From Nitrososphaeria archaeon (GTDB taxonomy: Archaea; Thermoproteota; Nitrososphaeria; Geothermarchaeales; JDFR-13): DNA of 64,000 nucleotides. The translations under genes were made by a program, and so were the position numbers. Positions 1 through 64,000 of the stretch are shown piece by piece. Numbering within the stretch: the stretch's first letter is position 1; every line of letters starts with the position of its first letter. Location of the stretch: the NCBI GenBank assembly GCA_027078545.1, contig JALWXN010000004.1:736001-800000 (forward strand), written 5' to 3'. The notes under the pieces were generated by a model. The model did no database searches and was not told the origin of the DNA. It saw only the letters and a list, made by a program, of their open reading frames with translations.

Positions 1-189
1 CAGGCATATCTCCTTGTCCAGCCCATTCCTAATAATCATGAAGACTCCACCACCGTCGGGGGTGGCCGTGAAATAGGGATCCTCAACTGATATCCCACCA
101 CCCGTCCCGAGCTCCAACGTTATGTAGACCAGGATTGCGAGGGCCGCGATAAGCGCCACTACTAGGGTGAGCCGCTGCCTCTCAATCAT
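1..189 (-). CDS. Partial (runs off window start) membrane-anchored protein, probable copper chaperone PCu(A)C family
   Basis: Not in ORF track. ATG at 189 reads MIERQRLTLVVALIAALAILVYITLELGTGGGISVEDPYFTATPDGGGVFMIIRNGLDKEICL. An N-terminal TM followed by 'ISVEDPY...GGVFMIIRN..D..ICL' resembles the PCuAC N-terminus; the metal-binding motif would lie outside the window. Confidence 0.5.
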   Translation of the reverse strand, partial: MIERQRLTLVVALIAALAILVYITLELGTGGGISVEDPYFTATPDGGGVFMIIRNGLDKEICL

Positions 190-332
190 AATATTACACC
201 CTTCACGAACCCATCTAAACCCTATGTCACCGTTATTACTCGTGGGTATAGATAATTATGACGCCTCGGAACTATTGGCCGTGGGTTAATCAATTCTGGG
301 GCTGGCCTATAATTATGTATTAGTGAGCCGGG

Positions 333-1703
333 GTGGATGTATACCAGGATCTACGTAGGATGCTCGGTGGCTCCAAGGTCTCTAGGGATCCCTTCATCCT
401 AGGCCTCCACACCAGGGACGCCGCTTACCTTAGGGGGGAGGCCGATGCCGTGGTATATCCCGAGTCGGTAGATGATGTTAGGCGTGTAGTTAGGTACTGT
501 TACGAGACTGGTACACCACTGTATCCACAGGGTGGTAGCAGCGAGTTGACTGGCTCCTCCATACCTGAGGGAGGCGTCGTCATGAGCATGATACGTATGA
601 GGCGTGTCTTGGAGTCCTCCCCCGGCGATGGATATATATATGTGGAGCCTGGGATCCGGCTGGTCGAGGTTAATATGGAGCTGGCAGGCACAGGGATGTT
701 CTTCCCCATAGACCCTGCAAGTATAAAGACAGCCACGGTGGGTGGAGCCGTCTCGACCGGCGCGGGTGGGCTGAGAGGCTTTAAATACGGCTTGATGAGG
801 GACTGGGTACTGGGTCTTGACCTAGTCCTGCCCGACGAGGAGGCGAGCCTACTCAGGCTTAGCTATAAGACCCTGAAGAGCCGTGAGGGATACGACCTGG
901 TGAGGCTGATAGTTGGTAGTGAGGGGACACTAGCCATAGTTGTGGGCGCCGTCCTGAGGCTGGCACCGGTACAGGGAGACCTCTCCACAGTAGCGGCTCT
1001 ATACGACTCCCTAGAGGATCTAGTCGAGACGGTTATCCGGCTCAGGTCCTCGGGGCTCGACCTAAGTATACTCGAGTTCGTCGATAGGAACACCGTGGCC
1101 AAGGTTAGGAGCTATGGGAGGAGGGCGCCTGAGGGGGATGGAGACATGCTGCTAGTAGCGCTATCCGGAGACGTTGAGAGGGCGATGGAGATTATAAAGA
1201 TGGGTGGGGGCAGGATAGTAGCCTATGCAGAATCGATGGCCGAGGCGGAGGAGATGGGTATCTACGAGGTTAGACGGGGCTTCTACCCGGTCTTGATCGA
1301 CGAGGCTGTAGAGAGGACTGGGGGAGACCCAGCCATATATATTGAGGATGTCTCAGTCCCCCCAACCAGGCTTCCGGAGGCCCTCCCAAGGATAGTCAGG
1401 CTCCTAGAGGATGAGGGGATAAGCTACGGCCTAGCGGGTCATGTGGGTGACGGTAATATACACCCAACTATGTGGGCCAGCCATGAGGATATGGAGCATC
1501 TATACCGTGTAGGCGAGAAGATCATGGATATAGCCCTCGAGTATGACGGTGTCGTCAGTAGTGAGCATGGGATCGGGATCGTGAAGAAGAGGGCGTTGAT
1601 GCGGAGCCTTAGGCGTAGAGGCCCGAAGGCACTTGAGATTATGAGGGGGATCAAACGGCTCTTCGACCCTAGGAACATCCTTAACCCTGGGAAGGTGGTC
1701 TAG
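333..1703 (+). CDS. FAD-linked oxidase, GlcD / D-lactate dehydrogenase family
   Basis: PQGGSSELTG, DPAS...ATVGG, GSEGTL, GHVGDGNIH, SEHGIG and C-terminal FDPRNILNPGK motifs. Confidence 0.9.
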   Translation: MDVYQDLRRMLGGSKVSRDPFILGLHTRDAAYLRGEADAVVYPESVDDVRRVVRYCYETGTPLYPQGGSSELTGSSIPEGGVVMSMIRMRRVLESSPGDGYIYVEPGIRLVEVNMELAGTGMFFPIDPASIKTATVGGAVSTGAGGLRGFKYGLMRDWVLGLDLVLPDEEASLLRLSYKTLKSREGYDLVRLIVGSEGTLAIVVGAVLRLAPVQGDLSTVAALYDSLEDLVETVIRLRSSGLDLSILEFVDRNTVAKVRSYGRRAPEGDGDMLLVALSGDVERAMEIIKMGGGRIVAYAESMAEAEEMGIYEVRRGFYPVLIDEAVERTGGDPAIYIEDVSVPPTRLPEALPRIVRLLEDEGISYGLAGHVGDGNIHPTMWASHEDMEHLYRVGEKIMDIALEYDGVVSSEHGIGIVKKRALMRSLRRRGPKALEIMRGIKRLFDPRNILNPGKVV

Positions 1704-1706
1704 AAG

Positions 1707-1982
1707 ATGATTGGCTATGAGAAGTGTAGCTACTGCGGCTTCTGCGAATATGTATGCCCCACCTATCTCGAGACGGGCGACAGATCCCTAGGGCCGAGGG
1801 GGAGGGTATGGGCGGCTAGGGAGGTGCTTATCAAGGGGGTCCTAACCAAGACGATTGAGGTCTCCCTCTACACATGCCTCCTATGCAGGGCCTGTGAACC
1901 AGAGTGTCCAAGCAGCGTCCCAATAGTAGATGTTATCCTCAGGGCGAGGAGAAGGATTGCGGAGGTGTCCCCAGCCAGATGA
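1707..1982 (+). CDS. 2x[4Fe-4S] ferredoxin-like protein (GlcF N-terminal type)
   Basis: CSYCGFCEYVCPTY...GPRGR...CLLCRACEPECPS; directly downstream of the GlcD-like gene. Confidence 0.85.
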   Translation: MIGYEKCSYCGFCEYVCPTYLETGDRSLGPRGRVWAAREVLIKGVLTKTIEVSLYTCLLCRACEPECPSSVPIVDVILRARRRIAEVSPAR

Positions 1983-3076
1983 GTGTGGAGGGCTTCGAGA
2001 AGTATATCTCTAAGGTAAGGAGGCATCTCAAGAGTCGGCTCGGCTCTGGCCCAAGGGCGGTGTATATACCCCCATCGATAGACCAGTCGGTACTCCTGGG
2101 GATACTGGGCCTACCAGGCATAGACATGAGGGATGCGGTGTATAGATACCCCTCAACCATGATCGACAGGCTGGTAGAGAGGATAACTGGTAGGGACGAC
2201 ATACTGGTGGCCAACCTACACATGCTCTACCGCCTATACCCCCGTGGGAGGGAGGCGTACTACAGGATCCTTGAGAGGAGCGGCTCGATACTCATGATTG
2301 GGGAGTGGGAGCTCTATAGAGAGGCGGTTGAGAAGATGGGTGTCCGTGGAGACATTATCGACGAGGCTGGATTGATGGAGCTGGGGAACCCACTGGGTAG
2401 GGAGGTCTTCCTCTCAGAGGGTAGCCCCACCGCTGCCCTGGCCATCGCAAGGGGGTTGGACGGCTACTCACCAGATCCATACATGCTCAGGGATAGTAAT
2501 GAGCGGTACATCCTATACTACATGACGCTCTATAGGGGTGTAGGTAGGCTGGCCAGGATCCTCGGGCCCGGTGTAGGCATGTATATCAATAGGCTGGTTA
2601 GGAGGGGGCTACTGGTTAAGGTCGGTAGGAGGCGCGGGGTATACATGGTTAGGGATCCCCTGACTAGGCTCTACATATGGAGGAGGTTCATCCGGTCAGG
2701 TGATCCCGAGAAGTATGCCGGCTACACCTACCTCCTCAGGAAGGCGTTGGAGGGAATAGTGGGGGGTATGAGGATACCTGGCTATGAGAGGGACGTCCAC
2801 ATATCTGAGCCTATACGCTTCGCCTATATCGATAGGCTTACAATGGCCGTGGCAGACTCCTCAGGCGGGAAATACCTCTTCCGGATACTCACGGGTGAGA
2901 AGGCTGAGAAGAGGCTGTTCGAGTCCTATCCCTCCATGACAGGTGTAGGGGTTGATATAGGGGTGGCTAGCAATAGGCATATTAGGGAGCTGGCCAGGAT
3001 GGGTGTTAGGATAGTTAAGTATCAGGACCTAGCCCTACTCCTGACGAAGACGGCCGGCTTCCCAAGGAGGCTCTGA
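1979..3076 (+). CDS. Degenerate archaeal AAA+ ATPase-wHTH protein (COG1672-like), probably inactive
   Basis: ATG at 1979 overlaps the upstream stop (ATGA). 'RAVYIPPSIDQSVLL' occupies the Walker A position; 'SEGSP' and the wHTH 'YINRLVRRGLLVK...GVYMVRDPLTR' follow. Confidence 0.5.
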   Translation: MSVEGFEKYISKVRRHLKSRLGSGPRAVYIPPSIDQSVLLGILGLPGIDMRDAVYRYPSTMIDRLVERITGRDDILVANLHMLYRLYPRGREAYYRILERSGSILMIGEWELYREAVEKMGVRGDIIDEAGLMELGNPLGREVFLSEGSPTAALAIARGLDGYSPDPYMLRDSNERYILYYMTLYRGVGRLARILGPGVGMYINRLVRRGLLVKVGRRRGVYMVRDPLTRLYIWRRFIRSGDPEKYAGYTYLLRKALEGIVGGMRIPGYERDVHISEPIRFAYIDRLTMAVADSSGGKYLFRILTGEKAEKRLFESYPSMTGVGVDIGVASNRHIRELARMGVRIVKYQDLALLLTKTAGFPRRL

Positions 3077-3077
3077 G

Positions 3078-3533
3078 ATGAGGGATGTGGCGAAGCCTCT
3101 AGCCATAGGCCTGGTACTAGCCATCGCCCTGGCACTCGTCGTCTCAACCCTCCTCAGGAATGTTGAGCCTAGGCTGGTTGGGAGCATGTATATAAACGAC
3201 GCCGGCATGCCTCCGGGCCTAGCCGGCTTCGAGTGGGTGGGGGAGTACAACGTCAGCACTGAGGATGGATACCTAGTGATCCGGCAGGTCAGGGGGCTCG
3301 GCGACTACCTGGAGAAGCATAGGTATAGGATCATCGACATAAGGATGGATGGTAATAGGCTTGTCCTAGAGATCGAGACTGGGAGGATCGTCATGGTTAG
3401 GAGTGGGGAGATGTATGTAGCGGCATACTCGATAAGTGAGAGGTTCTCTATAGGGGAGATAAGCCCTGAGTACTTCCCCGGCCTACCCAGCCACTTCTAC
3501 GTCGAGCTTAGGCTTAGGCCTGTTGAGGCCTAG
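3078..3533 (+). CDS. Hypothetical membrane-anchored/exported protein
   Basis: N-terminal hydrophobic helix; 1 bp after the upstream stop. Confidence 0.7.
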   Translation: MRDVAKPLAIGLVLAIALALVVSTLLRNVEPRLVGSMYINDAGMPPGLAGFEWVGEYNVSTEDGYLVIRQVRGLGDYLEKHRYRIIDIRMDGNRLVLEIETGRIVMVRSGEMYVAAYSISERFSIGEISPEYFPGLPSHFYVELRLRPVEA

Positions 3534-3766
3534 ATATCCGTCAGTAGGATACAGCAACTACAGATCCCCTCGCCCGAGTCGTCTATAAACTTGATCACCA
3601 GGTAGTCGTCCTGCACCTCAGTCCTGACGAGGTGTGGCTTCTTAACCATCTTAGGGATGTCCAGCTCCCTGGTCTTCCCATCCCTAGTTATCCTGACCCT
3701 GACCTTGTAGTGGCCATCCACCTCCTCTATATTGACGATATCCACCGTTATCTCCTGCCTCACCAC
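3530..3766 (-). CDS. Small hypothetical protein with C-terminal CSCC
   Basis: Likely GTG start near 3766 behind a GGAGGGG SD (track ORF extends to 3919); VVRQEITVDIV...GEGICSCCILLTDI. Confidence 0.6.
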   Translation of the reverse strand: MVRQEITVDIVNIEEVDGHYKVRVRITRDGKTRELDIPKMVKKPHLVRTEVQDDYLVIKFIDDSGEGICSCCILLTDI

Positions 3767-3931
3767 TCCTGACCACCCCTCCACATAGTCTTGCTTCTGG
3801 CTGGGGTGATAAATATTGTTTTTCCCAGAGCCGCGATACATATACAACATATATCCATGCCTCGGGCTACAGGGGGGAATATACCCCTGCATATAGGGAT
3901 ACGATACGGATATATCCATGGTGCAGATGAG

Positions 3932-5977
3932 ATGCCGAATAGGCTGGCAAGGGAGAAGAGTCCATATCTAAGGATGCATGCTGACAACCCTATCGACTGG
4001 TATCCATGGGGTGAGGAGGCTTTTAGGAAGGCCCGTGAGGAGGATAAGCCCATCTTCCTAAGCATCGGCTACTACACCTGCCACTGGTGCCACGTGATGA
4101 ACCGGGAGAGCTTCATGGATCCCGAGGTCGCCCGTGTGATCAACCGTGTATTCATCCCGATAAAGGTTGATAGGGAGGAGAGGCCCGACATAGACAGTAT
4201 CTATATGAAGTATGCGATGGCCGTTCTTGGGAGTGGGGGCTGGCCATTGACAGTCCTATTGACGCCTGATAAGAAGCCCTTCTTCGTGGCTACCTATCTT
4301 CCTAAGCAGACCCTTATAGAGCTCGCCGAGCGTGTCGAGAAGCTCTGGAGGACTGACCGTGGCCAGATACTTAGGTATGCCGACTCACTGGTTAGCAGTG
4401 CGTTACAGTCCCCACTCTTCAACGTGGGGGGCGTGTATAAGGAGCTTGATAGGGGGATCGTCTACGAGTTGATGAGGAGGCTCTCCCATACATATGACCC
4501 TATCTATGGGGGCTTTGGCCAGGCCCCGAAGTTTCCGAACCCCCATAGACTACTATTCCTACTACGTCTATACTGGCTGGAGGAGGAGCACCACCTCCTC
4601 GAGATGGTTCTCAAGACCATCGATGCGATAAGGTTCGGCGGGATATATGACCAGGTGGGCGGGGGCCTACATAGATACTCCACCGACGCGAAGTGGAAGC
4701 TCCCACACTTCGAGAAGATGCTCTATGACCAGGCATGGATGCTCAGGGTCTATACAGAAGCCTACCAGCTGACTGGTGACTGGATATATAGGGAGACGAT
4801 AGGCGAGATCGTGGACTTCCTGAGGCGTGAATTGTGGAGCGGCGAGGCGTTCCACAGCGCATTGGACGCGGAGTCGGAGGGGATGGAGGGGCGTTTCTAC
4901 GTATGGAGCGCCGATGAGCTGAGGAGTGTCCTAGGTGATCTATATGGCTTCGCCGAGAAGGTCTTCAACATTTCCGAGGAGGGTAACTACCTGGATGAGG
5001 CGACTGGTAGGAGGCTGGGCTACAACATACTATACCCAGGCAGGAGGTGGGAGGAGAAGGCATGGGAGCTGGGGATGGGGCTGGAGGAGTTCCTATCCAC
5101 CCTCGGAGAGGTTAGGCGGCTACTCTTCAAGGCTAGGGAGGAGAGGGTGAGGCCCAACACTGATACTAAGATACTGACGGACTGGAACGGCTACATAGCC
5201 GCGGTCCTCGCCTATGCCGGGAGGGTTCTAGGCAGTGACGATATGGTCTCACTGGCGGTGGATATCGCGGGCTTCATCAGGAGGAGGCTGTGGATAGATG
5301 GTCTTATGCATGTCTATATAGATGGTGAGCCAGGTGTCAAGGCCCTCCTCGACGACTACTCCTCCCTGATCTACATGTTCAACGAGCTCTACATGGCTAC
5401 CTCGGGGGAGGAGTATCTAGGCTATGCATTGGAGGCCGCTGATGAGATGGTGAAGAACTTCTATAGCAGGGATCTAGGGGTCTTCCTACACACCCCTATA
5501 GATGCTGGTGATGTGCCCCACCCGAATATCGAAGTATTCGATGGGCCGTATCCAGGGGGCCTATCACTGGCTATCCATGAGTTGATGAGGCTTGCCCGCC
5601 TCACCGGTGAGGATCATCTATGGGACCTGGCACTGGATGTGCTGAAGACAGCCCTCCCAAACATTGAGAGGAATCCTGAGGCGGCTCCATACCTGGTCCT
5701 AGACGTTGCATATGCACTCACAGGCGGTGGCGAAGTAGTTGTGGATGCCCGGGGCGGCTCAGATGAGCTGAGGGCCTTGCTGAGGAGCTATCTACCATTC
5801 CACGTCGTCCATTACATTGCTGATGAGCCCCCTAGGATCGGCTATGTAAGGGATATGCTCGTGGCTGATCCACCCAAGATCTATGTCTGCCAGGGATACA
5901 CATGTAGGGAGCCTGTCACCAGCCTGGAGGACTTCCACCGGGAGGTCTACCAGCTCAGGAAGAGGTGGTCGCCCTAG
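3932..5977 (+). CDS. Thioredoxin-domain protein YyaL/SSP411 family (COG1331)
   Basis: [58 protein letters not shown]. True start probably ATG 3932. Confidence 0.93.
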
Positions 5978-7133
5978 CCCTACAAGCCATCCTGAGGAGT
6001 ATGTATAGAGCTGTGCTGGCAGTGAAGAGTATAATGGCCATAGCGACATAGCTCGCGTTGAATCCCAGCTCACCCGCTATGTAGGAGAAGCCTATCACAC
6101 CGGCTGTACCCCCTATGTCGAAGCCAGTAGCGTAGAAGGCTGTAGCCGTGTTCCTAGTGTCCTCGGCGACGTTGCTGAGCAGGATGTACTGTCCACTCGG
6201 GACTGTGAGGCCTATCCCCCAGCCGAAGAGGCCCATAGAGATCAGTAGCTGTACTAGGTCGCCGCTCCACGGGACGAGTATAGTCATCCCCACAGCCTCT
6301 AGGAGGACGCCTAGGGATAGCGTGGCTACAGAGCCTATCCTATCTATGAGCTTGACGGCGTATAGCCTTGAGACTAGGCCGGTCAGCCCAGCTACGAACA
6401 GCGCCTTACCAATCGTGATCGAGGGCTGTCCAAGGGTGTATACATGGTCCTGGAGCAGGCTGTTGAGGGCGAAGAAGACGCCTCCATTCACCAGTGGGAG
6501 GATGAGTAGTGTGGCCACCACCCCATTTCTGATCACCTCGAGGATCCTGGGTGCTGATCCGCGTCCACGGTAGAGCTTCTTATCCGGGAGGAGTGCCGAG
6601 GCCACGATTGACGATACACCGAAGACTGCTAGGAGGTAGAAGGCAGCTGCATAGCCATATAGGTCGACGAAGCTAGTGGCTATAAGGGGGCCTATCAACG
6701 CTGATAGTGATATCACCGCCGCCCTATAGGAGAGGAGTTGCCTTAGATACTCTATGTATCCATAGATGGAGACGGCGGCTATCGAGGCTGAGATGAAGAG
6801 GCCCATGGAGAGGCCCTGTAGAGCCCTGACGAGGTAGACCTCACCTGGGCTGGAGACCGTCGAGGCGTAGAGGGCCGAGACGGTCACGGCTAGGCCTCCG
6901 AGCATCATGAAGTATTTACTCCCGTACCTATCCGCTAATACCCCGGTCGGTAGCCTGGTTAGGACGCCTATCATGGGGCCAAGGGAGAATATTAGGCCAG
7001 TCTCGAAGGTGGCTGCACCGAGTTCACGGCTGAAGCGTGATATGACAGAGCCTATCCCGCCAAGCGCTGTGAAGTATAGGAATACCGCGGCGATGATGAG
7101 CGCTACCTCCCTGTTAAGCCCTTTAATCTCCAA
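5955..7133 (-). CDS. MFS transporter
   Basis: About 12 TM helices; motif A '[10 protein letters not shown]' and its repeat 'LIDRIGS'. Confidence 0.9.
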
Positions 7134-7192
7134 TCCCTACACCCGGAATCTTGGGGATTCGCCCTGGAATACTTATAAATCGGTATATCCAG

Positions 7193-8218
7193 CTATGGCT
7201 TGAGCCTATCCAGGATATACTCTGCAATGGCTGGGGCCGCTGTGAAGCCGGGTGTAGATATGCCATATGTCATCGCGAAGCCCTTCCTAATCCTTATTAT
7301 CCAGTCCCCACCAGGATAGTTTATCACCCTGGGTACGCAGTGTACCGAGATGATGTCTGGTCTCATCTTAACCATCTCGGATCCGACATCAAGTGCCTGG
7401 GATATTAGGCTATAGTCGGCGTCGTAATCCTCCTTTGCGGGGGTCCATGAGAAGGTCGCCCCGAATACAGAGCCTATCCCCTTATAGTAGGGGGCGAACC
7501 CATACCCCCTCGTGTATTTCCAGCTGGTGACCCTGAACCTCACCAGTATATAGTCTATCTCGAGGGAGGTCACGGCGTATATTCCCTTTCCAAACCTCTG
7601 CCTAGGTGGCTTCGGATCTATGTTTCGTGAGAGCTCCCTTGTATGTGGCCCGGCTGCCACCACCACGGCGTCATACTCCACACCGTTGATCACCTTGTCA
7701 TGTAGGGGTGGTACGCGGTAGCCGAGGAATACTCCTCCACCCATCTCCACTATCCTCTCCTGGAGCCTGAGTAGTGTGTCTAGAGGATCTATTAGTCCGA
7801 ACCCCTCCATCCTGACCGCCCCTATAAATTCATCACTTATCTCTGGGTACCGCCTCCTAAGCTCCCCATCCCTTACAACCTCTATCTCGAAGCCGAAGTA
7901 CTTCATGTAGAGCTTTGCTATCCACATGAGCCTGTCTAGTAGGCGGGAGTCATATGGGAGGACTAGGTCGATATCCCTGATCTCATATCCTATCTCCCTC
8001 GAAAGCTCCCTGTGTAGCTTCATACCCCTCATTACGAGCCGGTTCTTAAAGCTGTGGAAGGGCCTATCGATAGCCATTAGGAGGCCGGGCATCCTGCCCG
8101 ATGCCGAGTCGCCTATCCTGGTTCTAGCCTCGTAGAGGTCAACCTTATGCCCCTTTTTGAGTGCCATGTATGCCGTGTAGAGCCCTATAGCCCCACCTCC
8201 CACGACGGCTATCCTCAC
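7193..8218 (-). CDS. FAD-dependent oxidoreductase (DAO / LhgO-like)
   Basis: N-terminal VVGGGAIG Rossmann motif, ASGR, VVAAG, GFTAAPAIA. Confidence 0.85.
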   Translation of the reverse strand: MRIAVVGGGAIGLYTAYMALKKGHKVDLYEARTRIGDSASGRMPGLLMAIDRPFHSFKNRLVMRGMKLHRELSREIGYEIRDIDLVLPYDSRLLDRLMWIAKLYMKYFGFEIEVVRDGELRRRYPEISDEFIGAVRMEGFGLIDPLDTLLRLQERIVEMGGGVFLGYRVPPLHDKVINGVEYDAVVVAAGPHTRELSRNIDPKPPRQRFGKGIYAVTSLEIDYILVRFRVTSWKYTRGYGFAPYYKGIGSVFGATFSWTPAKEDYDADYSLISQALDVGSEMVKMRPDIISVHCVPRVINYPGGDWIIRIRKGFAMTYGISTPGFTAAPAIAEYILDRLKP

Positions 8219-8254
8219 GGAACCGCCTCCGACATTATAATTTATTCCTATGTC

Positions 8255-8722
8255 TCACCCCTTAAGATGAGCCTTCGACCTGTCGTATAGTATGTACCAT
8301 GTCCCAATCGATACTGCTGAGAGTTTCCCCTCTGAGTCGTAGATACGGCCCATCACGACTATGGTTGTCCTGCCGCTTCTAAGTACTTCTCCCTCCAGTG
8401 TATAGGGGCTGTTCCCACTGTGGAGAGGCCTCATGAAGTTTATCTTTAGCTCGATCGTCACCTGCTCCTCCCCAGGGTTTACAGTGGCCGCGGCTACCCC
8501 AGACACCTCGTCTAGCATACCCATTATAGCCCCGCCGTGGAGTATTCCTCCGCTCCTGGCCAGCTCCTCCCTATACTCTGCAACCGCCTTTGCATAGCCT
8601 TTTCTAATCTCCACGTATCTAGTCCCTATCAGCCTGCTGTAGTTGCTGACCTCTTTGAAGAGCTGGTTAAACCTCTCCAGGTCTACCTCTCCCTCGTCGA
8701 TGATGTCTTTGAGTGTCGTCAC
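8255..8722 (-). CDS. PaaI-family thioesterase (hotdog fold)
   Basis: GILHGGAIMGMLDE, VTIELKINFMRP. Confidence 0.92.
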   Translation of the reverse strand: MTTLKDIIDEGEVDLERFNQLFKEVSNYSRLIGTRYVEIRKGYAKAVAEYREELARSGGILHGGAIMGMLDEVSGVAAATVNPGEEQVTIELKINFMRPLHSGNSPYTLEGEVLRSGRTTIVVMGRIYDSEGKLSAVSIGTWYILYDRSKAHLKG

Positions 8723-9132
8723 TCCTCCTCCACCCTATACTCCCACTCCAGCTTGGCCCCTGCACGTACAAGTGTTATCGTGGCGCTGCAGTACTTGTTG
8801 AGGCTGAGCTGGATAGCCTTCTCAACATCCTCCGGCTTTATCCCCCTCCCCCTGACTATGTATCGATACTTGATGTACTCCCATATCTTTGGGTGCTCTT
8901 CCCTCCTCCTACCCTCTATCTCCATTATGAGCTCCCTCACCTCGTATCGCTTCTTGGTGAGGATGACCAGCACATCTATCGCTGAGCAGCCGGCCGCCGC
9001 GAATAGCATGGTCTCCATGGGTGAGAGGCCGCTCTTCTCAGGCTTCTCCCTGAGGTCGAGCGTGTTGTACCTCCCATCCTCGGTCTTCACGAGGAATATC
9101 CTGTCCTCCACAGTCCTGAGTATCCCCTTCAT
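8719..9132 (-). CDS. OsmC-family protein (YhfA-like)
   Basis: SPMETMLFAAAGCSAIDV and KYCS conserved cysteines. Confidence 0.92.
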   Translation of the reverse strand: MKGILRTVEDRIFLVKTEDGRYNTLDLREKPEKSGLSPMETMLFAAAGCSAIDVLVILTKKRYEVRELIMEIEGRRREEHPKIWEYIKYRYIVRGRGIKPEDVEKAIQLSLNKYCSATITLVRAGAKLEWEYRVEEE

Positions 9133-9251
9133 GTCATATAGCTAAAGTGGGTTGGACGTAAATATAGGTGTCTACCAGTCGTGTGCCGGGCTCGGCGGTT
9201 TAGCAGGCCTATCCCCCGATATATCGCATTGGAGGCATTATTTATACTGGG

Positions 9252-10160
9252 ATGTCCCAGCAAGAGGAGGATATTATAGAGGTCTCGGTATGGTATGGCG
9301 ACGCCGAGATACGGCTGGCCATGGAGTGGGAGCCGGGATACCTGATTAGGAAGGCTATATATAGGAGGGGTGGGGAGGAGCTCGACCTAGGGGATTTCCA
9401 CAGCCTCCTCCGCGACGATAGGCCCGAGGCGAGGAACACCCTTGTCGCCCATGTAGTCTGGCTCCTCCACAACTTCAACCGTGAGATGTCCCTCGTGAAG
9501 AAGGAGGGTATGAACCTCTGCGACAAGATCACGATATGGATCGATATGCTGGAGGAGGCTAAGAGTAAGACCCTCCTAGCCGTCTCGATAAGCCCCCATA
9601 GGACTGATATCATCGTGAACGACCTGGAGCCCTTCATAAAGGGACTATACGAGATCGTGGACTATCTCTACCAGACCGTGGCTAGGCACTGTAAGAGGAT
9701 ATCGAAGTTCCTCAAGGGGCTGAACCATTATAAGAAGCATCCCCGTGGACGTGAGATTGTATATGATGTCTATAGCAGCTGGATAACTAGCGACCTGAGG
9801 AAGAAGAGTCTGGAGGAGTATGAGGACTACGGCCTGGAGAAGGTCAACCGTAGCCTGTTGAAGATTGCTAACCCATTCATCAAGAAGAGGCTTATGGAGA
9901 TCAATGCAGATCCCTTCGCGAAGGTAAACTTCTTGGCAGCGGTGAATCTTAGGATATGTGACGACGTCAACCTATACATCTCTGTCCTCAACACCTCCCT
10001 GAACCTCTTGGAGTATATCAGGGACAACGTGGCTAGGGCGAAGGACATGACCGCGGCTGATATTGAGCATATCTATGAGAAGCTGAGCGATGTGGGGGAT
10101 GATCTATACAAGCTAGTGGTGAATATAAGGAGTCTATACATGAATCTCGAGCCTCTCTAG
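9252..10160 (+). CDS. Hypothetical protein
   Basis: 302-aa ORF with host-like codon usage filling the gap; no motif recognised. Confidence 0.7.
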   Translation: MSQQEEDIIEVSVWYGDAEIRLAMEWEPGYLIRKAIYRRGGEELDLGDFHSLLRDDRPEARNTLVAHVVWLLHNFNREMSLVKKEGMNLCDKITIWIDMLEEAKSKTLLAVSISPHRTDIIVNDLEPFIKGLYEIVDYLYQTVARHCKRISKFLKGLNHYKKHPRGREIVYDVYSSWITSDLRKKSLEEYEDYGLEKVNRSLLKIANPFIKKRLMEINADPFAKVNFLAAVNLRICDDVNLYISVLNTSLNLLEYIRDNVARAKDMTAADIEHIYEKLSDVGDDLYKLVVNIRSLYMNLEPL

Positions 10161-11632
10161 CCTATACTGAGTGCACCCATACCCTTCCTAGGGTCAGAGA
10201 CGAAGATGTTGTCCGGCGGGTCTATCTCCACGGCCTCGACATCCCCCATCTGTAGGCTCAGCCCCTTCCTATAGGGGCTTGGATACCTTGTCGAGGCGTT
10301 CACTATCGGCTTCCCCATCTCCCTAGCAGCCTCCACCGCCTCCTCCGTATATCTCGACGGCTCGTAGAGGAATGCATCCCTCCTAGCCTCGTAGTGGATA
10401 CGCCTCCACTCAACAGAGGCTGGTAGGTCTAGCCCCCTGAATAGCCTGTTATATATTGTCTGGGCCACAGCAGTCACTATCCTCGTCCCACCCGAGGATC
10501 CAAGGGCGAGTATCGGCGTCGACCCTTGATAGACTATTGTTGGGGACATGCTACTCCTCGGTCTCGCACGGGGTCTAAGCCTATTCCTATCGCCCCTTGT
10601 GGAGAAGTCGTGGAGCTCGTCATTCAGTATGACTCCCAGCTTCTTCGAGACTACTCCGGAGCCCATTACACACTCTATCGTAGTGGTTGATGAGACGATC
10701 ATCTCCCCATCATATACCGTGAACTGGGCCGTCTCATGGGGATACCCAAGGCCTATGTCGGGATCCTCGATCAACTCCCTCTCCCTATGGATCTCCACGA
10801 GTATGCTGGGCTTCGTCCGGGGATCATCACCCGTCCTGACCATCTCCTCTAGGAGCCTAGCCATAGAGTATCCACTACCCGGTGGGGGCGAGGTCGCTAT
10901 GCTATACCCACGTATCGAGGCTCTGTACGGCGTCCTCCACACTGGCCTATAGCTCTCCAGGTCTTCAAGGGTGATCACGCCCCCTAGAGATTCTAGCTCC
11001 GCCACTAGCTCCCTCGCCAAGCTCCCTGTATATAGGGACTCGAGGCCCTCCCTCGATACCCGTCTAAGAGTCTCTATGTATCGTGAGACCCGTAGAGGGC
11101 TACATATCCCGGGCGGCTCAGCCCCTACCCCCAGAATCCTACCCCCATGCCTCGCCAGCTTCTCCAGGTCCCTCCTATATGTCCTGAGGCTACCCTGTAG
11201 CAGTGGTGTCGCCCTTACCCCTCTCTCCAACGCCTCCACAACGGTCTCTATGATCCTGCTTAGTGGGATGGAGCCGTATCTCCTATGTAGCTCCTCCAGG
11301 CCACGCCCCATCCCAGGCACCGCTATGGAGTGGACACCCTCCATTAGTACTTGGTCAGGCTCGACAACCTCCAGGATCCTGGATGGGGCTGTCTCCCGAT
11401 AGTCTAGGAAGCGTGGCCCCGACCCATCATCTATCAGTGTGAAGCCCCCTCCCCCGAGGCCTGTCCAGCCAGGCTCATACGCCTCCATAGCCAGCTGAGC
11501 CGCTATGAAGGCGTCGAGAGCGTTTCCACCCATCCTTAGAATCTCTATCCCGAGCCTGGAGGACTCGTAGGAGAATGTGGATATCCCCATCCCACCGATA
11601 CTCACCATATAGTGCCGAGAGCCATGTACCAT
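10157..11632 (-). CDS. Gamma-glutamyltransferase (Ntn-hydrolase) family protein
   Basis: GGNALDA, GLGGGGF, DYRETAP, HET nucleophile site, RPRSSMSPT, GSSGGTRI. Confidence 0.88.
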   Translation of the reverse strand: MVHGSRHYMVSIGGMGISTFSYESSRLGIEILRMGGNALDAFIAAQLAMEAYEPGWTGLGGGGFTLIDDGSGPRFLDYRETAPSRILEVVEPDQVLMEGVHSIAVPGMGRGLEELHRRYGSIPLSRIIETVVEALERGVRATPLLQGSLRTYRRDLEKLARHGGRILGVGAEPPGICSPLRVSRYIETLRRVSREGLESLYTGSLARELVAELESLGGVITLEDLESYRPVWRTPYRASIRGYSIATSPPPGSGYSMARLLEEMVRTGDDPRTKPSILVEIHRERELIEDPDIGLGYPHETAQFTVYDGEMIVSSTTTIECVMGSGVVSKKLGVILNDELHDFSTRGDRNRLRPRARPRSSMSPTIVYQGSTPILALGSSGGTRIVTAVAQTIYNRLFRGLDLPASVEWRRIHYEARRDAFLYEPSRYTEEAVEAAREMGKPIVNASTRYPSPYRKGLSLQMGDVEAVEIDPPDNIFVSDPRKGMGALSIG

Positions 11633-11705
11633 CGATACCTACCCAGATATCCAGACTAGGACAAACTAGTAGTAAAAAGGGTTTTTGGGTCGAGGGCCTA
11701 CCCAG

Positions 11706-12530
11706 CTACTCTGTCTTAGCCTGTTTATTGACTAGCTCCTCCAGACCCGCGAGTAGGTCTGGCTCGATCTTGGCGTGGGCCATGAAATGCTCATTCGGGT
11801 CCTTGGCCAATGTATAGATCCAGTAGATCGTGAAGATACCAAAGGTGATTATCGAGAGTATCAGGTAGAGTATGGTGCTCCTCTCCTGGACGGGTACATA
11901 GCTCCTGAGATCAATTGTCCTGACCCCCGCCTCCTCGAAGACCTTGTTAACCTCCTCTAGGATGCCCTGCTCATACTTGCTATGCCTGTAGAAGTCCTTG
12001 TTCAGGAAGTGGTAGACGTAGAAGGCTATTAGGCTTATCAGGAATACTAGGACCACCCAGAGTATGGCGCTCTTCTCACCTCCAACCTCGAACTGCATCT
12101 CCCTTACATATCTCCTCACAGCCTCGGCCCTCTCCTTGAAGCCGAGGTCATCAAGTATCTGGGCAACGTCCTCATACATCATCTGTGTCCTCTTAATGTG
12201 CTGGTTCCTCCTATCGATGAACTTGTATAGGACGTATAGCTGGATCACCAGTGCGACTAGGCCGAGCATCATGGCTAGCGTGGTCATTGCGAGGAATGCC
12301 GCGATCGCTGCACCCATCCCTGGGGGTACATCGCCATTGATTGTTGGGCCCATCGTTGCTCCTGGCATAACGACTAGTAGTGAGCCTACGGCTGCTAGGA
12401 ATATGATACCTACCAATGCGCCTAGGATGGCTGGTAGTAGTGCTAGCCAGGTAGGTACTATCGCATCTGTATGTTGAGCCTCCCTGACGGCCCTCCTGAC
12501 GCCCTCAAGCGCTGCAAGTGCCTTGGACAT
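11706..12530 (-). CDS. Membrane protein with DUF4234-like repeats
   Basis: Repeated TM plus 'RRNQHIKR', 'DFYRHS', 'LSIITFGIFTIYWIY..DPNEH'. Confidence 0.7.
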   Translation of the reverse strand: MSKALAALEGVRRAVREAQHTDAIVPTWLALLPAILGALVGIIFLAAVGSLLVVMPGATMGPTINGDVPPGMGAAIAAFLAMTTLAMMLGLVALVIQLYVLYKFIDRRNQHIKRTQMMYEDVAQILDDLGFKERAEAVRRYVREMQFEVGGEKSAILWVVLVFLISLIAFYVYHFLNKDFYRHSKYEQGILEEVNKVFEEAGVRTIDLRSYVPVQERSTILYLILSIITFGIFTIYWIYTLAKDPNEHFMAHAKIEPDLLAGLEELVNKQAKTE

Positions 12531-12605
12531 TGCATATATGTAGATAATATCAATGGCCTTATAAAGACTTGGATATCTTTAAATCGGGCCGTATATACTC
12601 CACAA

Positions 12606-14075
12606 CTATAGGGCCTGTGCAGTCCCGCCTCCCCTGGCGTCGGCGAATACCTCTATGTATCCGTCCCTACTTCTGAGTGCCTGGACTACGCCTACATATG
12701 TCGCTGGGTAGGGAATCCTCTCCTCCCCAACCCCGATCTCGGTCTCAGAGACTATCCTCCTCTCACTCCCCCAGGACATCAGCATGGCCCTAGGCTCCAT
12801 AACGGCTCTCCCAATATCCATACCCCTGTCGACGATGTTGCTGAAGACCTGTGTATGGATCTGGGGCCTCAGGTCACCCCCTGCACAGCCGACTATGCCT
12901 AGGTCATCATCCCCACGGTATAGGAGTATCGAGAGTGTATGTAGCGGCCTCTTAAGTGGGGCTGGGCTGTTGGGATATCCAGGCTCTGGCCTGAAGCCTA
13001 TCAGCCTGTTCTGGAAGGGGATCTCAAGCGCGACCAGTCCGCTCCCGAAGGGGTGGAAGAGGCTCTGTATGAAGCCGAGCCTATTTCCGTATCGATCCGC
13101 CAGGGTGAAGAATGTCGTGTCGCCCCCGCCTAGCTTGAAGCTGGATATATGGCTCGACACATGCCTATCCTCGAGTAGGGTGTATGGGTTTATACTCATG
13201 TGGTCGGAGTCGCCTATATAGTTGTCCCTATCGCTATAGGCATGGGCGGATGCCTCGAAGTATAGTCGCCACCAATCCCTATCCCTCTGCCTATTGTCGA
13301 GCTCGAGGATATCCATGAACCTGAGTATCTCCAGTGTCGTGACTCCCTGTGTGTTGGGTGGCAGCTCATACACCTCGTAGCCGTTGTACTCGATCTTCAT
13401 AGGCTCCATGGGCTCCCCACTATGCTCCTCCAGGTCCTGGGTAGATAGGTGTGCACCCTCCCTACCAAGCTCCTCCACGATCTCCTCGGCAACCCTTCCA
13501 CTGTAGAAGCCTTCCCATCCCTTCCTAGCTATCTGCCTCAAGACCCATGCATGCCTCCTCTGCCTCAGGAGCTGTGCCTCGCCTACCACTCCATATGTCC
13601 TCCTCCAGGACTCGTACTGGGAGAGCTCGTCCCAGAGCCTCTTGACCGCCGCTACGAGCTGTCTAGGCGGGTGGAAACCGTTCTCAGCGAGGGATATCGC
13701 TGGCTGGAGCAGCCTCTTCAGGTCTATGCTTCCATACTCCTCCCATATGTGGATCCATAGGTCTACCAGTCCGGGGACGGATATGGTTAGGCCGCCCCTC
13801 TTCGGTCTCTCCTCCATAAACTTATCCGCCGGGAAGTCTCTGGGGGCCCTCCCAGAGCCGTTATAGGCAACTATCTCCCCATTGGATAGCTGGCCCAGTA
13901 TGAAGCCGTCCCCACCAAGGCCCCCGGTGTGGGGGATCACGAGTGAGAGTACGGCGCTAGTGGCTACTGCCGCGTCGAAGACGTTTCCACCCTCCTTGAG
14001 AACCTCGAGACCGATGTGGGTAGCTATGTGTATCCTAGTGGCTATCCCGTAGCTACCGACGGCTGGGAACCACAT
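12606..14075 (-). CDS. Gamma-glutamyltransferase family protein (cytoplasmic, YwrD/HpxW-like)
   Basis: GGNVFDAAVA, GLGGDGF, LPPNTQG, GDTT nucleophile, KRPLHTL, AGGDLRPQ, DARGGG. Confidence 0.88.
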   Translation of the reverse strand: MWFPAVGSYGIATRIHIATHIGLEVLKEGGNVFDAAVATSAVLSLVIPHTGGLGGDGFILGQLSNGEIVAYNGSGRAPRDFPADKFMEERPKRGGLTISVPGLVDLWIHIWEEYGSIDLKRLLQPAISLAENGFHPPRQLVAAVKRLWDELSQYESWRRTYGVVGEAQLLRQRRHAWVLRQIARKGWEGFYSGRVAEEIVEELGREGAHLSTQDLEEHSGEPMEPMKIEYNGYEVYELPPNTQGVTTLEILRFMDILELDNRQRDRDWWRLYFEASAHAYSDRDNYIGDSDHMSINPYTLLEDRHVSSHISSFKLGGGDTTFFTLADRYGNRLGFIQSLFHPFGSGLVALEIPFQNRLIGFRPEPGYPNSPAPLKRPLHTLSILLYRGDDDLGIVGCAGGDLRPQIHTQVFSNIVDRGMDIGRAVMEPRAMLMSWGSERRIVSETEIGVGEERIPYPATYVGVVQALRSRDGYIEVFADARGGGTAQAL

Positions 14076-14084
14076 CTCAGATAA

Positions 14085-14315
14085 CTACTCCGAGACAGCT
14101 ACGAATGTGAGTGTACCCCTGACGCCCGGTAGGCCCTGTAGCTTCTGACCAACGATCTCTGCGATCTTCTCAGGCTTCTCAACCTCCATACATGCTATGA
14201 TGTCCCACTCACCGGTTATGGCGTATGCCTCGAGCACGTTTGGGACGTTCTTGACCTCGTTGAGGACGTCGAAGAGCCTACCTACATCCACCTTTAGCAG
14301 GACGAAGGCCTTCAT
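14085..14315 (-). CDS. Stand-alone Lrp/AsnC ligand-binding (RAM) domain protein
   Basis: AFVLL...AYAITGEWDII...LPGVRGTLT. Confidence 0.88.
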   Translation of the reverse strand: MKAFVLLKVDVGRLFDVLNEVKNVPNVLEAYAITGEWDIIACMEVEKPEKIAEIVGQKLQGLPGVRGTLTFVAVSE

Positions 14316-14348
14316 GATAAAAAGTATTGTGGCCCGGGAGTATATATC

Positions 14349-14774
14349 CTACTTGACGACCTCCTTAACAGTCTCTATACTCTCCTCCACCTTCCGGCCA
14401 GGCTCGTCGAAGAGGACTACTACCCCCTCAGACATGAAGAACTGGTAGCTCGTCTGGCATGCTCCTCCACATAGCACTACATCTACGTCGGGCAGGACAT
14501 TCTCCTTCAGCCAGTTATACTTGGGTATCCCGTGTAGGGGTATGTTGAGCTCGTTCAGCATCTCCATAGCCTCGTGTGGATTGTCAAAGTCGGGTAGCTT
14601 GCCCAGGGGGTTCTCCCTCTCCTCCAAGAACTTCACCTCACCCTTCTCAGGGTCGAAGGCGTAGATCCTGAACTTCTTGGCATGTGCGAAGTGTCCACCG
14701 AAGATGGTCTCGCCATCGTTTGTAGCCACCGCTATCTTCAACATACCGGGTTTCACCAAACGTCTATACCTCAT
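14349..14774 (-). CDS. NifB/NifX (FeMo-cofactor-binding) family protein
   Basis: KIAVAT...GHFAHAKKFRIY...RENP...DVDVVLCGG. Confidence 0.8.
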   Translation of the reverse strand: MRYRRLVKPGMLKIAVATNDGETIFGGHFAHAKKFRIYAFDPEKGEVKFLEERENPLGKLPDFDNPHEAMEMLNELNIPLHGIPKYNWLKENVLPDVDVVLCGGACQTSYQFFMSEGVVVLFDEPGRKVEESIETVKEVVK

Positions 14775-14856
14775 GGGGGAATTATTGGAGGAGGTATCAA
14801 CTCTTTATATTCTAGACATGGCTGTATATACCTATATAGGCCGTGGATAGGCCCCG

Positions 14857-15756
14857 ATGAGTATGGGCCCAAGGGGCCTTGGAAGTGGTTCGATGACTGG
14901 GCTGGAGAGACATGTATTCATACTTAGGCCCGAGCCGCCCTATGAGGTGAGGAGGTTCTTCGAGAGGCTTGGACGTGGACCGTATCCACATCTATACATG
15001 GAGGATCCCCCACGTGTCACGAGGCTCTTCGACACTGGTGAGGAGCATGTCCCAGTCAGGATTTTCCTTAGGGGTGATAAGTGGCGTCCGGAGCTGAGGA
15101 TAGAGATATATGCTGATGACTTCCCGGTTGTGAGGAGGGTCCTCCCACTCGTGAAGAGGTTCCTCAGCATGGACATCGACTATCGTGGATTCATCAGGGC
15201 CTGTATCGACCATGAGGGTATCCGGGGCCTACTTATGAGGCGTATGGGTGAGAGGCCGGCTGGCCACTACTCAAGGGTCGAAGCATTCATGGAGGCGGTT
15301 ATAATCAGTGGTGGAAGGTTCAGGCCGGATTATAAGGGGCTGAGGAGGTTCATAGAGGCCTTTGGACGGCATCTCGAGGTCGATGGCGAGGAGTACTGGG
15401 GCTATCCCAGTAGGGAGGATATCCGCTCCACCCCGGTGGATGAGCTTAGGAGGGTTCTGCACAGCAGGGTGAGGGCCTGGGCAGTCAAGGAGGTATGCTG
15501 CTCCGAGGAGGGTGGGGAGGATGAGGTGTTTGGAGTGGGTAGCGTGGCTAGGGACTATGCATTCTCCCGGCTTAGCGGTATCGGCTGCACCGATACAGAT
15601 GCGGCTAAGCTCCTAGCCAAGACCGACTGGGCTGGTGAGGCGGGTATAACCCGGGAGGAGCTCGAGTCCTTCCTCCTCCATAGCCGTGAGTACTGTGGCC
15701 TCCTATACTACCTAGTAATGTCTGAGCATATGGATAATCATCCCCCTACCCGTTGA
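14857..15756 (+). CDS. Divergent AlkA/Ogg-like DNA glycosylase (HhH superfamily)
   Basis: PEPPYE N-terminus, 'EAFMEAVI', 'FG...YWGYPS', HhH-like 'GVGSVARDY'; start may be 14893. Confidence 0.6.
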   Translation: MSMGPRGLGSGSMTGLERHVFILRPEPPYEVRRFFERLGRGPYPHLYMEDPPRVTRLFDTGEEHVPVRIFLRGDKWRPELRIEIYADDFPVVRRVLPLVKRFLSMDIDYRGFIRACIDHEGIRGLLMRRMGERPAGHYSRVEAFMEAVIISGGRFRPDYKGLRRFIEAFGRHLEVDGEEYWGYPSREDIRSTPVDELRRVLHSRVRAWAVKEVCCSEEGGEDEVFGVGSVARDYAFSRLSGIGCTDTDAAKLLAKTDWAGEAGITREELESFLLHSREYCGLLYYLVMSEHMDNHPPTR

Positions 15757-17306
15757 TACATCATCAGCCCGTCGACAAAGGTGGCTACCACCCTGGTATC
15801 GAGGATATCCCTACCGGATAGCCTCTCCACCTCCCTGTCGAGGAGGACTGCGTCGAACCTCTTACCCCTCTCCAGCGTCCCTATCAACTCCTCGTCATGG
15901 GAGAGTTTGGCCGCCTCCTCGGTATAGTATTTGAGGGCCTCAACCGTGCCTAGACACTCGTCAGGCGTGAGTAGCCCTAGTGGGACATTATCGCCACGTC
16001 CCCTCGTCACTGCCGCGTAGACCCCCATGACTGGGTCGGGTATCTCGACTGGGCAGTCGCTCCCGAAGCCCATTAGTACACCCCTCCTGGCCAGAGTGCC
16101 TAGTGGATATGTGTATCTGGCACGCCTCTCGCCGAGCCTATCCACCACCCATGTGTCTGATGTTATGAACTGGGGCTGGGTAGAGACCGCTATACCCAGA
16201 TCCACGATCTTATCAATCAGGTCGGGCCTAAGGACCGATGCGTGCTCGATCCTATCCCTCCTACGCCTAACCTCCTCACCGATCTCCTCCCCATATGCCT
16301 TGATAATGTTCTCGATAGCCGCGTCTCCGATGCCGTGGATAGCGAGTTGAAAACCGTGTGTAAACGATGCCTTTACCACCCTGCGTAGCTCTTCAAAGGG
16401 GACTATCAATACTCCCCTCGTGGACGGGTCGTCGCTATAGGGCTGGCTTAGGTAGGCGGTCCTCCCACCCAGACTGCCATCCGTGATTATCTTGATCCCC
16501 ATGAATCGGAGCCTCTCATCGCCATCACCCCTCCTAAAACCCTTCTCTACAAGCCAGTCCAGGTATCGATAGTCGAAGTAGACCCTAACCCTCATCCTGA
16601 GCCTACCCATCCGATTAAGCTTCTCAAGCACCATCAACTCCTCCGGCGTGGCCGATACGAGGTGGGCAGTAGTGACACCCCTGGAGAGCATGTCCTCAAT
16701 ACCAGCCTCAGCCGCCTTCATCAACATCTCCTCATCGGGCTGGGGGAGTATCTTCTCTATAAGCTCCATCGCCCGCTCCCTAAGTATCCCGGTAGGCTCA
16801 CCAGTCTCGTCCCTATCTATGGCTCCGCCCTCGGGGTCCGGGGTATCCCTATCTATCCCCGCCAGCTCAAGGGCCTTGCTGTTGGCCGCCGCTATGTGGC
16901 CACATACCCTCTTGATGTAGATAGGCACCTCTCTAGATACCTGGTCGAGGACGTCCCTAGTTGGGTACCTCCTCTCCACCATCTTGTCCTGGTCCCACCC
17001 CCTCCCCAGGAGCCAGCCCATGTATAGCCTGTCCAGCCCAGCCCTGAGCCTCTCTACTAGCTCATCTAGGCTCTCCACCCCTCGGAGATCGACGGTGAAT
17101 AGGCTTAGGCCATATCTCACAAGGTGGGTGTGGCAGTCTATGAAGCCTGGGTATAGGTGGCCCCCCTCAATATTGATGTACTCGTCGGCCTCAGGTAGGG
17201 GGCCCACGCCATAGTCCCTAACCACCCCATCCTCAACGAGTATCCACTCTGCCTTCTCGCCTCCAGGCCTGATGTGTATAACGCCTCCGTAGAAGACCCT
17301 CCTCAT
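15738..17306 (-). CDS. Amidohydrolase 3 family (YtcJ-like)
   Basis: PGFIDCHTH, GRGWDQ, DGSLGGRTA, IHGIGD, RIEHAS, GSDCP. Confidence 0.92.
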   Translation of the reverse strand: MRRVFYGGVIHIRPGGEKAEWILVEDGVVRDYGVGPLPEADEYINIEGGHLYPGFIDCHTHLVRYGLSLFTVDLRGVESLDELVERLRAGLDRLYMGWLLGRGWDQDKMVERRYPTRDVLDQVSREVPIYIKRVCGHIAAANSKALELAGIDRDTPDPEGGAIDRDETGEPTGILRERAMELIEKILPQPDEEMLMKAAEAGIEDMLSRGVTTAHLVSATPEELMVLEKLNRMGRLRMRVRVYFDYRYLDWLVEKGFRRGDGDERLRFMGIKIITDGSLGGRTAYLSQPYSDDPSTRGVLIVPFEELRRVVKASFTHGFQLAIHGIGDAAIENIIKAYGEEIGEEVRRRRDRIEHASVLRPDLIDKIVDLGIAVSTQPQFITSDTWVVDRLGERRARYTYPLGTLARRGVLMGFGSDCPVEIPDPVMGVYAAVTRGRGDNVPLGLLTPDECLGTVEALKYYTEEAAKLSHDEELIGTLERGKRFDAVLLDREVERLSGRDILDTRVVATFVDGLMMYQRVGG

Positions 17307-17363
17307 GATACAGAGTATTCCCGGGGGAGACTCATATTTCGGAGGTGATGGGATATATTCACT

Positions 17364-18623
17364 ATGCGTTGTGAGCCGAACAACATCGATACAGAGCTCA
17401 GGGTGGTGGATGGGTCACTAGAATTATCGGGGAAGCCTGTAGAGAGCATCGTTGATGAGACTCCTACATACATCTACTCAATGGCTGTCTTGGAGAAGAA
17501 TGTCGAGGCCCTCCGGGAGATATGTATGGAGGCCGATGTAGAGCCTTTCTACGCCGTGAAGGCGATGTCACACCCAGCCATCCTCGAGAGGCTTGTGGAA
17601 CTAGGGATGGGGCTGGAGACCGTATCAATGGGAGAGGTGGAGAAGGCCCTAGCCACGGGAATAGATCCTAAGAGAATAATCTACAACGGGATCGGGAAGA
17701 ACAGATGGGTGGTTAAGAATCTACTCGATATGGGTATCGGGATAGTAAACCTGGACAGTGAGTATGAGTTCAGGGAGGTTGTGGAGCTGGGATCTGTCGA
17801 CTGGAGCAGGATAGGTGTCAGGCTCAACATGGATATTTCTAAGCAGGTCCTCGACACGGCATCGAGGACCTCCAAGTTCGGTGTAGAGCCAAAGATCCTC
17901 TACAGACTCCTAGAGAGGCATGGTGTCAAGGAGATCGGGATACATATCCATCTCGGAAGCCAGATAAGCGAGAGGAGCCTCCTTAGACGCTACATGGAGG
18001 CCATCGAGAGAGTCCTCAAAGGCCTCGAGTCACGGGGGGTCAGGCTAAGCTTCCTAGACATAGGGGGTGGGCTCCCCAAGAACTACCTGTGGAGCCCCGT
18101 CACCCTGCCTCATACCGGGCTGGACACCAAACTATTCTCACCAGAGATCTGTATGCATGCCTATAGAGGATTCCTCATGAGGATAAGGAGGCTGGTTGGG
18201 GAGGCCCCCCTCTACATAGAGCCTGGCAGATACGTGGTTGGTGACGCGGGTATCCTGGCCACGAGGGTGGTCGGGATGAAGGAGCGGCTCGACGGGACTA
18301 GGTGGCTCATACTCGACGCTGGCTTCACCCACCTCCTCAGCGGGGCGCTCTATAAATGGTACTTCCCACTGGTGAACGCCACTAGGATAGGGGATCCTCA
18401 CGACACACCCTATAGGGTCTCCGGGCCGCTATGCGACTCTGACGACGTCTTCCATGACTATGAGGGTGAGAAGATGGGTAGGCCTAGGCTACCAAGGTAT
18501 AGATACCTGCCTGGAGAAACATCGGTGGGCGACCTACTCGTATTCCTCCATGTGGGGGCGTATAACTATGAGGAGGCCTCTGAGTACAACTCCATACCAA
18601 GGCCTAGGGCCGTCTTCGTCTAG
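17364..18623 (+). CDS. PLP-dependent fold-III decarboxylase (diaminopimelate decarboxylase-like)
   Basis: YAVKA, SKFG, HIHLGSQ, DIGGG, EPGRY, GPLCDSDD, VGAY. Substrate not certain. Confidence 0.85.
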   Translation: MRCEPNNIDTELRVVDGSLELSGKPVESIVDETPTYIYSMAVLEKNVEALREICMEADVEPFYAVKAMSHPAILERLVELGMGLETVSMGEVEKALATGIDPKRIIYNGIGKNRWVVKNLLDMGIGIVNLDSEYEFREVVELGSVDWSRIGVRLNMDISKQVLDTASRTSKFGVEPKILYRLLERHGVKEIGIHIHLGSQISERSLLRRYMEAIERVLKGLESRGVRLSFLDIGGGLPKNYLWSPVTLPHTGLDTKLFSPEICMHAYRGFLMRIRRLVGEAPLYIEPGRYVVGDAGILATRVVGMKERLDGTRWLILDAGFTHLLSGALYKWYFPLVNATRIGDPHDTPYRVSGPLCDSDDVFHDYEGEKMGRPRLPRYRYLPGETSVGDLLVFLHVGAYNYEEASEYNSIPRPRAVFV

Positions 18624-19336
18624 ACTATTCCGAGGTACATCTTACCGAAGTCTGGATGGTTCAACAGCTCCTTGGCGTCACCCTCATACCTGACGCTCCC
18701 AGAGACTAGGAGGTAGGCCTTCTCAGCTATCTCTAGGGCCAGCTTTACGATCTGCTCAACAATCACGATAGTTACACCGAGCTCATCCCTAAGCCTCTTA
18801 ACCTCACTGACCACCTTCCTAGCCAGTATTGGAGCTAGGTTGGCGCTGGGCTCGTCGAAGAGCATGACGTCCGGGTCCCTTATCAGGGCCATCCCCATAG
18901 CGACCATCTGCCTCTCCCCACCGCTTAGCCTACCCACCTTTCTATCGAGGTAGTCCTTCAGGACTGGGAAGAACTCGAGGACCCACTCCATCCTCTCCTC
19001 GATCTCGTCGGGTGGGAGTGTATAGCCCGCCAGCCTAAGGTTCTCCCTCACGGTGAGTGTTGTGAAGACGTTGCCGACCTGTGGGAGGTAGGCTATCCCC
19101 TGCTTAGATACGTAGTGTGGAGGCTTCCCAGTTATGTCGCGGCCCTTGTAGAGGATCTTCCCGTTATAGACATTGGTGAAGCCCATGATCGTCTTGAGCA
19201 GTGTAGACTTCCCACTACCATTGGGGCCGACGATAGCCGTTATACCCTTCTCCTCGAAGGTGGCGTTGACCCCAAAGAGTATCTGGAGCTTCCCATAGCC
19301 AGCATCCACATTCCTGACCTCGAGTATACTGCTCAA
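18620..19336 (-). CDS. livF: Branched-chain amino acid ABC transporter ATPase (LivF-type)
   Basis: GPNGSGKST, LSGGERQMVAMG, DEPSANLAP, VEQ. Confidence 0.9.
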   Translation of the reverse strand: MSSILEVRNVDAGYGKLQILFGVNATFEEKGITAIVGPNGSGKSTLLKTIMGFTNVYNGKILYKGRDITGKPPHYVSKQGIAYLPQVGNVFTTLTVRENLRLAGYTLPPDEIEERMEWVLEFFPVLKDYLDRKVGRLSGGERQMVAMGMALIRDPDVMLFDEPSANLAPILARKVVSEVKRLRDELGVTIVIVEQIVKLALEIAEKAYLLVSGSVRYEGDAKELLNHPDFGKMYLGIV

Positions 19337-19340
19337 GCCG

Positions 19341-19420
19341 GACCCCTCAAAACAATATGCTTATCCCCCATCAGTATATATTCTCTAGATTGGGGAGATA
19401 CACATAGTTTTTTAGGGGTC
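19341..19420. repeat. 80-bp imperfect palindrome in divergent intergenic region
   Basis: Left arm GACCCCTCAAAACAATATGCTTATCCCCCATCAG versus reverse complement of right arm GACCCCTAAAAAACTATGTGTATCTCCCCAATCTAG. Confidence 0.6.
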
Positions 19421-19438
19421 TAAATACAATCTATTTTC

Positions 19439-21394
19439 ATGTCCCATGTTAGGCTGTACAGCCTCATACTCCTAATCCTCCTCGCCTCGCCACTGGTATC
19501 AGTCTCAGAGGCCGCGAGGCCAGCCGTCCCCGAGCCCGAGGGCTCACTGATCCTATGGATGGAGACAAATGTCTCTGAGTACCCCCTCGTGATTAGGGAT
19601 CCTGGTTCAACCATCAGGCTTAGGCCGGATGCACACCACAACATCACTGTATACGCATTGGGCTATATCCAGGAGGTTGTGAATCTCTTCCAGCCGGATC
19701 CTGGGGACACGTTGTCGGTTAGCCTATCACCTGCGGAGCTCCTAGTGATAGACGTGTTTGGGAGCAGTGTACCCGACCTCTCCGGAGCCTATGTAGATAT
19801 AAGGGGTGAGGAGGGGAGGATAACGACCATAACATCGAGGTCGGGGAAGGCATATGTATACAACATATTCGAGCCGGGGCAGAGGCTGAGGATACATATT
19901 AACCCACCACTGGAGGGGGAGCTGTTGAAAGCCCTGCTGGAGGCTGGTGAGTATGAACCTAGCCTCAGGTCTAGGTGGATGGAGTACATCTCCTACGAGA
20001 GCCTCTCACCCATATATCCCGAGCCGATCCATACATCGCCTCTGGAGGCCGATAGGGACATCTATATACTGGGTTCTGACCCGGTGCAGACACGCACGGT
20101 ATACCTCTCCAGGTCCCCACTCCTAGCCGGGTATGTCAAGACTGTATCTGGGGATCCGCTTCCCGGTGCGATTGTCGCTGTTAAGCCGGACAGGTTCGGT
20201 AGGTACATATATACGGTGGCGGATGACGAGGGGCGGTACGAGTTCGTGGATATAACTAAGCGTGGCCTAAACAGGTATGGAGTAATATATAGGGGCCTGA
20301 TGTTCCCAACATCCTCGGTATACACCACACTTGATAGGGACAACTTCAACATAACTGTGCCGGACATCTATGAGGTTAGGGGCGTGGTCACGGATCTCAA
20401 TGGTAGGCCGATACCTAACGTCAGGATAATATCATCCGATGTAGACTTCCTAAGCATCACATATAGCAACGAAGATGGGGAGTACGTGATGTACCTACCC
20501 GTTGGGAAGGGTAGCTATATACTCGGCTTCTCACTGGGCGACGTCGCATTCCCAAACATCGTGCTTAACGAGGCCGATATAGCAGACGGCGTGGAGAACC
20601 TAGTCCTAGAAGCGGAGATGATCAGTCTGAGCGGCGTTATACAGGACCCCGACGGATTCGTGGAGACACCCATAGTCAGGCTCTTCGGGAGGGCAGACGT
20701 AGTCAACAGGTTCTACAGGATAGACATAACCGTTGGTGAGGACGGCTCCTTCACGGCCCTGGTCCCCAAGAGGATCAAGATAGCTGGTGAGTATAGAGAT
20801 GTCTACTGGTCGGTTCAGACGGTTAGCTACTACTACGCCGGCCAGCTATCAACGCCTGAGAACTACTACTCGGTGGACACTGATCTAGGTGTCTTCACCG
20901 TCTCCCCGGCGGCCACGGTGGAGGTCTCACTAAGCATAACGACGACGGGTTCGCCGCCCTCTAGGCCGGTTGAGACATATGTGTTGGGGGCGTGGTACAA
21001 CGATACCTTCTTCAGGATCGGTGTTGAGACAGATGCATTCATATTCGGATTCACCGTTGGGAGCTTCGTGGTTGATGGTGGGGAGGGTGTCTTCACAATA
21101 CGTCTAGCAGCCCCCTATGGCGAGACGGCGATAGTCAGGGTCACGATACCCAAGGAGATCATGTCGACCTCGGTCTCGGTCGATGACGATGGCTCCCCAC
21201 TGAGCTTCAACATCGTCTCGGAAAACGCTACACACTATACTGTGGAGTTCACGATAAGTGGTGAGGCGTTGATAAACATACGCTCCGCAGAGGTTATACC
21301 GGAGTTCGGCCTGTCATACCTACTCCCATTGATAGCCGTTCCAACCGTTTTACTTATCCACCTCCTGAGGAGAAGGTATAAAGTGGAAGCCTGA
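19439..21394 (+). CDS. Cell-surface protein with carboxypeptidase-regulatory-like repeats and PEFG-CTERM sorting signal
   Basis: Signal peptide; repeated 'G.V....G.P.P...I...D.G.Y' beta-sandwich units; C-terminus VIPEFG + TM + RRRYK. Confidence 0.85.
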   Translation: MSHVRLYSLILLILLASPLVSVSEAARPAVPEPEGSLILWMETNVSEYPLVIRDPGSTIRLRPDAHHNITVYALGYIQEVVNLFQPDPGDTLSVSLSPAELLVIDVFGSSVPDLSGAYVDIRGEEGRITTITSRSGKAYVYNIFEPGQRLRIHINPPLEGELLKALLEAGEYEPSLRSRWMEYISYESLSPIYPEPIHTSPLEADRDIYILGSDPVQTRTVYLSRSPLLAGYVKTVSGDPLPGAIVAVKPDRFGRYIYTVADDEGRYEFVDITKRGLNRYGVIYRGLMFPTSSVYTTLDRDNFNITVPDIYEVRGVVTDLNGRPIPNVRIISSDVDFLSITYSNEDGEYVMYLPVGKGSYILGFSLGDVAFPNIVLNEADIADGVENLVLEAEMISLSGVIQDPDGFVETPIVRLFGRADVVNRFYRIDITVGEDGSFTALVPKRIKIAGEYRDVYWSVQTVSYYYAGQLSTPENYYSVDTDLGVFTVSPAATVEVSLSITTTGSPPSRPVETYVLGAWYNDTFFRIGVETDAFIFGFTVGSFVVDGGEGVFTIRLAAPYGETAIVRVTIPKEIMSTSVSVDDDGSPLSFNIVSENATHYTVEFTISGEALINIRSAEVIPEFGLSYLLPLIAVPTVLLIHLLRRRYKVEA

Positions 21395-22548
21395 TGAGCC
21401 TCTCCATAGCAGTCGTAACCGAGACCTTCCACCCATTCAAGGGGGGCTCTGCAAAGAGGTATCTCGAGGTATTTAGACGCCTCGCGAGGAGGGGCTGGGA
21501 CATAGACATATACACCGTGAGGCTAGACCCGTCCTGGCCGGCGGAGGAGGAGTATGAGGGGCTGAGAATAATAAGGAGCAGCCTACCAATACCCGAGTAC
21601 ATAACTCCAGACGGTTTCAGGAGCATGTCCGGGATCTATAAATACCTCTCATGGCTCATGAGGAGCGTGGATCTACGGGGCTACGACGTAATAGAGGCGA
21701 ACCACTGCCCAATATTCCCAGTATTCGCCTCATGGCTCAAGAGGAGGAGCCGTGCACCACTAGTCTCCACGGTCCACGAGGTCTGGCACAGCGACTGGTA
21801 TAGATACGCCCCCACCACGCTTCACGTCCCACTAGGCATCCTGCTCGAGAAGGCTATGATGCACCTGCCTGATAGGATCATATCGGTGAGCAGCTTCACC
21901 ACGGATAGGCTTACAAGGATACTAGGCGTATCTCCAAGCCTGATAACCACGATACCCAACGGTGTAGACCTGGACCTCTACCGTGGGATAGATGTGGAGA
22001 AGGAGTATGGGAGGATAGTCTATGGCGGGAGGCTAAACCCACATAAGAGGCTGGACATACTGCTCAGGAGCTTCGAGGAGCTCCACCGGAGCCTAGACGT
22101 CAAGCTAGACATCTTTGGAGACGGCCCTATGAAACAGTATGTCAAGAGCTTCATATCGAGGAACGGGTTCTCGAGGAGCGTCACCCTACATGGAAGGGTG
22201 GACGACCATAGATTCGCATACCTGATGAAGAGGGGCTATATATATACCCTCCCATCGATAAGGGAGGGGCAGAGCATAACAACGCTAGAAGCTATGGCCG
22301 CAGGCACTCCACAGGTCACGGTCTACAGCGACAACAACGCAGCCTACAAACTAGTCCTAGAGGCAGGGAGTGGACTAGTCACCAGGCCGGAGCCGAGAGA
22401 ATACGCAAGAGCTATTAAAAAACTTCTTGTTGAGAAGGATGTATGGATGGAGTACTCCTTAAATGGATCCAGTTATGTGAAAAGCTTTGATTGGGACGTC
22501 ATATCTCAAAAGCATAAAATTGTATATGAGAAATTGTCAAAAAGATGA
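21394..22548 (+). CDS. Glycosyltransferase family 4
   Basis: GGSAKR, STVHE, IPNGVD, GRLNPHKRLD, PSIREGQSITTLEAMAAGTP. Confidence 0.93.
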   Translation: MSLSIAVVTETFHPFKGGSAKRYLEVFRRLARRGWDIDIYTVRLDPSWPAEEEYEGLRIIRSSLPIPEYITPDGFRSMSGIYKYLSWLMRSVDLRGYDVIEANHCPIFPVFASWLKRRSRAPLVSTVHEVWHSDWYRYAPTTLHVPLGILLEKAMMHLPDRIISVSSFTTDRLTRILGVSPSLITTIPNGVDLDLYRGIDVEKEYGRIVYGGRLNPHKRLDILLRSFEELHRSLDVKLDIFGDGPMKQYVKSFISRNGFSRSVTLHGRVDDHRFAYLMKRGYIYTLPSIREGQSITTLEAMAAGTPQVTVYSDNNAAYKLVLEAGSGLVTRPEPREYARAIKKLLVEKDVWMEYSLNGSSYVKSFDWDVISQKHKIVYEKLSKR

Positions 22549-22652
22549 AGACATTTGTCTAAAAACCTAAATTTTCTTTACCATTAAACTTTTGTTTTTT
22601 CTGAAAATATATATTCCTCAAAATAAGGGTTCAAAACACGGGATTTAGCGAA

Positions 22653-24902
22653 ATGAATTTGAAACTTACTAAAGTTATGTTGCTATTAGTACTGTTGCTT
22701 CTTTTACAGATAGAGACTGACTACACCGCTGCTCAGAGTATCATAGTTCCAATTGATTACCCAGATCTTCAAACTGCCATAAACAATGCGTTACCGGGCA
22801 CATCGATTTATGTCGATACTGATCTGACCATCAGTTCTCCAATCACTATTATCGGTAAGGATAACTTGTACATAGTCCTCAGATACGGTTCCAAAATAAT
22901 TGCAGATTCGGGCTTCGTAGGTCAAGAAATAGTTTTGATCGACAGAAGTAGCAAAATCATTCTTACTGACTTCACTATATCCTATGAAGGGAGTTCCGCC
23001 TTACCGGCACTAGATTTCCTAAGAATAAAATCTTCCAACAACATTGCTGTGAAAAATCTTTCTGTATCCATAGATACAAATACCCATCCTGTTGCCCTGA
23101 GATTTATCAGTATCGATGACGGTTCGATAAATATAACGATAACAAACGTCACTGGTGTTGACATGGCTCTAACATCCTTAAGTGTAGTAGGCGTCTTTGC
23201 CAATATCCAGTTCATGAGTGGTGGCTATATTACAATGGATAGTCTGCTTTTCGAAGATATAGCCCTCGGATCTCCTGGTAGCTTTGAAGGAGTAAAAATA
23301 GAGCTCATGCGGGTCACCGGACTGGACATTAAGGTATCAAACGTGGCTGTTAAAAGGGTGTATTCTACATGGGTTCAAGGAATAAACAGCACGTATCTAA
23401 GGCAAGTGAGAAACATTGAGACACAGTATACCAATGTAACACTAACAAACATTGTCGGCTCAGGAGGGGGTATATCATTCAGAGGATTGACCTTTAGCCG
23501 TTTTACAGTACCTGTCATACTTGACTCCATAGTTACAATTCGAAACTTAATGCTATCTTCATGGATAGAGCCTAACATGCCTATGCCTTACAAGTTTGAT
23601 GGGGTGATCATAGAGGCACCATACTTCTACAACTTGACGGTAAAGATCGATGAAGTAACAATCAAGGATATCAATAGTCCAGATATATTGTCAGGGCTCT
23701 ATACTGGAGAAGCACATGGAATACATATAGACGTTAGCTACTTTATATTGGAAGCATTTGGATTGCCCACTTATGACATTAAAATCGATATTGACAGGGT
23801 ATCGATATCACGTCTATACTCATGGGGAACAATAGGTATATTTAGTGATTTCGAAGGGTTCTACATGTCTAGGATTAGATACACCATCAACAATGTAAAT
23901 ATTACTGACGTAGGGATATATGACTTTGGCATAATCGGATACGGCAAGGTTCTCAGGGCTAACTCTCTTTTCGATTACCGGGTATGGATAGAGGAATTCT
24001 TTTTTAACGACAGGGAGGGCATTGGTGCGGGTATTTGGCTCCGCAGAGCAGATGATATACATCCAATAAATACACCCAGAAATCTAAATGAGTTGAGGCA
24101 GAGTGAGGATCTGTACTTTGCATACAGCATATTATGGCGTGTATATGCGGCCAGCGCATGGACGAATTCCATGACACTTTTCGAGACTGTTGTTGACGAA
24201 CTTAACTCACGTATTGCACTTTTGATGCGCGTTAGAAACGTCTGGACACTGGAAACTTTCGTCTATAGTAGTATAACATCACTACCAATACCAGGCGTCT
24301 ACGTAGAGTATCTCTACCCAACTCCCAGCCAGTACTCCTTCGGATTTACCGATTCATCTGGGCGTTACGCATATATTATGGATTACTACATGACCAACCC
24401 ACCCATCGTCCAGGTGGGCCTGATACAGGTGGCCGTCTCCTCTGGGTACTTCTCATCATCCGTCATGCTACCCAGCTATATAAGTGTGACGGAGGGCCTC
24501 CCACTCTCAGAGTCTTACTATACCCTGCCGGCATGGTTCGGTGAGGTGGTGTTCACCATCCCACTTGTCTCCCTAAGGGCTATGGGCTTCAGCCATGACA
24601 TGGGGACGACATACCTATTCATCGCTGGGACGGTAGGCTGGTTCGCTGGCTACTACAGCTATACTCCTGACGAGCTTTGGAATGGAGACATAGCAACTCC
24701 CGGCACCAACAATACATGGGTGAAGAGCCCCTACAGGAATTATCAGCTCCGAGGTCTGAGGGTCTCATGGACAGGCTCGGTCATCCAGATACGTGGAGAG
24801 ATATTCTACGATGGGTACTGGCAACCAGTAACAATATACGTAGATCCGGAGAGGAGGGTTGTCTGGAGCCCAGGACCTGTGGACTTCAGGGGCTGGTTCT
24901 AG
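22653..24902 (+). CDS. Secreted/surface protein with probable parallel beta-helix
   Basis: Signal peptide, then 'IIVPIDYPDLQTAINNALPGTSIYV' (pectin-lyase/NosD-like cap) and 'NITITNV'-type repeats; many N-x-S/T sequons. Confidence 0.75.
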   Translation: MNLKLTKVMLLLVLLLLLQIETDYTAAQSIIVPIDYPDLQTAINNALPGTSIYVDTDLTISSPITIIGKDNLYIVLRYGSKIIADSGFVGQEIVLIDRSSKIILTDFTISYEGSSALPALDFLRIKSSNNIAVKNLSVSIDTNTHPVALRFISIDDGSINITITNVTGVDMALTSLSVVGVFANIQFMSGGYITMDSLLFEDIALGSPGSFEGVKIELMRVTGLDIKVSNVAVKRVYSTWVQGINSTYLRQVRNIETQYTNVTLTNIVGSGGGISFRGLTFSRFTVPVILDSIVTIRNLMLSSWIEPNMPMPYKFDGVIIEAPYFYNLTVKIDEVTIKDINSPDILSGLYTGEAHGIHIDVSYFILEAFGLPTYDIKIDIDRVSISRLYSWGTIGIFSDFEGFYMSRIRYTINNVNITDVGIYDFGIIGYGKVLRANSLFDYRVWIEEFFFNDREGIGAGIWLRRADDIHPINTPRNLNELRQSEDLYFAYSILWRVYAASAWTNSMTLFETVVDELNSRIALLMRVRNVWTLETFVYSSITSLPIPGVYVEYLYPTPSQYSFGFTDSSGRYAYIMDYYMTNPPIVQVGLIQVAVSSGYFSSSVMLPSYISVTEGLPLSESYYTLPAWFGEVVFTIPLVSLRAMGFSHDMGTTYLFIAGTVGWFAGYYSYTPDELWNGDIATPGTNNTWVKSPYRNYQLRGLRVSWTGSVIQIRGEIFYDGYWQPVTIYVDPERRVVWSPGPVDFRGWF

Positions 24903-25004
24903 CCCCATACCCCCACCCTTTATACCGGCCCGGGGCATAGGTATCCCCCCGAGAAGGATGAATAGACCACTGGGTTTGAGATAATCTGCCTGTCCCCTAG
25001 AATC

Positions 25005-25028
25005 TACATACACTTATAAGTGCATGTA
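25005..25028. promoter_or_regulatory. Palindromic operator overlapping TATA box of vapBC
   Basis: TACAT-A-CACTTATAAGTG-C-ATGTA near-perfect dyad about 25-45 bp upstream of the antitoxin start. Confidence 0.55.
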
Positions 25029-25052
25029 TACATTTACATGTTGGTGTAGTGG

Positions 25053-25280
25053 ATGGGGGTGAAGACGATAACCATATCGCTCGAGGCGTATAAAGCCTTG
25101 CTACGCCTCAAGAAGCCCGGGGAGAGCTTCTCAGACGTGATACTGAAACTTGTTAGGAAGCATCGCAGCATAAAGGAGCTGGCAGGAGCGTGGAGCGATG
25201 TGGATGACGTGGAGATCAATGAGATCATGCTGGGGATTAGGGAGGCCTGGTCTAGGTGGGGTATGAGGGAGGCAAGGTAG
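25053..25280 (+). CDS. vapB: Antitoxin VapB (DUF217-type)
   Basis: KTITISLEAYKALLRLKKPGESFSDVILKL; upstream of a PIN gene. Confidence 0.88.
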   Translation: MGVKTITISLEAYKALLRLKKPGESFSDVILKLVRKHRSIKELAGAWSDVDDVEINEIMLGIREAWSRWGMREAR

Positions 25281-25666
25281 TTGTAGACACGGATGTACTG
25301 ATCGATTATCTAAGGGGGAGGAGGCCGGCCGTCGACGAGTTAGTGAGGATGATGGATCAGGGAGTTGTACTGGCTACGACGGTCGTCAACATATTTGAAC
25401 TCTCCTGGGGAGCCTATAGACTCGGCAGGACGAGGGAGGTTGAGGATCTGGTTGAGGCCTTGACAATCCTAGACCTAACAGTAAGGGAGGCTGTAAAGGC
25501 GGGTGAGGAGATAGCCCATCTCACATCGATAGGCCAGATAATAGAGATACGAGACCTACTGATAGGCGTCATGGCGAGGGAGAACGGCTATGCAGTCTAC
25601 ACGGGCAATACAAAGCATTTCGGGATGATAAGGGGCTTAAGAGTGATCCCATATAGACGTGGATAA
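25256..25666 (+). CDS. vapC: VapC PIN-domain toxin
   Basis: VVDTDVLIDYLRG, FEL, RDLLI, YTGNTKHF. Confidence 0.9.
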   Translation: MGYEGGKVVVDTDVLIDYLRGRRPAVDELVRMMDQGVVLATTVVNIFELSWGAYRLGRTREVEDLVEALTILDLTVREAVKAGEEIAHLTSIGQIIEIRDLLIGVMARENGYAVYTGNTKHFGMIRGLRVIPYRRG

Positions 25667-25684
25667 CCCCTGTCAGGCAGCCCC

Positions 25685-26680
25685 CTACCTAAGGACCCTC
25701 CTGAACACCCTTTCAGCATTCCTATATGCCAGCCTCTCCAGCCGCTCACGTGTCCATCCAAGCCCCTCCAACGCCCTGTAGAGGTTGGTGATCATCTCGA
25801 TCCTCTTGAGATCGTCCGGGGGATTACATCCGAATAGGTCCGTCCCAACAGCGACGACCTCGTCTCCGAAACGCTCCGCAACTGTGTCTATATGCCTAGC
25901 CAGGCTCTCGGCACTAGGCTTCTCCCCAATTGTCTGCCGGATATATGTGAAGCCTATCACCCCGCCGTTGCTAGCCAGTCTATCCAGGACCTCGTCATCA
26001 ACATTCCTCTGATGCTTAACAAGGCCTGCATAGTTGCTATGGCTTATCAACACCGGGTCGGAATGTGTCTCCAAGACCTCCAACATCGTATTCCTACTGC
26101 TATGGGCGAGGTCGATGACTATTCCCTCCGCCTCCGCCAGGCTGAGGAGTGCCTCCCCACTGCCAGTCAAGCCATAATCCCTCCTAGACATACAAGATGC
26201 AGCATACCTGGTATCGTAGTTCCACGTCAGCCCTATCAGCCTGACACCTAGATCCTTGTAGAGATAGATGTCCCCCGGGTCGTCTAGGTACTCCGTACCC
26301 TCAAGGCCTAGGATGATCCCGATACCCTCGCCGTCAAGGTCTGAGCGGTTCGTTACGAGGCGGAACTCCCCATACCTCCTAACGAGCCATTTATAGATCG
26401 TGATCACGTCGAGGGCCGCGGCCTTGGGGGAGGATGGTCTTATATAGATGTCGCCAGCCCCCTCCCCATAGCCCTTCATAACCTCGCCACCCATCGAGGC
26501 ATATCCCCTCTGGAGGGCGAATACGGCGCCTACCAAGAGCTTCACATTGGCCTCTAGGTAGCCAGGGATGTCTCCATGCCGATCCTTCCTCTTAACCTCC
26601 ATGTCGTGCTTACCGCCTAGGTAGATGTAGTAGCCGATATCCTCGTGGAGATCTATGAGTGGCGGGTTTAGACCTTCCAT
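25685..26680 (-). CDS. Membrane dipeptidase family (peptidase M19)
   Basis: DLHED, LGLEG, GLTWN, IDLAH, ISHSN, RNVDD, GTD. Confidence 0.9.
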   Translation of the reverse strand: MEGLNPPLIDLHEDIGYYIYLGGKHDMEVKRKDRHGDIPGYLEANVKLLVGAVFALQRGYASMGGEVMKGYGEGAGDIYIRPSSPKAAALDVITIYKWLVRRYGEFRLVTNRSDLDGEGIGIILGLEGTEYLDDPGDIYLYKDLGVRLIGLTWNYDTRYAASCMSRRDYGLTGSGEALLSLAEAEGIVIDLAHSSRNTMLEVLETHSDPVLISHSNYAGLVKHQRNVDDEVLDRLASNGGVIGFTYIRQTIGEKPSAESLARHIDTVAERFGDEVVAVGTDLFGCNPPDDLKRIEMITNLYRALEGLGWTRERLERLAYRNAERVFRRVLR

Positions 26681-26744
26681 GGTTAATAGGTATTATGGCA
26701 AGGGGCATCGATATAAGTAGTATGTTTGGAACTATTACTATGTT

Positions 26745-27014
26745 GTGCGTACCGCGACACTACTAATCCTACTTCTCCTCCTCGGTATGGTCACAATTGA
26801 TGCATTAGCCACGCCTCTACACCCCGACATCGACGACTCCACTAGACAGGCGCTGGATCTCTACGAGGATGACGATGAGGAGGATGATGATGAGGGCGGT
26901 GTCCTCGGCGGCTCCCTAGATATGATCACCCTAGCCCTATATGCAGCACTCGTGGTGGCAATCGTAGCATCGATAGCCCCATATGTGGTGAAGAGGCTCA
27001 GGGCTAGGAGGTAG
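26745..27014 (+). CDS. Small membrane protein with acidic loop
   Basis: Signal-like helix, EDDDEEDDDE tract, TM helix, basic tail KRLRARR. Confidence 0.65.
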   Translation: MRTATLLILLLLLGMVTIDALATPLHPDIDDSTRQALDLYEDDDEEDDDEGGVLGGSLDMITLALYAALVVAIVASIAPYVVKRLRARR

Positions 27015-27062
27015 GATCCATAGACTGTGAGATATTAACGCCCCGCCACACTAACTATTTAT

Positions 27063-28304
27063 ATGACTAGCCTCGAGACACTCCTGGAGAAGGCCAGGCA
27101 GTATGAGGAGGACCTGATCAACTTCCTAAGCGGCTTCGTACAGATCCCCTCCGTCAACCCCCCGGGCGACATGTCAGAGGCAGCTGGATATGTGGAGGAG
27201 TTCCTGGAGAAGTGGGGCCTACCAACCCGTAGGATAGAGCCGGAGAAGGGGGTTATAACGGTCTACAGCAGCGTGGGAGATGGTGATGACTATCTCATGC
27301 TCAACGGACATATGGACGTGGTTCCCGAGGGCGACCATGACAAGTGGAGTATCCCCCCATTCTCGGGAAGGGTGGTGGATGGCTACCTATATGGAAGGGG
27401 GGCGAGCGATATGAAGGGCGGCCTCTCAGCACTCATCTATGCCTACGCAGTCTTCACCCAGTACGTCGATAGCCTAGACAAGAAGCTATCACTAGCCGCC
27501 GTCGGTGATGAGGAGGTTGGGGGGAGGCTCGGTAGCCTATACATGGCGAGGGAGCTAGGTATAAGGCCTCGATACGTACTCCTGGGGGAGCCGTCAACCC
27601 TAGGCTACTACAACATTGGTGAGAAGGGGATCGTATGGTATAGGGTTCACATCAGTGGCGAGCCCGCCCATGCCAGCGTCTCACCCTATGTGGGTAGGAA
27701 CGCGATAAAGGTGGCTACAGAGGTGATCAACAGGATCTATGGCCTGGCAGAGCTAGACTTCGACGTCCCAGAGGAGTTGGTGGAGGTGGCTAGGAAGAGT
27801 GGGGAGAAGGCCAGGAGGATGGTCGGTGCTGAGGGGCTCGAGAAGATATTCTTCCGCCTCTCATGCAACGCCGGCATGATTAATGGTGGGGTAAAGACCA
27901 ACGTGGTGGCTCCGAACTGTACGGTCGAGTTCGATATGAGGATTCCGCATGGATTGACCGTTGATAGGGTCATCGAGATGGTTAGGGAGAGGCTCTCAGA
28001 CATCGATGGCGTCGAGATAGAGAAGGTGGCTGGTGAGGATCCCAACTACACCAGGCCGGACACCTATCTAGGGAAGGTTGTGGAGGAGTCCGCCGTCGCC
28101 GAGGCTGGTATCAGGCCGGAGCCCTCACTAGTCATGGGCGCTACAGATGGTAGGCACTTCAGGGCCTATGGATCGGAGGCCGTCGTCTATGGCCCTGGGG
28201 AGTGGGAGAGGATACATGGATACGACGAGAGGATAAAGGTGGATGACGTTAAGCTGGCATATAGGGTTTATCTCAGGACGCTCTACAAGATGTTTATCGG
28301 CTAG
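27063..28304 (+). CDS. M20 family deacylase/peptidase (ArgE/DapE-like)
   Basis: NGHMDVVP, GRGASDMKGG, DEEVGG, GEP, GATD, IHGYDE. Confidence 0.92.
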   Translation: MTSLETLLEKARQYEEDLINFLSGFVQIPSVNPPGDMSEAAGYVEEFLEKWGLPTRRIEPEKGVITVYSSVGDGDDYLMLNGHMDVVPEGDHDKWSIPPFSGRVVDGYLYGRGASDMKGGLSALIYAYAVFTQYVDSLDKKLSLAAVGDEEVGGRLGSLYMARELGIRPRYVLLGEPSTLGYYNIGEKGIVWYRVHISGEPAHASVSPYVGRNAIKVATEVINRIYGLAELDFDVPEELVEVARKSGEKARRMVGAEGLEKIFFRLSCNAGMINGGVKTNVVAPNCTVEFDMRIPHGLTVDRVIEMVRERLSDIDGVEIEKVAGEDPNYTRPDTYLGKVVEESAVAEAGIRPEPSLVMGATDGRHFRAYGSEAVVYGPGEWERIHGYDERIKVDDVKLAYRVYLRTLYKMFIG

Positions 28305-28704
28305 CCCATATCCCCCTCCACACTTTATATAATGGGCCGAGTAGGACTAGGGAGAGGAACACCCCCAGTAGTTTGAGCGGTATCCTCCCACGCCCAAGGT
28401 AGGGTACTGGATGGAGTCCCCGGCTCCTCAGAGCCATGTATATCCGTGATATCCTATACCCCGCTATCAGGGAGGATAGGAGTATCCTCCTAGGACCCAC
28501 CGCCATCACCAGCGGCGGAACCCATCGATAACCCCTTATGTAGCCGATGCCCGGGACGTAGAGGTAGACGTCGTGGACCAGCCCCTGGCTAGAGGAGTAT
28601 CTCTCTACCGCCTCGGATCTGAGGTCTAGGGTGGCCTCCAAGGTCCTGGCGAACCCCCTACATACGAAGCAGCCCCCGTCGTACAGCAGCTTCTCCCCAG
28701 TCAT
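28294..28704 (-). CDS. DCC1-like thiol-disulfide oxidoreductase family protein
   Basis: N-terminal LLYDGGCFVC (DxxCxxC); C-terminal TM. Confidence 0.65.
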   Translation of the reverse strand: MTGEKLLYDGGCFVCRGFARTLEATLDLRSEAVERYSSSQGLVHDVYLYVPGIGYIRGYRWVPPLVMAVGPRRILLSSLIAGYRISRIYMALRSRGLHPVPYLGRGRIPLKLLGVFLSLVLLGPLYKVWRGIWASR

Positions 28705-28745
28705 CCCTAGTAAGCTATTATGCCTATCCAGGCTTAACAGATGGG

Positions 28746-29888
28746 CTATATCTTGGAGAGCGCCCTATCAAGCTCGGCTATAAGGTCATCCACATCCTCT
28801 ATACCCACTGAGAACCTTATGAGGCCCCGTGTAATCCCGATCCTCCTCTTCTCCTCATCCGACAGCGCCGCATGGGTCATGGTGTAGGGCTGCTGTATCA
28901 ATGACTCAACCCCGCCAAGGCTCACCGCCTTAGTGATTATCTCGAAGCTGTCTAGGAACCTGTCGATCCTATCCTGGTCCTCCGTGGCTAGGCGGAAGCT
29001 TATCATCCCACCACCCATACTCATCTGCCTCTTAGCCAGGCTGTGCTGTGGGAAGCTCTCGAGGAATGGGTATAGTACCTCCTCCACCTTTGGGTGCTGC
29101 TCGAGCCACCTCGCTATCTCATAGGCATTCCTCGAGTGCCTCTCAACCCTTAGGCCCAGGGTCTTGATGCTCCTTATGAGTAGGTAGGAGTCGAAGGGGT
29201 CTAGTGAGCCTCCAAGCCTACTCCTAACCATCTTGGCCTCCCTGTAGTGCTCCTCCTCCCTGAAAACCGCTACGCCCGCTATGATGTCGCTGTGGCCTGA
29301 GAGGTATTTAGTCGCGCTGTGGATACTTATGTCTGCACCCAGCTCCAGAGGCCTCTGTAGATATGGGGAGGCGAAGGTGTTGTCAACCACTAGGATAGCC
29401 CCGTTCTCATGGGCTATACGCCCCATCTCCCTGATATCCGTTATCCACATCAGGGGATTGGTGGGTGTCTCGATATATAGGAGCCTAGCCCCATCCATCG
29501 CCTCCTCCACTTTGGAGGGGTCACGGGTATCCACATATACAGCCTCTATACCGAGGCGGGGCAGTATGTTGTTGAGGAGCTGCTTAGTCCCACCGTATAG
29601 ATCCTCCGTGAAGACTGCCTTGTCACCCTTGGATAGGAATGTTAGGAGCACAGTCGATATCGCTGCCATACCACTGGAGAAGGCTAGTCCATACCTCCCA
29701 CCTTCGAGCTCGGCAACCTTATATTCAAGTATCCTCCTCGTAGGGTTGTCCGTCCTTGTGTAGATATACTCCTGGTCCTCCGACTCTATCCTGAATGTGC
29801 TTGACAGGTGTATAGGCGGGACGACGTCGATACCTATGTCCTCCTCACCAGCATGTATAGCACGTGTGTTGAAGCCCTTAGTAGCCAT
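28746..29888 (-). CDS. Cystathionine gamma-synthase/lyase (trans-sulfuration family)
   Basis: YTRTDNPT, FSSGMAA, ETPTNP, DNTFASP, HSATKYLSGHSD, VSLGGVESL. Confidence 0.93.
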   Translation of the reverse strand: MATKGFNTRAIHAGEEDIGIDVVPPIHLSSTFRIESEDQEYIYTRTDNPTRRILEYKVAELEGGRYGLAFSSGMAAISTVLLTFLSKGDKAVFTEDLYGGTKQLLNNILPRLGIEAVYVDTRDPSKVEEAMDGARLLYIETPTNPLMWITDIREMGRIAHENGAILVVDNTFASPYLQRPLELGADISIHSATKYLSGHSDIIAGVAVFREEEHYREAKMVRSRLGGSLDPFDSYLLIRSIKTLGLRVERHSRNAYEIARWLEQHPKVEEVLYPFLESFPQHSLAKRQMSMGGGMISFRLATEDQDRIDRFLDSFEIITKAVSLGGVESLIQQPYTMTHAALSDEEKRRIGITRGLIRFSVGIEDVDDLIAELDRALSKI

Positions 29889-29956
29889 ACATCAGTATTA
29901 ACCCATCTATCCATGATAAACCCGTTTTAATTCACTCTACATGGCAAGATAGTTGT

Positions 29957-31078
29957 ATGAGGGTCGACGTAGCAATACTGGGTGCCGGTAGGGTTGGACA
30001 GGCAGCTGCCTACGACTTTCTAAGGATGGGCTACCGAGTAGCACTCCTAGACATCTCCAAGGAGAGCCTGGATAAGGCGTCGGAACGGCTTGGAGATGTA
30101 TATACCTATATGATACCCCCAGACACTGGCTGGATATCCAGCCCACCTATCGAGGCCGGGCTCTACGCCATGGCCCTACCCCTGAAATACACCCTAAGAT
30201 ACATGGAGCCACTACTGAAGAATGGATATAGCGTGGTCGACGCCACATCAGTCCCGTCTGAGGAGCTTGGCAGGGTAGAGGGATGGGCAAAAGAAGGGGG
30301 TGGGAAGGCATTCCTATACGCTGGGCTAGCCCCCGGCATGGCCCAGACACTCGCCGGTGCGTTAGAGAGGGAGCTGGGCGGGGCTGAGAAGATAGATATC
30401 TATGTAGGCGGTGTCCCGGAGAAGCCGGAGGGCCTCCCACTACTAAGCGGGATAACCTTTGAGGCTACCGCATTCCTTAGACAGTATAATAGGCCGACAC
30501 GTAAAAGAGTGGGTGGAGAGGTCGTCACTACCGACCCCTTCGACGATATCGGGAGGATAACCCTACCCAATGGGGAGGAGTATGAATACTTCCTAACCGA
30601 CGGACTCAAGAGCCTCCTACATACCCTTGAGACACCAAACCTGGCCGAATACACCCTGAGGATACCTGGGCATATAGAGAAGATGAGGCTGCTTAGGAGC
30701 ATAGGCCTCCTAGACTGGGAGCCGATAGAGGTGGAGGGGTGCAGCATAGTCCCGATAGAATTTACCGCCAAGATCCTGGAGAGGAGTGTCGGCCAGGGAG
30801 GTAGGGATAGGGTGGTACTGGCTGTCTATGGATATAGGGGGGATCGTGTAACCATCCTGTACAGCATAATTGAGTACTCGGAGGAGGGATTCACCGCTAT
30901 GCAGAGGGCCACCGGCTATAACCTTGCTAGATACGCCTCCATGGTGCTTGACGGCCTCGTTGAGTGGAGGGTAGGGCTCCCAGAATACGTTGGGCTAGAT
31001 GGAGATCTATTCAACAAGTATTTGAAGAGAATTGGGGAGGCGGGTATAGAGGTTAGGAGGGTTGTCACTACTCCCTAG
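29957..31078 (+). CDS. Saccharopine dehydrogenase / lysine 6-dehydrogenase family
   Basis: LGAGRVG, GLAPG, YVGGVP, TDGL, YTLRIPGH, TAMQRATGY. Confidence 0.85.
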   Translation: MRVDVAILGAGRVGQAAAYDFLRMGYRVALLDISKESLDKASERLGDVYTYMIPPDTGWISSPPIEAGLYAMALPLKYTLRYMEPLLKNGYSVVDATSVPSEELGRVEGWAKEGGGKAFLYAGLAPGMAQTLAGALERELGGAEKIDIYVGGVPEKPEGLPLLSGITFEATAFLRQYNRPTRKRVGGEVVTTDPFDDIGRITLPNGEEYEYFLTDGLKSLLHTLETPNLAEYTLRIPGHIEKMRLLRSIGLLDWEPIEVEGCSIVPIEFTAKILERSVGQGGRDRVVLAVYGYRGDRVTILYSIIEYSEEGFTAMQRATGYNLARYASMVLDGLVEWRVGLPEYVGLDGDLFNKYLKRIGEAGIEVRRVVTTP

Positions 31079-32183
31079 GCAGCTCATGCACCCCCTTCAG
31101 TCTAAATGGCTTCTCCGGGAATAGGCCGTACGGCTTGAAGATCATGATCACCAGGAATGCCACACCCAACGCTATCCTCTCCAGCCATATAACATCGAAG
31201 GGCAGTAGGCCGGAGAATGAGTGTTTATACACCGATATGACCCTCCTGAGACTCATTATCCCGGCAGCCCCGACCACAGCACCTATCTCGCTACCCCTAC
31301 CGCCGAGGAGTAGCATGAGCCATGGCCAGAAGGTCCAGTCATACCTCGTGTAGCTAGTCGGTACGACGTTGCCGAGATAGAAGCTGTATATCGCCCCAGC
31401 CAGAGCCGCTACAGCCGTACCTATAATCATCGCCTCGATCTTGATCCTATTCACGTCTATACCCACTGCCAGTGCGGCGTCCTCACTCTCCCTCACAGCC
31501 TTCAACAGCCTTCCATAGGGGCTCCTAAGCATGAGGTATATCAGAGCCATAGTCACCACTGTTGCAGACATCACTAGGATAAAGCTCTGGACAGTCCTGG
31601 GGAGACCTAGCATAGGCTCCATCCAACCTAGCAGCGCAGGGACGGTGACGCCAAGCGTCCCACCGGCTAGTGGCTCATAGTTCTCACCAACTATCCTGAC
31701 GCCCTCAGCAATGGCTATCAGGCTCATCATTAGGAAGTCTACCCTAAGCCTGATGGCTGGGACAGATGCTAGGAGGCCCATGAGGGCTCCTGCACCGATA
31801 GCTATTACGAGGGTGAGTAGTAGGAGGGCAGTGCTTAGACCTGGCTCGGCCTTGATTATCTCGTTGAGGGCGTTCCTCACGAATATGTTACACCTTATGT
31901 AGGCCTGGTCAGGATTCTCGAGGATCGCTGGGCACATCGTCTGTATCTTAGCCTTCACCTCCTCGAAGTACATGGAGTATAGTAGCCTCCCCGGTACATA
32001 CCCAGTTACATAGGCTCCTACAGCCACCCCGAAGGCCAGTCCGAAGTTCGGTATACCTGTATATCCATACTGGATGTTCAGCGCCGTAGCTACAAGTATG
32101 TACACCGCCACGAAAAAGACCAGGTTTACTATGAAGTTTATGACTCCCTCGAGTGGGAGTTGGAGAACAAGGTCCTGGATCAT
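31068..32183 (-). CDS. livM: Branched-chain amino acid ABC permease (LivM-type)
   Basis: LNIQYGYTGIPNFG, SPYGRLLKAVRESE, LLGGRGS. Confidence 0.88.
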   Translation of the reverse strand: MIQDLVLQLPLEGVINFIVNLVFFVAVYILVATALNIQYGYTGIPNFGLAFGVAVGAYVTGYVPGRLLYSMYFEEVKAKIQTMCPAILENPDQAYIRCNIFVRNALNEIIKAEPGLSTALLLLTLVIAIGAGALMGLLASVPAIRLRVDFLMMSLIAIAEGVRIVGENYEPLAGGTLGVTVPALLGWMEPMLGLPRTVQSFILVMSATVVTMALIYLMLRSPYGRLLKAVRESEDAALAVGIDVNRIKIEAMIIGTAVAALAGAIYSFYLGNVVPTSYTRYDWTFWPWLMLLLGGRGSEIGAVVGAAGIMSLRRVISVYKHSFSGLLPFDVIWLERIALGVAFLVIMIFKPYGLFPEKPFRLKGVHELPRE

Positions 32184-33214
32184 CAGACTATCCCCTCCGT
32201 ACGGGCCTTAATCTTCCTCTCCCTATACTTCTCGAGGAGGCCATAGATACCCTCAGGGATGAACATGAGGGCGAATATTAGGAGTAGTAGGGGGATTAGG
32301 GGCCTATAGGAGGCTGTAGAGACACCACCTATCTCGGGGATGATCGTTGATATCCACGCGGTACCCATGATCTCGACATATCCAATAATATATGTGGCGA
32401 TGATGGCCATTGATAGGCTCCTGACCCCTCCTAGTATAGAGGCGGCGAAGACGTTGATGATGATTAGTGAGCCTATGGCCGGGTAGCTCCTGAACCATAG
32501 TGGTAGGAGTGCACCCGCCACACCGGCCATGCCGCCTGTTAGGAACCATGAGACTAGGTTGACCATATCTACGTTTACACCGACCACCTCGGCCAGGTCA
32601 GGATTTTCAACCGTCGCCCTCATAGCCATGCCGAACTTAGTCTTGTATAGCAGGAAGAGGAAGAAGAGGGTGAAGCCTAGGAGGAGGATAGGCGCCACGA
32701 TTAACACACCGGGTGCGGTGCTGGGCGGGATCAGGGGGATGTTCAGCAGAATATCTACGCCCTCCTCGAGGGCGATCTCCTGGTCAAGGTTGAACCCGAT
32801 AACTATATCCTCCTCCCTGAGTAGGAACCCCCTACTGTTGAGCTTATGGACATTCTGTATATAGTCAGCCTGGATGTTGAGGACGGCTATCAATATGATG
32901 TCCACTGCTATAGTCGAGATGAGGAGTAGGATCTCAGGCGCACCGGCCCTCTTCAAAGTATAGATGACCCCCAGGTATACGGCGACCCCTATAAGTGCAA
33001 CCACTATGAAAGAGAAGATAACTGAGTAGTAAGTGGGCATCTCCCATACACGAGTCACCCATAAAGTCATGAATACACCCACAGCTGCGAATGTCCCATG
33101 TGCCCAGTTAGGTATCCTAGCAGTTTGATAGGTAAGGTTGAAACCCATCGTCAAGAACGCTATTAGGGTCGAGTAGATGAAGGCCTGTACAGCTACCGCT
33201 CCCCATGCAACCAT
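32183..33214 (-). CDS. livH: Branched-chain amino acid ABC permease (LivH-type)
   Basis: GFNLTY...NWAHG, TKFGMAMRATVENPDLAEVVGV, FAASILGG. Confidence 0.88.
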   Translation of the reverse strand: MVAWGAVAVQAFIYSTLIAFLTMGFNLTYQTARIPNWAHGTFAAVGVFMTLWVTRVWEMPTYYSVIFSFIVVALIGVAVYLGVIYTLKRAGAPEILLLISTIAVDIILIAVLNIQADYIQNVHKLNSRGFLLREEDIVIGFNLDQEIALEEGVDILLNIPLIPPSTAPGVLIVAPILLLGFTLFFLFLLYKTKFGMAMRATVENPDLAEVVGVNVDMVNLVSWFLTGGMAGVAGALLPLWFRSYPAIGSLIIINVFAASILGGVRSLSMAIIATYIIGYVEIMGTAWISTIIPEIGGVSTASYRPLIPLLLLIFALMFIPEGIYGLLEKYRERKIKARTEGIV

Positions 33215-33363
33215 ATTCTACTGCCCTCCACTCAAGGGGGAATTATAATTATTTCTCTCACACCGCATCGCTATTAAATCCATCCCTTCTATGTAGGGGA
33301 TCTATCCCTACTATGTGGGGGAAATCTCCAAAATCTCGGGAACTATTTTTAATCTCTACACGG

Positions 33364-33383
33364 GTTATAGATTATCTTATAAC
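33364..33383. promoter_or_regulatory. Dyad upstream of Liv binding-protein gene (candidate operator)
   Basis: GTTATA-GATTATCT-TATAAC in the divergent livH/livK spacer; a second dyad GTAGGGGATCTATCCCTAC lies near 33293-33311. Confidence 0.35.
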
Positions 33384-33400
33384 ATACTCGGGGTGGTTCA

Positions 33401-34714
33401 ATGGACAACAAGTCACTCCTGATAGCGGTAGCAATACTGATGCTACTCATCGGATTCTCTGCGGGGTACTTCTTCGGAATGTCCAGCGTAGCCCCAGCTG
33501 AGGAGGCCATGGAGCCAGGGGCTGGTGAGGAACAGCCAACAGCCCCTACAGAAGAACCCACAGGTTTGACCGGCACAATCAAGATCGGAGTAGTAATGAT
33601 TGGTAGCATCGCCCCTAGGGAGCTGCCACCACTTGAGGAGTGGGTGGAGGAGGAGGTCAACGACTTCCTCAAGGAGATTGGCTACGACTTCGAGATAGAC
33701 CTGCTATACGAGAATGCTGAGAGGAGCTCTGACCTAGCTGTAGAGAAGGTGCAGACCCTACACGCACAGGGTGTCCAGGTAATCCTCGGTATGAGGTGGA
33801 GCAGCTCTATACAGAAGTCCTATGACTATGTCGTTGAGAACAACATCGTAGTCATAAGCGAGGGTTCCACTAGTCCACTCCTCGCTATACCTGGCGACAC
33901 CGTATTCAGACTGCCACCTAACGATCTCCTACAGAGCAGGGCGCTTATCCAGCTCCACAAGGATCTAGGTACTGAGGCGGTAGTCCTCCTCTACAGGGGC
34001 GATGCCTGGGGTGATGGACTTAGGAACGAGTTTAGGAGGTTGGCTCAGCAGGAGGGCATAGTTGTATTTGACGAGATTAGGTATAGTCCAGAGGCCACAG
34101 AGTTTAGCGGTGAGGTGGCTAGCCTAGCCGACAAGGTCAGCCAGGCACTCCAGCAGTACGACAAGGTAGCTATACAGACTTTCGTCTTCGACGAGCTGGC
34201 AAATATCCTACAGCAGGCACAGGACTACGACGTACTCTTCCAGGTTCCATGGATCGGTAGCGATGGCACATCTGGAGTAGACATTATCATTGAGGACGCA
34301 GGAGAACTAGCTGCCCAGACGATACAGCTCAGCACGATATTCGCACCAACTGAGAGCCTTAAGCACCAGCAGTTCGTGGAGAAGTACGTCGAGCTAACCG
34401 GCTTCGAGCCCGGCGTGTATACAAAGTGTTTCTACGACTCTGTATGGCTGGCAGTCCTATCTATAGCGGCCGCCGGCGAGTATGACGGCGCCAAGATAGC
34501 CGAGAAGGTACCGCTAATAGCTGAGAAGCTCTTCGGCGTCACCGGCTGGCTACTCCTAGATGAGGCTGGTGACAGGGCAGCTGCATCCTACACCGTCCAG
34601 ATGGTTGTTGAGATCGACGGCGGCTACGAGTGGGTGAGGGTTGCCTCCATAGACGCATTGACTGGCGCCGTCTCCTGGGTTCAGAAGCCTGACTTCAGCC
34701 AGTTCGGCTGGTGA
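33401..34714 (+). CDS. Branched-chain amino acid ABC substrate-binding protein
   Basis: N-terminal TM and P/T/E linker; STSPLL, VFRLPPND, DAWG, YDSVW, GVTG...GDR. Confidence 0.88.
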   Translation: MDNKSLLIAVAILMLLIGFSAGYFFGMSSVAPAEEAMEPGAGEEQPTAPTEEPTGLTGTIKIGVVMIGSIAPRELPPLEEWVEEEVNDFLKEIGYDFEIDLLYENAERSSDLAVEKVQTLHAQGVQVILGMRWSSSIQKSYDYVVENNIVVISEGSTSPLLAIPGDTVFRLPPNDLLQSRALIQLHKDLGTEAVVLLYRGDAWGDGLRNEFRRLAQQEGIVVFDEIRYSPEATEFSGEVASLADKVSQALQQYDKVAIQTFVFDELANILQQAQDYDVLFQVPWIGSDGTSGVDIIIEDAGELAAQTIQLSTIFAPTESLKHQQFVEKYVELTGFEPGVYTKCFYDSVWLAVLSIAAAGEYDGAKIAEKVPLIAEKLFGVTGWLLLDEAGDRAAASYTVQMVVEIDGGYEWVRVASIDALTGAVSWVQKPDFSQFGW

Positions 34715-34765
34715 TAACCCTATCCACACCCCCCAACTTTTTATTGATACTCTGGGTGTAGGGGG

Positions 34766-35536
34766 ATGGCGGCGATACTAAGCACTAAGGGGGTTACCAA
34801 GAGGTTTGGAAACCTCGTGGCTGTGGACAATGTATCGATAGATGTGGAGGAGAGGAAGCTCTCAATGATCATAGGCCCCAACGGGAGTGGTAAGACCACC
34901 CTGATAAACTGTATAACCGGCTACCTCAAGCCTGACGGTGGACGCGTCATATACAAGGGAAGGGATATCACTAGGATCCCGCCCCACAAGAGGGTGGAGC
35001 TAGGCCTAACAAGGACATTCCAGATACCTAGCCCCTTCCGCAAACTACCGGTTCTCGACAACCTACTGATCTCATATAGCAGGTTCAACCCTGGTGCAAA
35101 GGTCTACAACAGTATCTTTAGACCCCGCTGGCTAAGGAAGGAGAAGGAGGCCGTCAAGAAGGCCTACGAGGTCTTGAAGCTCCTGAACCTCCTACACGTG
35201 GCTGAGCAGCCGGCTGAGAACCTTAGCGGTGGACAGCTGAAGCTACTGGAGATAGGGAGGACTTTGATGACCAATGCGGAGACCATAGTCATGGACGAGC
35301 CGGTGGGCGGTGTAAACCCAACCCTTGCACACCAGATCTTCAGGCATATTAGGGACTTGATCGAGAATCATGGTAAGACCTTCCTGATAATTGAGCACCG
35401 CCTAGAGGTGGCTAAGCAGTATGTCGACCATGTATATGCCATGGCCTATGGCAAGCTGATAGCGGAGGGGAGGCCAGAGGAGGTCCTCACCAACGAGAGG
35501 GTCGTGGAGAGCTATCTAGGGACTACCGAGATCTAG
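34766..35536 (+). CDS. livG: Branched-chain amino acid ABC ATPase (LivG-type)
   Basis: GPNGSGKTT, RTFQIP, LSGGQLKLLEI, DEPVGGVNP, IEH, VVESYLG. Confidence 0.9.
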   Translation: MAAILSTKGVTKRFGNLVAVDNVSIDVEERKLSMIIGPNGSGKTTLINCITGYLKPDGGRVIYKGRDITRIPPHKRVELGLTRTFQIPSPFRKLPVLDNLLISYSRFNPGAKVYNSIFRPRWLRKEKEAVKKAYEVLKLLNLLHVAEQPAENLSGGQLKLLEIGRTLMTNAETIVMDEPVGGVNPTLAHQIFRHIRDLIENHGKTFLIIEHRLEVAKQYVDHVYAMAYGKLIAEGRPEEVLTNERVVESYLGTTEI

Positions 35537-37652
35537 CCCTATATATCACTACACCACCGTTGAAGTAGACCGGCTCATAGAGGTTCCTGAGGAAATAGTT
35601 CCTAGCGCCTGGGTCTCCATAGCTACTCCCCGGGGCCACTATATAGTCAACCCCATAGAGCTCTATCAGGCTATCAACGCCGAGTATCGTTATACCCTCC
35701 TCACCCGAGTCCTCACCCACGATCTCGAACCCTATCGAGAGCCCTCCCTCCGAGAGGAATAGCAGCTTATCCCTCTCCCATGGAACCTCATAGACGTCTA
35801 TGACTCCTTCGGAGGAGGCTACCACGTAGGATCCCCTAGCCATTATCATGGCGTCACCCTCCACAAGCCTGAAGCCCCGGTACTCACTACTCATCTTGAG
35901 GGGTATACCATACACTGAAGTGTTGATATCGAGCTCTGGATCGACCCATATCTTGAAGCCTGTCTCCGTGAAGCCGTAGATATATAGGTCTACATAGCCC
36001 TCCTCAAAGTAGAACCTATAGCCCAGCTCGCCAAGCCTCTCAGTGGAGAGGACAGGTGATAGTGGGAGGTGCCCACCAGTCCCCGGCTCGACACCAACGA
36101 TATCGGGTATTGGGAGGCTGAAGACCTCTCTATAGGCACCATATCCATAGGCCTCGAGTATCAGGCTGTGCCTAGGCCCTAGGTCACCCTGTATCAGTAG
36201 CCGGTAGTATGGGGTCGTAACGGCTAGATATGCATTCAGTATTGCGCTGGCTACGTAGTACTCCTCCACCTGGCCCTCCCTGAAGAGCCACCTGGGATGG
36301 ATACTGATCAGTGTATCCCTCAGTGTATAGCCCTCTATCCACCTCCCCATTACCTCGTCAGCGACAAAAACGCTCCCTATATCCGTATAACTATCTATCC
36401 ATTCGAGGGCATCTAGTCTGCTCCACGGGTCGTAGGGATCTATGACCTGGTACCAGGCATCGATGCTTGGAACTGTTGATACACCAGCCTCCACCGTGGC
36501 TGCTAGGGAGGCGGCTAGGAGTATTATCAATGTGATCGAGACCAGCTTCCTTCTCCAGTGTGCTACGATCTCAAGCCAGTGCCTAATATCTATCATCGAG
36601 ACTCCCACGCCCAGCGCGAGTGTCACGGGCTGGGCCAGGAAGAATATGAACCTGGCGAAGTCTATGGAGACTCCTATGAGGTATGCCTGGCTAAGTATTA
36701 ATGGGGTCGCTATCCATGAGAATAGTAGTGGAAAGAGCTTGGCATCGTCTAGCGAGAGGTATAGTATGTAGAGTACAGTGGCTGTAACCAGGAGGGCCAG
36801 GATATTCGTCTTATAGGCGTAGAGGAAGGTCTCGACTATATCGACCCGTAGGTCGTAGTAGGCCGCCTCGTTGAACCATACATAGTCCGAGAGGTATGAG
36901 AGGCCATATCTATAGAGCATGAAGGCTCCGAGTACGGATAGGCCTACCGCCCCAGAACCTATTGCGGCCCTCTCCTCACCTATCAGTAGGTAGATGACGG
37001 CCATGCCGATGAGCATCGTGATTAGGATGGCTGTTGAGAGGTGGTGAGTCATAACGACAAGGATGCCTAGCAAAACGGATCTGTAGATCCCCTCCCCACC
37101 CCTGATCCATCTATAGAGGTGTTTAACGGCGAGGGGTATGATAAGCAGGGCCGTCAGGTTTGGGTAGCCCCCCCAGGAGAACATCTCCATATAGATCGGG
37201 GCGAAGGATGTGACTATCCCCGAATAGATAGAGGCCTTCCATGACCCGGTGACCTCATAGACCAGGCTATACATCGGGATGGGTAGGAGGATGTATACGA
37301 GGATCCCATATAGATGGACACCCATTACATCTCCAAAGACATGTCTAAAGACGGCTATGCCTAGGAGGGAGAGGGGTGGGTATCCGAATACACTCTGACC
37401 ACCCATAACCCGCTCAACAGCCTCCACAAACTCGTTGTTGACCCCTAACATCCTTAGGAACAGCGCTTCATAGGCCTTTGAGTATTTCAGCCACTCGCCA
37501 GGGTCGGACCATAGGGGCATAGGCTTCATGATGGATAGTGGGTAGATGAGGGCTAGGGATATGAGTGGCAGGACTAGGTATGGCCTCACCCTTAGGAGGC
37601 CTATGAGGGTCTCGGCCACACTATCAACTATCTGCCTAGGTCTCAACGCCAT
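35523..37652 (-). CDS. Multi-pass membrane protein, probable GT-C-fold glycosyltransferase
   Basis: About 12 TMs with first-loop WSDPGEW, YPP, WGGYPN, THHLS, ARF; soluble C-domain 'DALEWI...T' and 'YGVDYIV...VYFNGGVVIY'. Confidence 0.65.
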   Translation of the reverse strand: MALRPRQIVDSVAETLIGLLRVRPYLVLPLISLALIYPLSIMKPMPLWSDPGEWLKYSKAYEALFLRMLGVNNEFVEAVERVMGGQSVFGYPPLSLLGIAVFRHVFGDVMGVHLYGILVYILLPIPMYSLVYEVTGSWKASIYSGIVTSFAPIYMEMFSWGGYPNLTALLIIPLAVKHLYRWIRGGEGIYRSVLLGILVVMTHHLSTAILITMLIGMAVIYLLIGEERAAIGSGAVGLSVLGAFMLYRYGLSYLSDYVWFNEAAYYDLRVDIVETFLYAYKTNILALLVTATVLYILYLSLDDAKLFPLLFSWIATPLILSQAYLIGVSIDFARFIFFLAQPVTLALGVGVSMIDIRHWLEIVAHWRRKLVSITLIILLAASLAATVEAGVSTVPSIDAWYQVIDPYDPWSRLDALEWIDSYTDIGSVFVADEVMGRWIEGYTLRDTLISIHPRWLFREGQVEEYYVASAILNAYLAVTTPYYRLLIQGDLGPRHSLILEAYGYGAYREVFSLPIPDIVGVEPGTGGHLPLSPVLSTERLGELGYRFYFEEGYVDLYIYGFTETGFKIWVDPELDINTSVYGIPLKMSSEYRGFRLVEGDAMIMARGSYVVASSEGVIDVYEVPWERDKLLFLSEGGLSIGFEIVGEDSGEEGITILGVDSLIELYGVDYIVAPGSSYGDPGARNYFLRNLYEPVYFNGGVVIYRARSR

Positions 37653-37713
37653 ACACCTAGTATTTACACCCCCTTGTTTAATACTCGGTGTATCCCATGC
37701 TTCTAGGAGGCAT

Positions 37714-38376
37714 ATGGCTATGAGGAGCGTGGAGATCGCCAGATGGGTAATGGGGCCTCTGAAGACGAACTGCTACATGCTCAGGAGTGGCGAGGAGGTC
37801 ATCCTCATAGATGTAGGATTCCCACGAGAAGCCCTGGAACTAGCTGAGTTCCTCCTTGAGAGGGGGTGGATACCGAGGTATATAGTCGCCACCCATGGCC
37901 ACTTCGACCACGTAATGGGTGTCGACGCACTCCGTAGACGAATTAAGCGTGAGATCCCCCTATACATACATATAGCCGACGTAGAGCTCCTCGCAAGGGC
38001 TGGGGAGGCCCTAAACAAGTATTTCGGGATCGAGATGGAGCCGCCCAGGCCCAACCACCTACTAGAGGATGGTGAGATCCTAAGGGTTGGGGAGCTGGAG
38101 ATCCAGGTCATACACCTCCCGGGCCATACGCCAGGAAGCATAGCCCTATACCTCCCCAGCGAGGACATCGTCTTCACCGGGGACACACTGTTCCGGAGAT
38201 ATGTGGGGAGGTGCGACTTCCCGGAGAGCAGCTGTAGAGACCTGGCCAACAGCCTCAGACGCCTCTTCCAACTCCCACCCCAGACAAGGGTTTATCCAGG
38301 CCACATGGAGGAGACGATCCTTGGTGAGGAGATGCATATAAACCCATTCGTAAAGGAGCTTCTGGAGCGGTACTAG
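37714..38376 (+). CDS. MBL-fold metallo-hydrolase (glyoxalase II/YcbL-like)
   Basis: TNCY, THGHFDH, PGHTPG, TGDTLF, YPGH; start 37714 after AGGAGG. Confidence 0.92.
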   Translation: MAMRSVEIARWVMGPLKTNCYMLRSGEEVILIDVGFPREALELAEFLLERGWIPRYIVATHGHFDHVMGVDALRRRIKREIPLYIHIADVELLARAGEALNKYFGIEMEPPRPNHLLEDGEILRVGELEIQVIHLPGHTPGSIALYLPSEDIVFTGDTLFRRYVGRCDFPESSCRDLANSLRRLFQLPPQTRVYPGHMEETILGEEMHINPFVKELLERY

Positions 38377-38425
38377 ACGTTCCAAACGATTGACTTATTA
38401 TATACTCCCCCATGAAATAAGGTGT

Positions 38426-40483
38426 ATGAAACAACAATTCCTAACACTGATCCTAGTGGCCCTATTACTAGTCCCAGTCATCACCATCACGCCTGGAAAC
38501 CCGGTCCCGGTCAGTGCACAGCAGGACGCAGTCCCCGGTGCAGAGGTATCCATAAGGGCTGGGAATCCTGACTCTAGCTACGAGATGTCGATGTATACAG
38601 ATGAGACTGGATCCATATCAGTGGATATCGCCCCTATTGATAACCACTTTATAAGGGTAGATGCTAGGGGCTATATGCCAGTTACACAGATGGTTGCTCC
38701 CAATGGGACTCAGCCTATAAACCTCGCTATACAGCTGAACCCACTACCAATGGTGGAGGGATATGTCAGAACCCCTGACGGCCGCCCAGTATCCGGCGCG
38801 CTCATCCGGTCATCTGTAGATAGCGTTCTCACGGATGAGAGAGGGTATTATGCCCTATATGTACTCCCCAATGAGACCAGCCTAGCCGTAACCACACCTC
38901 TGGCCAATACCCTCCCACTAGCGGTTGCAATAATAATGAACCAGTTCCAGTATAGAGACGTCGAGAGGGTATGGGCATTCAACCTGAACGCTCATAATGA
39001 TAACGTGGTATCCAGGATTGTGAATATCAATGTCAATGGGCCTGTGACCAATGTCGACATAACCCTCGACTGGAGCGCAAGGATAACGGGTACAGTCACA
39101 TTCCAGAATGGGACGCCCGTTGTGGGAGCTGGGGTATCGGCATTCCCAGACGATGTTAGCAACCTATTGATGATTCCACTCGGCTCAACAGATGAGAACG
39201 GTAGGTATGTACTCGATAATGACGTTACAAACGGTAGGTTCAACCTAAGTGTGACCATCCCTACGCATAATGGGAGTGGATCACTACACTTCTCCAATAT
39301 CGGGACGATATACATCAATACCAGCAACCCACTCAACGACACCTTCAACCTAGATATCACATTGCCAGAGGTGGTTAGGATAACAGGTAGGGTCTTATCA
39401 TCCAACGGTAGGCCCTTCGAGAACTTCATGGTAATGTTTATAAGGAATAATTATGACCCACCCTTCTGGACCGCCATAGACTATACTGACTCTGATGGCA
39501 ACTTCGAGCTGCTGGTCCCCAAGGGGGCTGATGGAAACATCGTAGTGGCTGCAGGTACATTAGTCACAGCCTATGTCACCAGTATACCGGTAACAGCTAA
39601 CGCCAATATGGATCTAGGCACGATAAACACCAATGTCGGCCTCTACTACGTCAGTGGTATCGTATCGCCATACGACCCTAATGACCCGATGTTCCGTGGT
39701 ATGAACGTAGTAGTGGAGACCGTGGTATCACTAGGCTTCTTCCAGACAACATATAAAATGGTGGCCACCATAGAGGAGGACGGAAGCTTCACCGGCTACG
39801 TATTAACCGGCCTTACAGGGCCTGGTGACCAGCAGCTCCAGGTAAGCCATAGGATCAGGCTAGAGGGCGGCTACCTAGCCGGCGATGGGATGAGGATTCC
39901 TCCCCAGGATCTAGGCACAGTTAATAGTGACACCTCAGGGGTTAACATCAATGTCCCACTGCCGCCCGAGAGGGCTAGGCTGACAGTAACTGTGACCAAG
40001 AGTGGGGATGCACAGAGAGCCGGTAGCCAGGTCTTCGTCTTTAGGACGGTCGTCAATGGTGAGGAGTTCTTTGTAACTATAAGAAAGGCTGCCGGCGAGT
40101 ATCCACTACCAGGTATAGGTATGGTCCTGGCCAAGAGGACCAACACTGGTATGCTCAACCTCTTCATGGAGCCAGTCGCTGGTAGCATGACCCTAAACAT
40201 AACTATTCCTAAGAGGCTTCTAGCACCGCCATTCGCAGTCAGCACTATAGACCCCAATACAGGTACTCTCGAGCCTACACAGTTCTCTACACAGGATCTC
40301 GGTGACTCGGTATCGATAATGGTGACGGTCTCAGGTACTGTTATGCTACAGATCGAGAGCCCCAACGTAATACCTGACCTCCCGGCACCGATACTGCTAG
40401 TGGCTTTGGTGGCTGGGGCAGTAGTGGCTACTAGGGTCGTGAGGAATAGGCTGGCCCTAAGGTCTCTCAGCGGGAGGCCCTAG
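38426..40483 (+). CDS. Cell-surface protein with carboxypeptidase-regulatory-like repeats and PEF-CTERM-like signal
   Basis: Signal peptide from ATG 38426; repeated 'G.V...G.P..GA...TD..G.Y' units; many sequons; C-terminal VIPDLP + TM + basic tail. Confidence 0.8.
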   Translation: MKQQFLTLILVALLLVPVITITPGNPVPVSAQQDAVPGAEVSIRAGNPDSSYEMSMYTDETGSISVDIAPIDNHFIRVDARGYMPVTQMVAPNGTQPINLAIQLNPLPMVEGYVRTPDGRPVSGALIRSSVDSVLTDERGYYALYVLPNETSLAVTTPLANTLPLAVAIIMNQFQYRDVERVWAFNLNAHNDNVVSRIVNINVNGPVTNVDITLDWSARITGTVTFQNGTPVVGAGVSAFPDDVSNLLMIPLGSTDENGRYVLDNDVTNGRFNLSVTIPTHNGSGSLHFSNIGTIYINTSNPLNDTFNLDITLPEVVRITGRVLSSNGRPFENFMVMFIRNNYDPPFWTAIDYTDSDGNFELLVPKGADGNIVVAAGTLVTAYVTSIPVTANANMDLGTINTNVGLYYVSGIVSPYDPNDPMFRGMNVVVETVVSLGFFQTTYKMVATIEEDGSFTGYVLTGLTGPGDQQLQVSHRIRLEGGYLAGDGMRIPPQDLGTVNSDTSGVNINVPLPPERARLTVTVTKSGDAQRAGSQVFVFRTVVNGEEFFVTIRKAAGEYPLPGIGMVLAKRTNTGMLNLFMEPVAGSMTLNITIPKRLLAPPFAVSTIDPNTGTLEPTQFSTQDLGDSVSIMVTVSGTVMLQIESPNVIPDLPAPILLVALVAGAVVATRVVRNRLALRSLSGRP

Positions 40484-40517
40484 GGTCGGCACCCCCTATT
40501 TTTTAGACATTGTTAGT

Positions 40518-41597
40518 CTACAATATGGCCTTACCAGTCGCCTTGTCAAATATATGTATCCTCCGGAGGTCGAAGTCGAAGGGTATCTCACGCCCCTCGG
40601 ATATCCTGCTCCTCGATGATGTCAATGCCCTTATGTTGAGGCCGTCGACGTCTAGGTGGACGATCTTCTCCCGGCCCATAGGCTCCACGATGACTACCCT
40701 GCCTGTGTACGACCCCTTACCCAGCCTTATATGCTCAGGCCTCACACCTATGACGACGCTGGACATGTCTAGGTGGCTGGGTATAGCCTCGGCATAGCCA
40801 TCCCTAAGCCCGATCTTAAGTGGGCCGGCGTCTATCAATACCGTGCCATCCACCCTCTTGAGGTAGCCCTCGATCAGGTTTATCGGGATGTTTCCTATGA
40901 AGCCCGCCACGAATAGGTTTGCAGGCCTGTTGTAGAGATCCTCGGGCGGAGCATACTGCTGTAGACGCCCCTCGTTAAGCACGGCTATCCTATCAGCCAT
41001 CGTCATGGCCTCGAGCTGGTCATGAGTCACGTAGATAGTCGTTATTCCAAGCTCCCTCTGAATCCTCTTGATCTCAGCCCTCATCATCACCCTGAGCTTT
41101 GCGTCTAGGTTGGAGAGCGGCTCATCCATCAGGAAGACGTCCGGCTGCTTCACGATCGCCCTCGCTAGGGCGACCCTCTGCTGCTGGCCACCGCTGAGCT
41201 GGCTGGGCTTCCTGTCTAGGAGCTTGTCTATCCCAAGTATCTTGGCGACCTCTTTAACCCTTCTCTCAATCTCCTGTCTAGGCACCTTCTTCAGCTTTAG
41301 TGGGAAGGCTATATTGTCGAATACCTTCATATGTGGGTAGAGGGCGTAGCTCTGGAAGACCATCCCGATATTCCTATCCTTGGGTGGTACGTCGTTCATC
41401 ACCCTGTCGTCGAAGTAGATGTATCCCGATGTGGGCTTGTATATCCCGGCTATCATCAATAGCGTGGTGGTCTTCCCACATCCACTAGGCCCTAGGAGGG
41501 CCACGAACTCCCCATCCCTAATATCTAGGTTTAGATTATCAACTGCAACAACATCGCCGAATCTTTTATTTAGGTTCTCCAGCCTAATCCTAACCAT
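40518..41597 (-). CDS. Sugar ABC transporter ATPase (MalK/UgpC-type)
   Basis: GPSGCGKTT, VFQSYALYPHM, LSGGQQQRVALAR, DEPLSNLDAKLR, YVTHDQ, C-terminal TOBE domain. Confidence 0.93.
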   Translation of the reverse strand: MVRIRLENLNKRFGDVVAVDNLNLDIRDGEFVALLGPSGCGKTTTLLMIAGIYKPTSGYIYFDDRVMNDVPPKDRNIGMVFQSYALYPHMKVFDNIAFPLKLKKVPRQEIERRVKEVAKILGIDKLLDRKPSQLSGGQQQRVALARAIVKQPDVFLMDEPLSNLDAKLRVMMRAEIKRIQRELGITTIYVTHDQLEAMTMADRIAVLNEGRLQQYAPPEDLYNRPANLFVAGFIGNIPINLIEGYLKRVDGTVLIDAGPLKIGLRDGYAEAIPSHLDMSSVVIGVRPEHIRLGKGSYTGRVVIVEPMGREKIVHLDVDGLNIRALTSSRSRISEGREIPFDFDLRRIHIFDKATGKAIL

Positions 41598-41661
41598 TAT
41601 TGGACACCCCCCCTAGAAGGTGGATATGGGAAACATGGGGAACGGGGCTTATAGGGGGTCT

Positions 41662-41688
41662 ATTCAAAACCCCCTCTAATGACAAATA
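41662..41688 (-). repeat. Copy of recombinase-associated dyad motif
   Basis: Reverse complement TATTTGTCATTAGAGGGGGTTTTGAAT resembles 62151-62174 and 51596-51621. Confidence 0.6.
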
Positions 41689-41950
41689 ACTACTACTTAC
41701 ATTCTACGAGGAGACCTATAAATCCATCCCCTGATCAGAGTGGGAGGTACGGCTATCTATCCACCCATAACTATCTCCTCCTCTATGTCCTAACCTGTTA
41801 TGTCATGGGCATGGCCAATGCCGTGGATGGGTTATATGTTGCATATACATCTGTGTAGCCCCATCCTCAAAGGGTTATGGAGATACATATTGACCTATAC
41901 ATCGTGACTTGTGTATATACAGATTATACTATACCCGGGGGTGGTGAGAA

Positions 41951-42424
41951 ATGGCGGCACCACCCGGACTAGCATCTGACCTACACGTCTTCTTCGCTCT
42001 CATGGGTATGCTAGCCTCCTCCGCGGGGCTAGGCGTGTTGTTGGCTGGCTCTGATACGAGATGGGTTAGGAGGTTCGCCTTATTGGCTACACTCTTCATA
42101 TGGCTCTCCTGGATATCCTCCGCACCCGTATACATGTACGAATATGGTGTGGATAAGGCTGTAATCAAGTCTTATGAGGAGCTTAGGGCTGCCCACTCAA
42201 TAGGTATGGAGACGAAGGAGCATATCTTCTACACCGGGCTGATGCTCTCCACAGCCCTAGGCCTGATCGCATATGTCCTCGACCCCCTGGACCCCTTCTC
42301 CCGTAGGCTCTACCTAGCCATCTTCATCATAATTATCGTTGGCGGGATACTCCTAGACGCGCTGGGCGCCTGGATAGGGATCTCAGCCAAGCTCGGCTGG
42401 TACTACGGGGGTGGTGGGGGATGA
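41951..42424 (+). CDS. Hypothetical 4-TM membrane protein (H..G / H...METKEH motifs)
   Basis: Hydrophobic helices with conserved-looking His residues. Confidence 0.75.
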   Translation: MAAPPGLASDLHVFFALMGMLASSAGLGVLLAGSDTRWVRRFALLATLFIWLSWISSAPVYMYEYGVDKAVIKSYEELRAAHSIGMETKEHIFYTGLMLSTALGLIAYVLDPLDPFSRRLYLAIFIIIIVGGILLDALGAWIGISAKLGWYYGGGGG

Positions 42425-42738
42425 GGGAGAAGGTTGTATATGGAGCCGGCCTAGGATTCTTCGTCAGTAGTATGGTGAACGCCCTGCTTGTCATAGCCAA
42501 GGAGTATGACGAGGGGTTTAAGGAGTGGCTCAAGACAGTCTTTACCCACCACTGGCTTGGACATGGGATACTGGTGATACTCACATTCATAGTCTTCTAC
42601 CTACTAGGCTATGCAGCCTATCGAGGCGGCTTGGGAGTGGCTGTTGGTAGGACCTATGTATATGTGATCCTAGGATCTATACTCAGCCTAGTAATTATCT
42701 GGGGCTTCTACATCCTCCACTTCCTAGGGGTGGCCTAG
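42421..42738 (+). CDS. Hypothetical 3-TM membrane protein (HHWLGH motif)
   Basis: ATGA overlap with the upstream gene; THHWLGHG. Confidence 0.75.
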   Translation: MREKVVYGAGLGFFVSSMVNALLVIAKEYDEGFKEWLKTVFTHHWLGHGILVILTFIVFYLLGYAAYRGGLGVAVGRTYVYVILGSILSLVIIWGFYILHFLGVA

Positions 42739-42785
42739 CCACCCAACCCCTCTCCCTTTTTATAGGCTTTTGGATAGGCCCCGTG

Positions 42786-43169
42786 CTAGAGAGTCACTGT
42801 ATAGACCTTCTTTATCCCCCTAAGGCTCCTCAGCCTCCTAACCAGGCTCCTCCACTCCTCTCCATCATCCCTCGTTATGGCGACGGTTATACAGTACGAC
42901 CCGTCTAGGAGCTGGTGGTAGAGTCCCTTTAGATCCTCGCTGTAGCCGTGTAGGAGGGTCACTATATTCCTATCGACATACATCGTCTCCCCATGGTCGC
43001 TCAGCACTGCTATGAATCGATAGCTCCCATTGCTATCCCCCTCGTCCTCTAGGAGCTTCTCCACCGCATGTCTGATCAGGTCCGACCTACTGCTGAAGCC
43101 ACCCTTATGTACAGCCTCGTCCAGCCTCTTCAGTAGCCTATCTGGTATGGAGACTGATATTACCGCCAT
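42786..43169 (-). CDS. NikR-like ribbon-helix-helix metalloregulator
   Basis: VISVSIPDRLLKRLD...SRSDLIRHA RHH domain plus ACT-like C-domain with H..H...C. Confidence 0.8.
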   Translation of the reverse strand: MAVISVSIPDRLLKRLDEAVHKGGFSSRSDLIRHAVEKLLEDEGDSNGSYRFIAVLSDHGETMYVDRNIVTLLHGYSEDLKGLYHQLLDGSYCITVAITRDDGEEWRSLVRRLRSLRGIKKVYTVTL

Positions 43170-43181
43170 ATTATCAACCCA

Positions 43182-43277
43182 TTATTAATAGTTTGTAGAA
43201 GGGTTTTTAATAAACAAACCCCTAAAAAGGCCGGATTCTTATTAATGCTTAAATAGTCTAGAGAGTCCTGTTATTAA
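43182..43277. promoter_or_regulatory. Four TTATTAA/TTAATAA boxes between regulator and ATPase
   Basis: TTATTAA at 43182, TTAATAA at 43207, TTATTAA at 43239 and at 43271. Confidence 0.4.
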
Positions 43278-43281
43278 GGAA

Positions 43282-45069
43282 ATGAGTGGAGAAGGTAGGA
43301 TATTCATAATGCTTGGGCTCGCCTCTATAGCTGGTGTTGCCCTATACCTGTTGGGACAGGAGACCCTGGCTCTAGGCCTATACCTACTCGGTATTGGGCT
43401 ATTGACACTGGCTAGTCTGAGGGAGCTCATCCTCGAGCGGCACCTCACGGTCGAGCTGCTAATGGCTATCGTAGGATATATCCTCGTCTTCCATGGTGTC
43501 GTGTTTGAGGGTCTAATCATCTATGTGTTGTACTCGATAGCCGAGACGATGGAGGTACAGGTTAAGAGGCTCGCCCTACGGAAGATCGAGAAGGCTAAGA
43601 AGCTTATACCGCGTAGGGTCAGGGTATACCGCGACGGCGGATATGTAGAGGTGGACGCTTCCGAGGTTGCCCCTGGTGAGAAGATACTTGTGAGGAGGGG
43701 TGAGGTCGTCCCAGTCGATGGAGTCCTCCTGGGCAGGGGTGTCTTCGACACCAGCCTCATCACGGGTGAGTCTGTACCTATAGAATATGACGAGGGTGAG
43801 CAGGTTGAGAGTGGATATATAAACGTGGGTGACCCCGTCGAGGTACGTGCGGTGAAGAGCCCGGCGGAGTCTACTCTCCAGCAGCTTATTCTCAGGGCTA
43901 CCGAGCTGTTGGAGAACAAGGGGCGGGTGCAGAGGCTTATAGAGAGGCTTAGCCCCTACATGATAGTGACGGTTCTAGGGGTATTTGCACTCACATATTT
44001 CTTTGCCCAGGAGAGGGCTGTAGCTGTGCTCCTTGCTGGGTGTCCAAGCGCCCTGATCATAGACTCGGCAGCCACCACATCATATACAGTCTCCCTACTA
44101 GCCGGGCGTGGAGTAGTCGTCAGGGGAGGGGCAGCCCTCGAGTCGGGCTCCAAGGTGGGGAGGATAATCATCGATAAGACGGGTACACTGACGATGGGAG
44201 TCCCTAGGCCGGTCAGGGTAGTTCCGCCCGACGGGATGGATGTGGAGGAGTTTAAGGCCCATGTATCCGCAGTGGCGACGACCAGTCTACACCCAATATC
44301 CCGGGCAATAGCCACGAGTTGGCACGACTCACTAGTAGCTGAGGAGGCTAGGGAGTATCCTGGGAAGGGTGTCGAAGCCAGGGTGAACGGTAAGAGGGTA
44401 TACCTTGGGAGTAGGGAGTTCATCTCAAACCTAGGGGTGGAGCTCCCCGGTGAGGAGGCCTGTGGAGACGCGGATCTAGTGGTATATGCATATGTAGAGG
44501 GGTATGGGGCCGCCGGAGCAATATGCCTCGAGGAGTCTATAGATGAGGGGGTAGCCAACGCCGTAAGGGAGCTTCGTGGTATGGGTGTTGAGGTGGCTAT
44601 AGCGAGTGGAGATAGGGAGGAGCGTGTTGCCAAGGTTGCTGAGAGGCTGGGTATAGAGGAGTACTATGCCCAGCTGAAGCCCTGGGAGAAGACCGAGCTT
44701 GTGAGGAGGATGAGGAAGGAGTGTGGATGTAAGGTCTCGATGGTGGGCGACGGGGTCAACGACTTAGAGGCATTGGCTGAGAGCGACTTTGGAGTGGCTA
44801 TAGGCAATATAGACGCGGTGTCCAGCGTCTCCGACGCCGTATTGATCCATGGCTTCAAGGACCTTCCAAGCCTGCTGAAGAGGGCGAGGGCATATGTCTC
44901 TGGCCTATATGTCGGGTTCGCCGTGGCTACGGCTGTGAAGATCGTCACCATCGTCTTCGGACTCACAGGGATATTCCCACTATGGCTCGTAGCCCTGATG
45001 GGGGATGATGGCTCCACACTGCTCTCAACACTTGCCTCGGTGTTGACGGTCTATCTCCGTGGGAGATAG
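43282..45069 (+). CDS. Heavy-metal P1B-type ATPase
   Basis: TGES, CPS(AL), DKTGT, SLHP, GDGVND; no N-terminal metal-binding domain. Confidence 0.92.
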   Translation: MSGEGRIFIMLGLASIAGVALYLLGQETLALGLYLLGIGLLTLASLRELILERHLTVELLMAIVGYILVFHGVVFEGLIIYVLYSIAETMEVQVKRLALRKIEKAKKLIPRRVRVYRDGGYVEVDASEVAPGEKILVRRGEVVPVDGVLLGRGVFDTSLITGESVPIEYDEGEQVESGYINVGDPVEVRAVKSPAESTLQQLILRATELLENKGRVQRLIERLSPYMIVTVLGVFALTYFFAQERAVAVLLAGCPSALIIDSAATTSYTVSLLAGRGVVVRGGAALESGSKVGRIIIDKTGTLTMGVPRPVRVVPPDGMDVEEFKAHVSAVATTSLHPISRAIATSWHDSLVAEEAREYPGKGVEARVNGKRVYLGSREFISNLGVELPGEEACGDADLVVYAYVEGYGAAGAICLEESIDEGVANAVRELRGMGVEVAIASGDREERVAKVAERLGIEEYYAQLKPWEKTELVRRMRKECGCKVSMVGDGVNDLEALAESDFGVAIGNIDAVSSVSDAVLIHGFKDLPSLLKRARAYVSGLYVGFAVATAVKIVTIVFGLTGIFPLWLVALMGDDGSTLLSTLASVLTVYLRGR

Positions 45070-45114
45070 CTATAGATCCACGATTTATCAGTATATATCG
45101 ACTATATTATCCAC

Positions 45115-45993
45115 ATGATCCTGTTCGACTGGGGCACATATAACGGGCTCTCGAAGCTCAGGACGGCGGCACTACTCGGGACTAGGCTTACAGAGATACC
45201 CCCTAGGGACTTCAGCAGGAAAGCCATAGACAAGTCCTACTTCGAGAGGTATAGGGAGGCGGCCGAGGGGGTCTTCACAACCATAACGGCCCACGCACCA
45301 TACTACAACGTCGTCTCCCGAGACCCAGGAGTTATGAAGAGGAGCCAGGAGGCCCTCCTAAAGGCGGCCGAGATGGCCGTCGTGGCTGGCGCCGAGATCT
45401 ACAACCTACACCTCGGGTGGCGGGCCGGTAGGGAGGAGGACGACCTGAAGAGCGTCATAGACTTCGTCAACCAGGTCCTGGAGATCAATAATGACCTCGT
45501 AGTGAGTATAGAGGTTCCATACACCCCATCGATGCTAGGTACATGGGAGGAGATAGAGATGATTAGGAGGGCTACGGATAGGGAGCGTGTAATAGCCAGT
45601 CTACAGCTAGAGAATGTATGGATGCTGGAGAAGGGTGTCTATAGCAGCGGACTCTTCGAGGCTATGGATAGGGAGACGGACAAGGCCTTCTGGATGGGGA
45701 TATTTGAGAGGCTTACTGGCCTGACCCCCCACTACCTATCCCTACGCTTCAGCCAGATAATAGGCTTCGCAGTTGGGAGCAAGATCCTGAAGAAGCGTGT
45801 ACCACTTGGTAGGGGATACCCGTCACTCGAGCCGTTGGCCGAGGCCCTTGCAGAGTATATGGTGCGTAGGATGAGGAGTGGGGAGGAGCCTCTTAGGATG
45901 CATATAATCTACACGGGCCCCACTGAGACCAAGTATGCCGACACATTGAGGCTATACTCAGAGATCATGTCACGGGCAGTGGCACATCTATGA
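45115..45993 (+). CDS. Endonuclease IV / AP_endonuc_2-like TIM barrel, degenerate metal site
   Basis: TAHAPYYN, NLHLG, SIEV, GTWEE retained; later ligands apparently replaced. Confidence 0.7.
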   Translation: MILFDWGTYNGLSKLRTAALLGTRLTEIPPRDFSRKAIDKSYFERYREAAEGVFTTITAHAPYYNVVSRDPGVMKRSQEALLKAAEMAVVAGAEIYNLHLGWRAGREEDDLKSVIDFVNQVLEINNDLVVSIEVPYTPSMLGTWEEIEMIRRATDRERVIASLQLENVWMLEKGVYSSGLFEAMDRETDKAFWMGIFERLTGLTPHYLSLRFSQIIGFAVGSKILKKRVPLGRGYPSLEPLAEALAEYMVRRMRSGEEPLRMHIIYTGPTETKYADTLRLYSEIMSRAVAHL

Positions 45994-47717
45994 AGAGGAT
46001 TGAGAGGAGGAGGTATCAGGAGGAGGCCTTGGAATGGGCCCTTAGACACGACGGAGCAGTAATATGTATGCCCACCGGGACGGGGAAGACGGTCATAGCC
46101 GGGCTATGGATAAAGAGGATACTCGACAGGGGAGGTAGGAAGGTACTTGTACTAGAGCCTACGAGGATCCTGGTGGAGCAGACGAGCAGGGTCTTCAGGG
46201 ATATGGGTATCCCGGCCAAGCCGCTACACGGTAGCCTAAGCAGGGGGCTGAGGAAGGAGGCTAGGAAGGCTAGGGTGGTTGTAGCCACGCCCGAGATAAT
46301 CGTCTCGGAGGGCCTGGAGGAGGAGCCCGACGCACTAGTCGTCGATGAGTGTCACCACACGACTGGGCAGGACCCATATAGGATAGTGGTGGAGCGCATC
46401 AGGCCCAGGAGGAGGCTCGGCCTCTCGGCATTCATACCCCCTAGTAGGAGGGGCCTGATAGAGAGGAGCATAGGCGTGATACGCTGCTGGAGCTGGGAGG
46501 ATGAGGAGATACGTAGATACATGCCGCCCCTCGTGGCTGAGGTCTACGAGGCCCCACTGAACCAGGAGGAGTCGAGTCTCTACAAGACCCTCGAGAAGAT
46601 GTGGATCATGAGTAGTGGGAGGGAGAGGATGATGCTCGGGAACAGCCTGAGATGGTACGTCAGGGACGGTGCAGAGGCCCTCAGGGAGACCTATAGATCC
46701 TCGAGGAATATCCGGGAGATACTGGAGCCGCTGGGGGAGCAGCTCTTCAGCCCCGGGGTCAGGCCTGCACATAAGCTTGAACACCTGATCCGGGTGCTCT
46801 CTGACCATGAGGGCTTTAATAAGGCATATGTATTCGTGGACCGGGTGGTCATAGCGAGGCTCATCAGGGATAGGCTTGGTAGAGACTCGACTCTACTCAT
46901 CGGTAGGAGGCATGGGAGCATAGCCGCTAGGCTGGAGGAGGTAAGGTCTAGTGAGAAGAGGGTAGTGATATCCACCAGCGTGGGTGAAGAGGGGATCGAC
47001 CTACCTGAGGCGGATCTCCTAGTCGTTTGGAGCCAGGTCGCCAGCCCACTACGATTTATACAGCGTATGGGCCGTCTGCTACGGCCTGGGCAGACAGGTC
47101 AGAAATACCTAGTATTCATAGCTACGCCCGACACCATCGATATGGACAGCCTGGTCGACGGCCTAGCAACGGTGGAGAGGCTGGGCGTAGCCACACCAGT
47201 ATCGAGGGAGGTCCTCGAGGAGCTAATCATGATGAGTAGCCGACGCAGAGTACTGGAGGCCCTTGAGGATAGGCCCATGACCCTTGAGGAGCTGGCAGAA
47301 GCCACCGGTGGCGACACCGCCAGGACTAGGCAGGCCCTTAGGAGCCTATTGGAGGCCGGGATGGCAATCTACATATATACTGATCGGGGCAGGCTATACA
47401 CGGCGAGGCATGGGCTGGAGAGGCTCTACCAGGAGTATCGGGAATATCTGAGCCCTAGCCACGAGCTCGAGGCATATATAAACTATGAGGGTGCGAGCCA
47501 GGGTATAACGGGGAGGTATGACAGGGGGTGGAGCCGTCTACGCAGGGCCCTCCAGAGGCACGGCGTCCTAAGGAATATACATGGATATGTGAAGATTCTT
47601 AGGGGAGGGGTTCTACACCTGGCTAGGTATAGGTATTCATACCCGGTCTCGGAGGCGGAGGTTCTCGACGTGATCATCGACAACATCTACTCCGCGGACA
47701 AGTGGTTCAGGAGGTGA
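45990..47717 (+). CDS. SF2 DExH helicase (Hef/MPH1/FANCM-like) with C-terminal wHTH
   Basis: RRYQ, PTGTGKT, EPTRILVEQ, DECHH, STSVGEEGIDLP, QRMGR; then 'PMTLEELAEATG...ALRSLLEAG'. Confidence 0.85.
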   Translation: MKRIERRRYQEEALEWALRHDGAVICMPTGTGKTVIAGLWIKRILDRGGRKVLVLEPTRILVEQTSRVFRDMGIPAKPLHGSLSRGLRKEARKARVVVATPEIIVSEGLEEEPDALVVDECHHTTGQDPYRIVVERIRPRRRLGLSAFIPPSRRGLIERSIGVIRCWSWEDEEIRRYMPPLVAEVYEAPLNQEESSLYKTLEKMWIMSSGRERMMLGNSLRWYVRDGAEALRETYRSSRNIREILEPLGEQLFSPGVRPAHKLEHLIRVLSDHEGFNKAYVFVDRVVIARLIRDRLGRDSTLLIGRRHGSIAARLEEVRSSEKRVVISTSVGEEGIDLPEADLLVVWSQVASPLRFIQRMGRLLRPGQTGQKYLVFIATPDTIDMDSLVDGLATVERLGVATPVSREVLEELIMMSSRRRVLEALEDRPMTLEELAEATGGDTARTRQALRSLLEAGMAIYIYTDRGRLYTARHGLERLYQEYREYLSPSHELEAYINYEGASQGITGRYDRGWSRLRRALQRHGVLRNIHGYVKILRGGVLHLARYRYSYPVSEAEVLDVIIDNIYSADKWFRR

Positions 47718-47721
47718 TTAG

Positions 47722-48927
47722 ATGGGTTCACCCTTCCCCACATCGAGGATAACTATGTCGATACTCCTCCTTACAGCCCCACTCCTCATATACGGGGTAT
47801 ACGTCGGGATGATGTGGCTAGCCAACTTCTGGGGCCTGGCACCTGTGGATACGAGGATCATCCCTACACATCCCTCCACCATGCTATACCCAGTCCTCAC
47901 ACTATTCGTGATGGGAGTTGCATATACACTCCTACCCGGGTTCTGGGGATATAGGCCTAGTAGGGCTGTGGCATCCATATCAATAGCCCTATTTCTAGCG
48001 GGGGAGGCTGGGGCGCTCCTCCTATACCTACTGGGGAACCCGGCACCCCATCCACTGGTACTGGGCTTCCTAGGAGTCCTCGTCTACGCATCCTATATAG
48101 CGAGCCGGGTGAGGCTTAGATACCCGGTCTTCACATATGCCGATCTATACATCCTCCTATCGATAGCTATGCTCCTCCTCGTCTATGGATACAGGCTATG
48201 GATAGCCTTTGATAGGGGGCTGGTCTTCCCCACAGGCCTAGACTCCTACCACCTAGCCGTGATACTCGGCTTCGCCGCACCCATGATCTATGGGGTATCG
48301 GTCAGGACTATGAAGTTCAAGTTCACAGTCGTTGATAACAGGCTCCTAGCCCCATCCCTACTACTACATCTGGCAGGCCTCACGGCGCTACTTCTAGACA
48401 TGACCGGCTCCAGGCCGCCGTCACCACTAGCTATGACACTCCTACTGGGCTCCTCAGCACTCTATGCACTGGCCTACAACGTCTTCGAGCATAGGCCCGG
48501 GAAGCCCTATGAGGATAGGATGTCCCATAGGGACTGGAAGAGATATCTCTATTTCCGGAGGCATATAAATATGGGTGGGGCCTGGCTACTGGCCAGCCAT
48601 CTACTCCTACTCCTATACAGCCTTGGTGGGGACAGATATCTCTGGGACGCCGGGCTCCACAGCCTGACCCTCGGCTTCATAGCCAACTACATCGTGGCCT
48701 ATGCAGGTGTGATGCTACCCCCAATAACCGTTAGGAGGGCTCCCTACAAGGCCCTGAACCCCATACCCCTCGCACTTCTAAACATGGGAGTGGCCCTGAG
48801 AGTGTCTATAGACCTGCTCCCGCCCCTAAGGACTATGCAGGCCGCCCATCTACACGCGATGCTGATATACCTAGCCTATGCAGCCTTCATAGCCACTATG
48901 ATCCTCCTTTACAGGGAGGAGACCTAG
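47722..48927 (+). CDS. Multi-pass membrane protein, NnrS-like
   Basis: About 12 TMs; H..M...L.LF.MG, H...LGF, 'WDAGLHSLTLGF' motifs. Confidence 0.55.
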   Translation: MGSPFPTSRITMSILLLTAPLLIYGVYVGMMWLANFWGLAPVDTRIIPTHPSTMLYPVLTLFVMGVAYTLLPGFWGYRPSRAVASISIALFLAGEAGALLLYLLGNPAPHPLVLGFLGVLVYASYIASRVRLRYPVFTYADLYILLSIAMLLLVYGYRLWIAFDRGLVFPTGLDSYHLAVILGFAAPMIYGVSVRTMKFKFTVVDNRLLAPSLLLHLAGLTALLLDMTGSRPPSPLAMTLLLGSSALYALAYNVFEHRPGKPYEDRMSHRDWKRYLYFRRHINMGGAWLLASHLLLLLYSLGGDRYLWDAGLHSLTLGFIANYIVAYAGVMLPPITVRRAPYKALNPIPLALLNMGVALRVSIDLLPPLRTMQAAHLHAMLIYLAYAAFIATMILLYREET

Positions 48928-49247
48928 CCCTGGGAGACGCTATCCAAGACCCAGTTCAGATACTTCTCATAGATGTGTATAGGCTCCAGGACGATTATCT
49001 CGGGAACCTCATAGGGATGTATCTCAAGGATCCTCCTCTCCAGCTCACCAGCCATGTCGCGGGAGGTCTTGATGATCAGTAGGCTCTCCTCATCGTCATG
49101 GACCTCCCCCTCCCACCAGTAGATACTCCTGATATCCACGATGTTTACACATGCAGCCAGCCTCTCCCCAACCAGCTTCCCAGCCAATTCCCTAGCCACG
49201 TCCCTAGGGGCTGTGCATAGGACGACTACACCCTTACCACTCGTCAT
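48924..49247 (-). CDS. cutA: Divalent-cation tolerance protein CutA
   Basis: RLAACVN, SIYWWEG, IKT, HPYEVPEII. Confidence 0.95.
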   Translation of the reverse strand: MTSGKGVVVLCTAPRDVARELAGKLVGERLAACVNIVDIRSIYWWEGEVHDDEESLLIIKTSRDMAGELERRILEIHPYEVPEIIVLEPIHIYEKYLNWVLDSVSQG

Positions 49248-49284
49248 GGGTAATTGGTTCGGCTTCCCGAGGATATAAAGCGGA

Positions 49285-50709
49285 TTAGAAGAGCCCCGCT
49301 CTAAAGCTCTTTACGAGGCTGTTCCCTGTCTCCAGGTACTCCGACCCAGCCTTCTCCACCAGGTCCTCCCCAGCCTTCTGAGCCTCCTCCAAGACCTCCT
49401 CCTCATCCATAACCAGTACCCTACCCTCCTCCACATAGGGCTTGCCGTCGATGAAGACGTGGGTAACCTCGGATCCATATATGCTGTAGACCAGGTTCGA
49501 GGTGTAGTTCCTGATAGGCCTGCTGAGGATGGGCATCGTGTGGGGCCTCCATAGATCCACGATAACCAGGTCACCGGCATAGCCCTCCTCGATAACCCCG
49601 TTCCCAAAAGCCCTGACAACCCTGCTAGAGTCGGCAGTCGCCAGGCGTAGAAGCCTCCAGTGGGGCATAACGGTCGGGTCGGACTCATACACCTTGCTCA
49701 GCAGGGCTACATAGCCAAGCTCCTTGAAGATACTCTGGTTACCCGGTCCCACAGCGTTGTCGGTACCTAGAACAGCTCTACCACCCAGCTTTAGAAACTT
49801 GGTGAGCGGGGGGACGATCCCGTCTATCGAGGCTATGGAGCGGTGGCAGCTCACCATAGTGGCCCCCATAGAGACGACCTTGGCCAACTCCTCATCCGTA
49901 GTGTCGTGGAGATGGGCAGCGAATAGTAGGGGGTTTAGGAGGCCCTCCCTAGCCATGAGGTCTACGGTCGAGGCGCCGTAGCGACGCATCATCTGCCTCC
50001 TCTCCCTACCACCCTGGGCAACATGCATATGGACATATGTGCTGTTTTCAGCCGCCCTCATAAAGCTGTTCCTAACCACCTCGAGGGGGACCATATCCAT
50101 CGCCTGGGGCCCATAGAGGATACGGATATTCCTATCCCCCCGATACTTCCTGATCAACCTATCCGTCTCGTCGAGAGCCCTATATCCCAGCTCAGCATCT
50201 AGGGGATACAGCTTACCAGCCACCCTATGCATAGGCTCCGAGATAGCGTTGAAGAGATAGGCCCCAAAGACCTTCAGCCCGATAGGCCTATACACCTCGT
50301 CGATCTGCCTCTCAAGGTGGCGGCTATACTCGCCATAAACAACTGTCCCACCACGTAGAGCCTCGAGGACAGCTAGCCTAGTAGAGGCCTTGATATGCCT
50401 CCACTCCATCTGGCTCCTCAGGGGAGAGACGCCAAGCTCCATCCACTCACTCTCAGGCATATCATTGGCGAACCCCTTGAGGAGATTAATATCGGTATGC
50501 ATATGGAGGTCGTAGAACCCGGGGAGGACCACCCCGGAACGGCTAACATTAATGTAGTAGTCATCCTTAGAGGCATGCTTAATCACATCTCCATACCTAC
50601 CCACACAGGTTATGATACCATCCTCCACATAGACAGCGCCATAGTCAATCACGCCGAGACCCGGGCCCGACATCGTAACAACGGCCCTAGCCCTGATCAA
50701 CAGCCTCAA
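49285..50709 (-). CDS. Amidohydrolase (MTA/SAH deaminase-like)
   Basis: PGFYDLHMH, VHMHVAQ, AAH, LGTD, GDLV. Confidence 0.85.
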   Translation of the reverse strand: MRLLIRARAVVTMSGPGLGVIDYGAVYVEDGIITCVGRYGDVIKHASKDDYYINVSRSGVVLPGFYDLHMHTDINLLKGFANDMPESEWMELGVSPLRSQMEWRHIKASTRLAVLEALRGGTVVYGEYSRHLERQIDEVYRPIGLKVFGAYLFNAISEPMHRVAGKLYPLDAELGYRALDETDRLIRKYRGDRNIRILYGPQAMDMVPLEVVRNSFMRAAENSTYVHMHVAQGGRERRQMMRRYGASTVDLMAREGLLNPLLFAAHLHDTTDEELAKVVSMGATMVSCHRSIASIDGIVPPLTKFLKLGGRAVLGTDNAVGPGNQSIFKELGYVALLSKVYESDPTVMPHWRLLRLATADSSRVVRAFGNGVIEEGYAGDLVIVDLWRPHTMPILSRPIRNYTSNLVYSIYGSEVTHVFIDGKPYVEEGRVLVMDEEEVLEEAQKAGEDLVEKAGSEYLETGNSLVKSFRAGLF

Positions 50710-50970
50710 ACCACCATCCCCTCACAACCCCAGGGAATTCGTGAACACACCCTATACACTACAGAGAAATACTTAATACTATATAATGTACCCAGGATAG
50801 ACACGATGCCCATATACCACCAGCCTAAGACCCCCTCCACCACAAGGAGCGACACACTAGAGATCAGCTCCCTAGACACTGATTGACAACGCTACTTCAG
50901 GGCAAACCCCCATTCTGACGTCGAGGCTCCCCCGGTAAAGCCAGATTTCTATGCCCGATATCTTTTTTAC

Positions 50971-50997
50971 CATATAGTTTATAGCTAAGAAGTAAAA
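50971..50997 (+). repeat. 27-bp dyad element, copy A
   Basis: CATATAGTTTATAGCTAAGAAGTAAAA; 24/27 identical to the reverse complement of 58255-58281. Confidence 0.75.
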
Positions 50998-51090
50998 AAC
51001 ATGATGAGGCTCAGACCAATTTAGGGGCCTATTTCCCGACCCCTGGCCACGGGTTTAATCAGTTGGAGACAGTTATTCATTGGGTCTGGG

Positions 51091-51558
51091 ATGGCTGTGG
51101 AGACTGTGTGTCTCGAGCTTGGGTTCTTCCCTGGCTATCTCAGGCTGGAGGTGGAGGGTGATAAGTTGTTGGGGAGTGATTATGAGCCCCAGTGTATGGG
51201 CAGTCGCTCCACCAGCTCAGTAGTCGTGGAGAAGTTCCGTGTATACCTTGCTGGCCGTGACCCGGGCTTCACTCTGGAGGAGCTGGATATGGATCGCCAT
51301 GCCCTGCCCAGCTATACCAGGAGGGTCTTGGAGCTCGTCGCGACTATACCCTTCGGCGAGGTGAGGACCTATAAATGGGTAGCCCAGCTTGTAGGCGGAT
51401 CTCCAAGGGCTGTTGGGCAGGCACTGGCTAGGAACCCCTTCCTGATCGCGATACCCTGCCACAGGGTTGTCTCAAGTAATGGCCTTGGAGGCTTCACCTC
51501 GCTGGGCGGCCTCGACCTGAAGAGGGCGCTCCTACGCCACGAGGGTATAGAGATATAG
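51091..51558 (+). CDS. ogt: O6-methylguanine-DNA methyltransferase
   Basis: IPFGEVRTY, PRAVGQA, NP...IPCHRVV. Confidence 0.93.
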   Translation: MAVETVCLELGFFPGYLRLEVEGDKLLGSDYEPQCMGSRSTSSVVVEKFRVYLAGRDPGFTLEELDMDRHALPSYTRRVLELVATIPFGEVRTYKWVAQLVGGSPRAVGQALARNPFLIAIPCHRVVSSNGLGGFTSLGGLDLKRALLRHEGIEI

Positions 51559-51595
51559 CGTGGCGAAGCCTCGGGAGGCCTCTGGGACGCAGAAT

Positions 51596-51687
51596 TGTTT
51601 TCATTAGGGGGGGCTTCTGAAACTGGGTCAGACCCTTTACATAACCCTCTGTTTTGAAGCGGTTTCCTATCATTTCCCCCATATGAA
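51596..51687. repeat. res-like cluster of three dyads
   Basis: TTCATTA-GGGGGGGC-TTCTGAA; TACATAA-CCCTCTG-TTTTGAA; TCATTT-CCCCC-ATATGAA, lying between convergent genes. Confidence 0.55.
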
Positions 51688-51729
51688 GATTCAAGGCCCC
51701 TGATCCATGATCCCCGGGGTATGGATGCC

Positions 51730-52410
51730 TCACCTCACATCCCTGGCCAGTGTCTTGGCAGTCTCTATATGCTCCATCAGGAGGGTGAAGGCCTTCTCCA
51801 TCTCGTGTCTATCCACGATGAGGATCGTGTCTGTGTAGCATGACTCGATGTGGATTATGTTGATATTGTTTAGTGCTAGTAGGTTGGATATGTAGGCTAT
51901 GATGCCCGGGACCTTCATCACGTCTTCTGGACTGACTATGACGATTGCTGCGTAGCCCCTCCCCATCCCGAGGAGCTGATCCCGACCGATCTCCCCGAGT
52001 ATCCTCTCCACAAGTGTGTCGTCAATAGCTAGGGTCACGGCTAGTACGCTGTGCATCACGGCGAAGAACCTCGCCCTCGGAGCTATCTCGGGTAGGAGTG
52101 GGTAGAGCCTCGGGAGTGCGTCGGGCCTGAGGCTCAGTACAGATACTCCCGTCCTCACCTCTATGCTCGAGCCTGCCAGAACCCTGAGCACGTCATCCCC
52201 GGGGTATTCACCTGCACCTATCCTCTGGGCGAGGCGTATCAGCGCCATCTTTATCGAGTCGGTCGAGACCTCCCTACCCAGCTCCCTGGAGACGGGTCTC
52301 CTGAGTAGCCTCGCTATCCTCGAGTAGTTGGCTATCCCCCTAGCCAGGCATTGGCGCAGCACTGGGTCTCCAAGCACCAGTTCCTCCACAACTTCTGCCA
52401 CTGACCTCAT
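51730..52410 (-). CDS. HTH plus ACT-domain protein, predicted amino-acid-sensing regulator
   Basis: Start ATG 52410; 'GIANYSRIAR' helical N-domain; C-terminal ACT 'PGIIAYISNLLALNNINIIHIESCYTD'. Confidence 0.8.
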   Translation of the reverse strand: MRSVAEVVEELVLGDPVLRQCLARGIANYSRIARLLRRPVSRELGREVSTDSIKMALIRLAQRIGAGEYPGDDVLRVLAGSSIEVRTGVSVLSLRPDALPRLYPLLPEIAPRARFFAVMHSVLAVTLAIDDTLVERILGEIGRDQLLGMGRGYAAIVIVSPEDVMKVPGIIAYISNLLALNNINIIHIESCYTDTILIVDRHEMEKAFTLLMEHIETAKTLARDVR

Positions 52411-52412
52411 GT

Positions 52413-52452
52413 TCCAGGTATAACAATCTATGTTCCCACCGTTATATCTGGA
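52413..52452. promoter_or_regulatory. 12-bp inverted repeat (candidate operator)
   Basis: TCCAGGTATAAC-N16-GTTATATCTGGA (11/12 complementary). Confidence 0.55.
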
Positions 52453-52517
52453 TTCGGGGCTTGATTGGACTGTTCCATGTAAAGCATTATTTCCCACGGG
52501 CTGTACGGGGTGGACCG

Positions 52518-53714
52518 GTGTTGAAGGTTGTGCTTGCCTATTCCGGCGGTCTCGACACCTCGACCATCCTCGTCCTACTCAGGGAGGAGTATGGCGCCGA
52601 GGTGGTTACCGTCACCGTAGATGTTGGGCAGGAGGAGGAGCTGGAGGGTGTTGAGGAGCGTGCCTATGAGCTGGGCGCCTCTAAGCACTACCTGATCGAT
52701 GCTAAGGATGAGTTTGCCAGGAACTATCTCTTCCCGGCGGTGAAGGCCAACGCCCTCTACGAGGGGAAATACCCGTTGGGAACAGCCCTGGCGAGGCCCC
52801 TGATAGCCTCTAAGCTGGCGGAGGTTGTGTTGAAGGAGGGTGCCGACGCTGTTGCCCATGGATGCACTGGGAAGGGGAATGACCAGGTCAGGTTCGACAT
52901 AACCCTGAGGGCTCTCCTGGGGGATGACGTTAAGATCATCGCGCCCGTGAGGGAGTATAACCTGACCCGTGCGAAGAGTATGGAGATACTGGCTAGGCAT
53001 GGATACAGCGTTCCTAGCATCCATAAGAAGTATAGCGTCGATGAGAACCTCTGGTCTAGGAGTGTCGAGGGCGGCGTCTTAGACGACCCAATGGCCGAGC
53101 CTCCTGAGGAGGTCTTCCAGTGGACTAAGCCGCCGAGCGAGGCGCCTGACGAGCCGCTATACCTAGAGATAGGGTTTGAGGAGGGTGTCCCAAAGACGCT
53201 GGACGGTGTGGATATGGATCCTGTGGAGATAGTTAAGACCCTGAACAGCCTGGTCGGGAGCCATGGATATGGGAGGATAGACTATATCGAGAGCAGGGTT
53301 GTCGGCCTCAAGAGTAGGGAGGTCTATGAGGCGCCCGCAGCCCTAACCCTCATAGAGGCTCATAAGGAGCTTGAGAGGATGGTCCTCACACCCGGCGAGC
53401 TCAGGCTGAAGTGGATGCTAGACGCCATGTGGAGCGACCTTGTATATCAGGGGCTATGGATCGACCCGTTGAAGAGCCACATCGACAAGGCTATAGACTC
53501 GATAAACAAGTATGTAACCGGGACGGTAAGGGTCAAGGTGTATAAAGGCGGACTATCCATCGTGGGGAGGGAGAGCCCATACAGCCTATACTCAGAGAAG
53601 CTCATAGACTACGACAAGGGCTGGTACCCAGACCCCAAAGAGGCAGAAGGCTTCATAAAACTCTACAGCCAACACCAACTAACAGCACTCAAAACAAGGA
53701 GAAAGAACACATAG
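52518..53714 (+). CDS. argG: Argininosuccinate synthase
   Basis: VVLAYSGGLDTS, YPLGTALARP, AHGCTGKGNDQVRF, KSREVYEAPAA; start probably GTG 52518 or TTG 52521. Confidence 0.97.
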   Translation: MLKVVLAYSGGLDTSTILVLLREEYGAEVVTVTVDVGQEEELEGVEERAYELGASKHYLIDAKDEFARNYLFPAVKANALYEGKYPLGTALARPLIASKLAEVVLKEGADAVAHGCTGKGNDQVRFDITLRALLGDDVKIIAPVREYNLTRAKSMEILARHGYSVPSIHKKYSVDENLWSRSVEGGVLDDPMAEPPEEVFQWTKPPSEAPDEPLYLEIGFEEGVPKTLDGVDMDPVEIVKTLNSLVGSHGYGRIDYIESRVVGLKSREVYEAPAALTLIEAHKELERMVLTPGELRLKWMLDAMWSDLVYQGLWIDPLKSHIDKAIDSINKYVTGTVRVKVYKGGLSIVGRESPYSLYSEKLIDYDKGWYPDPKEAEGFIKLYSQHQLTALKTRRKNT

Positions 53715-53867
53715 CCACGGATCAGGAAAACCCCTTTATAAGGGTTTAAATACTTTTCTGCGTCACATCTTTATAAACCCCCTGCAGGATCAGAGGTTTG
53801 ACACACACAAAACTTAAATAAAAGAAACACAAGAAATACCTATATAGAAACAGAAGAAAACCCACGG
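53715..53867 (+). promoter_or_regulatory. CRISPR leader
   Basis: A-rich non-coding region with TATA-like CTTTATAA and AAAACTTAAATA, on the side opposite the degenerate terminal repeat. Confidence 0.8.
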
Positions 53868-56800
53868 GTTAAAACCAGACTAGGAAGGGTTGAAAGCTTG
53901 ACGATGAAGACATAGAGCCACTCCTAATCAACGCAAAGTTAAAACCAGACTAGGAAGGGTTGAAAGTTTTTCTGTCTATTCTATATAGAAGGTATATTAT
54001 GACGGAGGTTAAAACCAGACTAGGAAGGGTTGAAAGTGAGAAAGTTTATAAAGCTCTTGTGGTCAGGAAACTCGGCAGTTAAAACCAGACTAGGAAGGGT
54101 TGAAAGTGTTGCCGTACTGGCTCTGGCAGTACTGGATGACATCATCGTTAAAACCAGACTAGGAAGGGTTGAAAGGGCCACCAGGCCGCCTCCTTCCACA
54201 CTACTTTCCAGGCCGTGTTAAAACCAGACTAGGAAGGGTTGAAAGTGAACTTTACCAGCAGGTCCAGTAACTCCTTTATGTCAAAGGTTAAAACCAGACT
54301 AGGAAGGGTTGAAAGGATCTCTGTTGCGTTTACGTAGATGTTGCTTAGCGAGACCAGTTAAAACCAGACTAGGAAGGGTTGAAAGGTATATGGATACTCG
54401 ACAACGTATCGACAACACTAAAAGTTAAAACCAGACTAGGAAGGGTTGAAAGTAGACAAGCGCCAGAAACATCCCAGCCAACATCAACACAAGTTAAAAC
54501 CAGACTAGGAAGGGTTGAAAGCAAAGTACTTTCTGAGCATGTTTGCGACAGCGTAGGCGGTGTTAAAACCAGACTAGGAAGGGTTGAAAGAGTACTGCTG
54601 GTCTCCAAGCAACGCTTGGGTGGATAATTCTGGTTAAAACCAGACTAGGAAGGGTTGAAAGGCTCCTCGACGAAGAGGGAGTACCACTCGAGAAGGTCAT
54701 ACAGGTTAAAACCAGACTAGGAAGGGTTGAAAGACAGGCGATTAGTCTAGTCGTCCCAAGCACCATAACCATGTTAAAACCAGACTAGGAAGGGTTGAAA
54801 GAGTGTTACTAGACCTTGGGCTGGTGGATGGCGTATTCTACCGTTAAAACCAGACTAGGAAGGGTTGAAAGACAGCATAAGCGGTGGGACACATCAGGTA
54901 AATGTGAGGAGTTAAAACCAGACTAGGAAGGGTTGAAAGCCCATATATCATGTACATTACTGTGTCATATGTGTCGACACGTTAAAACCAGACTAGGAAG
55001 GGTTGAAAGTCACCGATCCATGCTGCAAAGTCCTCAGACGCCCATGATTCAAGTTAAAACCAGACTAGGAAGGGTTGAAAGCCACGAAAAATGCGTGATA
55101 GTTTATGCTCACAGTTAAATTGTTAAAACCAGACTAGGAAGGGTTGAAAGGCAAGACCCAGCCCCCCAGCCTCAGAAGTGGTCTGAGGAATAGTTAAAAC
55201 CAGACTAGGAAGGGTTGAAAGCTCGATTGCTTGTGAGCAAAACGAGTGTTTAGAGGCGTATTCATGTTAAAACCAGACTAGGAAGGGTTGAAAGGTAACT
55301 CAGTCACATCCCGTGACTCATTCTTCACCATGTTAAAACCAGACTAGGAAGGGTTGAAAGATTCGGAATATGGAGGACTACATAGCATACATGAGTCTAA
55401 TGAGTTAAAACCAGACTAGGAAGGGTTGAAAGGAGTCTGGGGCGGTCTATGGAGTCGTCAGCAACACGGGGCGTTAAAACCAGACTAGGAAGGGTTGAAA
55501 GCCACTCCCTGATGACTAGTGGTATGTTGATGTAGAACACGTTAAAACCAGACTAGGAAGGGTTGAAAGAGTTCAGGGTCGACAGGGATACAGAGGCCAA
55601 CACACAGGTGTTAAAACCAGACTAGGAAGGGTTGAAAGCATATTTTGCACCTCCCTATTGAGTTCCGTCCTCGATCGATGGTTAAAACCAGACTAGGAAG
55701 GGTTGAAAGACTTGTATTTTGACATGATTTCGCTGACATCCATACCAGTTAAAACCAGACTAGGAAGGGTTGAAAGTGTCTTCCTAGCATCGCTTCTCCT
55801 CTTAGCTATATTTGTTAAAACCAGACTAGGAAGGGTTGAAAGAGTCGCAAAAAGACCGAACCAACCGTCAAAGTAGCAAGACCCAAGTTAAAACCAGACT
55901 AGGAAGGGTTGAAAGGTAGTTGCGTGGTAGCTCTATCGTCCCCCGTGAATTCGGCAAAGTTAAAACCAGACTAGGAAGGGTTGAAAGTCCCTGGGGGGTG
56001 GGGGTGACGTTCTCTTCACTACCTCGGTGTTAAAACCAGACTAGGAAGGGTTGAAAGGGGAAACGCCACGATCAGCGTGAACACTGGGAACGCCATCGGT
56101 TAAAACCAGACTAGGAAGGGTTGAAAGAGCACAGCCAAGAAACTCATAAAAGCCCTTGAAGAGATGTTAAAACCAGACTAGGAAGGGTTGAAAGGATAGA
56201 CTACCTCAGAACCCTGACACTCAACGAGATCATCGTTAAAACCAGACTAGGAAGGGTTGAAAGTAGGGCTCATCCATCTAAGCACCCCTATCTTTTTATA
56301 TGTTAAAACCAGACTAGGAAGGGTTGAAAGGAACTCTATGACTAGGTTCATGGTGTTGGTGATGATGGGGGTTAAAACCAGACTAGGAAGGGTTGAAAGA
56401 TGAGCTTATACCCCCCGACCTCGCTGGGGGGTAGCTCATGGTTAAAACCAGACTAGGAAGGGTTGAAAGCTCTACAGCCTATATGTTGCTGGCGACTTCA
56501 TATCAGAGTTAAAACCAGACTAGGAAGGGTTGAAAGTGACGATCATTTCCTCGCCGTGCTCCTCACACCAGAGCTCAGTTAAAACCAGACTAGGAAGGGT
56601 TGAAAGTTTTGATAGCACTATCCACTCGAGCCTATCTTCGTCACGATGTTAAAACCAGACTAGGAAGGGTTGAAAGTGTCTCTATTTGGCTGTCTTTTGC
56701 AAGGCTTCTCGCCCATGTTAAAACCAGACTAGGAAGGGTTGAAAGCATTCCGCAAAAAGAGACCGATTCCACCTAGGAGACCCATCAGAATAGTTAAAAC

Positions 56801-57094
56801 CAGACTAGGAAGGGTTGAAAGGGTCATCAATGAACTCTCGAACAACGCCGAGATAACTATGTTAAAACCAGACTAGGAAGGGTTGAAAGGCTCCTCGCAT
56901 CAGCGTACCATGTCGCATCACAGATCCTGTTAAAACCAGACTAGGAAGGGTTGAAAGTTACATACTCTATGATGTCTGGTAGGAAGATGAATGCTAGGTT
57001 AAAACCAGACTAGGAAGGGTTGAAAGCAAGCTCAGAGGCTACACGGGATACGAGGCGGGATGTGAGTTAGAACCAGACTGGGAAGGGTTGTTTG
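53868..57094 (+). CRISPR. CRISPR array: 46 perfect + 1 degenerate 29-bp repeats, 46 spacers of 37-47 bp
   Basis: Repeat GTTAAAACCAGACTAGGAAGGGTTGAAAG; terminal copy GTTAGAACCAGACTGGGAAGGGTTGTTTG at 57066-57094; counted by eye. Confidence 0.98.
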
Positions 57095-57181
57095 TTGGAT
57101 CTTGATTGTTGTTTGGCTTGGGTGTATTTTTTATTTTTGTTGGTGGGTTTACCTTTTGGTAGTATATTGGGGGTGACCGTT

Positions 57182-57403
57182 TTGGGCTACGTTACTGTGT
57201 CCGCCAAGATCCCTAGGGAGTTGAAGAGGTTGTTAGAGAGGTATGGTATACGTCCCGGCCCTGTTATCCGTGAGGCTTTGGAGGAGGCTGTCCGGAGGAG
57301 GATGGCTGAGGAGCTTGAGAGCCGTGCAAGGAGGCTTGCCGGTAAGGCTGGGGCTGGGGATGAGGATGTAGCTAGGTATATCAGGGAGGATAGGGAGAGG
57401 TGA
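57182..57403 (+). CDS. RHH antitoxin (VapB-like)
   Basis: TTG start 57182; YVTVSAKIPRELKRLLERYGI...IREALEE...IREDRER; GTGA overlap with the PIN gene. Confidence 0.82.
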   Translation: MGYVTVSAKIPRELKRLLERYGIRPGPVIREALEEAVRRRMAEELESRARRLAGKAGAGDEDVARYIREDRER

Positions 57404-57810
57404 GTGGATACCTCTTCGACACCAGCTCCATAATAAACATCCTCCTGAGGGGGCGTGTAAAGCCCCTCGTGAACGGCTATACACTCGACCTGGCACGGTA
57501 CGAAGCGCTCAACACTGTGTGGAAGATGGTTAGGAGGAGGGAGGGCTTAACACCAGGGGAGGCGGGTGAACTCGTCTCCATACTTGTCGAGCTCCTAAGC
57601 AACATAATGAGGATCATATCGATAACTGGTCATGAGGAGAGGGTCTACCAACTAGCATTGGATGAGGGTCTAACCGTCTACGACGCGGCATACCTATACA
57701 TGGCTATGGAGAAGGGCTTAACACTAGTCACGGACGACGAGAAACTGCTCCAGAAGGCTGAGAAGCATGTAGAGACGATGACCACGAAGATATACCTTGG
57801 CGAAGAATAG
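57400..57810 (+). CDS. vapC: VapC PIN-domain toxin
   Basis: LFDTSS, LARYEALN, LTVYDAAY, LVTDDEKL. Confidence 0.9.
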   Translation: MSGYLFDTSSIINILLRGRVKPLVNGYTLDLARYEALNTVWKMVRRREGLTPGEAGELVSILVELLSNIMRIISITGHEERVYQLALDEGLTVYDAAYLYMAMEKGLTLVTDDEKLLQKAEKHVETMTTKIYLGEE

Positions 57811-58254
57811 TAGAGAGCATTACAAAGCCTAGGATTGAACTTGAATCAAATGACACAGTTAGGAATCCTGTCAGAGGACATCCAGCCACACAAAGCCATT
57901 AAGCTACAAAGACACTCCGAAGAATGACGAGTAAAGTCTAGAGTCAAGCGAAAAAGAGAGGGTCGTGTAATATTGATCTCACAAAAATACTGGAGGAAAC
58001 CAGTTATTAAACCCTGAAAACAGGAAAATATCGTACTAAAAACATAGATCACGAGAAATATACATCGACACCACCCCAATAATAAGAAAGTAACTACTAT
58101 CTCACTCCGCCACGAAATATCCGTAGATATCAACCGAAAAACAAAAACTATGGGAAATTTTCGAACATTTCCAACACCAATGTGTCAGGCTCCCCTAGTG
58201 GGTAATATTATACCATTGGGGGTTGGCGATCTAGATTTTAATGTCGGGAGTTAA

Positions 58255-58281
58255 TTTTACTTTTTAGTTTTAAACTATATG
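58255..58281 (-). repeat. 27-bp dyad element, copy B
   Basis: Plus strand TTTTACTTTTTAGTTTTAAACTATATG with central TAGTTT-T-AAACTA dyad. Confidence 0.75.
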
Positions 58282-58405
58282 ATTTAAAATTTACTATGGC
58301 CTCCACGGAAAAGTGGGGACATTGGGAGGTGGATGGGTAGGGGATGAGCGTTGGATTACCAACGGGGGTATATGCTGTTTGTGCTTTGGCTGTGGGTCCT
58401 GGTGT

Positions 58406-60004
58406 TTATCTGTTTCCCATGCTTCTTCTTTGGAGTTTCCTCCGGGTTGATATGAGCCTTTCCCTTAACCTTGTCTTCCCTGATGTGTATTTGGGCTTAC
58501 GGTCTCTTAATAGCTGCTTGTCTATATGGTCGGTTGGGAGTCTTCCGTCGATGTCCTCGGGTATGGGTGTGTCGGCCAGGTATAGTATTAGGGGGGCTAT
58601 GTCCATTATCGACAGTTTCCCTCCTAATCCCTTCCTGAACCCTCTCCCTCCAAATGCGTAGAACCCCTCTCTTATGTGGAAGGATGGGGCTATCCTTATC
58701 GCTCTGAGATCGTTTACTTTGGAGAGGCTTGGCTGGCTGGGCTTGAATAGCTTCTTTCCCGTGCCTCTTGAGGCGAACCACAGTCTCTCATCTGGCTCTA
58801 GTAGGATGTCTGGGATGTCTGGCTCGGGATTTGGATTGCTTATAACCTGTTTAAAGAGCTTTACCCCGTCCACCTCCAGGTTCCGAAGCCTCTCCACAGC
58901 CTCATTTACAAGTTTTTCATGTTCCGATGCGTCTACGAATCCCTTTCTAAATATGCCTCTCAGGTTGGCTTTTAGACCCCCTACATTTACTAGGGGGAAT
59001 ATCTCTGTTCTCTCCCAGTCCACCATTGTCTGCATCTCCCTCGCTGGACTCTCGAGTATCAAGACACGGTTTATCCCCACATTTAGCCTCCTTTTAATGC
59101 TTTGCGGTAGTATCCTCCATATCCTCCTGACGAGGCGGTTTCTCCTCAGCCATGTTGCCCTTATCCTCCTAGTCCTCCTCAACTGTAGATATCCTAGATC
59201 CGCCAGTATCGTCAGCAGGTCTATAAGCTTGTCCTTCCTCCTATGTCCATGATCCGACATTATGATGTAGCCCGCCTCCTCCCCTAGATGATCCATATAT
59301 CTGCCTAGCCAGGTGTCGAGTCTCGCGAGGCATTTATAGACGTATTCCATGTAGTCGGGGTCGTCCATAAACATGTGGAGGAGGATGTCGGGGGTCATGG
59401 CTATGTAGAGGTGTAGGGTATAGTCCCCACGCCTCATCAATTCATACATTGCTCTGAGCCTCTCCTCCTCTACCTCCATCACCCTCCTGTAGTAGTCCTC
59501 AGGCCTACCGCTGTAGAATGGGTATCCGATCCTATAGCCCAGCCTGTTAAGGGTCTCGAGGATCTCGGCTGGGTAGATGTTCTCCGGCCTCGGCCTGGAG
59601 GGGCCTACGAATTCCTGCTCCTGCCCTATCCATACACCCTCCACCCTTGGTGCTGGGGTGCTTATAGGAATGTTCATGTAGAGCCCTCTATGCCCATGCC
59701 TACCGAGCCTCTCCCAGACCCCCTCTACACGTAGATCCTTTATCGACATGTATCGTAGGCTATAGTCCGTATCTATCACTACGAAGTTTATCAGGCCGTG
59801 CCTCGTAGGCCTATACCCGGTCAACGCTGCATACCAGTTCGCCGGCGTTACTATAGGTGGCTCCGCCAGTAAACCGTCCATACCACCCATCCCGACCAGG
59901 TCTCCCAGGTTGGGCGTATAGCCAGTCTCGACCGCCTCCCTAGCCACGCCGAGTGGCACACCGTCCCAGCCGAAGAATAGGATCTTCACCCCCTGCTTCA
60001 CCAC
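58406..60004 (-). CDS. Alkaline-phosphatase superfamily phosphodiesterase/sulfatase (COG3379-like)
   Basis: FGWDG, PPIVTPANW...TG..P..HG, PD..H, MSDHGH, 'SIMDIAP...IDGR'. Confidence 0.85.
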   Translation of the reverse strand: MVKQGVKILFFGWDGVPLGVAREAVETGYTPNLGDLVGMGGMDGLLAEPPIVTPANWYAALTGYRPTRHGLINFVVIDTDYSLRYMSIKDLRVEGVWERLGRHGHRGLYMNIPISTPAPRVEGVWIGQEQEFVGPSRPRPENIYPAEILETLNRLGYRIGYPFYSGRPEDYYRRVMEVEEERLRAMYELMRRGDYTLHLYIAMTPDILLHMFMDDPDYMEYVYKCLARLDTWLGRYMDHLGEEAGYIIMSDHGHRRKDKLIDLLTILADLGYLQLRRTRRIRATWLRRNRLVRRIWRILPQSIKRRLNVGINRVLILESPAREMQTMVDWERTEIFPLVNVGGLKANLRGIFRKGFVDASEHEKLVNEAVERLRNLEVDGVKLFKQVISNPNPEPDIPDILLEPDERLWFASRGTGKKLFKPSQPSLSKVNDLRAIRIAPSFHIREGFYAFGGRGFRKGLGGKLSIMDIAPLILYLADTPIPEDIDGRLPTDHIDKQLLRDRKPKYTSGKTRLRERLISTRRKLQRRSMGNR

Positions 60005-60062
60005 CCTGTCCAGTAAGACCCACCAGTCATCACTACTAGATAGTTGTGCGGGGCATAATTAT

Positions 60063-61244
60063 TCACTGCCCAGTTACGATGCCTATAAACCTGCTGAAAA
60101 TAGCAGGGGCTATCTTGAGTGGTGGTACGGCGAGGACTGAGAGTCCACTTATCAGGGCTAGGATCGCGGCGGCCTCGAACGCACCTGTATATGACGTTGT
60201 GGAGGCGAGTATCCTGAGAATTATCCCAATGTTCAGCGCCACGGTTGCGAGGTAGCTCCTCCCGAGGTCTAGGCCGGTGACTGCTCTGAAGACTATTGGT
60301 GCATGGCCCAGCAGCATGTTCCCTATATATCCGAGTGCGGCTGTATGTAGCACTATGTCTGTGTAGAACCACTCGCGTGACAGTGAGGTGTAGAGGTAGG
60401 TTGCCAGGGAGATCGCAAGCCATAGGTAAGAGGCCATGAGATGGTTATGGAGGTATGGGTCGACCCCTGGACTCCCCCTTAGCCTATAGTCCCTATTGAT
60501 GAGTAGGAGTAGTAGGGCTGACATAACCACTATGTAGTAGCCCCTACCCAGCATAGGCATGTCGAGAACTGAGGAGGCCATGATCATGAGGGGGATGCTC
60601 GGCGAGGCTATGGAGAGCATCGTAAGTAGCCTCCCAGGGCCGCCTAGGAACCTGGTCAGCTCGACCCTCTCACCCATTATGAAGAGTATGGGGTATAGGA
60701 GGAGGATCGTCCCATAGAGGTCGTAGGGCAGGACCTGGAAGAGAACCATGTTGAGAATGGCGAGGAGTAGGGATAGGTATGCCGCTAGGAACAGGATGAG
60801 GCTTGGGAAAGGTGTGTAGCGCCTCAGACCTATGTAGAAATAGGCCATCGAGAGAGTGCCAAGCAGGAGTGGATAGGATAGTAGGGTCACGGGTAGGCCG
60901 AGCTCTAAGAAGCGGTTGGCGAGGAGTAGGAGTGTCCCCGATACGAAGGATACTAGGGCTATTAGGAGGATATACCTAAACATCTCCACACCCCTGGGGA
61001 GGCCGGAGATACGCTCAACAGTTATCAGTACTGCGATGAAGCCTATGATTATGAGGCTGGAGTGGTAGTCATACACCATGTAGAGCCTCTCATGTAGAAG
61101 ACCTACTATCCCCCCTGTGTATCCCGGCGAGTATATGGTGACTAGCCTGGGCAGACCCACCAGGATGCCTAGGACCATGGATATTACCGCTACGCCCATG
61201 GCGGGGAATATCTTCCTATCGATCCGTCTCCACGGGGTGACCAT
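60063..61244 (-). CDS. Multi-pass membrane protein, NnrS-like
   Basis: H....GF....I..ER, I.GERVEL, 'TDIVLHTAALGYIGNMLLGHAP'. Confidence 0.55.
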   Translation of the reverse strand: MVTPWRRIDRKIFPAMGVAVISMVLGILVGLPRLVTIYSPGYTGGIVGLLHERLYMVYDYHSSLIIIGFIAVLITVERISGLPRGVEMFRYILLIALVSFVSGTLLLLANRFLELGLPVTLLSYPLLLGTLSMAYFYIGLRRYTPFPSLILFLAAYLSLLLAILNMVLFQVLPYDLYGTILLLYPILFIMGERVELTRFLGGPGRLLTMLSIASPSIPLMIMASSVLDMPMLGRGYYIVVMSALLLLLINRDYRLRGSPGVDPYLHNHLMASYLWLAISLATYLYTSLSREWFYTDIVLHTAALGYIGNMLLGHAPIVFRAVTGLDLGRSYLATVALNIGIILRILASTTSYTGAFEAAAILALISGLSVLAVPPLKIAPAIFSRFIGIVTGQ

Positions 61245-61344
61245 GACACTCTATATAAGGGTCACACCGAGGAAATAACCGTGTTATAAGTAATATTATC
61301 AATGACATATTGCCCAATAAGTATTGTTAAGAGGTGTCACACAG

Positions 61345-61506
61345 ATGGATGTCGAGATCCTTAAGGTAGGTGTTCGGGGCGAGATCTACCTGAAGAAGAG
61401 TCTGAGGGAGGAGCTGGGGATAGAGCCTGGGGAGTATGTCAAGGCCTATGTGGAGGACGGGAGGCTTATCATAGTCCCCCTTAAAGAGATCTTGAAGCCC
61501 CTCTAG
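61345..61506 (+). CDS. AbrB/MazE/SpoVT-family DNA-binding protein
   Basis: KVGVRGEIYLKKSLREELGIEPGE...EDGRLIIVP; ATG 61345. Confidence 0.85.
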   Translation: MDVEILKVGVRGEIYLKKSLREELGIEPGEYVKAYVEDGRLIIVPLKEILKPL

Positions 61507-61880
61507 CCCATTGCCCGGCTGAAGATAACGTGTATCACCATCGAGGATATCCATAGCGTGGGTATCAGTATAATGAGTAGGGAGGTGGCTAGGCTTAGCC
61601 CCCTACCAACCATGTCCTGGGCCAGGTAGTATATCAGCGTTACAGCCACGGGTATAAATGTGGATACGGCTAGGCATAGGAGGAGCGTCCTAGGCCTCTC
61701 ACTGGCCATCCCGAGTAGGAAGCCTATGAAGACGGTGGCCATAACCAGTGGGACCGGGCCGAAGAAGAAGTACATCGCCAGTATGACTATGCTCCCCACC
61801 AGTGAGAGGGCTAGTGGCAGGGAGCTGTCCAAACCCCTCCTCACCTCCGCCGAGACTCCCTCATAAACTTCTTTGTCCAC
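61503..61880 (-). CDS. Hypothetical 4-TM membrane protein
   Basis: Continuous hydrophobic helices; overlaps the upstream AbrB gene. Confidence 0.65.
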   Translation of the reverse strand: MDKEVYEGVSAEVRRGLDSSLPLALSLVGSIVILAMYFFFGPVPLVMATVFIGFLLGMASERPRTLLLCLAVSTFIPVAVTLIYYLAQDMVGRGLSLATSLLIILIPTLWISSMVIHVIFSRAMG

Positions 61881-62071
61881 TTACCCCTTAGGCTGGGGGT
61901 TATCTTCACATCCCTAGCTATATCCCTCTCAACCCTGACCATTGCGACGCCCGCCTCCTCATCGACCTCCCACACCAGTATATCCCCGACCTCGATCCCC
62001 AGCGCATGCCTAACCTCGGAGGGGACTACAGTGGCCCCATTGCCGTAGACCCTGCTCCACGACTCGGCCAT
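61841..62071 (-). CDS. AbrB/MazE/SpoVT-family DNA-binding protein
   Basis: SRVYGNGATVVPSEVRHALGIEVGDILVW; ATG 62071. Confidence 0.8.
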   Translation of the reverse strand: MAESWSRVYGNGATVVPSEVRHALGIEVGDILVWEVDEEAGVAMVRVERDIARDVKITPSLRGKWTKKFMRESRRR

Positions 62072-62174
62072 GTATAACGAGATTATACCGCCGCTGTAAT
62101 AAAGACCTCTCGATGTACCTCCCATGCCTACACGGGGGTTACAGGCCCAATATTTTCATTAGGGGGTTCTGAAT
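62072..62174. promoter_or_regulatory. Dyads upstream of serine recombinase (candidate res/operator site)
   Basis: GTATAA-CGAGA-TTATAC (62072-62088) and TATTTTCATTAGGGGGTTCTGAAT (62151-62174). Confidence 0.55.
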
Positions 62175-62191
62175 TCTAGGTGGGGAGGCCG

Positions 62192-62920
62192 ATGAAGGCG
62201 GTGGTATACAGCAGGGTATCCACCGAGGAGCAGACACCCGAGTCCCAGCTACAGGTGGTCCTCGACTATGCCAGGAACAGGGGCTACGAGATAGTCAAGA
62301 TATTCGAGGAGAACATCTCTGGGAGTGTCGACCCCCTGGAGAGGCCCGTCTTCAAACAGGTCCTAAGCTACCTCCGTGAGCATGAGGTGGATCTCCTACT
62401 CCTCCACGACATGACCCGTTTCTACAGGCCTCCCCCCGGCCAGGCGTCGAGGGCGCTCAGCATTATGAGGCGTATAATGGATGAGTATAACGTGTTGATC
62501 GAGTTCGTCAGCGAACCTCAGATCGATGATCCTATGCTCTCGGAGCTGTGGCGCTTCCTGAAGAGCTGGATCTCCGCCTATGAGAGGCTCCAGATAAGTC
62601 TACGTACACGCTACGGCCTCCTAAGGGTTAAGAGGGAGGGCCGGCTATACCATAAGCCAGACATAGTTTACTACTACGCCGCATGGATATTCAACAAGGA
62701 TTTGAAGGATGTTTCGAGGACGGAGTATGAGGTTGCTAAGAGGCAGCTGACCGAGATAGTCTCGAAGTACTGGCGGGACTCGGCACTAAAGAAGACGAGG
62801 ATCGGTGAGCTCCTGAGGAAGAATGAGCTTAACGGGCTATACTTGAGGTTTCCACACGCCCCTAAGAGCTACCTAACGTTCTACAGGCTGGTTATGGATA
62901 AAAAGGCTGTGGGTAGCTAG
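62192..62920 (+). CDS. Serine recombinase (resolvase/invertase family)
   Basis: YSRVSTEEQ catalytic Ser motif, ISGS...ERP, DMTRFYR, ERLQISLRTRYGL helix E, C-terminal 'SYLTFYR' HTH-like end. Confidence 0.92.
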   Translation: MKAVVYSRVSTEEQTPESQLQVVLDYARNRGYEIVKIFEENISGSVDPLERPVFKQVLSYLREHEVDLLLLHDMTRFYRPPPGQASRALSIMRRIMDEYNVLIEFVSEPQIDDPMLSELWRFLKSWISAYERLQISLRTRYGLLRVKREGRLYHKPDIVYYYAAWIFNKDLKDVSRTEYEVAKRQLTEIVSKYWRDSALKKTRIGELLRKNELNGLYLRFPHAPKSYLTFYRLVMDKKAVGS

Positions 62921-63855
62921 GGAACGACGAGGGAGAGGACGGCCTTCTCAGTATGCATCCTGTTCTCCGCCTGGTGGAAGACGACGCTGTTCGGCCCCTC
63001 GATTACCTCGTCCGTCATCTCCTCACCCCTGTAGCCCGGTAGGCAGTGCATGAAGATATAGTCCTCCTTCGCGACTGAGACGGTCTCGAGGTTGGCCTGG
63101 TAACCCCTCCAGTCTCTCAGCCTCTTCTCCTTCTCCATTTCCGGGCCGCCCATGCTGTGCCATGTATTGGCGTAGATCACATCTGCATCCCTGAATGCCT
63201 CATAGATATCCTCTGTGAAGACTATGTTTGCACCGGTCTTCCTCGACATCTCCTCCACGAAGTCTAGGATCCTCTTGTCTGGCTCGTAGCCCTTCGGCCT
63301 AGCTATCCACATCTCGTAGCCGAAGATGCTGGAGATGATCATTAGGCTATGGCAGACGTTCCATATATCCCCTACATAGCCTATCTTAACCCTCCTGTTA
63401 CGCCCTTTAAACTCCCATATTGTCATGAGGTCGGCTAATCCCTGCATCGGGTGTGTAAGGTCTGTCAATGCGTTGATAACGGGGTTCTCCATATACTCGG
63501 CATACTCCTCCACAATCTCCTGGCCGAAGGTCCTGATAACCAGTGCGTCGAGATACTTGTCAAGGACACGTGCCGTATCCTTAATCGGCTCTCCACGGGA
63601 GAGCTGCATAACATTCGGATTCAGCTGTAGCGGCGTAGCCCCGAGATGCGCAATAGCCGCCATGAAGGAGACCCTCGTCCTCGTAGAGGGCTTCTCGAAG
63701 AGGAGGCCTATCACACGGCCCTCCAACGACCTATGCGGGACACGTGAGCTCCACAGCCGCTTAAACTCCATAGCAACCTCGACTACGAACTCTATCTCCC
63801 TCCTACTGAAGTCCATGAGGGTTAGGAAGTCCCTACCCCTGAAACGTGTCCTCAT
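62917..63855 (-). CDS. argF: Ornithine carbamoyltransferase-family transcarbamylase
   Basis: FEKPSTRTR, NALTD..HPMQ, SMG, FMHCLP, QAENR. Confidence 0.85.
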   Translation of the reverse strand: MRTRFRGRDFLTLMDFSRREIEFVVEVAMEFKRLWSSRVPHRSLEGRVIGLLFEKPSTRTRVSFMAAIAHLGATPLQLNPNVMQLSRGEPIKDTARVLDKYLDALVIRTFGQEIVEEYAEYMENPVINALTDLTHPMQGLADLMTIWEFKGRNRRVKIGYVGDIWNVCHSLMIISSIFGYEMWIARPKGYEPDKRILDFVEEMSRKTGANIVFTEDIYEAFRDADVIYANTWHSMGGPEMEKEKRLRDWRGYQANLETVSVAKEDYIFMHCLPGYRGEEMTDEVIEGPNSVVFHQAENRMHTEKAVLSLVVP

Positions 63856-64000
63856 GGATAGTTACTGAATAGCAGGCCTATCAATATAAATAGGGATATC
63901 TACACCCAAATCCATACATCCTCTCCCTAGAATTTAGCCGAATACCTAATTCGTACAACAGCTCTTCCAAAGCTTAAATATACCTCACAGGAAGTTACCT

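Follow-up and report, generated by a model that had tools for sequence, protein, structure and literature searches.

Plasmid multimers are resolved by dedicated systems such as beta/six and the ParA protein of RP4. For archaeal chromosomes lacking xerA, the replacement was left open by Cortez 2010 (PMC2958812), where another tyrosine recombinase was guessed, and the authors of a more recent review were not aware of any serine resolvase with a role in chromosome segregation (Benler and Koonin, 2022). Here, we report on a serine recombinase gene and a predicted res site of a hot-vent archaeon of Ca. Geothermarchaeota, the genome of which is available as a 1.24-Mb metagenome-assembled genome (MAG; G000) that is 92% complete. 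The analyzed stretch of 64,000 nucleotides, called the window in the following, corresponds to positions 736001-800000 of contig C4, and C4 and contig C1 share a 127-bp overlap, which yields a joined chromosome of 1.227 Mb. The parts of the locus are of a known kind, and their use on chromosome dimers is undocumented in the literature searched; within the incomplete coverage of this search, no report of the recombinase family or of its proposed role was found. We propose, with a probability of about 0.6, that a plasmid multimer-resolution module was domesticated as a chromosome-dimer resolvase and replaced XerA/dif in this lineage.

Anatomy of the predicted res site and of the lone dyads

A preliminary description of this DNA reported one motif at three places, and all three copies are present and intergenic. 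The motif is rare, as a two-half pattern derived from it has three sole matches with ≤2 mismatches in 1.24 Mb and the next ones have 4, and it exceeds background, the looser dyad pattern of that description giving 5 matches on the main contig vs. 0.8 in shuffles. It is also strongly conserved upstream of homologous recombinase genes, contrary to the absence that the preliminary description had named as a refutation. From 45 non-redundant upstream regions of these homologs, with G000 and its near twin excluded, a half-site matrix was learned, and the resulting layout consists of a gap-4 dyad, a gap-3 dyad at +38 and a gap-1 dyad at +69, usually ending at the recombinase start codon; in a subgroup of homologs the second dyad lies 10–11 bp further out, which is about one helical turn. 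A scan of the 1.24-Mb genome for all three subsites together returned one match, 51598-51689, with a score of 49.6, while the next independent position reached 11.3. The spacers of 8, 7 and 5 bp described earlier for 51596-51687 amount to 4, 3 and 1 bp when gaps are counted between half-sites of 11 bp, and match the family register, and the Tn3-type layout suggested for them is borne out by a complete three-subsite arrangement (Table 1). The stretch 51598-51689 is a predicted res with a geometry that is Tn3-like but not that of Tn3. The three motifs are real but not equivalent: 51598-51689 alone is complete, and the copies at 62153 and 41661 are lone dyads.

Table 1. Predicted sites and neighboring genes, in window coordinates
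Feature	Position	Strand	Remarks
Lone subsite-II-type dyad, upstream of ABC ATPase gene	41661..41685	.	2 mismatches to local motif
O6-methylguanine methyltransferase gene, left neighbor of res	51091..51558	+	PF01035
res subsite I, predicted crossover site, gap 4	51598..51623	+	top dyad of the genome; core GG 51610-51611
res subsite II (accessory), gap 3	51636..51660	+	family register +38
res subsite III (accessory), gap 1	51667..51689	+	family register +69
ACT-domain gene, right neighbor of res	51730..52497	-	res-ACT junction also in G410
AbrB/MazE-like gene	61841..62125	-	PF04014; divergent from recombinase
Lone subsite-III-type dyad, just 5' of recombinase start	62153..62175	+	best gap-1 dyad of the genome, 19.1
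Small serine recombinase gene, 242 aa	62192..62920	+	PF00239, E 3.5e-23, residues 3-151

In subsite I, inverted arms surround the asymmetric 2-bp core GG. Across 24 aligned res sites, conserved complementary arms flank the core, the columns of which carry 0.15–0.22 bits and are non-palindromic in 23 of the 24 sites, and the two variable central bases fit the 2-bp overlap of serine recombinases (PMC5357621). Over its 26 bp, subsite I is identical in the congeneric genome G409. The res is flanked by convergent gene ends and does not lie in a promoter, and a promoter/terminator scan at the site found nothing. A reading of the motif as a replication origin element (ORB) was rejected, just two loose ORB-like matches being present, both far away. 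As a dyad similar to that at 62153 is found upstream of the recombinase gene in L001, L002, L004 and L006, this lone dyad is probably an autoregulatory operator. The meaning of the dyad at 41661 is uncertain: with the family matrix it reaches 15.7, which falls among the background dyads (16.8, 15.5 and 15.4), and it is kept in G409, a genome that is ~85% identical overall. It may represent a stray binding site or an unrelated operator rather than a crossover site.

The recombinase family and the occurrence of one site per replicon

The recombinase is the only product of a PF00239 gene in G000 and is 99% identical to a protein of Ca. Geothermarchaeota isolate S012_44. Its catalytic domain comprises residues 1-150, with the PF00239 match beginning at residue 3, in agreement with the earlier statement that an N-terminal helix-turn-helix (HTH) is absent. 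In an alignment of 55 homologs, the residues R8, S10, D73, R76, and R79 do not vary. An AlphaFold model shows a standard catalytic domain with a long E helix and a C-terminal domain of ~90 aa, which is all-helical in the confident model. For this C-terminal domain no convincing Pfam match and no Foldseek match at E≤0.001 were obtained; a fold search returned weak matches to HTH-type domains (Z 3.9–5.0), among them Tn3 resolvase (Z 3.9, rmsd 2.1, 46 aligned), which would be consistent with an HTH-like fold. An assignment to the large serine integrases was rejected, as this class exceeds 400 aa and carries a zinc ribbon and a coiled coil in addition, whereas the protein described here has 242 aa with PF00239 only. 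In total, 67 members of the family, each of ~240 aa, were found in archaeal genomes and metagenomes, and a scan of viral contigs for relatives confirmed none. Comparison with the congener L001 yielded dN 0.004 and dS 0.454 (dN/dS ~0.01), and strong selection on the recombinase gene and on res is shown computationally. The divergent arrangement of the AbrB/MazE-like gene and the recombinase gene is kept in the close relatives L098 and L235.

A res profile, the training alignment of which contained the sites of G000, G404 and G405 and left out those of G409, G410 and G411, gave a single strong full-length match in each of these genomes; G405 has in addition one weaker partial match (E 5e-5), and in G406 a weak adjacent match was found. 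Genomes of the order without the recombinase family gave no match, and two strong full res sites were found in none of 76 sources. The res is often separated from the recombinase gene, either by 0.35–10.5 kb or by location on another contig, the latter being the case in G410 and G411. Although locally reordered, most neighbors of res in these two genomes have their counterparts at 787-807 kb of G000; in G404 and G405 they map to no single region of it, so that synteny does not extend the terminus location to other genera. One family gene and one res each are also present on the Thermococcus plasmids pTBMP1 and THER333_p, both complete circles, with res ~2 kb upstream of the recombinase gene and in the same orientation; the gene is split in the record of pTBMP1, and the res of THER333_p is nearly identical to one of the training sequences. 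A plasmid homolog of T. nautili has the accession WP_285519979.1. Further family members reside in integrated or virus-like elements. With one res per replicon, the plasmid circles included, the ancestral role would most simply have been the resolution of replicon multimers.

Replication terminus, search for XerA and the proposed role of the locus

The res, at 787.6 kb of C4, is located at the replication terminus as defined by nucleotide skews. The cumulative skews indicate one origin at ~181-213 kb, flanked by cdc6 genes at 150 and 284 kb, the antipode of which falls at ~790-820 kb of the joined chromosome, and they have their maxima at 783.7 kb (keto), 784.9 kb (gene orientation), 788.7 kb (strand-corrected TA), and 799-803 kb (third codon positions). 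Including outlier maxima at 756 and 829 kb, all terminus estimates span ~6% of the chromosome. G407, assembled as a single contig and belonging to another genus, has a sharp TA-skew switch at ~1520 kb and a neutral stretch at 640-790 kb; a single serine recombinase of a different clade is encoded at 737 kb, which is 9 kb away from the antipode of the skew-defined origin (728 kb), and res was not identified there. Skew sampling of G193, G057, and G059 gave no interpretable polarity. As termini collect mobile debris, the terminus position alone is weak evidence, and it is not required in archaea either, since the dif site of Sulfolobus is situated outside the zones of fork fusion (PMC3020120).

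A search for PF00589 tyrosine recombinases gave no match in G000, G409, G410, G411, and G404, with 14/14 controls matching, and no archaeal XerA above cut-off was found in any of 17 genomes of the order. As the genomes compared are MAGs of 72–94% completeness, the lack of xerA cannot be taken as proven for any single one; in G412 and G413 neither the recombinase family nor XerA was seen. Across the phylum, families with canonical XerA (f6, f16, f21, f22, f25, f29) have two serine-recombinase matches in 63 genomes, and the families f12 (8/8), f14 (16/23), f26 (9/12), f30 (4/4), and f38 mostly show one serine-recombinase match and, with the exceptions of G358 and G362, no strong XerA match. This pattern is a lead only, because related genomes are not independent observations and neither enzyme is present in many of the families. 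Taken together, one site per replicon, the terminus position and the XerA search lead us to dimer resolution as the proposed function; the suggestion in the preliminary description of a chromosomal serine resolvase is supported by the Tn3-like three-subsite res. More tentatively, and at somewhat less than even odds, captured plasmid resolvase/res modules may have replaced XerA/dif in Geothermarchaeales at large and, probably in more than one event, in further families of Thermoproteota that lack XerA and carry a single lineage-conserved serine recombinase.

By analogy to Tn3/γδ, dimers of the recombinase would bind subsites I, II, and III. Homologous recombination would fuse sister chromosomes and thereby place two res copies in direct repeat; subsites II and III would build a synapse and activate a tetramer at site I, which would cut around the GG core via Ser10, rotate by 180 degrees and religate the ends to yield monomers, while the asymmetric core would permit parallel alignment only. 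On a monomer the single res would have no partner, its partner being the sister copy, and the terminus position may bring the two res copies near each other late in replication. Through the lone subsite III at 62153, the protein may repress its own gene. The synapses of Tn3-type systems depend on negative supercoils (PMC9943657), which counts against the proposed role in this host. As reverse gyrase is present in G000, which also encodes a histone, and gyrase was not found in this genome, the negative-supercoil filter may not apply as in Tn3; the directionality of archaeal XerA is likewise an open question (PMC8371274).

The locus might instead be the relic of an integrated plasmid or virus, resolvase and res having come with a mobile element near the terminus without any role in segregation. 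Many homologs belong to islands that also hold integrase, MCM, primase or Cas4-like genes, others are found on real plasmids, and the terminus region of G000 is rich in accessory genes, holding CRISPR, toxin-antitoxin and orphan genes. A mobile element would fit as the origin of the module; however, the low dN/dS together with the invariant site I, the persistence of res in four genomes of the genus once it had become separated from the gene and its surroundings had been rearranged, the OTCase linkage kept in a 77%-identical relative and the failure to find an integrase in G000 make a mere relic unlikely. A different chromosomal role, either as a DNA-binding regulator or terminus organizer with res and the lone dyads as its targets, or in the resolution of local tandem amplifications containing res, would account for the lone dyads at 62153, 41661 and C4:822934, which fall within ~45 kb around the terminus, two of them in promoter regions. 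We judge it rather improbable, as all catalytic residues are invariant and the full res keeps its crossover geometry between convergent gene ends and not at a promoter.

The preliminary description had also suggested that gene blocks, among them the CRISPR-bearing segment, may be shuffled through the dispersed sites, by inversion or excision. Relative to res, the dyad at 62153 is in direct and that at 41661 in inverted orientation, G410 and G411 have another gene order around res, and G409 carries a ~1-kb indel beginning ~50 bp from the dyad at 41661. Nevertheless, one complete res is present, the outlying copies have gaps of 1 and 3 bp instead of the site-I gap of 4 bp and lack accessory sites, two strong full sites occur at no locus or plasmid, and G409 is collinear with G000 across the three motif sites, so that such shuffling appears highly improbable.

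If domestication as a dimer resolvase is correct, captured resolvase/res modules would work on the DNA of a host with reverse gyrase and free of gyrase, which raises the question how a supercoil-sensing synapse works without gyrase. The locus represents a candidate for xerA-less archaea with a site predicted at base level (crossover core 51610-51611), and it is testable now because the same recombinase family is encoded on plasmids of cultured Thermococcus. Moreover, the resolvase it provides is probably thermostable and has a compact res.

Comparison with described recombination systems

With Tn3/γδ resolvase the protein shares its small size and intact catalytic residues, and its C-terminal domain may be HTH-like as well, judged by weak fold matches. 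The predicted res resembles that of Tn3/γδ in its three inverted-repeat subsites with distinct spacers and the 2-bp crossover core, the spacer of site I is longer by 3 bp than the one in site III as in Tn3 (PMC9943657), and subsite III adjoins the start of the gene in most homologs. In contrast to Tn3, in which the site II spacer exceeds that of site III by 9 bp (PMC9943657), the difference is 2 bp here, and the linker between sites I and II measures ~12 bp instead of 22 bp, with a family variant that is 10–11 bp longer. Unlike in Tn3/γδ, the crossover core lacks symmetry, the ~90-aa domain at the C-terminus is without a Pfam match, there is no transposon, and res lies 10.5 kb away from the gene. 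As the preliminary description had stated for the local DNA, searches of the genome, 92% complete, revealed neither a Tn3 transposase (PF01526 DDE transposase) nor TnpB. IS607 TnpA has a related catalytic domain, its structure 6dgc matching that of the recombinase in the fold search, but the recombinase differs by the missing N-terminal HTH and by an NF033518 score of 29 bits against a cut-off of 110, and it has no TnpB found with it. A serine invertase of the Hin/Gin type, for which two inverted crossover sites would flank an invertible segment, was rejected, given just one strong site-I-type dyad near the locus and the collinearity of G409.

Plasmid multimer resolvases such as Sin/resH (PMC9943657) likewise combine one serine resolvase with one site per circular replicon; they use two sites and another one to which a DNA-bending protein binds, whereas three inverted subsites are found here and the replicon is a 1.23-Mb chromosome. 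The archaeal XerA/dif system (PMC2958812, PMC3020120, PMC8371274) is alike in its one recombinase, one site per chromosome and proposed job; the location of the predicted res in the terminus region follows a bacterial Xer/dif rule that does not hold for Sulfolobus. The two differ in that serine rather than tyrosine chemistry would be used here, and in that a 92-bp site comprising accessory subsites and a core of 2 bp takes the place of the 11-6-11 architecture of the XerA site.

Repeated elements and lone dyads around res

The three-subsite res is bracketed by an inverted pair of a 35-bp AT-rich element that has only two copies in the whole genome (G000), and this pair is possibly a terminus-associated binding site. 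Both elements are retained in the congeneric genome G409, and in the relative G410 one element lies 3 kb away from res. G409 is without a segment of approximately 1 kb that corresponds to window positions 41738-42785 and holds two orphan ORFs in G000; the lone subsite-II-type dyad at 41661 is located about 50 bp from the start of this indel.

Features near the predicted res and on the plasmid pTBMP1
Feature	Location	Strand	Remark
35-bp AT-rich element, copy 1	window 50963-50997	+	inverted pair bracketing res
35-bp AT-rich element, copy 2	window 58255-58289	-	inverted pair bracketing res
Fourth lone dyad	G000 C4:822934-822958		subsite-II spacing; 23 kb past window end
CRISPR array	window 53868 to about 57050		29-bp repeat in ~47 copies
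AP-endonuclease-like TIM barrel gene and Hef-like SF2 helicase gene	window 45115-47717		mutually overlapping
Family gene of pTBMP1	L245:43434-44137		annotated in two pieces

CRISPR arrays and tRNA distribution

A VapB-like gene follows next after the CRISPR array, the repeat of which is shared by further arrays at 482-550 kb of the same contig (C4). All 28 tRNAs called on this contig are encoded within its first 510 kb, i.e., the origin-proximal part, and none at 510-1142 kb.

Serine recombinases of other clades and a plasmid-borne relative

Single serine recombinases with an HTH and a C-terminal CxxC...CxxC zinc ribbon are conserved within lineage in families f14, f26, and f38 (L073-L097), in which a strong XerA match is mostly lacking; no target site was identified for these enzymes. 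In family f12 (L078, L082, L085, L086, L088-L090, L093), a single-copy serine recombinase belongs to a clade other than that of the window. Upstream of it, a block of ~110 bp is conserved, containing a variable 2-bp core flanked by GG and CC, and it looks like a multi-subsite res of its own. The family gene of the circular Thermococcus plasmid pTBMP1 may be broken, and the res of this plasmid, a long-linker variant, is still recognisable.
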